A DNA stretch of 64,000 nucleotides from Perkinsus olseni (Eukaryota), in the NCBI GenBank assembly GCA_013115125.1, contig JABANN010000017.1, positions 62,001-126,000 on the forward strand, in the 5' to 3' direction. Under the pieces are notes generated by a model. The model did no database searches. It worked only from the letters and a program-made list of their open reading frames with translations, and had not been told where the DNA came from. The stretch's first letter is position 1. Each line of letters begins with the position of its first letter. The position numbers and the translations under genes were made by a program. Shown in pieces: positions 1-64,000 of the stretch.

Positions 1-1131
1 GGGTAATTCGGGACGACCGAGTCGGAGGAACTCTCTATACTTGGCGCTGATGATCAAGCCCCAGGAGCAACGTCTATGGCAACGCATGGCCACGACCATC
101 ATTAAAAATCACAAAGAGTATCCACAATCGCAGCAGTTAGAGTCAAGAACCCCATACTTAGCATGGGGTTGTTGAATACGCTCGATCACTATGTTTTACT
201 CAACAGTAGGCAACAGACTACTACCTTCACAGTAGGTTGGGCTGCTAGTATCTCCTTAATGCTCCTCCCTGCCCCTTCCTGTCTACACGCCATGTACGTC
301 ACCGCCAACAACCAGGGGTAGTTCGTCTTTCCCTTCAGCAACCCGTTGTCGTCCATCTGTTTTAGTATCTATGGACGGGACGAGTTACTCGGGAAAAAAC
401 TTCGCTCCGCCGCCACCTGGCAGCATCTAGTGTAGATATTGTCCGGCAAAGCCAGTGCGTCCATGATGTCCCTGAGTATCTTATGGCCCTTATTGAGTGT
501 ACGATCAACATTATCGCTGTTAACAGCTATCATGTGCGTGCGTGCTAATCTGCTATTACCAAAACCTGAGCAAAGATATGCTTCGTCGGGAACAGGAGAT
601 CCATCAACATTAAACTGAATGACTCATTCCTAGAAGTCACCAACCCACACTTATCCATCTCCCGTAAACTCCTGTAATATCACTAAGCAATAGTTTAGTC
701 AGCCAGGCCTACTTCTGTCAGAGAAGAGAAAGCCCTATCGACAACCCAGTGTGCTATCCACAGACAAACCCACTCTAGACCTCCAGATGAAAGGGCAGCG
801 AGACAAGCCCACGCAGAACGACAATGTTATTACCGACGCTCGTTCCAAGCCCTCCAGAGTGCAGCATATTATTAGTCGTCCCGCCCACACGATTCCTGTC
901 CGGTCCACTGCTGTCCGAGAACGTCCGCCATTCTTGCGAATCATCGATACACGACATCTCCAATATCAAACCACAATTACGGCAGATAACCGACCCTGAA
1001 GATGCGACGCAGCCTTCAACCTCAGATACCATAACCCCAGTATGACCTTGTGCATAGTCCACTACAATCTGAGTCTTCCCCTTGCACTCGGGGCACTCCA
1101 TAATATCCCGGGCTTGGACGTTGGCTGGCAT
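1..1131 (-). CDS. TFIIB: Transcription initiation factor TFIIB, multi-exon, 3' end runs off the window
   Basis: Zn ribbon MECPECK...VVDYAQG-SVICRNCGLILE, B-reader IDDSQEWRTFS..DRNRVG, cyclin-repeat segment LLAVTYMACRQEGAGRSIKEI; GT-AG introns. Confidence 0.93.
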
Positions 1132-1396
1132 CACCGAATGGCAAGTAGGAGGAGGAAGGAAACCAAGAAACTACCAACCATCGCGTGACAGAAGCCTCCC
1201 GAAGACAGCGTTCTTTCTCGAACCCCAACGCCCTGGTATTCCATTATCAGCTCAGCCGAAAGGTCTTCCTGTACTTTACTCAACAACAGCTGGCATTCCC
1301 GCAAGCATCAGAAACACATCACTCTGAAACCATGTGATTTTTACGATTGAATATACTGCTACTACCGCGGAAGACAGACAAAGTCATTGATAGATC

Positions 1397-3715
1397 TCAG
1401 AAGCCATGCATCATCTTCATCAAAGACGGCGGGAGGGGCGGCAGAGGGGCGGAGGAAGGAGAGGAGGAAGGTCGCGGAGCTGGGGGCGGCGGCGGACGAG
1501 GCAGGGGAGACGCGGGCTCATTCATACCAACTTTCTCCTCACTCGTGGTACCTGTACCAAAGCCTGCGCCTGCGGCCCTTCACTACACTGTCGCACCCTC
1601 ATCACTCTCTGCCTTCGCCTCTCGCTTCTTCTTCCTCTGCTCCCGCTTCAGCTTCCTCCGTATCGTTAACGGCGACTCCTCCGCAGGCTCACACACCTAC
1701 CACACTTTCCCTAACTCCAACCGACTAACCCCTATTGCAGTAACTCTAACACGCTACGAACAAGGCGAAGACCGGCAGTCAGCGAAAGTCGCCTATCACC
1801 TCATCAAGCGTGGCTCCATCCAACAGCATCGTCCGTGCCCTTACAAACTCGCCATGGAGGACCTGCCGAACGTACTCAACCCCTCTTCCCCGCCGCTATA
1901 TGTTACCTCCCACACTGCCTTGCTCATCGGGTTCACATCCTTCTTACTGATAGGGCATCTCATCACTAACACCGGCTCTTGTTGCGGCTGGGGCTCCTCT
2001 CCCTCTGTGCTCCCTCCCTCCTCATCTTCGAAGTACGAGATACTCCCATCGTAGCAAAGTATCTGCCCACCAGTGCAAAGGAGAAGCTACATTCCCTCTA
2101 TCGTACCGCCCCGTAACGAACTGAGATGTTTCCCCTCACGAAAATATGCAAGTCCATATTACCTCCGCTCCACCTGCCATTCTCTCGCTGCCATAAAGTT
2201 CGAAGAATTCCATCAACAGCTCCCCAACCGACTCTGAGTTATTCCGCAGTTCCGGACACTTGTCGAATATCTCCTCCCGAGAAGTCATGAAAGGGAGCGG
2301 CCGCAGAGTCCCGTCCATCCCGTCCCAGCCTTCACTGTTGGCCTCCTCGATGCTCTTACCACCACTACTATCGCCATCACTATCAGCCTCGCCACTTTCC
2401 AGCTTACTCTCACCTGCGAGTTGAACATTTCAAGCACTACACAGAAAATGCAACATGCCGGGATCGAACCCACGCCCTTACGCCTAATGCTGCCTACACG
2501 CCAGTCCTACGCTACCTTCACTGCTGCTTTCATCCTCTGCAGTAGCAAACAGCTCCATATCCTTATACAATGGCAAGATAGGATTCTGTCGAGTTTGTAA
2601 TAAATATACCAGTTGCAATATCAGCGTGTACTAAGGAAATGCAAGATCAGCAAGATTGGCAAGATGTCCCCCTCACCCTACCGTAGAAAAAGTCCCTTGA
2701 CTCCGATTATTAATTTGCCTGCGTTTGGCCCAGTACTTGATGACCCTACCCAGCACCCATCATCCCCCTTCCTCCCCTCCGCCGCTGCCACCTACCTCCC
2801 CAGCGTCCTCACTCTATGATCTAGGTCAGTCCACACTGCCACCAACTGGGAGTTCTCTATCGCTACAGTATTATTGATCGATATATCCAACACCTACTCC
2901 GACACCACTACCAATGCCTTATGCCAGGTGTCCTACATTCTTTCCGTCGCTATCGAACACTTTCGCTACCGGCACCCGAGCCCCGCGGATCAGCATCACT
3001 CTGGCTACGTCCTTGGCCGTATCAGCGGGGGCCGCCATCATCAGCCGATTCAAAGCCGACTTGATCGCTTGAAGTTTCGAGACGCATATCTAAACCCGTA
3101 CAACTCCTTTCCCACTTCGCAAAGATACGTTCAGCTCCACAGATCCTAGACAGTTCAGCAGGAGCTCCCCCAGTTGGAAATCACCTGTTTAGTCCGGGCG
3201 TTCTTCAATACCATACAAGCATCGATATCGGACCCATTAACCCAGAATCCATTCTCGCAGGAGCCGAAGGTAACCAATGACCCGCCCAACCTCGCCTCCA
3301 GCAGCGGCCGCACAGCACCCATCAGCCGCTGAAAATCGGTAATTTCGTGGCGCGCGGTCAAGCATGAGCACGCGGTCAAGCACGAGAGCACTCTTACCTT
3401 CTTGTGCATATACTGCTCCACTGGGGGCATCAAGGAATTATCAATACCCACCACTTCCCCCGTCACCCTCCTACGCTGCTCCGCTTCGGGAGTAGACCGG
3501 CACAGACTAAAGCAGCAAGCATCCAACTGCACATCACCCAACCGACATCATCACCTTTCCGCTGCCTCCGATAGGGCCCCTCCTGCTACTCCTATTCCTG
3601 CCGCTGTCGTCGTCGTCGTCGTCGTCGTCGTCGATGTGGCATGGTTGAGTAAGGCCACACTCAGCCGCAGCAAGGCGCTAGGGGCTGCTGTTACTGCAGG
3701 CGCTGTATGAAACAT
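1397..3715 (-). CDS. Non-canonical poly(A) polymerase / terminal uridylyltransferase (Cid1/PAPD family), multi-exon
   Basis: Pol-beta motif TFGSCENGFWVNGSDIDAC, DISINNTVAIENSQLV, IYYLQTRQNPILP, PAP-associated SVGELLMEFFELYG; start MFHTAP inferred. Confidence 0.85.
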
Positions 3716-3789
3716 GAAGAAACAAACTGGCAAGGAACAATATTATAACCACACTGAGCTCAACAAATCCGACTTCGAATAATACACCT

Positions 3790-4430
3790 TTAGTAGACCA
3801 TGATGACACTAATGATCGGAGGAGTTCCTTCAAGCCTTCGACTGCGACGTCAAAGGTGGTAAACTTGAGCCCTCCCTGGCCTCCTTGTGCCGGACCAGAG
3901 GGGCTAGCTCACTGACAGAGTCGCCCTGCCGTACCTGAGCTGTAATGTGAGGAAAGCGGAGGAGGGCCGCCTCACAAGAGCAAGATGCTCCTGCAGCTCC
4001 GTCAACTCTGACATCACTCGTTCGCCGAACTGAAAAATGTAGTATCCGAGGATCGATCTCAGGACCTTCCGCTTCACCTGATTCAACTGACGCACCCTCT
4101 CAACTGCGTGGACAGACTGTTCCCCAATCTCCTGCCGCAACTGCTGCATGTTCTCCATATGGCTCTCCTTCAACCGCCGCACCAGTCGCTGCCACTGTGC
4201 CCTCTCACCAGCCATCCTCTCCTGCGTGAAATGTCGGGCACGGTCCGAAAGCGGACAGCCCCTACGCACCTTCATCTCCTTATTCGCCTTCCTTATATCT
4301 GCTGCTTGCGCGAATACCTTTCCTAGCCTAAATGACGACCCTCTACGGAGACACTAGCGCAGGGACACAGTCACGAACGTGTATCCAGAAACAAGGACTC
4401 AACCCGAGCAACAAGTCGCCGTTGACTCAT
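3790..4430 (-). CDS. Hypothetical coiled-coil protein, multi-exon
   Basis: Helical exon RHFTQERMAGERAQWQRLVRRLKESHMENMQQLRQEIGEQ with flanking splice signals; ends approximate. Confidence 0.5.
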
Positions 4431-4559
4431 GACTTTTCACAAGTGTTACAGCTTCGCTGAGCGGCAACCAGTGTCACCGGCGGTGACAGTCACTGTAAAC
4501 AGTGACAGTGTCACTAACATTATTTTTTTAACCAAGCTCATCCCACTAAAGGTCATCAC

Positions 4560-5711
4560 CAATGGAAGGGAGTACATCCCTTAATTCCGATAAAAACACG
4601 CATCCTCCTTCACGACCACACACACGGCGAGGCCATCTCACGACCTCTGTTTCATCATCAGCTTCTCCTCCCTCTCCCTCACTAACTGGGCCTTCAACGA
4701 TCGCACTTTCTCATACAGCTGTCCCTACGCTGGTATCACTGTAGACCAGAAAAGACGTCATAAAGTTACTTTCCCTGCTTTGGTAAAGTTCAACGCCTCC
4801 TCTTTAGCCTGCTTGGCTTGCATTAGCAGCAGCGTCACTTCCTTCATTTTCCGAGCCTGCTCCACGGTCCAGCCTACCACTTGCGACGATGACGCCTCCG
4901 GGGATCGAGCTCGGGACCTACCGCCCTCGTCCCCTTCACCATTCGTAGCTGCTGTTATCGCCCAGGACTGCGCTGAAAAACGACCCACAATTCATTCAGT
5001 TCCGCCCACCCTATTAACTGCATCAGCCTGACGGCCAAGTATAACTCCACTCCAACTGCCCACACGCAAGATAAGCAGTGGCATCTCACACCGCTCTCCG
5101 TCCACCGACCACGGGCTCGATTTAACCGAGACCGAGCAGCGCAGCAGATGGTCGATGCTCAGGAAGCTGGCATCTACTTCTAGCTCAGGTACCTCCTTAC
5201 TAACGGCTCGTTCATCGAGACCGGCAACTCCCGACACAACACAGCATTTAGGCCCCTCATGATGATACCCCCGCCCTGCTCACTACCGGTCTGGACTATC
5301 CGTAACGTGCTCTCCAATTCCTCTACTTTATCCAATAGCTCCTCATTCTCCCGTCGGAGTGCTGCAACTTTCCTGCAAACACCAGATACTACTCCAGCGA
5401 CCAATACGTGCCTCTTACGCTCGGACAAAGTCAAGACTGCGATGAGGCACCCCAGAGGCAGTGTATCTAGGAGGCAACAATACAACAGAGGAAGGCTTCC
5501 TCCTGAGACCTTTCAAAATCCACTGCGCCGGTCAGATCGGACAAGCACATTCAGAAGTCGATGATGCCCAGGCGGTTCCGAACACAACCTACAGGGAGGC
5601 TGTTGCTGCCACTGCCTGAGCCAGAGGATCTCCTTCTAAGTCATTCCGGTCGGTATCGGGTGGCTCTCCTTGACCAGAGTCGATACACGAGTCCGCGGTG
5701 ACGGAGTCCAT
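4560..5711 (-). CDS. Hypothetical protein with short coiled coil, multi-exon
   Basis: Exons KVAALRRENEELLDKVEELESTLR and WTVEQARKMKEVTLLLMQAKQAKE separated by GT-AG introns; ends approximate. Confidence 0.5.
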
Positions 5712-5963
5712 TGGCCGAAAAAGACACCAGAATCAACAGCGGTACCCTCATCCACCCCTCCGGACGGCAAGAAGTCGAAAACGTCTTATTAAGCACATTA
5801 GAAAAGTGATCAGACGACTAGCCAATTGTGATTGTGGTGGTGATGGTGATACTAGTCCAAGTTAGTACATCAGAGAATGTAACGATGCTGTAGTAGTTCA
5901 CTCATCGATAGTGAGAGCTTTCCTTTCCAGCTTTCTGACACCTCTAGCTACGATGACGACAGC

Positions 5964-7233
5964 TCAGCAGGCCTTCCACCAGATGATGAAGAGGAAAAAT
6001 ACTAGGAAGATTGCCATGGTCGCGTGCTTGCGGAACATCGCCTGAAAGCAGCGGCAAATCACGAGCGACTCCAGTAGCCGAGCTTGTTGCCCCGGAGCAC
6101 CTGCAAATTGATCATCCTGGCCTTTTTCGAGAACGACTTGCTTGCATCCTTCAAGTCGTTAGCTCTTCTTCCGACATCCTCGAGCTTCTCACCTGATCAT
6201 CCACGAGAAGCATTCAGAGAACCCCGAACGGGCCTACTCCCCTTCATCCAAGCGATGACAAGGTCGAATACGCACCACGGTAGTCCAATAGCGGCGAAGC
6301 TGTTCAACACACTGAACACTTATCTCTTTTCCACCAATCTATTCATTGCTCTTAGTAGCGTCGAGCCAAGGCCGCCACAGGTCGCGTCAGCAGCGACCGT
6401 AGTACTACCTCTTGTTAATATATCATCGATGTTCTTCTGCATGATGCTGTTGACCTCCGTAAGGCTATCATTCAACCTGTTCAGCGCCCGAGTCGAGGTC
6501 GGGTCCCGATAGTCATTCCGCCTCTTCGTTATCTGCCGATCTGACCAACACCGGCACCTCCTTATGCGCAACATCTAGCGCTTCGCTCCGCCTTACCGAA
6601 AGATATGAAATGATAAGGCTTGGTGATAGCCTCTATATGCTGTCGGTAATCTAAGCTATCAGTGGTGCCAAACTCCCTCGCCAACTCCTCTACGAACGCT
6701 TGCCGGATTTCCTAACAGGGATGGGATTTCCCGCAATGCCCTTACCGGAGCAGCTAGTACCTCCAAAAACGAGAAGGCCAGCTTCTTCGGGTACCTCTGG
6801 TCACACAGCGTCATGTACACTATACCACCCTCCGTGATGTAGCTACAAAAACGTCACCGATTATCTAGCGGAGACAAGCACATGATAATAGCTTCCTTAC
6901 TGGAAAACATATGCTCCTGTATCGATAGAGCATTGTGGTGGAAACGAATTCATATGGCGGAGCAGCTGCTTGGCCTGAAGACGAATTTCCTATTCTCCGT
7001 GAGGCACAGCAGATCAGCCGCGAGAAGAAGACCTCCGTTGCCCAGCGAACAGAAATGAAGCTCCATTTTCCCGAGACTGTTCCCTGTCTACGGAAGCCTT
7101 CTCCACCCAGACTATGGTGTATTATTACCTGTTGCTTATACTTAGCCATTGCCTGCCCTTCCTTACCGCCATCCCAGGTCTCCGTGAATATGAGCCCATC
7201 CGATACGCGTGCTATGAATGTTAAGTCGCACAT
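5964..7233 (-). CDS. SEC22: Vesicle-trafficking R-SNARE Sec22 (longin + SNARE + TM)
   Basis: MCDLTFIARVSDGLIF, YPKKLAFSFLEE, KPYHFISFD, LTEVNSIMQKNIDDILTRGEKLED, C-terminal TM IFLVFFLFIIWW. Confidence 0.93.
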
Positions 7234-7764
7234 GATAAGAGTAAGCAACCCCTGCACATGCATCATTGCCATACAAACCTCCCTACTCTCCCCGATTCAA
7301 CACAACAGTGTCCCCATTATATCGTTCGACAGAAAATAGAGATCCTCTCACAATATGCAGCCTTGCACTGCTTGTGCTGTACTACATCTCAGATCACCCT
7401 GTAATCGCACAACCCTAGTACCAAAGGCATCCCCAATTCGGCGAGCCCCAGGCTCCCACGTCAAGTTCGCTCCGGCCTCCTTCTTCCACTCCCTATGATG
7501 GACATGTACAAAAAAGAAAAGCAGCTCTCCCAAAGCCGCAAGCCAGCCAACTCAAAAGCCAGCCGATCTGTCGACACGCTTGGAAACCCTTTCCTAGTTT
7601 GCTGAAGCGAGACGACGGGAGGATCTAGTGGGGGGGCAACAGAGCCAACGTTAAAGCGAAGCGTAATAGTGCGCCTACGAAATGCCCAGTAGTGCAGCGG
7701 CTATCCAACGGCGAAGGAAACGATACACGACTCGCAGAAAGCAATGATACGCAGGGAACTGCGG

Positions 7765-7805
<41 letters not shown>
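7765..7805. repeat. (TGA)13 microsatellite
   Basis: Perfect trinucleotide run in intergenic/UTR DNA. Confidence 0.95.
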
Positions 7806-8010
7806 GCAGTAATGGTTATAATATAGTGATAGTTACAGTCGACGAGCTAGTGTATCGAAAAGGCCACTGCCAGCACCAGATGACTCCAATTTCTTCTCAC
7901 CCTCGACAGAGGGGCGGCATTTAGCCGACTTCTGCCGTGGAGACCCTCGCACCTTCTCATAGTACCTGATAACGCCCCTCAAGCGTCGAAGCAGCTGTCA
8001 GCAGCAGCTC

Positions 8011-9956
8011 CTACTCGTTCGGCCAGGAGTTCTCATCGTGTTCATCGTAGGGCCGCTCCTGATAGTCGATGTGAACGAAGGCTCGCTCGACCCGATCGAG
8101 ATCCTCGATTTTATGCTGCAGCCCCATGCCTAGCACACAGCCAGAACTCGAAGCCCATCACGCGCTACACCACCATCCACTACCGATATCATGGCTTTCC
8201 CTCAGCTGATACGTCTCCGGCAGGACCATCTCCAGTTCAACCAGGAAGTTCGGGCCGAAATGATACGCTCGGATGATATCAGCATACCTTGCGCAGTAGA
8301 AAGATGCAAAGCCTAGCGTGTAGGGGAACAACAAGCTGAAGACCCCAGAAGCTTACAGCTCGGGATGGTACTGATTGGCGATCTCCCTGATGTTAGCTAG
8401 GAACTCAGGATCCGCCGATCGACCTAAAACACCCAAAACTGAGAGCAACCATGGTGTGCACAGCGCCAATACCAGCAATCATTGCCGCCTGCTCCTTCCC
8501 GGTCTCAATCCATGATCCGATAATGTACAGTGAAATAAGTATCTGAAGGCCATTCCTGTACTCGATCCAACAACCGACGACGAGATAGCAAGGAAGCAAA
8601 CAGCTAGCTGAGCAGTCGATGCTACCTGCAATACTTCAAAAATTTACTGACACCTCTAGCTCCCAGCTTACAGCGGAGGTCGAATCCACCCACCAGAGTT
8701 TAGGGCTTTCATATGCCGCCCATGCTGCCAAGACAGCGCCCGTATTGGAGAAAACCTGATCGTCCCCATCCGTACTTCTCCTCACGATTCGAGCAGGAGC
8801 TACTACATCGTTGATATGGTCTTGAGCTAATGCCTTCACATTCTCCGAGTTGGCCTCTTCCCCCACTTTACGACAGTAGAAATACCTGCGCATGGATTCG
8901 AACCTGCCTCCAAGCGCACCATCTAGAATTACAGAGCTGTTTTAGATGCAATGGCCACGATCATAATAGCGGCGACCAGCGGTGTCATCTCCAGCGGGGG
9001 AACTTTGTCCGTACCTGAAATCGCCCATAACGTTCCGACTCCCCAGCAGAGCCTGAGCCCAGCTCCTAGGGTATTACCGATGTACTCCGCCAAGACCCCA
9101 GCCGACTCCCGTATGACCTCAATGGATGCCATGCCCATCCAGCATGCACAAATTACCTACTCGGATCGATATTGGAATCCTTTTCACTGCGCCGCGATAT
9201 TACCACGCCTAGAGGCTCCAAGCGCCTCTGTCCAGCAGGGTAAGTCTCGTTGTATGAATGGTTCGCCTTATGTTCCGTCCACCAGAGTACCTTGACGATG
9301 CTCTCCCTTCCCAGTACAGCCGTCCGTCGCTTACTAATTGTGAAAGTAAGTCCAATAGAGAGTCAACTAGGGAGGCCAGGACCTGATGTAACCCTAGAGC
9401 GATGAGGTCCATAGATAGAACAGCTGCTGGGACTCACCGCGAGCGAGCCACTCTCTAGGAGGCAGACGGCCTTGGCCAGAGTGAGAGCTATATTTACAAC
9501 GAGAGAAGAGTGTAGAGCCACTCGAATATTCATAGACTCAGGCCTCTTCTGAACCTAATAGACGTTGGATGATGAGGTATCCGGTTCAATCCCTGGTCCC
9601 GGTATTACATGAGGTGCCGGTACTATAGACGTCTCGCCAGATTCCGAAGGGGCGTATGTGACGGTGCCTTTATGAAGACCTCAACAACAGGCTCGTAGGC
9701 AAGAAGGGACGTTACCTCCGTACGGGTTGACAACCTGTGTTATGTTGGACCTTGGATGGAGGCGAGGTGAAGGAGCAGCAGCGCCACTGTCCGACCGAAA
9801 TGACCGGAGCATAGGCTCGGCAAGGCCTAACAAAGAAGCCGCATACCAAACTTTTCGTAAATCGTGAGACGTGGTACTCCGCTGTGAACTCTGATCTCTA
9901 AAGGAAGAGTAACAGGTAGAGTTACACGACCGAATGCCGTCGAATTGGCTTGTCAT
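8011..9956 (-). CDS. Cation diffusion facilitator / metal tolerance protein (Mn-CDF-like), multi-exon
   Basis: LASLVDSLLDLLSQ, ALAQDHINDVFSN, IRAYHFGPNFLVELEMVLP, ESHDIGMGLQHKIEDLDRVERAFVHIDY. Confidence 0.92.
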
Positions 9957-10500
9957 GTCAAGGGAAAAATTCTAGTAGCTGACTGTGGAACGTATCCAAG
10001 GTTCGAGATGTGAAGATACAAAATAGGTTAGATACGAGCGCTATAAGTCCTTCGTTTTACATCCGTTGAAAGACCCAGCGTGCATCTCCGGAGAGTAGCT
10101 GCTGTGACGGTTGTCTTGAAGGTCCATAGGAGGCGGCTAGACGCAGCTGAGAGCGTAGCGAGTCCCTCGACCCGACTCATTCACAGTTCCAACAGTCCTA
10201 TTATGCGGCCCAGCAGGTATCATGATCTCCGCTAGCAAAATTTACCCTAGCTCCGCGTAGCGTCCACTGTGGGAGCACTGAACTCGCCATCTTCCGCGGG
10301 TCACAGAAAAATTTCTCAGGGCGCGCGCGAAATGCAAATGACCCGTCGTCGTCGTCACCGCTGGCACGATGATGTGAGCAGGGTTGTTCCAATAGTGTCG
10401 TAGTTGAATATTGAAAACATGTCGTCTTCATCACCTGTATCAGGCTGTGGGAGCTCCTCTATGCGGCTGACCGCTAGAGGCTTCCTGGAGAAGCAAGGAG

Positions 10501-12079
10501 ATGATTTCAGAGGTTAGGTTTCCTGCTCAACCCAAGGGCCCTTCACTGGACGTCCTGTCAGGTGCCTCGTCGGTGACGGACGAAGGCCCACAGTGTAACG
10601 TCAGAACAGCTACACCCGCTGCTAAAAGGCCCAATAATCAGGGAGCGTAGGGAGGGAATTGAACCTGGGATGGCAGCATGATCTTTGTGTTGGCTAACCT
10701 CTTAGTCTGCGGCCCCATGGGACGAGCTCGTTGGGCTCTGGTGACAGCAGTGGTGCCTGGAGGAGCACCGTAGAGGACAGATTTGGCGATATGGTAGATT
10801 CAGACGATGATGATGTAATGAAAGGGCGGGGATAATTAGGCGGAGCGAGGCCGGCGGCGTATCTTTAGGAATCCGACAGTGGCAGCGTATCTTCGAGCTC
10901 ATATGCTGATTCTTCTGATGTTGACGAGCTCAGCAGCCTCAGAGATGAGCTCCGTGTTGGCCTCTCAGTAAAGATACTTCGAACCGAGGATTCTGATAGG
11001 ATTTGCGGTAAATCAGGTGAAGCGGCTTGAGACTCAGCTGAAGGCTTTGAGAGTCAGTCAGACGCCTTCCTCGGGCAGCACGAGCTTCAATAAGATACCC
11101 AGCCTCAACATCGCGGGTGCCGGTGCTGGACTAGGGTACAACACCGGCCAGGCCATGCGGCTCAGTGACTTGCACTTCTGTACGAGATTCCTGTCATGCT
11201 GCTTGAAGCCACACGACGACGGTACTTTAGGTACGTTCTTAGTTGACCCCTTGCCGGACCGTGCCACTATTCTACTAGCTAGTTTGGAGATGTGCTCCGC
11301 GTTGCGATGCAACTACTCCGAAAGTAGTCCCCGATAGTGTGGGGAAAGGCCTCACTTGAGGATGTCAGTTACTAATTACCCCTTTGCTAAGCTCCATCGA
11401 CGTCGCCTGGACCACGAGATTGTAGGGCACGCGCCAACCTCGGTGACTGGTTGATTGCGGCTCCCGAGGGCAGATACGAAAATTCGTATTGAAGTGTCGC
11501 AGCAGACAGAAGTATCTTGAGATGTCCGACTCCAGTACGAATCCCAGTGGCGATACCAGCATTACTCTGGTGTAGTGGCAGAAGGAATCTTAGGTTGAAG
11601 CGTGTATCTTGTGAATTCAGTACTGAAGTGAATCGCTTCGACGACCCTACCCAGACGCTGGAGGTGCTCTTGCATGGCGTGGCACTGCCAATGTCCGAGG
11701 TAAGGATGGTGGTTATCTTTCGAGCGGAGCGAAGCACTTAATGTTCAGCGTCTTTACCTTCTCTTCTTCGCGGCTGATCTGTCCCAAGCAGCCCCTCCAT
11801 TACGGAGGCGGTTGGAGGTCCTTCGCGTGGATGCACCTGGAGATGGTGCTGATTCTGCAGAACTGGCCCGCCAAAGAGAAGTCGTTACTATGGTACCTCA
11901 GGGCTTGCCAGTGTCAGCTCCCTTCTTCGACTTAGTCTCTCGATGACGAGGTTCACTCTCTGCGCACCACAAGCGGCCAGGATATACTTGTTCTATCCCT
12001 TCAGGTCGTGACGCAGCTGATCAATCGCCTGCAGGAGGAAGGCTTCGCCGAGGCCCAACTGCTGCAAGTGATCCAATGA
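10501..12079 (+). CDS. Hypothetical protein, multi-exon
   Basis: Exon-like segments (VKRLETQLKALRVS, VVTQLINRLQEEGFAEAQLL) separated by GT-AG introns; no family recognised. Confidence 0.4.
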
Positions 12080-12295
12080 GCAGCCCATCCGTCACCACCT
12101 TGCTGTTTGCCACTGTATTATTTATTCCATCTGCCCCCTGTTTGTCCCCATTCTTTATTATTTCCGGTTTCTGTCCACCAGTCTGTTCTAGCGAGTTGAT
12201 CATCATCGTCCCCTGGGCTGAGCTCCTCTGGTAGTTCCTTTCGTCCTATCGTCTAGGGCGTCGTTGTCGTCCATTCACTACTACCTCACTACAGC

Positions 12296-13629
12296 ATGCT
12301 CGTTCCAGTATCGGATGGGTAATTTGATCCCTTTCTCGGTGGCCTCGAGCTGATCTTTGTGCAGGTCTGATGTCTACATGAGCGTACCTGTCCCTCCGAC
12401 CCACGCTGCACTCAAATACCGGAAGTATCTTGACGTATCCTTTGTGATGCTAGTAATGTTTGAGGTCGACCTGCCTGTCGAGGAAGATTCTAGGTATCTT
12501 TTATCAGGTGGTGTTGTCCTTCGGGCATATGATTTACGGAGATGGCTGGGGTGCGTTGCTGGACATCATGTTTGCTCTGCTGGGTTATGCTACTTTCCGA
12601 AGGTGATGCCTGACTTAGCCGAGTTCTCGGACAGTCGGGATCCGCTGTCTGATATGCTCTAGAAGGGACCGGTGTTGTGTATGAGCGCAGTAGTATGTGT
12701 CTAGTGGTTTGTGTCTCTCTCTGTATATCCAAAGGTCCCAAGTTCGATCCAGATGAGTTCACTTTTTTCTCCACTAGGTGGCTCTTGTCTGGCATCGCAT
12801 TCTATTCCTTTCTCTGTGCCTTCAACTGTGGTATTGACGTAGTCGCCACCATCAACGTCGGCATGAGTCTCGAGGTAGTGGTAGTGTACGTCCGGGTGGT
12901 GAGTGTCACTCCTCTGGGGCTTGGTCAGGGCATGGACCAGAAGACCCATGATTCTCTGAAGCTAACTACGGGGCTGGAAGCAGTTATACTTGGCACGATG
13001 ATCATGGTAATGGGACAGAAAGGGGCGTCACCGTTGCAACTTCGGCTATTTCCCGAAGGTGTGGTATCCAGTATGTGAGAATGTCCTCACTTTGTCAGGA
13101 TACTCTGGTGATGGGGGCCTGCTTAGTGTTCTCGTGCAAAATGTAATAGGGCAGAAGTTCCGGAAAAGTTGGTATGGGAGCGTCTTCCCAGATACACCGA
13201 TCTGCGAGCCAATCTCTACACGCAGCTAATCGGCGGTGGTAGGGACCATCCCTCCGCCCTTCCTATTCGCCGAAGACCTTCTTTCCATATCAGGTGGCCC
13301 TGACCCCACCGCAGCCTCCGCCTTCTACCTGGGTGGGGATGGGCAACAGAGTGCGGGCCAACAGCAACAACAACAGCAACCCTTGGGTATGCCACTATTG
13401 CAGCAACAACAGCCGAATGGTGGACAACCTCAACAGCAGCAGCAGCCGAGCAGACAGCAGACTAGTAGTACAGCGGGGGGGGGTTGGGAAATGTACGCGT
13501 CGTGCTTCTAGAAGGGTCATTGAGCATAGAGGAGAGGGCCTGCGTGATGGTGCCTGATGGATCCATGCCGTAGGTCAACATCCACAGCCGTTCATGCCGT
13601 TCCAGGGCCAGGCCCATAAATTGGATTGA
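12296..13629 (+). CDS. Hypothetical multi-pass membrane protein with Gln-rich tail
   Basis: Hydrophobic exons (LDVSFVMLVMFE, WLLSGIAFYSFLCAFNCG, LEAVILGTMIM), poly-Q linker, end QPFMPFQGQAHKLD*. Confidence 0.6.
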
Positions 13630-14003
13630 TGATGGTTGTGATTACAGAATCCACTGTGGTCCATAAGGGTGGATATCAGTTTCGGTGGTGGCAATTTTGT
13701 AACTCACTTGAATAGGAAGAGGGACATCACTATTTTGTGAGGATTGTCGTATTCCGACTCTAGTGCGGTCTTTGCGTCATGTTTGTTCATACCACTCCAT
13801 TCCCAAATCACAGCTGGAGGATGTCCAGCGATGAAAGATGCTGCAGCGGGTTGTACCAGTATATTTTCCTGTCGATAGATGCAGATCTTCTCAATCAATG
13901 ATGCTGGTGATCATTTTGAAGTGGTTTGATCGTGGCTGTTCTACTTCTGTATGCTTTCTACCTCGCCCCCTGTAGTGTTACGTATAATCAATTCCGCCCT
14001 GAC

Positions 14004-15162
14004 ATGCTCGACACTGGTCCTTGCTCGCAGCATTTTACGTTTTGAATCTGTCATCCTCAACGCTTCTACTCCGAGGAGCCATCGGTGGCCGGCGGCGGTG
14101 TGTTGGTGTATTCGGTGGGGCCTTGGGGCAGAGAGGGAGAGGACTCTCGACTAGGTATACCACGCCACAGGCGTTGTACTTTAAAGCGAGGCATGACTTT
14201 TATAAGCAGCTTTGGCTGGAGGTAGGATACTTGGGTGACGGGAGAGGAGGTTCATCTGGCTCGATTCAAGATTGAAGATACCTCTGCTGATTGAAGATCG
14301 GCGCGAGTGTCGGTGCGACGTAGATTTAGCAGGGCGTTGTAGGTGAACAAATTCGTCGAAAAGCCGGATGGCATCCAAAAGACGAGTATGTCAACACCGC
14401 AAGAGATACGGTCGTTAGCGCCGAATAATGGTGGGTGCGGGGATCGAACCCGGATCTAAATGGACGTATCGCTGCAGATCCGGAGTGTCAGAGAGCGGCT
14501 AAGAAGGCTGCTGAGAGTATTAATGCTGTGATTGAGTTGCGGCATGAGATTGATGACGCTAAGCTTGAGCGGCAGCGGATGTACACCCTCCCCACCCAAT
14601 CTAAGAGTAGCCCACCGCCGCCGCCCGTTGGGATGGAGGAATGTTGTGGCAGCAGGTCAGAGCAATAAGGAGAACCTGTCTCTCATGCTCACTGGGATTG
14701 CAGGAGCAGCGGCGTCTGCTGTCCATCCGATATTCTTGGTGGTACGTCGGTCGGGGAGGAGGTTCTATCGCGGTGACGGCGGGTCCATCGAGGGATTCCT
14801 TCCGCTGCATTTGAGATTATCTAGAACTAGCCGCGCGGGCGTTTAGGAAGGGAGACAGGAGCTCCATCGTCGGCGTTATACGAATAGGTTGGGCGCGCGC
14901 TTTTGGCTTACCTTTCAGTGCTGGTTCGCTGGATTTGCTATGTATCGGAGTGCGACGTCTAACGTCCGTGAGCGGTTCAGATCGCAGGAGAGGATGGACG
15001 ACATCTCTGATGAAATTGAAGAGATGACCGGGAAGGTTAAGAAAGAGCTAGAAAATGTACGTGATTGCTTGGTATGCTGCACGCATGCACAAGATGCGCT
15101 CCTTGCAGCTTCAGTATGGTCTGGTTGATTACCAAAAGAAGATGCGCGAGCTGAAGCCTTGA
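14004..15162 (+). CDS. Hypothetical helical protein, multi-exon
   Basis: Exons YTTPQALYFKARHDFYKQLWLE, PECQRAAKKAAESINAVIELRHEID, LVDYQKKMRELKP*; start uncertain. Confidence 0.5.
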
Positions 15163-15297
15163 TGTCATCTGGTTTGTGATGGTGTTTCATGAGATACAGC
15201 AAACCTTAGTGTTCAGCCTGATACGTCGACTCCTCGCTGTCTCGGGAGTATCCAAGGTTGATGCAGGGAATTTACGATTGTTACTTAACACTTCTCA

Positions 15298-17320
15298 ATG
15301 TATGAGAATGCGAGCACCCATCAAGGCTCACAGCCACCACCTTCCTCCTTGACGGGAGGCTACAGTAGCGGTGGCCACGTGTCTATCGAGGAGGCGGCGA
15401 GGAAGGCAGCGCAGGCGTTGATGCTGGCTGGAGAGGGCGATAGGTAGTAGGGCGGCCGAGGTTGGGTTCGGAGAGGACGGTCACGTCGCAGGTATTGTGA
15501 TGATACTGGTAGTGAATCGGGAGACTTTTGTCGAGGGCCAGAGGAGGATGAGAACTGTGGTCCTGAGAGGAGGGAAAATCAGAGCCCCTACACCACCGCC
15601 TCCGCACCGGTAGCTACACCATCGCCGCCATGCAGTACATCGGCGGTATCGGGCGGTGGCGGTGATGCAGAGGCTGTCCCGAGCAGCAGCGGCAGCAGCA
15701 GCTCCAGCTGTCAGTATTACACTTTCCCTACCAGAGTTTACTCCTTGGCGGTGGGGGCTGATGGTGATCGATTTGCAGTGGGAAGTGCCCAAAGGCACTC
15801 TATGAACAATTATATCGCGGTAATTCCAGCCTGTGGGGATCGAACCGGCGACCTTTCCCTCTAGATAATCGACCCTGACCCGTCGGAGCCATGTGGTCTG
15901 AGTGTATCGGCGACATGTCGGCACGGCTTCCCGCCCTCTCACGTGGGCCATCCTACGCGTGGAGTATCTTTCGATCCGAGTTCTCCTGTAGGTCCTGTGG
16001 ATGCCCACATCAGCAGGTCCCCTCAGTAGCGTCACGTTTGCCTCGACTTCCACGAGTCTCCGCTTGTGGCGGCTACAACAACCTGTGGGAGGCCAACAAC
16101 AGTATGACGAGGACGACCAGCAACAGCAGCAACAGTCGTCAGGGGGCCCTACTTTGCCCGGTAGTGTTGAGCAGATAGCGAAGCTTCAGAACACCCACAA
16201 GGTGGTGTACGGAGGCGGTCGTTGGAGGATGATTGGTGGTGTTGTTGTTAGGCTGTGAGCGCCCCGATGACTTCATTCGACTGGTCAGTGGTATCACCAG
16301 CAAGAGTAGCGGCGGCGGCTGTTGACACCACCATCACCTTGTGGGACGTCAGTCGAGAGAAAATGGACACGCAGATGATCGCCCATGACAAGGCTGTACT
16401 GGATGTGGCTTTTGCTGCTGATAGTGACAAAGTGCGTGCATGAATCGTCATACCATAAAATCCGCAATTCATGGCTCATTCTGCCAGATCTTTGGGTCGG
16501 TATCGGATGATGGCTCCCTTCGGCTGTTTGATTCTCGCGACTTGGACCACTCTACTATAATGTGGGCAGAGGGCGGCCCTCAGCAGTAGCCTTCTGCATG
16601 CCGGCCCGGACGGGCAGGTACGAGTCGCCATCACCACCAGGATCGAACGCGCCGCCGCCCCCCTTGTACAAGTTGTATTGGAACAAGTGGAATCCTGTAG
16701 GCTGCTGCCACTGCTGCTGGCCAGCACCGTCCTTGGATGCTGTCTCCTCAGCATCTCATCGCTACATTCTCGGAGGACTCGATCTACGGTCTTGTATTCG
16801 ACACTCGTAAAGGTGAGACTGGTCGCCTGGTGTATGAGGAGGCAATAGCAAGAGTGGCAGGGTTCGAGTCCATCAGCCTCAATCCCATTTGCGAAGGAAG
16901 CCTCGACACCGTCTGCGCTGGCACCAATGCCATGGCATGGTGCAACTCTCATGCATTGTCTACGTGTCATGCTGATGGGTGGGTCATCATAGCCTGCTTC
17001 CACTGTCACTGCGCCACGAAATTGGGCACTTGTAGGAGTGTGAAGTTGTATGATCCTTTAAGAAGATATTCGACATCGGAGAAACCACTGCTCTTCGCGG
17101 AGACCAAGGCGAGGAGGACGCGAGTTCGAACCCCGGTCGGGGTATTTTTTACAGATGTCAGGTATCAGCGCCAGATAAGCCAGCAGAGTCACCCGTTGAG
17201 TTGGTTAACATGGCTTGGATACCATCTGCCTCTGGTGGATCGGCCAAGATGGGCCTCATCCACGGCCGGACACTACAAGTGCTACAGCAGCGTTCTCGCC
17301 CCTTCCACCGCATACCATGA
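15298..17320 (+). CDS. DCAF7: WD40 repeat protein DCAF7/WDR68/AN11-like
   Basis: APMTSFDWS, VDTTITLWD, TQMIAHDKAVLDVAF, FGSVSDDGSLRLFDSRDLDHSTI, PLYKLYWNKWNP are diagnostic of the WDR68/AN11/TTG1 family. Confidence 0.88.
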
Positions 17321-17797
17321 TTAGGTGTTGTCGGCCTGAGGGAGGAGGAAGCGGTCTCCAACAGCATCGTCGTTGCTGGGCATGCTGTATTCTACATACT
17401 CCTGTTTCCCTCTGCCATATTGCCATTGATCTGTCTAAGCGTTGCTATAGTACGTTAGTGGCATCGGGAGGAGGAGTCCAGCAGCAGCAGCACCACCACC
17501 TGCGGCGGCGGCCGCGACCCCCCTTTCTGTGTATTCTGATGAATATGATGATGCATATGTATCAATCATAAAGTGAGTAATATTATTGATGGAAGAGCGT
17601 CATGCATTCGTACCTCTCCAACAACCAACAGTATCATCGTTCTTCTTATTCCCTGTTGTCTTGGACCCTATTTTTCGTCGTCATTATCGTCATCATTGTC
17701 GTGGTCGTGAAGTAGATGAGAAGTCATTTAGAAGAGGAGGAGCAGGATGAGGAGAATCAGCTGCGTTAACACTTGTCAGTGTAGTTACTGTATACGT

Positions 17798-18230
17798 TAG
17801 TCATCGGTATCATCATCATCATCATCATCATCTCCGTCACCATCAGCTTCCAGTATAATCGTAGAGTAGTCATCATCTCTGTCGTCATCATCATCCTTTC
17901 CCTAATCGACACTGGTATTCCTCTGGGGAGGAGAGCGTCGGCAGCAGAGTTGCTTTGTTGGGAATTCTGGTGTACCAGATCAAACGAATTCATGCGTTTA
18001 TAGTAGTACATTTTCGGCGACATTATCAACCTAAAATAACGAGCGACCAGTCAGGCGTAGGCTACCGCAACAGCAACAGCAACAGCAGCAGCAGCAGCGC
18101 CGGCAGAAGCATGTATCCAATCAGCATGCCGGGGTCTTGGACTGTTGCTAGCGGTCGGCTGCTATGCTACTAGTGCTAGTCACTCAATTGAACCGTTTAC
18201 TATTGTTGGGTCCATGGCCGTACCATATCG
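17798..18230 (-). CDS. Possible small protein with Asp-rich tail in low-complexity (CAT/CAG-rich) DNA
   Basis: Exon RYFRLIMSPKMYYYKRMNSF could splice to GKDDDDDRDDDYSTIILEADGDGDDDDDDDTDD*; may instead be non-coding repeat DNA. Confidence 0.25.
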
Positions 18231-18361
18231 TGGCCGTGGTCATATCGTTATAATGACACCAAGCAAACATGATCATCAATCGAAAGGCTTCCCGCCCTCT
18301 TGTGTTTATCGGAGAGGGTCCTCTCGAGAGTTCCTTTCATCAGTAGTTTTTACACACTAGA

Positions 18362-21300
18362 ATGAGGCTTCTTGCCACCCGTTCGACCATCGGGCCTTTT
18401 CTGGGGTCTTTGGTGATCCTGTTCACTTTGGTCGACCACAGTGAGTGTAAGGTGGCTCATTCGCTGCCGGGGTGGGTGCCGAAGGACGTCAAAGATGCGC
18501 TCAAGGAAATGAAGAAAGAAGTACGTGTTGGAGGAAGCGAGGGTGATTGCGTCACCTGCGTCATGTCAGCAAAAGGCGACCAAACATCTGTTGTCCGACC
18601 ACACCTGTGCACTGCGCAAGAGTCTCATAGAACTACTGGAGGAGGTGCCCGATAAGGATGTTGGCCTGGCCAAGATAAACCTCATGGCAGAGTTGGGCCT
18701 ATGCAGCTGGTGGAGAGATGAACATTATTGTAAGGGCTACTTCGTGTCAGCGGTTAGCGTCCCTGTCTGTCACTTGGTGGGATGAGGGATCGACTCCCCC
18801 ATGTCGCATTTCTCACCTCTCAGTGGCGGCAGAGAGATTCCAGCGGGCTATTGATCTGACGGGCTTCAAGAAATTCAAACAGTTCATTGATCATGGTAGG
18901 CTGATGCTTCCCCACTGGCTCCGCGATCGCACGAGTTCGATCCCCTGTCAGGGCTCGGCCACATCATCGAGGCCAGCAACGCGTCCAATTACATGGTTGA
19001 GGTGAGTCGCTGAAACTGCTTCCTCCGCCACACCGCTGATTCGCAGGGCAAGTTCGAGTCGGCGGCCCTCCATCTGCGAGCCCTCAAGAGACTGATGCTG
19101 AGGGACGAGGCTTGGGCCCTGGATGAAGTACTGCGGAAGCCACCGGTAGGAGAAGGGGAGAAGGTTATGTTGCTCTGACGGCGGCAACTTTCAGATGGAC
19201 CAATTGAAGCCGCATGAGAGGGAGCTTGTCAAGTCGAACCCTGGAGATTTCCTCCTCAACAATACCTATGTAACACGGCTCATTACGGTTGGGTAGGTGA
19301 CAATGGTCGTAGGTGGGGGTGGTCTATAGAGGATGGACTGTCGCAGCGAAACAGCAGCTGAGGTTCTGCGAGGCCAATCTTATCGGCTTGGACGAGGGAA
19401 GATTGGTAATAGGGCGAGAAACAGGGCGAAATTGCCGTGCTCTTCGTGAGGGGGGCGCTGTGGGTTCCATAACCAGATAAGGCGTTACTACGATCACAAA
19501 GCTTAAAGCGAGTATGGAAGATAGCCTCTGATGGGTAGAGGAACTTCTGGAGATTTGCACTGTGCGATGAAGAATCCCTCTACTTCACAGTTCGCAAGCG
19601 ATTCTCGGAGGGGACGCTACATGTGGTCGACTTATTCTCAGGCCAAGAGGGAGAGAATGGGCGGTGAGACTGACAACACGGCGTACCTCCAGGGTGTCGC
19701 TGCCGAGCCAGTCATGCCTTGGAGAAGCTTCCAACTGCCCATCAACCTCTACGAACGCCGCGAGGTGCTGCAGCATGGGGATCTTATATGTGATATCATT
19801 CTTCGCTCCGCTGTAATTGCAGGAGTTACTCAAAGCGGCTAGGAAGGGCAAGACGCCGAGGCGACCCAAGGCAGCAGAGCTCATGGGAAGAGCAGGGATT
19901 AGAGGAGGCGACTGTCCCAAGTAGGATCTCGCTCTCTTGCATTCTCTCGCAATTCCTCCACGGGGCCAGATACTCGGCCCTTTGTGATCTACTATTGGGT
20001 TATGAGACGCCAGTACTGGTTGATGCTTCTACCTATGTGGCTGGCATGTTTAATTCCATCATTCAGTTGGTGCCGATGAACGGTTCCAAGACGACCCAGG
20101 AGGTTGGGGTAAAAGCTTACCGTCTCTGCTCAGTTCCTATACTGCACTTCTCATCAGAGTTGCTCCAATAATGCTGGTCTCGCGATGGCCTTCCCGTTGA
20201 ACGATTCCGAAGACCCTGATGACCCGATCATGCTCACTACGGAGAGTGTCGATGTGAGAGTCAATATTATTCGGGCGAGCGAGATTGAAATCGATTCGAC
20301 AAATTATGGCTCATTCTCGAGGTTGAACTCACTTTTCTGCAGTTACCCGGCATTGCTCTCAGCAGCGAGCCTGTTGTCGTGGATCCGTGTAGCGATCCAA
20401 AACCGGCCATAACGCGGTCGGGAGGTTCCAGGGATGTCGTCTACGGTAGGAGGGCACCTCGCTGGATTAAAGCTTATTGTTGTGATTCAGTGCTGGTGGT
20501 GGAGTTTTGGCATCCTGCGGTAACTCTCTACGAGAGGGTGGCGATAATAGAGGGAAGCGGGAGCGGGGCTAGAAAGGGTCGCGAGTCCATCAGAGTTCAA
20601 GAGGTGAGTGCGGCCGGTCCGCATAGCAGAGGTCTCAGGGTCGATTCTCGCGAACGGCGTTTCTCTCGATTCGGTTTTGCCGGCAGGTTACTAACGCCAT
20701 GATGGATCGTCTAAAGGAAACAGAGTCATTGTGGCCGAAGGTGTTCGATCTGTATCAGCACAGGCGTTCGCTCTCGCCATTGGGCCCGGATGAACTGGTG
20801 GAAGATGAGGTGTAAGTGGTGGGAGGGGTCGCAGGTTCGATCCCATGTAGCAACACTTTATCGCAGTGAATTTCTCGTCTTTCTAGGATCGAATACCCGA
20901 GACCGAAGAATAAGAAGTCGAAGAAAAGAACGCGTGAGTTTCCGTGATGATGGATTCATCTACGAGAGATCTGCTCGGCTAGCGTTAAATTGAGGCCTGT
21001 CGAAATAGCTGTCAGAAGTCCAGTCGGGACTGTCCGGAGCGGCATTAGAGCATGCAAGCCTCGGAGCGGCGGTATTCAGCCATTCCAGGATCAAAGCACC
21101 TCTTCTCAGAGGATCCACCGGAGGACTCCCTTGAGGTCACCAACCTAAAACAGCTGGTGAAAAAGCTAAAGGCAGAGCGGAAGGCAGCTATTAAGACTGC
21201 CAGTGCGAAGGAAGTCGCAAATATGGACGATGCTCTGGACTATGTGAGATAGCGCTCGTCCTAGCGATCGATTTGGTTAGTTCTCATGTGCCAGGCCGAG

Positions 21301-21676
21301 GAGCGACTAGATGACGCAATAGAGGCTCAGACGAAATCGAGGCTGATCACCGACCTCGAGGAGAAGTTGACGTCGGCGAAGTCCGTGGAGCAGGCGCTTC
21401 ACATGACGGGCGACCTGAGTGGCCTGCAGGATGTAGAAAAGCAGATCGCTGAGGTAGTCGGTAGGTGTCGACCACGATGGCTCATCATTAGTGTTTCAGT
21501 TCCAAGCGGCTTTGAAGGATGCTCGCGAGGCTGATGCCATATTTAGAGAGGAAAGAAAGCAACGCAGGGAAGCTCGGATGAGGAAGAGACAGCAAGATGC
21601 TGCCGGGGATGGAGAGAATCCTAGGTCGAAGGCAGGCGACGATGATGATGAGAATGAGGAGGAGGTCGAGTTGTAG
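18362..21676 (+). CDS. Secretory-pathway protein with helical N-terminal part and a degenerate aspartyl/asparaginyl beta-hydroxylase-like domain
   Basis: Signal-peptide-like N-terminus; VLVVEFWHPAVTLYER resembles the Asp_Arg_Hydrox C-terminal motif; coiled-coil tail ending EEEVEL*; single-gene model inferred from continuous exon chain. Confidence 0.6.
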
Positions 21677-21911
21677 TGTTTTTTGTGGTACCGGATTCCT
21701 CGTCATGCGAGCCCAAATACGGCTGATCATCTCCAGTTATTTTCTGTTGGGATGTGATTCCGGTTCATGTGTCTTCGAGCAAGGAGATAATCATTTCTTT
21801 CACCGTTGGTCTTTCTCGACCTTTTGATCTCTGGTTCAACACATGTCGAGTTATCCAGTACAGTAGCGATCGGCAGCCCTTATTTCCAGGGGCATCCTTC
21901 CCTCATTACGA

Positions 21912-23576
21912 ATGTTCCGCCAGCAGAACAGGAGCTGTAGTGTGTTTGTGGGAAATGTTCCGTAATGAGGGTGGACGATATCCTGAGGGAGGAGAGAGCC
22001 GGCGTGGTCAGATACGATGTGGATGAGGAGCAGTTGAAGACCATTTTCTCGACAGTCGGCCCTGTGGTCAGCTTCCGGCTGATGCACGACAAGGTCACTG
22101 GACGGCCCAAAGGATATGGATTTTGCGAGTAGGGGTTGATGGCGACTAGAGGGGGAACCCAAGCCCGCTACGATAGATACGCAGATCAGGAGACGGCCTA
22201 CGCTGCCATGCGGAACTTGAATAATGTCGAGTGTGGTGGTCGACCGCTTCGAGTTGACTGGGCCGATCATGAGTTGAGAAATACCGAAGGTGACTGAGCT
22301 GGCTGTCCTGTTGATGCTCTGCCGAATGGGAATCGTCGTCAGGCGTGCAACGATCGATCCAGCGTAGTGGCGCTGATGTTGGACGGAGCAATGTGAAGGT
22401 GGGCTCAGTGTGGTCTGGTGAGTGGTATTTTGCGACGTGTCTTGGTAGGTGAACAATAAGAAGCTTCGAGAGTTCCAGCAGAGGCTCACTGATGAGAATG
22501 CAGAGCATCTGGCCTTAGATGTAGTGCTGGAGGAAGGCAGAGCAGCTGCAGGGGGGAGTGACGATGGCGATGCTTTCAGGTGCAAACCCACAGTGAGATA
22601 GCCGCCCTGTTGGACCAATGGTCCACTGTGGAGTTGTACCAGTTCCTTGGACATTCACAGAAGTTCGTCAGCGACAATCCGGAGGGGGCACGTAGGGAGA
22701 AGTCGCTCCTACTGGTTCTGCCAGCTGTTTTACTGTAGGGGCACTTTTCGTGGCCCATCCCCAGCTGCCGCTGGCCATCAACCATGTCGCCTACTTGCTG
22801 GGCTTCACGTCGGAGCCAACCTTCCCGATGACGCCAGATGATATGATGTAATGGAGGGAGGAGGAATTGAACCTGGGACCTTGTGATGGATAGTCAGTGT
22901 CAAGAACCACTTGAGCTGGTCTTTAGATACGCTGAGGAGCGTATAAAGGCACTGAGACAGCACCGAGTATGCCCTGTAAAGCCCATCCAGCCACCTCGGG
23001 CAGTTCCTATCAGCCTAGTCACCGATCCTACCGCCCAACTTCAGGCTGGTGAGTGTCCCAAACCATCGATATGGGCTCCAGATTGTAGCGGTGATACCTC
23101 AGGTATTTCCAACCCGATGATGATGAGCGGCGCGTTGCCAGCCGGCGTTCTCGCTGCAGGGGCTAGTATAGCAGGAGCGAGGTGAGCCAAATTATCCGCA
23201 CTCTAGCGGAGCGAAGTTTGAACCATTTTTTAGAGCAACAACAGTCGGTACCATCTCGCGGGTGACCTCTATTGGTACGAGTGGAACGGCTCCTCACGCG
23301 GTGAAAAAAGTAGGAAGCTCTGGGAAGATCGCCCTTGCCATCGCCTTGCCTCTCAGCCTGCTGTGGACATCGCTGCATTGCCGGCCGACACCAAGGAGGC
23401 ATTGCGGAAACAGTTGGCTCAGATGACACCGGCTGAGGTGAGCACTGCTGATGCTGTGCCTGACTTCTATCATCCATACTTGATGCCAGGTTGCCAGCCT
23501 ACCTGCGGACGTGCGAGAGATCATGCAGCAGCTAGCAGTGTCCACTGGTGGCTCTGCTGGCTCGGCAAGACGATAA
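21912..23576 (+). CDS. CSTF2: Cleavage stimulation factor 64 kDa subunit (CstF-64/Rna15)
   Basis: [78 protein letters not shown], hinge and C-terminal helical region. Confidence 0.9.
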
Positions 23577-23650
23577 AAAATGTTTCATTTCAACTTACCG
23601 ATGGTCACTGTTGTTAATGACAAAGAGACGGAGTCGTCAGCTTTTTTCAT

Positions 23651-24287
23651 ATGATATCATCTCCAACAGTAGTCCCCGAGTTGCCAGCAGTCCGGGACCC
23701 TCTGGCCCGCAATAGGTACGGCAAAGCCTCGTCTCCCTGCTTATTCTGCTGTGGCTTTCAGCGACCTGGCGTTCATCTTGATAGTGCTGGCAGTGGGCAT
23801 GCTCTTCATAGTACCCGTCCTTCGTTTTACTCCAGAAGGAGCAACAGAAGGACCTTTCGCTGCGCCACGAAAATATAAACACTCTCGTGAACAACATTCG
23901 TCAGGTGAGGGAATCCTCGGGCACCAGCGCGCAGTTGACGAGTAGGTCCTGTTATGGCGGCCGTAGTGGGCGTGATGAGGGACATAGCGACCGGATTCGA
24001 CCCCTCTGGGTCCTACTCGAGGTAAGCCATCCTCGTTGATCTCCTCTTCATTGATGTTATCTTCAGAGTTAGCTCCGAGCCCGATAGTGATGGCTTTGAA
24101 CTGCAGGTATGCAGTAGGGGTGTGTTGCTGCTCTAGTGTTCGCCCTCAGGAACCGATGAGTCGATCGCCCAGTCCGACCAGATCGTTACGGATATCGGTA
24201 TAGTGGAAGCCATTCTACTTTGTGATGGCACATGCTGTGTATATAGGAACAGCTAGCAGCGACCAGACGGAAGATACCGCCAGTTGA
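23651..24287 (+). CDS. Small hypothetical single-pass membrane protein
   Basis: TM segment LAFILIVLAVGMLFIVPVL and several short exons with GT-AG introns. Confidence 0.4.
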
Positions 24288-24699
24288 GATGATCGATCTT
24301 CTTAGTGGTGATTAAAACAGCCCGACTCCATGCTTCACAAATGAATCAATTGCTTGGGTTCAGTAGAACTGATAATACTCGAGAAACAACCAGTCGCAAC
24401 ATCGATCGAGCGACAAAGTTTCTCACCCCTAAAGTATTTCACGATTGATTCGGAGGGACTTCGACTGCAACTCTGTCGAAGGGAGACTGGACGACTTCGA
24501 TTTTGTACACTTCCCAGCCTCCTCAGTCATCGAGTATTGACCATTGAATTTATACCCCACCCGCTATGCTTCCCTAATGCTGATTGTACTCAACTCACCA
24601 TTGACTAAATCGAACAAAAAATTGGTTTTACAGATTGTTGAGGAGATACAAATAGGAACGATAGCGGCACCAGAATCATCATCATCGAAAGAAACAGCA

Positions 24700-25662
24700 T
24701 TACTGGTTGCTCGCGGCTACCTTATTGTTGATAGCGTTCTTGAACTCATCATAGAAGACAAGAACCAAAGCAGCACCAACACCACGAAGCATGTTAGAGA
24801 GGCCGCCCTTGAAGAAGCCCTGGACACCTTCCTCCTGGAAGACCTTGACCCAGCAGTCCCAGTTAGACGAGTACTGCACACTACCACCACGACCAGCCAT
24901 CATCATCATACGACGACGGACAGTATCGAAGGGATAGGACACTAAGCCAGAGACGGCAGTAACACTCTGAGCAAGGACGAACTTGGCAATAACATTAGCG
25001 TTCTTCTCATCCTTGAAAACGATGGGCTTGATGGTATCATAGAGACCGAAGTAGGCACCACGGTAGAAGATGATACCCTGGATGGACATGCTGAAGCCCT
25101 GGTACATGGACCAGAAACCAGTCCTCTTGCAGGTCTTGGTGATAACATCAATAAGACCACTGAACTCACGATCAGCTCCCTTGCCAACATCAGCGGCTAA
25201 ACGGGTACGAGCGTAATCGAGAGGATAGACGATACAGAGAGAACCAGCACCGGCAGCGGCGCCAGAGAAGACATTGGCGGCGAAGAACTTCCAGAATTGG
25301 TTATGGGGATCGTACTTGGGGAACATGCCCTTGATGCTGTCCTTGAAGGCGAAGTTGAAGGCCTGGGTGGGGAAGTAACGGAGGACGTTAGTCAAGTTGC
25401 CTCTCCAAAGACTAGCAACACCCTGCTCCCTGCAGCATCGCATGAAGCAATCGCCAATACCATTGTAACGGGCGACCTTACCGGACACGATATCGGGGTT
25501 AGAGTCCTGAGTCTGAAGGACCATCTTAACACGCTCGATAGGGGCCACCAAAGTCTTAGAGATGGCGGCGGAAGTACCACCAGTCATGAAGTCAACCAGG
25601 ATGGGGTACTTCTGGATGAAGCTCTGCTGGGATTGTTGCTTGCTTTGAACTGCACTAGACAT
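24700..25662 (-). CDS. AAC: Mitochondrial ADP/ATP carrier, intronless
   Basis: 320-aa ORF with three Px[DE]xx[KR] carrier repeats, [14 protein letters not shown] and the RRRMMM signature. Confidence 0.98.
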
Positions 25663-26613
25663 ACTTGATAAGGCGAAATGCCAACAAGGAAGGGAAAATA
25701 ACCAAGGTAGAGAAACTGACGATGAAATGACTTGGTAAAGACCTGATTACCTCTGATCACGATCGAACACAACGAGACATTCGATCCGGACTTCTAGCGC
25801 TGTATGATGAATCGAATGGTCGCTAATGCCGTTGTCTAGCTGGATTTGGTGTAAACGCACCTTAGCTTAAGCTATGGCACTTCACAAAAGTATCATGCTC
25901 GCAACAATAGACGCGACAACGACTTCAAGTGCACGCTAAAACTTCCCTGTAGCACCTGAACCTCTTCCACCAGAGGGGTGCTCACTATACACTTCGACGG
26001 AAGTCACCACGAGATGGTTGTGTCGCCATGTGTTTGCGTCGTTGGTTTTCGTGGCTACCTTCCGATTCGTTTAAGTATGTTGCTGAGATTTTTCACAGCG
26101 CACCGATCACAGTAGCTGAGCACTATAAACTGGGACCGATAACCGCGTTCGCCGACACCCACCCCTATCATGGCCTCCTTCTCGCCGCCACGGACGGTTC
26201 GCTGTACAGACCTAGGAAGTGCACGAAAATTGCAGGAAACCAAATAGATCAAATATGCGCGCGCGTGCAGCTTCGAGATTGGTCGATGAGCGCCATATTA
26301 TTGCCGCACGCCCTTTTAGTGCCTTTCGCTCGCCGTCTTGGGCTTGCGCGATGGACCCATCATACGCCCCATCGGCCTCGGCCGTACACATACCCCACCC
26401 TGATGATGTGGCCTCTGACCAGAACGGTCACCGTCGACAAGTTTCGGTGGTAGGGACCTCTTTAGCCGTTTCCGGCTGGTCGCGCTCGAAATTTTGGTCG
26501 CGCGGTTGATGTGGATCATGACATATCTTCATCCCGACCCTAATAAGATACAGAACAGGTCGGACTGTGGTCTCGTTGTCAGACACCAAGTCAATCGGTT
26601 CGGGTTGGAGTGG

Positions 26614-51597: not shown

Positions 51598-52260
51598 TCA
51601 TCGGAGTAGACGGTGATGAGCGAGATCCAAATGCTCCATCTCACGACGGCCCCGTATAGACTCCGCGAGTCGAATATCTTTGCTCTTCGACGTTGCGTTG
51701 ATAAAATTTTCTAGATAGTGTTCTTTGAACATCCGAATGCTTCCTTGTTTGAACCCAGGAGTCGATATCTTCTCGATATTCTCCATAAACTCAAGGAGTA
51801 TTTCCCAGTTTTGAAGCAGCGTCTCCAGGCTGTTCATTGCAGAGATCCAGCTGGTGTCGCCGACCTCTGGGATCATGGTACCCCCCAATCTCCGGTACTC
51901 TCTCTTCACGTAGGATATGCGTGGCAGCTTCCGGGCTTTGCTGCAGAGTTCTACCAAGTCGGCGACCTGTCCAGCCTCCAGCACTAATCAGCTAGTACGC
52001 CATCCGATTTGGGCCCGGAGGTTGCTCTTGAGCAGAGTGGTGTAGCACCCGATTCGGCGGATGCGCGTGCGTCCATGAGCATCAATTATCCTCGTCAAAA
52101 CGCGGAATGTGTCGCGCTCGCGCGAGCTCCAATTCGCTTGTATCGCGAGGGGGAAGGAGTCTTCCGATTATCTGCTGAGCAGATTCTGCTCGAGTTTGAC
52201 CGGCCTCTACCACGGGCTCCCCATGGTCATGTGACTCCCCACCCGACCCCCGGCAAATCG
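51598..52260 (-). mobile_element. Decayed hAT-like transposase fragment
   Basis: MIPEVGDTSWISAMNSLETLLQNWEIL resembles the hAT TRWxS..ML..L segment; upstream frames are broken. Confidence 0.4.
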
Positions 52261-52689
52261 TAAGTCTTCACGGCATCTCCGCTGCAGGTAGCTCCTTCTA
52301 TGCAGTACTCGACGGGCTGACCCTCGCAGCACAGCCCGAGCCATCGGATCCAGACGGTCCATATGGGTAAGTTACCCGGGGTAACCATGCTTCATAAACT
52401 CGGTCCGAGTGAACTACAAGGCAGCGTGACATCATTAAAGTCTTCGACCCATACTGGAAGATTGACATTCTGATCACGATAGCAAGACGCCTCCTTGTGA
52501 TCTTGAGTTGTCAACTCAAGATAAGTCAATGAAGTTTGCCGGCTCGGTGATAGGACATTGGCAGTGATATCTACTCCATCAGCCGGACAGGCTCTCACCA
52601 AAGGAACAGATATTTTTATGACGTAAAATTTCCGTTCTCGGGACTCAACCCCCAATTATGTCATGATTATCATGAACAATTGACAATAA

Positions 52690-53190
52690 TGCCTTACCAG
52701 GGCCATCAGTCGACCACGGTCCACCACAGGCGGTATAGGTTGAAGTGCGTGCTCCGAAGAAGACTCCTCTCTCTCAGCCAGTTTCTCGTACATCCGACCT
52801 AGCGCTCGCCCTTCCGGCACCATGAAGAACAATCTCCCCCGACCATGTCAGAAGTTGGCATCGTCAACGTGGGCACAAAGCCGTCTGAAAGCATCATCGG
52901 CCGAAGTCGACGCAGGCTGCGTCACGCAGCGGCCTCCCCATCATCCTCGAAAACTGCTGCCTCGACTAGCTTCTATTCGTATCCCTCATCATCACTGTCG
53001 AGGTAGAGCGGTATCGGAGGTGGAGCTGAGAAACATCGAGGAGAAAAGACTAGTGCCAGAATAATACTGGGCGGCGAATAAGTCATTGACATCGGGGCCC
53101 TTCGGAGTCAAACTGCATTCCGGCACCTGTAGCTCCCTTCATTGACAGACTTCAACTCGACTGAGTGCTGGTGAGACTTGACACGAAAAT
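52690..53190 (-). pseudogene. Internally deleted duplicate joining the helical-repeat gene start to the ParB-like gene body
   Basis: 53083-53190 matches 50560-50665 and 52690-53030 matches 47770-48100; in-frame stop and indels present. Confidence 0.85.
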
Positions 53191-53246
53191 GGTGGATCTT
53201 TCACAATTACAGTGATGATGTCGAACGGAAGGAGAGGAGATACCCA

Positions 53247-56200
53247 TCACAGATCGAGCAGATCTACAGTGTTTGTTGATGGACCTGCAAAAACGTTAGA
53301 TGACCAGGAATCGAGACACCCATCGGAGGTCTTACCTTGACTCCGTCGACCGTAAGCTTCTGCCGAGGACGAGCCATCTTCCTCTGAGGCTCCCCTCTGT
53401 TGAGCGCTGCTGAAAGAACCAACACCATGTGCACGCGTGCAGACCAACTTTTCCCCAACCTTTCTGTTCGATCCTCTCCTTCTAGCAAGTCCTGCTGATA
53501 GTCGTCACCTGTGTAGTCGTCCGTATCATGTACCTTAATGACTGCGTAACCCAAACACCCGGGTTCGATCCCACCCACCCTCATTCTCGTGACAAAGTCC
53601 TCCGATGGTAGATAGAAGACGCTCGACATAAGTCCAGTCTCATCACAGAGCTTTGTCAGTAACTTCCGATGATACTGCCGCATATACGGTGACTCCACCG
53701 GCGCCCAAACCTGCCAGGCAATAGTCGCCGTCGCGAACGCCCGTCTCGTCAGTTCATCACCTCTGGCTTGTCGCACAGTACGACCTGCTTAGCCAGTTCT
53801 GGATCCGTACTGAGGAGCCTCCAGTAGAGATAACCCCGGTCCCTCAAATCCGGATTGCTACTGTACTCCGTACACAGTTGAAGGACCTGACAGCATCGAG
53901 TAAGGAGATGATAGGATAGAGACGAAGACCAGCCTTGCTATCGAGCGGCCCTTACCTGGGTGACCATCGGCTGCCCAACATCAGGACATTTCAAGAACAG
54001 CTTCACGATGGCCGTCAGCAGCTGCAGCTGTACACTGACTGGCTCATCAGTGAAGAACTCCATGAAGGTATTCAGGACCTGTATTGCGGGAAATGTACAA
54101 AAGTCAGCGGAGCGAAGCAGCCTACGTACCGCGTCAACGTTCTCTATATGCTCAGCATACTCTCCCAGCATCCAGATCATGCTCGCCTTCGCTTCCGGCT
54201 GATCCAAGGACTCCAAGTTGTCACATAGTGCCGAAATAGCCTTCTCGTATCTGCCAATGACCGAAGCGTGTACTCAGCACCCTACTGTTAATAACCGGCC
54301 AAAAAGCGACTGAGAACACTGCCGGCCAACGCAGATAGTCCCAGCAGCGGCAGAGGCCCTCATCTATCTTCCATCAACCACCCTCCTACTCTATATGATA
54401 TTTCCGCAGGATATCAGCCACCACCACTACCGCCTCCTGTACCTGAACAGCCGTCATGAGCAGCACAGGTCGTCATCCTCTGACCCCGCCATCCACCACT
54501 TACGATATGATTGACCTTCATATCGATGAGCTCGAGGAGCACGGGCATGGCCTTCCTCGCTACCCCATTCACTTCAACCGCTACTCGCCCGATCGCTCGG
54601 ACCTATGCATGACGACCTTGGTCTCAGGTGACCAAACAGCCGGCGCTCACTGCGCGCGAGGTGAGCAGGAGCGATGTGAAGTGACGCTCGATCATTACAG
54701 ATTATAAGATAACCCTTTGGCCTTCAAAACAAGACGTAGGTCAATCTCGCAGATTGTAGGTCAGCTCATCGACATACAGTCAGTAGAATCGGAACTCACC
54801 GCTTTCCGAGAGAAGTCTACATCAACATCAGCGGCATACTCCTTGAATTCCGACAAGACCTGCGAGGATGAATAGTCGACTGCACTTAGTCGATACGACC
54901 TCCCACCTGCTCGGCGTTCTTGGAGGTACACAGGCGGACCATCATGTCCACCTTCTCTATTTTCAAGTAGATAGGGTCGGTATACCTGAACCAACGCCGA
55001 TTCTCACATCGCAAATAAGCCAAATACTAGCACATAAGCGGTGAACCCGACCATCATTAGCTCAGAACAAGGAAAGGGATGCGGCGTATCTCTATACTAG
55101 TAGCAGTGTATTCAGATAGTCGGAATGCCCACGGAGCCCTGTAGGTATCGATGGCCCAGCACAGAGCGGTGAATGATCATCACGGATGATCATCAAACGG
55201 TGAGTCATACGCGGAAAGCCTCGGTAGTCAGCACGAGCAGAGTTCATGCTCTACGGTCGTATGGCCGCCATGCGCCCCAGGAGGACCCTCCCACCGCTCC
55301 GTTGTACTACCGGCAGAAAAAGATCTTCACATCACTGTTCATAACTTGGGGCCACTTTTGTACTATCAAGTTTAGATTGCGAATGGCTACATACCTAAAG
55401 ATAGGCCCGTTGCTCCCTGAAGAGCACGCTTGAAGCTAAGATGCGCCTACTGTATCTCTGGCGGGTTCGACAGGAGAGACACGAGCGGAGGGTGCAGCTT
55501 CTTCACCACCTGCTTCACGAACTCGTCGTTCTCTGACACCTTGTCCAAGTCGCACATAATCACTAACAACATCCACAGGATCCGGGAAAAATTTGGTATT
55601 TCCCCTTCACACTGACCTCTCACCGCAGCCATGACAACTGCCGGATTGGCATGCGAGAGCCGCGCCGTTACACGCTCGATAACACCTTCCGCATCCTGTG
55701 AACCTAGCAGCGACCTCAAGATACTTCCCCACTCCCCTGTGCTCACTGGTAGGTTCATAGAGAGCAATGCCGTCCAGCAGCATGACTTGCCCCCACTCGG
55801 TACACTCGTTAAGAGCTGAAAATGCAACGGTGTGAGCTGTGATGCCGTGGACACCCCATCTACCTGCAAGGAGCTTCTCAACCATGCCCGAGTTCATGCC
55901 TAGGACTGACGGATCCTCCTTGCTCTCGGACAACTCCAACAGACTTGCCACAGCGTTCGCTACGACCACCGGGTTCCTGAAATGACCAGGACTCAATTTG
56001 CTCGTCTCTCCTGGTGGAAAAAACAGCGGAAGCCACGAAATCATGCATGGCGACCGAACCCCCCGTGTCGAACGAAAAATTTCTCTACGCTACCGCGCAC
56101 TCCCAGCACTCGCAGCAAACGGCTGCCGCGACTCTATGGTCAGCCAGGGTTTACGATCTCCTCACCTGTCTCCAGTCATGTCCCTCAAAACCTCAATGAA

Positions 56201-57314
56201 CCCTTGATCTTCCACCACTTCGGGATTTATCTAATACCACACCAATATCAACACGCGTGCGCAAACTACGTCAATCAGAAGTCCCCCCCCAAAAGCAATC
56301 CCAGACCTTCCCTCTCCTCTCCTCCAGTCCACCCGAGACTACCTCCCACACTTTCGAGACACATATGGCCGCAGTTTTCCTCACATAGGGATCCTGGTCG
56401 CGGCAGCACCTTCGTAGAGGCTCTAGCAAGTACCTGGTGAGCTGGCTTCACGCGCCCGAAAATTGAGAAATGCGTTCAACTCACTCGCAGATCTGATCGA
56501 GTCTGATGCAGCCCATCGTCCTCAGCGCGAGCGCGCGGATCAAAGGATTTGGATCACCTGAATTGTCGCGAGAGCTGGCTGAACACTGCGATTCGGGAAA
56601 GGAGTGGTATGACGCAAAACAGGGAGACGCGAATAAACAAGAGGCACTTCCTCAGTACCTGCATCCTTCATAAAAGTGTTGACAGCGAGTACCGCCAGCT
56701 CGGGTTGAGTCTTGGCGTAATTGAGGACCTAACCACGCAAGGCGTGGTATCTAAGGTCGAAGCATGCTTGAGACGGGAAGAGTACATATAAATAGACGAG
56801 CTTCTTGATCTCCATCTGGTTAGATTGCATGCATTGGACCATGTCCGGGAAGAGACTGGAGACATCCTTACCAAGAGTCATACTCGCTATAACCTGACAG
56901 GGGAGCGGAGGTGATGAGAGTTGGACTGAGCGATTGATGGCTCGAGATGAGAGCAGCTTCGAATCAAAGACGGTCCACTGGACGCTGGTGAGAGACTGAG
57001 TTTATAGCAAGGAAGAAGTCCACCGCCATATTGATGCTTCCAACTCATACAGAAGCTCGATACGGATCCTCACGGGATCCCGACTCATCGAGATAGAAGG
57101 TCTCCCTCCTCCCCAGCTGGCCTACCCGCTTGATAGCATCTTTCTGCTTATGCTTGTCATGGCTATGCAACTCCTCCTTCATCTCGTGTATCTCGCTCCT
57201 CTTATTAGCGTGAAAGTACCGACCCTCCTTCTTCTTCAACACCTAATCCAATCAACTACCCCTTCTTCTACTACTACCGAGCCATCTACCCACCTTCGGC
57301 ACCGCTGCCGACAT
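53247..57314 (-). CDS. AP-1/AP-2 adaptor complex beta subunit (beta-adaptin), multi-exon
   Basis: [89 protein letters not shown]. Confidence 0.95.
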
Positions 57315-57440
57315 CTTGCTCTGCAGATGATGAAGACTCTTCAGATTCAACGAGCTCATCACGCAAGGCAGCCCACTCAAAAAACAACAACTGCCGCCAA
57401 CCTCATTTGACCCACTAAGCGCAACATCACCATTCACAAC

Positions 57441-58649
57441 TCACGAAATCGCATCAGCGAGCCTTCCGAGCGCCTTCTGTAAAATGGCGATTTGCCCGCG
57501 CAAGAAACCTTCGATCATTTCGCTGGCGCCCCCTTCAGTCAGAGCGTGTAGCCGCGACTCTATCTCCTGCTGTATCACCGCGCCACATAATGCTCGAGCT
57601 TCCCGCTCGTGCCCAGCATTGCCCAGAGAATCCCCGTACACTACGTTCTGCAACGACGCGGAGATGCCATGAAGTCTGGCAATTTTCAGGCGCGCGGTAG
57701 TCGAGAAACTGTGCGATAGGGAGCCGTCGAAGCCTACAAAAAGGCCGCTGTCGATCAGCTGCTCGACGGCCTCGCCGGGACTCCGCAATCTTTCCGCCGC
57801 GACTTGGACACTCTCGAAGCGGCAATCGCCATGAAGCTCAGCAGTTAGCGTTGAAAAACCGTAGCGCATGAGGAGGTCCGTGCTAGCGCAAGTGCTGTAC
57901 ATAACGAAGAACTGTTCTCCCTCAGTGTACTCCCGCATCGCAGTGAACTCATACCGGTGTTCTCGGACGTTATAATTGCCGCACCTTCTCTCCATGCCAC
58001 ATTTCCCCGAACTCTCCTCAGAATATGCCCCTGGACTGTGATTCACCATGTCCCCCACAGGCACCAGGCAGACTCCACCAAGCCGATGATAGCAGCCTCG
58101 AGTTTCGATCGTCCAGTAGGCCCATTCGATATCTTCCTTTCCGTATCTTCCGCTCGTAACCTTGCCAATTTTCTCACAGAAAATCTTGCACGTGCGCTCC
58201 GCCTTCCCAAGCTCCACAGCAAGAACACTGGACGCTGCAGAAAATATCTTCTTGTCGACTTCAGTCCAATACGAAATCGTTGGATACTTCGACGGCAACG
58301 TCCGAAGATACAGAGACCGCCAATCAGAAGGACCTAAATCACTGCGGGATCTCTCTAGCAGCCGTAGTAGTACCAACGCCAAGAGCTCCGCTCCGCTTAG
58401 GATTTTCTCCAATTTCCCAATCCATCTTCGGTAGGCTTCTGAGTCGTCCTTGAGACACGGGCTGTTTGCGTTTGCTGTTATAACGAGCAGCCCAGGAATG
58501 CCAACAGCCACTTGACCGCCCCTCATCCTTTCCTTGACGCAGACACCTCGACCCGCGCCGCTGAAATCCTCTATAGATATCCGACTAAGTTCAGCATTCG
58601 GTGTTGAGTTGATAAGATTGAACAGAGACACCAGCGGGTCCGAGGCCAT
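57441..58649 (-). CDS. SET-domain lysine methyltransferase (Rubisco-LSMT/SETD4-like), intronless
   Basis: GAGRGV, WRSLYLRTLP, WAYWTIETR, LVPVGDMVNHS, GEQFFVMY...LLMRYGF. Confidence 0.92.
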   Translation of the reverse strand: MASDPLVSLFNLINSTPNAELSRISIEDFSGAGRGVCVKERMRGGQVAVGIPGLLVITANANSPCLKDDSEAYRRWIGKLEKILSGAELLALVLLRLLERSRSDLGPSDWRSLYLRTLPSKYPTISYWTEVDKKIFSAASSVLAVELGKAERTCKIFCEKIGKVTSGRYGKEDIEWAYWTIETRGCYHRLGGVCLVPVGDMVNHSPGAYSEESSGKCGMERRCGNYNVREHRYEFTAMREYTEGEQFFVMYSTCASTDLLMRYGFSTLTAELHGDCRFESVQVAAERLRSPGEAVEQLIDSGLFVGFDGSLSHSFSTTARLKIARLHGISASLQNVVYGDSLGNAGHEREARALCGAVIQQEIESRLHALTEGGASEMIEGFLRGQIAILQKALGRLADAIS

Positions 58650-59310
58650 GACGGAGAGCGTCACTGAGAGAGCGGCGAGGCTGCCGTTATCAGGGATTGC
58701 GATGGCAACCTCTCCACGGTCAATACTCCTATTCTGAAACTCAAAGTCGATTCCGCAATTGACACGATTTCACACGTGAAATTCAGTTTGATCGATGCCG
58801 AGTTCCAGAGTTGGTTTATTGGAACGCCGCAGGTATTTACTACGTAGAACGTCGTAGAAACCAGGCCTCATCAATTCCAGGTAGCCTTTGCGAGCGCAAA
58901 CGGACCTTGCGTAGGGTATCGATCACACGGGCGCGCGCGATGTTCAGATTCGCGGGCCCCAACGAAGGTTTAGCGTAGCTTAGGCCTCCAAGAAGTGACC
59001 ATTATCGTGGGAGTATGCGTCGGGTCTGGTTACACGGGGAGTGATACTTAGTGAGCTTCTGTTGTCAACGCTATAGCTGCCAAATTGCGCTGAGAACTTT
59101 CGAGATGGGAGGGGTTTTGAGCATTTTCTACGGGAGGAAATGCCCCCGAGATGTGGTACAATTTCGTGGCGAGTGAACGTTTGAGTTGTCTCTGGCTGAG
59201 CTTAGTAGCGAGATTCACTGCGCGCGGGCGAGCATCTTGGGTTGAACGACGCAGGATACAGAATGGGTCGGAACCTGGGTCATCGTTTCAGTCGAATTTC
59301 TTAGACTCGG

Positions 59311-61511
59311 ATGATTTCCAGCACCCAGGCATTCGCTAACGCAGCTGCCGCTGCCGATAGGATCAAGAATGTCCACCTGATCGAGCTTTTGGCCGATGAA
59401 GGTACTAAAAATCCAATAGCTAGCCTCGGCGATCTCGACTCTTCTCAGAGCGCAACAAGTCCATGTTCGTGGCCCCTTCTGACCTCAAGGGTTTGACTTT
59501 GGATTATTCCAGAGAGCGTCTCAATGAGGCTTCCCGTAAGGCTCTTTTTGACTTGGCCAAGGAGGCCCATCTCGATCAGAAGATTGAGGATATGTTTAAC
59601 GGTAAGTGTAGGAAGAATAAGCGGGAAGCTCTCGCTGGAGACAGGATGTCTTTGTAGGCGTCAAGATTAACACCACTGAGAAGAGGGCCGTGCTACACAC
59701 TGCCTTGAGGGATCCTCGCGACGCCAAGGTTACTGTCGATGGCAAGAATGTCGTCGAGGATGTTTGGGTAATAGGGAGAGTTCGTGGTTGGCAAGCTAGA
59801 GGTCTATGGTTCTATTCCCGCCCCGATTGATATTCATCTCGGTTCTCTTCAGAGAGTCCTGGACCAGATCAAGACGTACTCCGAGAAGGTCCGCTCCGGT
59901 GAGCACCGCGGTGTGACCGGCAAGGTTCTCAAGAACATCGTCTGCGTCGGCATCGGCGGCTCTTACTTGGGTACTACCACTTGGGTTCAGGGACAGTTGC
60001 GTCGTTAACTACTGGCCATTAACATTAATTTCGCTCTGGCTTATCCATTTCTAGGCGGAAATTCTCTTTCTCAGGCCCTGAGTTCGTCTTCGAGGCCCTT
60101 CGCACTGACCCTGAGGCGAAGAAGGCCGCTGAGGGAAGGACCTGCAAGTTCCTCGCCAATGTCGATCCTATTGATGTTGAGAGGGCCCTCGAAGGCCTCA
60201 ACGCTGAGGAAACTCTTCTTGTCGTCATCTCGAAGACCTTCACCACTGCTGAGACCATGCTCAACGCGAAGACTGTTCGCCAGTGGTTGTTCGACAATCT
60301 CGGCAAGTCCCCTGAGGTCGTGAGCAAGCATGTCTGCGCATGCTCCACCGCCTTGAAGCTGACCAAGGAGTTTGGCATTGACGATGAGAACGTCTTTGCC
60401 TTCTGGGACTGGGTCGGGGGTCGTTACTCCGTCTGCTCCGCTGTCGGTTGCGTCCCTCTGGCCCTACAGTACGGCTTCGAGCAGGTCAACCAATTCCTTC
60501 AAGGTAATAATATTAACTTACTTATTTCCGCTGGCCGTACTCGTGTCTTGTTGCTTCAGGTGCCCACATGATGGATGAGCATTTCCGTAACACTAAGGAT
60601 TTGACTCAGAACATCCCTGCTCTCATGGGTCTCATTGCTGTCTGGAACAGCACCTTCCTTGGCGCCTCTTCGACGGCCATCCTGCCCTACTGCCAGGCTT
60701 TGGTGAGGTTTGTCGCTCATATCCAGCAACTTGACATGGAAAGTAACGGCAAGCGTGTAACTCTCTCTGGCCACGCTGTGGACTACAGCACCGGTAAGAC
60801 TGGGAGTCGGGTTGGTTACCGAAAATCTACTTGAATCTTGTTTCACTTCTGATGAGATTCAACTCTCTCTTATGTGGCAGGTATGGTCCACTTCGGTGAG
60901 CCCGGTACCAACGGTCAGCACTCATTCTACCAGGAGCTCCATCAGGGCACTACTATCGTCCCCAGTGAGTTCATCGGCTTCGCCAAGTCGCAGAACCCTA
61001 TCAAGCTTGCCGGCGAGCCCGTCAGCAATCATGACGAGCTTATGTCGAACTTCTTCGCCCAGCCCGACGCTCTCGCCTACGGCAAGGGCTATGACCAGCT
61101 CGACAAGGAGGGTGTAAGTGGCACTGGCGATGGCGCTTGGTATGCTGCTCAACTGTTCTCGTTTAGGTCCCTTCTGAGCTCATGGAGCATAAGTACTTCC
61201 CTGGCAACCGTCCCTCATTGTCGCTTCTATTCCCTGGTGCCTGCAGCGCCAAGTCTGTTGGCGCACTTCTCGCCTTGTACGAGCACCGTACTATGGTCCA
61301 GTCGGCCATCTGGGGCACCAACTGCTTCGATCAGTGGGGAGTCGAATTGGTAAGCCTGTACTCCAGCTGTCGCCTGCTAGGTTTACATTTCCATCAATCT
61401 TAGGGCAAGGTGTTGGCTAAGTCCGTCAGGGCTCACTTCGCCAACCCTTCCTCTGGTGTAGCCAACTTCTGCGGCCCGACTCAGAGGCTCCTCAAGCAGT
61501 ACCACCAGTAA
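59311..61511 (+). CDS. GPI: Glucose-6-phosphate isomerase, multi-exon
   Basis: [91 protein letters not shown]. Confidence 0.98.
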
Positions 61512-62726
61512 GTCATGCCCGCCTCGCGAGGCTTCATGGTGCGTCGTACAATGGTCCTCTCAGGATGAAGTGATTGCTCTGATGCCGTATGTGGGAAGAA
61601 CAACCACTGCTGCTGCTGCTGCTGCTTGGCTGCTCGTGCTGTATGTACGCAACTCTACTACGCCCCTTATAACCCGCGACGTGACCGTTTCATCCTTCCC
61701 TCGAGTATTTCTCTACCAAAAGTGTGTCTAGCATTATGAAGAGTACTAAATATTATGATTGAAGTTACTTCAGGGAAACCGCCCTTCGTCGCGTTTTGGT
61801 GAATTCTGGGGGGACCATCTCTTGATTAGTATGAGCGTTTGTCTGATGGCAACCGTGCTTACCGTGGCTGTGAGGGAGGCGAGTCGAAGTACTGGGGATC
61901 AGCTAAAAGGGGCGGCGTGTATCGGACGGAAAGTTTCAGACACATTTGGGTGTTGCATTCGTTAAGCGGTGGACATTTTGTGGGCTCAGTTTAGCTGCCC
62001 TGAAATTGATTGTCCGTCTATTGGCGGAAGTGCCGACGAGAGGCATGCGGGTTTTCGTCAATGATCGGTGAGTCGGTCGGTGTGGTCATTCCGGTCGAGA
62101 ACTAGGGTATTGAAAACTTGGTAGCTCGGGATAGCCCTCAACCAGTCATGCTTGTCTTGAACACTGAACTGGTACGCTGGGGCGGCTCCTTGTCGGTAGG
62201 CTCGTCCGATGAGAGCTCTCGGATTCCTGTTGTTAACCCAGGACACCTGATCCAGGAGCAGCAGTCGTTCTCAGGTTTTGCGTTGACCTCAGTGATGCAG
62301 CCATCGGTAGAGGGGCTTTCAGCGAGGTACGCAGAGGACTGGACCTTCTCACAGGGGAAGCAGTTGCAATTAAGACGTACATGGTAATAGAAATGCATGG
62401 TTACTGTGGAGCCTACTCTTACTCGCGCATTATGTGCATCAACAGGCGGCAAGTCAGAAAGCCCTGGATTATTTTACTCGCGAAGTCCGAGTGCTTGACA
62501 TGCTGAAGGTAATTCCGGGAAGCTATGGATATACTCACGATGCTTCGACATGGACGCGAGGCGCAATTCGGATCCTCCGGAGCATCATGACGGCGGACAA
62601 GAGTATTTGATGCCACCGACGGTGGACGGAGCAGAGCGAATCCCCAAGATGAGAGCTACACTTTTGCCCCGCAGGCTTACTGAGCGTTAGACTCTGAGCT
62701 ACAAAAGTGCGTACGAAAGTATAAAT

Positions 62727-62798
62727 AGTCGCTACCCGGATTTGAACCGGGGTTGTCACGGCCACAACGTGACGTCCTAACCACTAGACGATAGCGAC
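62727..62798 (-). tRNA. tRNA-His (GUG)
   Basis: Full cloverleaf GTCGCTA-TC-GTCTAGTGGTTAGGAC-G-TCACG-TTGTGGC-CGTGA-CAAC-CCCGG-TTCAAAT-CCGGG-TAGCGAC-T. Confidence 0.97.
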
Positions 62799-62979
62799 AC
62801 AGTATCAACTCTTCCCGGCGATAGTGTGCCCTCGCGAATGACCTACTGCGTTATCATCCTCGAAGGTCTTGAAATCACTGGGCCAACTATGAATGGGTTC
62901 ATGATAGCGCTGGCGCGGGTCGCTTGGCACCGACTTCGTCCGCAGATTGGCTGTGGTTGACGGTCAACCGTTGACCTAA

Positions 62980-64000
62980 CTCATGAATGCTTATCCTCCA
63001 TCTTCAGCGAGGTCCTCAACAGAGTCACATTGCCATTCCCGAGTGGATCGATGATACTCGCGATGGCGGCATGTTCATCCGGCTGCTCTCCTGCACCACG
63101 ACCGAGTAATCAACAGCGCTAAGCCACCGCAGACCGAACCTCGTAGTCTTAGGGCTGGTACGCCAGGGCCTGATAGTCATGGAAATCTGATGATAGTGAT
63201 GGAGATGGGCACCGAGACCCTCGAAACCTATGTGAGAAAGAAGTACTGCGAAGTGTCCACGACACGGTTGTGCCACTGACGCCGTTGCTGCCCTTGGTCG
63301 GTCATTCACATTAGGCGAAGCGAGTCCCCTGGGAATTACCAGTTTGCTATCGACGAGCTCGGCGAGATCATCGTCAGACTTATCGACATCGTGGAAGCGC
63401 TTCATTCAATCGACATGGTGATTTGCCAAACCGTCAACCTCACCCCCACTCGCCTGCGTGCAGGTCCATCTGGACCTCAAGGCTGAGAATGTCATGAGGA
63501 TGCGTGACGGCCAGTGGAAATTGATAGACTTGGGAGGGCTCATGTTGGACGGCTCCGTCATATCGCCGGCTAACGGCGGATCGATAACATTCACGCCAGT
63601 GTGAGTCCTCCTGTGACATGGGGAGCAGGTTGATGGTGATAAGGGAAGGTACGCTTCCCCCGAACTGGGTAGGCCGATGGCTGCGTATCTTTCTGGCATC
63701 AGTGATCCTGATGATGAGAAACAGATCATTAGAGTTGCCAAGTCCATGGATGTGTGGGCGTTGGGAATCCTAATATCGAAGATAGTTCTCGGTAGGCGGC
63801 CGGTTCCCCATCGGGGCAGCAACAGCTCCGACACTAACTACGATACGGTCCTGTCCCATCCTCGCGGGAGCTGGCTGGAGTCTCGCCGCCCGAATCGTCA
63901 GTTGTCGGTCTTCGCTCAGGCAAGGAGCCGACCGCCGAGCTCTGGAAGAACTGCATGTCGGTTGCTGAAAGTGGATCCTCAGGAGAGGCCGACTTTTATC
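62980..64000 (+). CDS. Ser/Thr protein kinase, partial (runs off window; 5' end unclear)
   Basis: LMIVMEMG, VHLDLKAENVM, WKLIDLG, YASPE, SMDVWALG, LLKVDPQERPT. Confidence 0.8.

Follow-up and report, generated by a model that had tools for sequence, protein, structure and literature searches.

The window analysed here, a single 64-kb stretch of Perkinsus olseni DNA from which all our data come, raises the question of why one word resembling the B box and T-loop of a tRNA gene recurs inside short introns of unrelated genes of this parasite of oyster and clam. Judging from the sequence, there is about an even chance that a short, Pol III-type repeat derived from a tRNA was inserted in these genes, in several subfamilies, and that its copies are now removed as introns.

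Recurrence of the word and its place in introns

The five exact occurrences of the 11-mer GGTTCGATCCC reported by an earlier, sequence-only reading are all present (2460, 14440 and 15836 on the minus strand, 20834 and 53562 on the plus strand) against 0.07 expected in the 64-kb window, a count reached by none of 100 dinucleotide shuffles. The same holds for the nine occurrences with at most one mismatch (1.23 expected) and for the 17 matches to RGTTCRANYC (4.27 expected); the 32 occurrences with at most two mismatches (18.6 expected) were reached by one shuffle in 100. That reading had worried that the word was chosen after the fact, a concern largely removed once every k-mer was compared with its order-3 Markov expectation: GGTTCGATCCC was the most over-represented 11-mer (5 versus 0.022), GTTCGATCCC the top 10-mer (6 versus 0.10) and GTTCGATCC the top 9-mer (9 versus 0.44). 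Searching with an nhmmer profile gave 13 copies at 10.5 bits or more, 12 of which are training copies that match by construction, together with a tRNA-His gene (shuffle maximum 8.9). The copies were ascertained via the motif, and the B-box word in 13 of 13 is thus due to ascertainment. All but one lie within the first 23 kb of the window (Table 1). Their mismatch spectrum (five exact, about three one-off and about six two-off) agrees with a single core word that has decayed by roughly 10%, a figure that we infer and that is not a computed fit.

Table 1. Copies of the module in the window and the tRNA gene used as positive control
Positions	Strand	Feature	Copy of the module	Evidence
2414..2515	-	102-nt GT-AG intron	exact 11-mer 2460-2470, sense	RNA loose end
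4874..4921	-	48-nt intron	AGGTCCCGAGCTCGATCCCC, sense	nhmmer 11.3 bits; RNA exon piece ends 4872
8886..8932	-	47-nt intron	GGTTCGAATCC, sense	RNA joint, 4/4 runs
9555..9608	-	54-nt intron	antisense	RNA joint, 4/4 runs
10647..10705	+	59-nt intron	antisense	RNA joint, 4/4 runs
12603..12777	+	175-nt intron	full-length, sense, in last ~80 nt	homolog P0009
14386..14477	+	92-nt intron, GTATGT..CTGCAG	exact 11-mer 14440-14450, antisense	frame logic
15820..15864	+	45-nt intron, DCAF7	exact 11-mer 15836-15846, antisense	RNA and proteins
17109..17188	+	exon/intron border case	AGTTCGAACCCC at 17123, then GGTATTTTTTACAG	RNA length sum
18896..18951	+	56-nt intron	AGTTCGATCCC, sense, 7 nt before acceptor	frame logic
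20812..20886	+	75-nt intron, GTAAGT..TTTCTAG	exact 11-mer 20834-20844, sense	sequence logic
22848..22893	+	46-nt intron, RRM-protein gene	antisense	frame logic
53534..53578	-	45-nt in-frame intron, beta-adaptin hinge	exact 11-mer 53562-53572, antisense	P. marinus ortholog
62727..62798	-	sole genuine tRNA gene, tRNA-His		ARAGORN; Rfam 61.7 bits

Twelve of the 13 copies lie within GT-AG introns (six supported by RNA, two by an ortholog protein and four by frame logic), the thirteenth is at an exon/intron border and none is intergenic. Relative to the host gene, the intronic copies are divided into six sense and six antisense. An intronic position had been claimed for the exact words and for variants at 8894, 10655, 17122/3, 18933/4 and 22863, all of which exist. 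RNA or protein data bear this out for the exact words in the introns at 2414, 15820 and 53534, and RNA joints do so for the variants in those at 8886 and 10647; frame or splice logic speaks for the introns at 14386, 20812, 18896 and 22848, and the variant at 17123 is the one at the border.

The individual introns are supported in different ways. The loose RNA end (X10) at 2514 carries sequence from the exon that lies below 2414. At 12603 the homolog P0009 goes from ..YATFRR straight into WLLSGIAFY.., and at 15820 NNYIA adjoins IIDPD in three DCAF7 proteins of Perkinsus, with an RNA exon piece reaching its end at 15818. The P. marinus beta-adaptin P0008 reads TRMR followed by VHDTDDY, exactly the 15 codons of 53534..53578 being absent; this segment ends in GT..AG with the donor GT 6 nt past the motif, and a P. 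olseni-specific in-frame insertion could also account for it. The intron at 14386 has inner stops in all three frames and flanking open frames that meet in phase, removal of 56 nt at 18896 links ..KQFIDH(G) with LGHIIEAS.. over a frame change, and at 20812 the open frame runs out within the donor of an intron with canonical splice signals. In the border case an RNA contig implies 515 nt of intron (416 + 53 + 46), and the 53-nt intron must be either 17109-17161 (GC-AG, with the module intronic) or 17136-17188 (GT-AG, with the motif exonic); TRVRSP is retained in a P. chesapeaki protein.

Counting the motif in introns and in exons, a check that the sequence-only reading had proposed, revealed an intronic enrichment. 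TTCRANYC occurs in 3 of the 15 introns listed by a read-mapping tool (0.28 expected; a count of three or more in 6 of 2000 dinucleotide shuffles) and in none of the 4,769 nt of exon seen in RNA (2.6 expected; Fisher P = 5.6e-4). Exonic matches to the motif that the sequence-only reading had not listed are found at 16640, 16861 (encoding GFES), 19051 (KFES) and 53466 (EDRT). The word is missing from about 80% of the verified introns.

Geometry and folding of the copies

The module is laid out like the control regions of a tRNA gene: a D-loop/A-box word, 30-31 nt, GGTC-N3-GGTTCGATCC (the B box/T-loop), 11-12 nt, an A and a T-run. Three of the 13 copies have the A-box word, [TA]AG[TA]GGTT, 30-31 nt upstream (30 nt in the tRNA-His gene); the others are shorter or diverged. 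A tRNA-like lead-in to the word had been noted from the sequence, and it is present as GGTC in 5 of 13 copies and partially in some others. The position equivalent to the discriminator is A in 9 of 12 copies and is followed by T-rich sequence at a fixed spacing. The layout is most complete at 12603, where GTCTAGTGGTT, 31 nt, AGTTCGATCC and T6 follow each other with the acceptor 9 nt further, and on the opposite strand the intron at 10647 spans from the D-loop word to the 3' end of the module. For the copy at 22848 the D-loop word (22906-22913, minus strand) is inside the downstream exon.

A tRNA fold is absent from the copies. Only 11 of 36 outer T-stem pairs are complementary, as in random sequence, and the cloverleaf helices (acceptor, D, anticodon and T) of the 13 copies hold 111 pairs against 109.3 +/- 5.8 at random (P = 0.42), compared with 16 of 16 helix pairs and a fold z-score of -3.78 in the tRNA-His control. 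No stable fold was detected in the copies (z-scores from -1.8 to +1.6), ARAGORN and Rfam found the tRNA-His gene and no module copy in the window, and the single 151-nt slice tried, around 12741, had no tRNA match at E <= 10. These results support that the copies carry the control layout of a tRNA gene and are not fragments of foldable tRNAs. The earlier proposal, either a tRNA-derived SINE or tRNA 3' fragments, is thereby supported as to the tRNA-gene layout and not as to fragments of foldable tRNAs. Since neither helices, a match in Rfam or ARAGORN nor a fold is present, the source of the copies would already have been a non-folding derivative.

Copies are alike only in a stretch of about 17-35 nt that includes the motif, and the best intron pairs score above shuffled pairs (33 versus a shuffle maximum of 26). 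Tails alike past the motif define the subgroups 8895, 20834 and 2461; 9583, 17123 and 18934; 10656 and 22864; and 14441 and 53562. By eye, the introns at 20812, with its lead-in GGGGTCGCA, and 8886 share about 74% identity over about 35 nt. In the window no body or tail, no terminal inverted repeat and no poly-A common to the copies was found, their tails being T-runs or unique sequence. Direct repeats that could be target-site duplications occur only at chance level, short or decayed ones being beyond detection, and the introns are no closer to their own flanks than to those of other introns (P = 0.50). A contiguous 20 nt of the adjoining exon recurs at the two ends of the 9555 intron. The core word is better preserved than its flanks, as would also be expected if the motif were under selection. 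In metagenomes no related loci were found.

Origin of the introns

About one fifth of the short introns here are built around a non-folding piece that resembles a tRNA promoter and tail. Eight introns of 45-59 nt consist of little beyond the module and have their splice sites at its edges; because the module is nearly the entire intron in these, its insertion most likely created the intron. This points to a role of a tRNA-derived repeat in creating introns in this part of the P. olseni genome. We infer that the copies share descent from such a repeat, which would have been transcribed by Pol III, and the origin by insertion and the mode of transposition are likewise presumed. Copies of the repeat would insert into Perkinsus protein-coding genes in either orientation and be removed by the spliceosome, and insertions in coding DNA would survive only with splice signals at or within the module edges. 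In a sense copy, the donor would be a GTA that lies where tRNA nt 7-9 would be or upstream of there, and the T-run with a nearby AG would act as polypyrimidine tract and acceptor. In the intron at 2414 the donor GTAGCG is at would-be tRNA nt 7-12 and a T-run follows the module, at 4874 the donor GTAGGTC overlaps the GGTC lead-in (the acceptor is a putative one), and at 8886 GGTTCGAATCC stops 8 nt short of the acceptor. In an antisense copy, the donor would be provided by the complementary strand of the 3' trailer, on which ATTAC becomes GTAAT, or by that of the acceptor-side tail. Three antisense introns begin with GTAAT at an equal distance (+/-1 nt) from the motif; the one at 9555 continues with the complement of the module 3' end, and the one at 15820 with the complement of about 30 nt of the module and then TTTCCCTCTAG.

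A serious though less likely rival, already raised by the sequence-only reading as extra-TFIIIC sites, is that the B-box words are selected intragenic TFIIIC DNA sites of any origin, acting on chromatin or Pol II passage, and not relics of insertion. The near-exact core despite differing flanks and the missing tRNA helices would agree with this, and the equal numbers in the two orientations suit a DNA-level site. Another exact word that is unrelated to this one, GCGGAGCGAAG (6 copies on both strands versus 0.067 expected), is found in intron-like contexts with flanks that lack similarity, hinting at general intronic DNA motifs. However, sites serving TFIIIC alone need neither an A and T-run at a fixed distance nor a D-loop word at tRNA spacing, and the copies are intronic (the border case aside) with none intergenic, unlike the known extra-TFIIIC (ETC) sites, which are mostly intergenic. 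In addition, one site per 5 kb extrapolates to about 10^4 sites per genome, and the mismatch spectrum appears compatible with about 10% neutral decay.

Less probable still is the independent capture of pieces of tRNA genes or cDNA, for example as double-strand-break filler, or the decay of intronic tRNA genes. The tails vary among copies as they do among tRNA species, the 20-nt duplication at the ends of the 9555 intron would be in line with capture, and P. marinus is reported to have over 500 copies belonging to five types of tRNA gene (PMC3706591). Recent pieces should nevertheless have retained T-stem pairing, and the decay that erased the helices would probably have wiped out five exact 11-mers too. 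Eight of the introns are also shorter than a tRNA, and the introns show no general likeness to their own flanks. A tRNA layout without a foldable tRNA is therefore better explained by a tRNA-derived repeat than by captured pieces.

The sequence-only reading had also considered splicing elements, and an RNA-level signal in the pre-mRNA (an intronic enhancer or branch-site context) would be consistent with the strong intron enrichment and with four sense copies near a splice site. This we regard as very improbable, because half of the 12 copies are antisense and their RNA thus holds the complement of the word; moreover, the distance from the donor varies from 8 to 139 nt and most verified introns do without the word. 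Chance or a composition artefact can practically be dismissed for the core set of copies, being refuted by the shuffles, the first rank of the GGTTCGATCCC family in the unbiased k-mer scan and the conserved features at fixed distances beyond the word itself, even if some matches to the looser patterns are expected by chance, and four or five hits look like these (16861, 19051, 45198, 50624 and perhaps 17123).

Comparison with known systems

With tRNA genes (Rfam RF00005) the Perkinsus module shares the T-loop word, the variable-loop lead-in, the D-loop word and the trailer geometry, but not the helices, a covariance-model or ARAGORN match or a stable fold. ETC sites of yeasts and animals are similarly B-box consensus words that stand alone, with no functional tRNA gene around them; they are defined by TFIIIC occupancy, whereas the Perkinsus copies are known from sequence and, unlike ETC sites, add a GGTC lead-in, an A-box word and a T-run and are all intronic. 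The tRNA-derived SINEs are retroposons of the Pol III type that carry A and B boxes internally. The Perkinsus copies resemble them in A- and B-box words at tRNA spacing (the A box in 3 of 13) with the cloverleaf lost, in a T-run at the place of a Pol III terminator, in both orientations and in subfamilies with a common promoter core. In contrast to SINEs, they are units of about 35-80 nt without a tRNA-unrelated body, a LINE-like or A-rich tail or detectable target-site duplications, found only in introns and with splice sites as edges.

Introners consist of related sequence that accounts for almost all of a short intron in unrelated genes, extends close to its splice sites and provides one or both of them (PMC3488318, PMC7789003). 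Introners or introner-like elements occur in Micromonas, Aureococcus, fungi, Amoebophrya and other dinoflagellates, and our literature searches found no paper that ties them to tRNA-derived sequence or B boxes. In partial likeness to introners, the Perkinsus module makes up most of eight introns of 45-59 nt, with splice sites at its edges, but the homology between copies extends over just about 17-35 nt with a tRNA-type B box at the centre. The Perkinsus copies also differ from introners in showing no signature of terminal inverted or direct repeats and an even split of orientations.

Excess and intronic setting of the T-loop word

The sequence-only reading had placed the 11-mer GGTTCGATCCC, an exact B box/T-loop word, at five coordinates, and the word was found at all of them (5 versus 0.07 expected). 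The excess was also seen in looser forms, as GGTTCGANYCC occurred seven times in the window (0.20 expected) and RGTTCRANYC 17 times (4.27 expected), while GGTTCGATCCC was found nine times with at most one mismatch (1.23 expected) and 32 times with at most two (18.6 expected). When all 9- to 12-mers were scanned against an order-3 Markov expectation, the word ranked first for k = 9, 10 and 11, and its post-hoc choice therefore does not explain the excess. The 17 RGTTCRANYC matches divide into 11 intronic family copies, one border case (17123), two exonic sites (16861 and 19051), tRNA-His and two others (45198 and 50624) whose flanks are not tRNA-like, a breakdown consistent with about 4 matches arising by chance. 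The tRNA-His gene at 62727-62798 is the only tRNA gene detected in the window by ARAGORN and Rfam. An nhmmer profile built from 12 copies aligned on the motif (positions -10 to +26 around it) recovered these copies, by construction, and one new site, 4889-4919(-), at 11.3 bits; tRNA-His scored 11.0 bits with this profile, and the best match in ten shuffled windows 8.9 bits. The feature is real and strongly non-random, and it was correctly noticed from the sequence.

Because introns were not to be picked by the motif, enrichment was measured on RNA joints as listed by the read tool, using the best-supported 15 of 88. TTCRANYC occurred in three of these 15 introns (869 nt; 0.28 expected), a count reached by 6 of 2000 dinucleotide shuffles, and a mononucleotide-shuffle variant agrees. 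RNA-seen exon pieces (4,769 nt) had none versus 2.6 expected (Fisher P = 5.6e-4, introns versus exons). Thus the intronic enrichment over a dinucleotide background, whose absence the sequence-only reading had named as its own refutation, holds. In DCAF7 the word lies in two of ten introns and at two exon sites, and a recognisable T-loop word is present in about one-fifth of the introns examined. The evidence for each motif intron is collected in the table.

Motif introns, exonic look-alikes, tail groups and other recurrent words (positions within the window)
Feature	Position	Evidence or remark
Intron	8886-8932	RNA joint, 4/4 runs
Intron	9555-9608	RNA joint, 4/4 runs
Intron	10647-10705	RNA joint, 4/4 runs
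Intron	2414-2515	Partial RNA: loose end at 2514 bears the following exon's letters
Intron	4874-4921	Partial RNA: exon piece stops at 4872
Intron (DCAF7)	15820-15864	Partial RNA: exon piece stops at 15818; three Perkinsus DCAF7 proteins join across
Intron	12603-12777	Protein: homolog P0009 joins across
Intron	53534-53578	Protein: exactly these 15 codons absent from P. marinus beta-adaptin
Intron	14386-14477	Frame and splice-site logic only
Intron	18896-18951	Frame and splice-site logic only
Intron	20812-20886	Frame and splice-site logic only
Intron	22848-22893	Frame and splice-site logic only
Exonic look-alike	16640	Codes PGSNA, coding and conserved
Exonic look-alike	16861	Codes GFES, coding and conserved
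Exonic look-alike	19051	Codes KFES, coding and conserved
Exonic look-alike	53466	Codes EDRT, coding and conserved
Tail group	8895, 20834, 2461	
Tail group	9583, 17123, 18934	
Tail group	10656, 22864	
Tail group	14441, 53562	
GCGGAGCGAAG	400-410(-), 6581-6591(-), 11724-11734(+), 19801-19811(-), 23206-23216(+), 54107-54117(+)	
GCCACGAAA	3343, 17013, 22746, 23864, 26047, 56032, 59162	
ACCGGCACC	2968, 6550, 9613, 11116, 40094, 41176/41188	

The gene setting is compact. The ORF at 48943-50583(-) encodes a product with 100% identity to a protein of Perkinsus olseni, and for other genes the matches are to DCAF7, beta-adaptin and a small membrane protein of Perkinsus. Across four public runs, RNA contigs skip many GT-AG segments, each 44-129 nt long, and a single gene has 12 introns within 1.8 kb. 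Contigs end at 10402(+), 14029(+), 7253(-) and 10148(-) in ..CCATCTTGGCTCA or its complement, taken to be the spliced leader marking trans-splice acceptor sites, with intergenic gaps taken to be just about 50-300 nt. The skipped segments together with the leader ends indicate a region of tightly packed genes with very short introns. All but one of the 13 copies fall between 2400 and 23000, within the window's first 23 kb; the stretch from 23000 to 64000 has longer open frames and is probably poorer in introns. Parts of the 20-kb stretch free of RNA contigs were left out of the evidence, and no count uses the two-strand Viterbi gene finder, which over-predicted and, among held-out introns, found 3-4 of 10 and 5-7 of 16. 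An open-frame heuristic around the motif sites gave no discrimination. In 16 of 26 verified introns (e.g. 7966-8014, 9157-9203 and 17279-17324) the exon after the acceptor starts with GT, and in 20 of 26 with G, while AG ends the upstream exon in just four; intron start and following exon start thus share 2-5 nt (GT, GTA ..), a one-sided AG/GT signature.

The DCAF7 introns were mapped by protein guidance. Between 15819 and 17324 an RNA contig requires introns totalling 515 nt, of which nine mapped introns supply 416, leaving 53 and 46. For the 53-nt intron the options are 17109-17161 (GC-AG) and 17136-17188 (GT-AG), so that the copy at 17123 is a border case, and the retention of TRVRSP in the P. 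chesapeaki protein favours a coded motif there. The 46-nt intron, 17279-17324(+), is the last, and the two together yield a C-terminus ..GRTLQVLSA resembling ..LQVLNA of P. chesapeaki. Both introns are read through in the annotated P. olseni homolog P0005 (..VRTPRSGYFYTCQ.., ..VLQQRSRLFHRIP), which is probably a mis-annotation. Some motif introns are in frame and stop-free, so annotation runs through them, as near 17123 and possibly at 53534.

Several other words recur. The exact word GCGGAGCGAAG was found six times versus 0.067 expected (nine versus 1.59 with at most one mismatch), every site in an intron-like GT..AG context, on both strands and in either gene orientation; the six aligned sites showed no flank conservation, their likeness ending at 11-12 nt. 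The 9-mers GCCACGAAA and ACCGGCACC occur seven times each (about 0.4 expected) in mixed intron and exon contexts.

Anatomy of the copies and their splice sites

Conservation extends beyond the 11-mer to a GGTC lead-in 3 nt upstream, and three copies (12741, 22864 and 10656) carry [TA]AG[TA]GGTT 30-31 nt upstream, where tRNA-His has its D-loop counterpart TAGTGGTT at 30 nt. The discriminator-base position is A in nine of 12 copies, followed by T-rich sequence. Judged from these words and their spacing, the copies are laid out like a tRNA gene, with internal promoter and terminator. The helices stand at random level: outer T-stem pairs number 11 of 36, and acceptor, D and anticodon stem pairs, counted with flexible loop lengths, sum to 111 versus 109.3 +/- 5.8 for random sequence, while tRNA-His forms 16 of 16. 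Rfam gave no tRNA match in the single 151-nt slice searched, around 12741, and the 13 introns showed no unusual fold stability (z -1.82 to +1.58, versus -3.8 for tRNA-His). Introns resemble one another only over a span of about 17-35 nt at the motif, and the copies have no body or tail in common; the top pair scored 33 versus a shuffle maximum of 26.

Both orientations were found, as the sequence-only reading had stated, with six sense and six antisense copies relative to the host gene. Where the copy is antisense, the intron opens with the module's 3' end in complement; three such introns (9555, 15820 and 22848) start GTAAT at a motif distance equal within 1 nt, and two (10647 and 53534) start inside the tail. 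In the sense introns at 2414, 4874 and 20812 the donor lies at or just ahead of the module, and in those at 12603, 8886 and 18896 the acceptor comes from the module's T-run and a close AG. Eight of 12 motif introns are 45-59 nt long and are therefore hardly more than the module. At 22848-22893 the D-loop word falls in the downstream exon, and part of the module appears to be translated.

A search for flanking direct repeats and an own-flank similarity test gave no signal of target-site duplication or of local duplication. In 9555-9608 the two intron ends, GGTCCCGGTATTA and ATAGACGT, each match one half of an unbroken 20-nt stretch of the adjacent exon (9613-9632), a lone case beside the negative general test. 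A DCAF7-alignment scan of metagenomes gave 204 pattern matches with no relative among them.

Further sequences touch on the family. The verified introns 9157-9203(-) and 15943-15991(+), without the full motif, both have the T-loop-like 11-mer TCGATCCGAGT and may be further, more decayed members. The exonic GTTCGAGTC words at 16861-16871(+) and 19051-19060(+) lie 1 and 6 nt past an acceptor and both encode F-E-S, which may be chance or module ends absorbed into exons. At 25601-25664(-) Rfam gave the mirtron family mir-1017 below its gathering score (28.9 bits versus 50); this stretch opens GTATGTCTAGTGCAGTTCAAAGC and resembles a short intron in which words like the A box and the B box occur.

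Origin of the copies

We give about an even chance to the copies being those of a short repeat of Pol III type, derived from a tRNA. The tRNA-like spacing of promoter words and terminator, the lack of a fold, the tail groups, both orientations and the unrelated host genes fit such a repeat better than captured tRNA pieces. Insertions into coding DNA would persist solely where spliced out, and survival on these terms would produce an intron-only distribution and module edges that coincide with splice sites. In the forward reading, donor function would fall to GTA near tRNA position 7-9 and acceptor function to the terminator T-run with AG; in reverse, the trailer ATTAC would read GTAAT. We infer insertion as the origin of the introns. 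More tentatively, the copies could represent a novel class of elements that generate introns, a miniature Pol III-type repeat of tRNA origin, spliceable either way through splice-mimicking ends, making up about one-fifth of short Perkinsus introns and perhaps still active.

Selection of the B boxes as TFIIIC sites is unlikely, although the core is better kept than the flanks and GCGGAGCGAAG points to a possibly wider occurrence of intronic DNA motifs; the additional tRNA-gene features and the very high density speak against it. Were it correct, thousands of intragenic sites would be something new in the genome organisation of a trans-splicing protist. We consider it rather improbable that real tRNA pieces were captured, or that intron-hosted tRNA genes decayed, as the copies do not pass the helix tests and real pieces should keep complementary stems unless decay were too great for five exact 11-mers to survive. 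Accordingly, the earlier suggestion of tRNA 3' fragments or a tRNA-derived SINE stands as to tRNA-gene geometry and falls as to foldable tRNA pieces. A splicing signal acting in RNA, also proposed from the sequence, is contradicted by the 6:6 orientation and is very improbable, and chance is hardly credible.

Relation to known systems

Intron acquisition in intron-rich genomes is a long-standing question, and most known introners are either DNA transposons or elements whose type is unknown. Perkinsus, a trans-splicing protist, belongs to a lineage at the base of dinoflagellates. If a tRNA-derived Pol III repeat seeds Perkinsus introns, it would be a new intron source, whose tRNA-gene signals (GTA at nt 7-9 and the T-run terminator) pre-adapt it for splicing, and intron gain at the dinoflagellate base could be tested with the assemblies already available for P. 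olseni, P. marinus and P. chesapeaki.

Our literature search, with supplements and Repbase outside it, found no link of introners to tRNA-derived sequence or B boxes, and no tRNA-like introns in Perkinsus, whose repeats may be listed in those supplementary tables or Repbase. Perkinsus introns are described as mostly <100 bp with GT/AG ends (PMC3101222), and Dada transposons and >500 tRNA gene copies are reported from P. marinus (PMC3706591). Introners are described from Micromonas (PMC3488318), and those of Amoebophrya are reported to carry direct and inverted repeats (PMC7789003).

Among known systems, introner elements, tRNA-derived SINEs and ETC sites come closest. In action the copies appear introner-like, since a repeat seems to fill short introns and to supply splice sites, and in form they resemble the head of a tRNA-derived SINE, but they fit the full definition of neither. 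They are best filed as an introner-like, tRNA-derived repeat.
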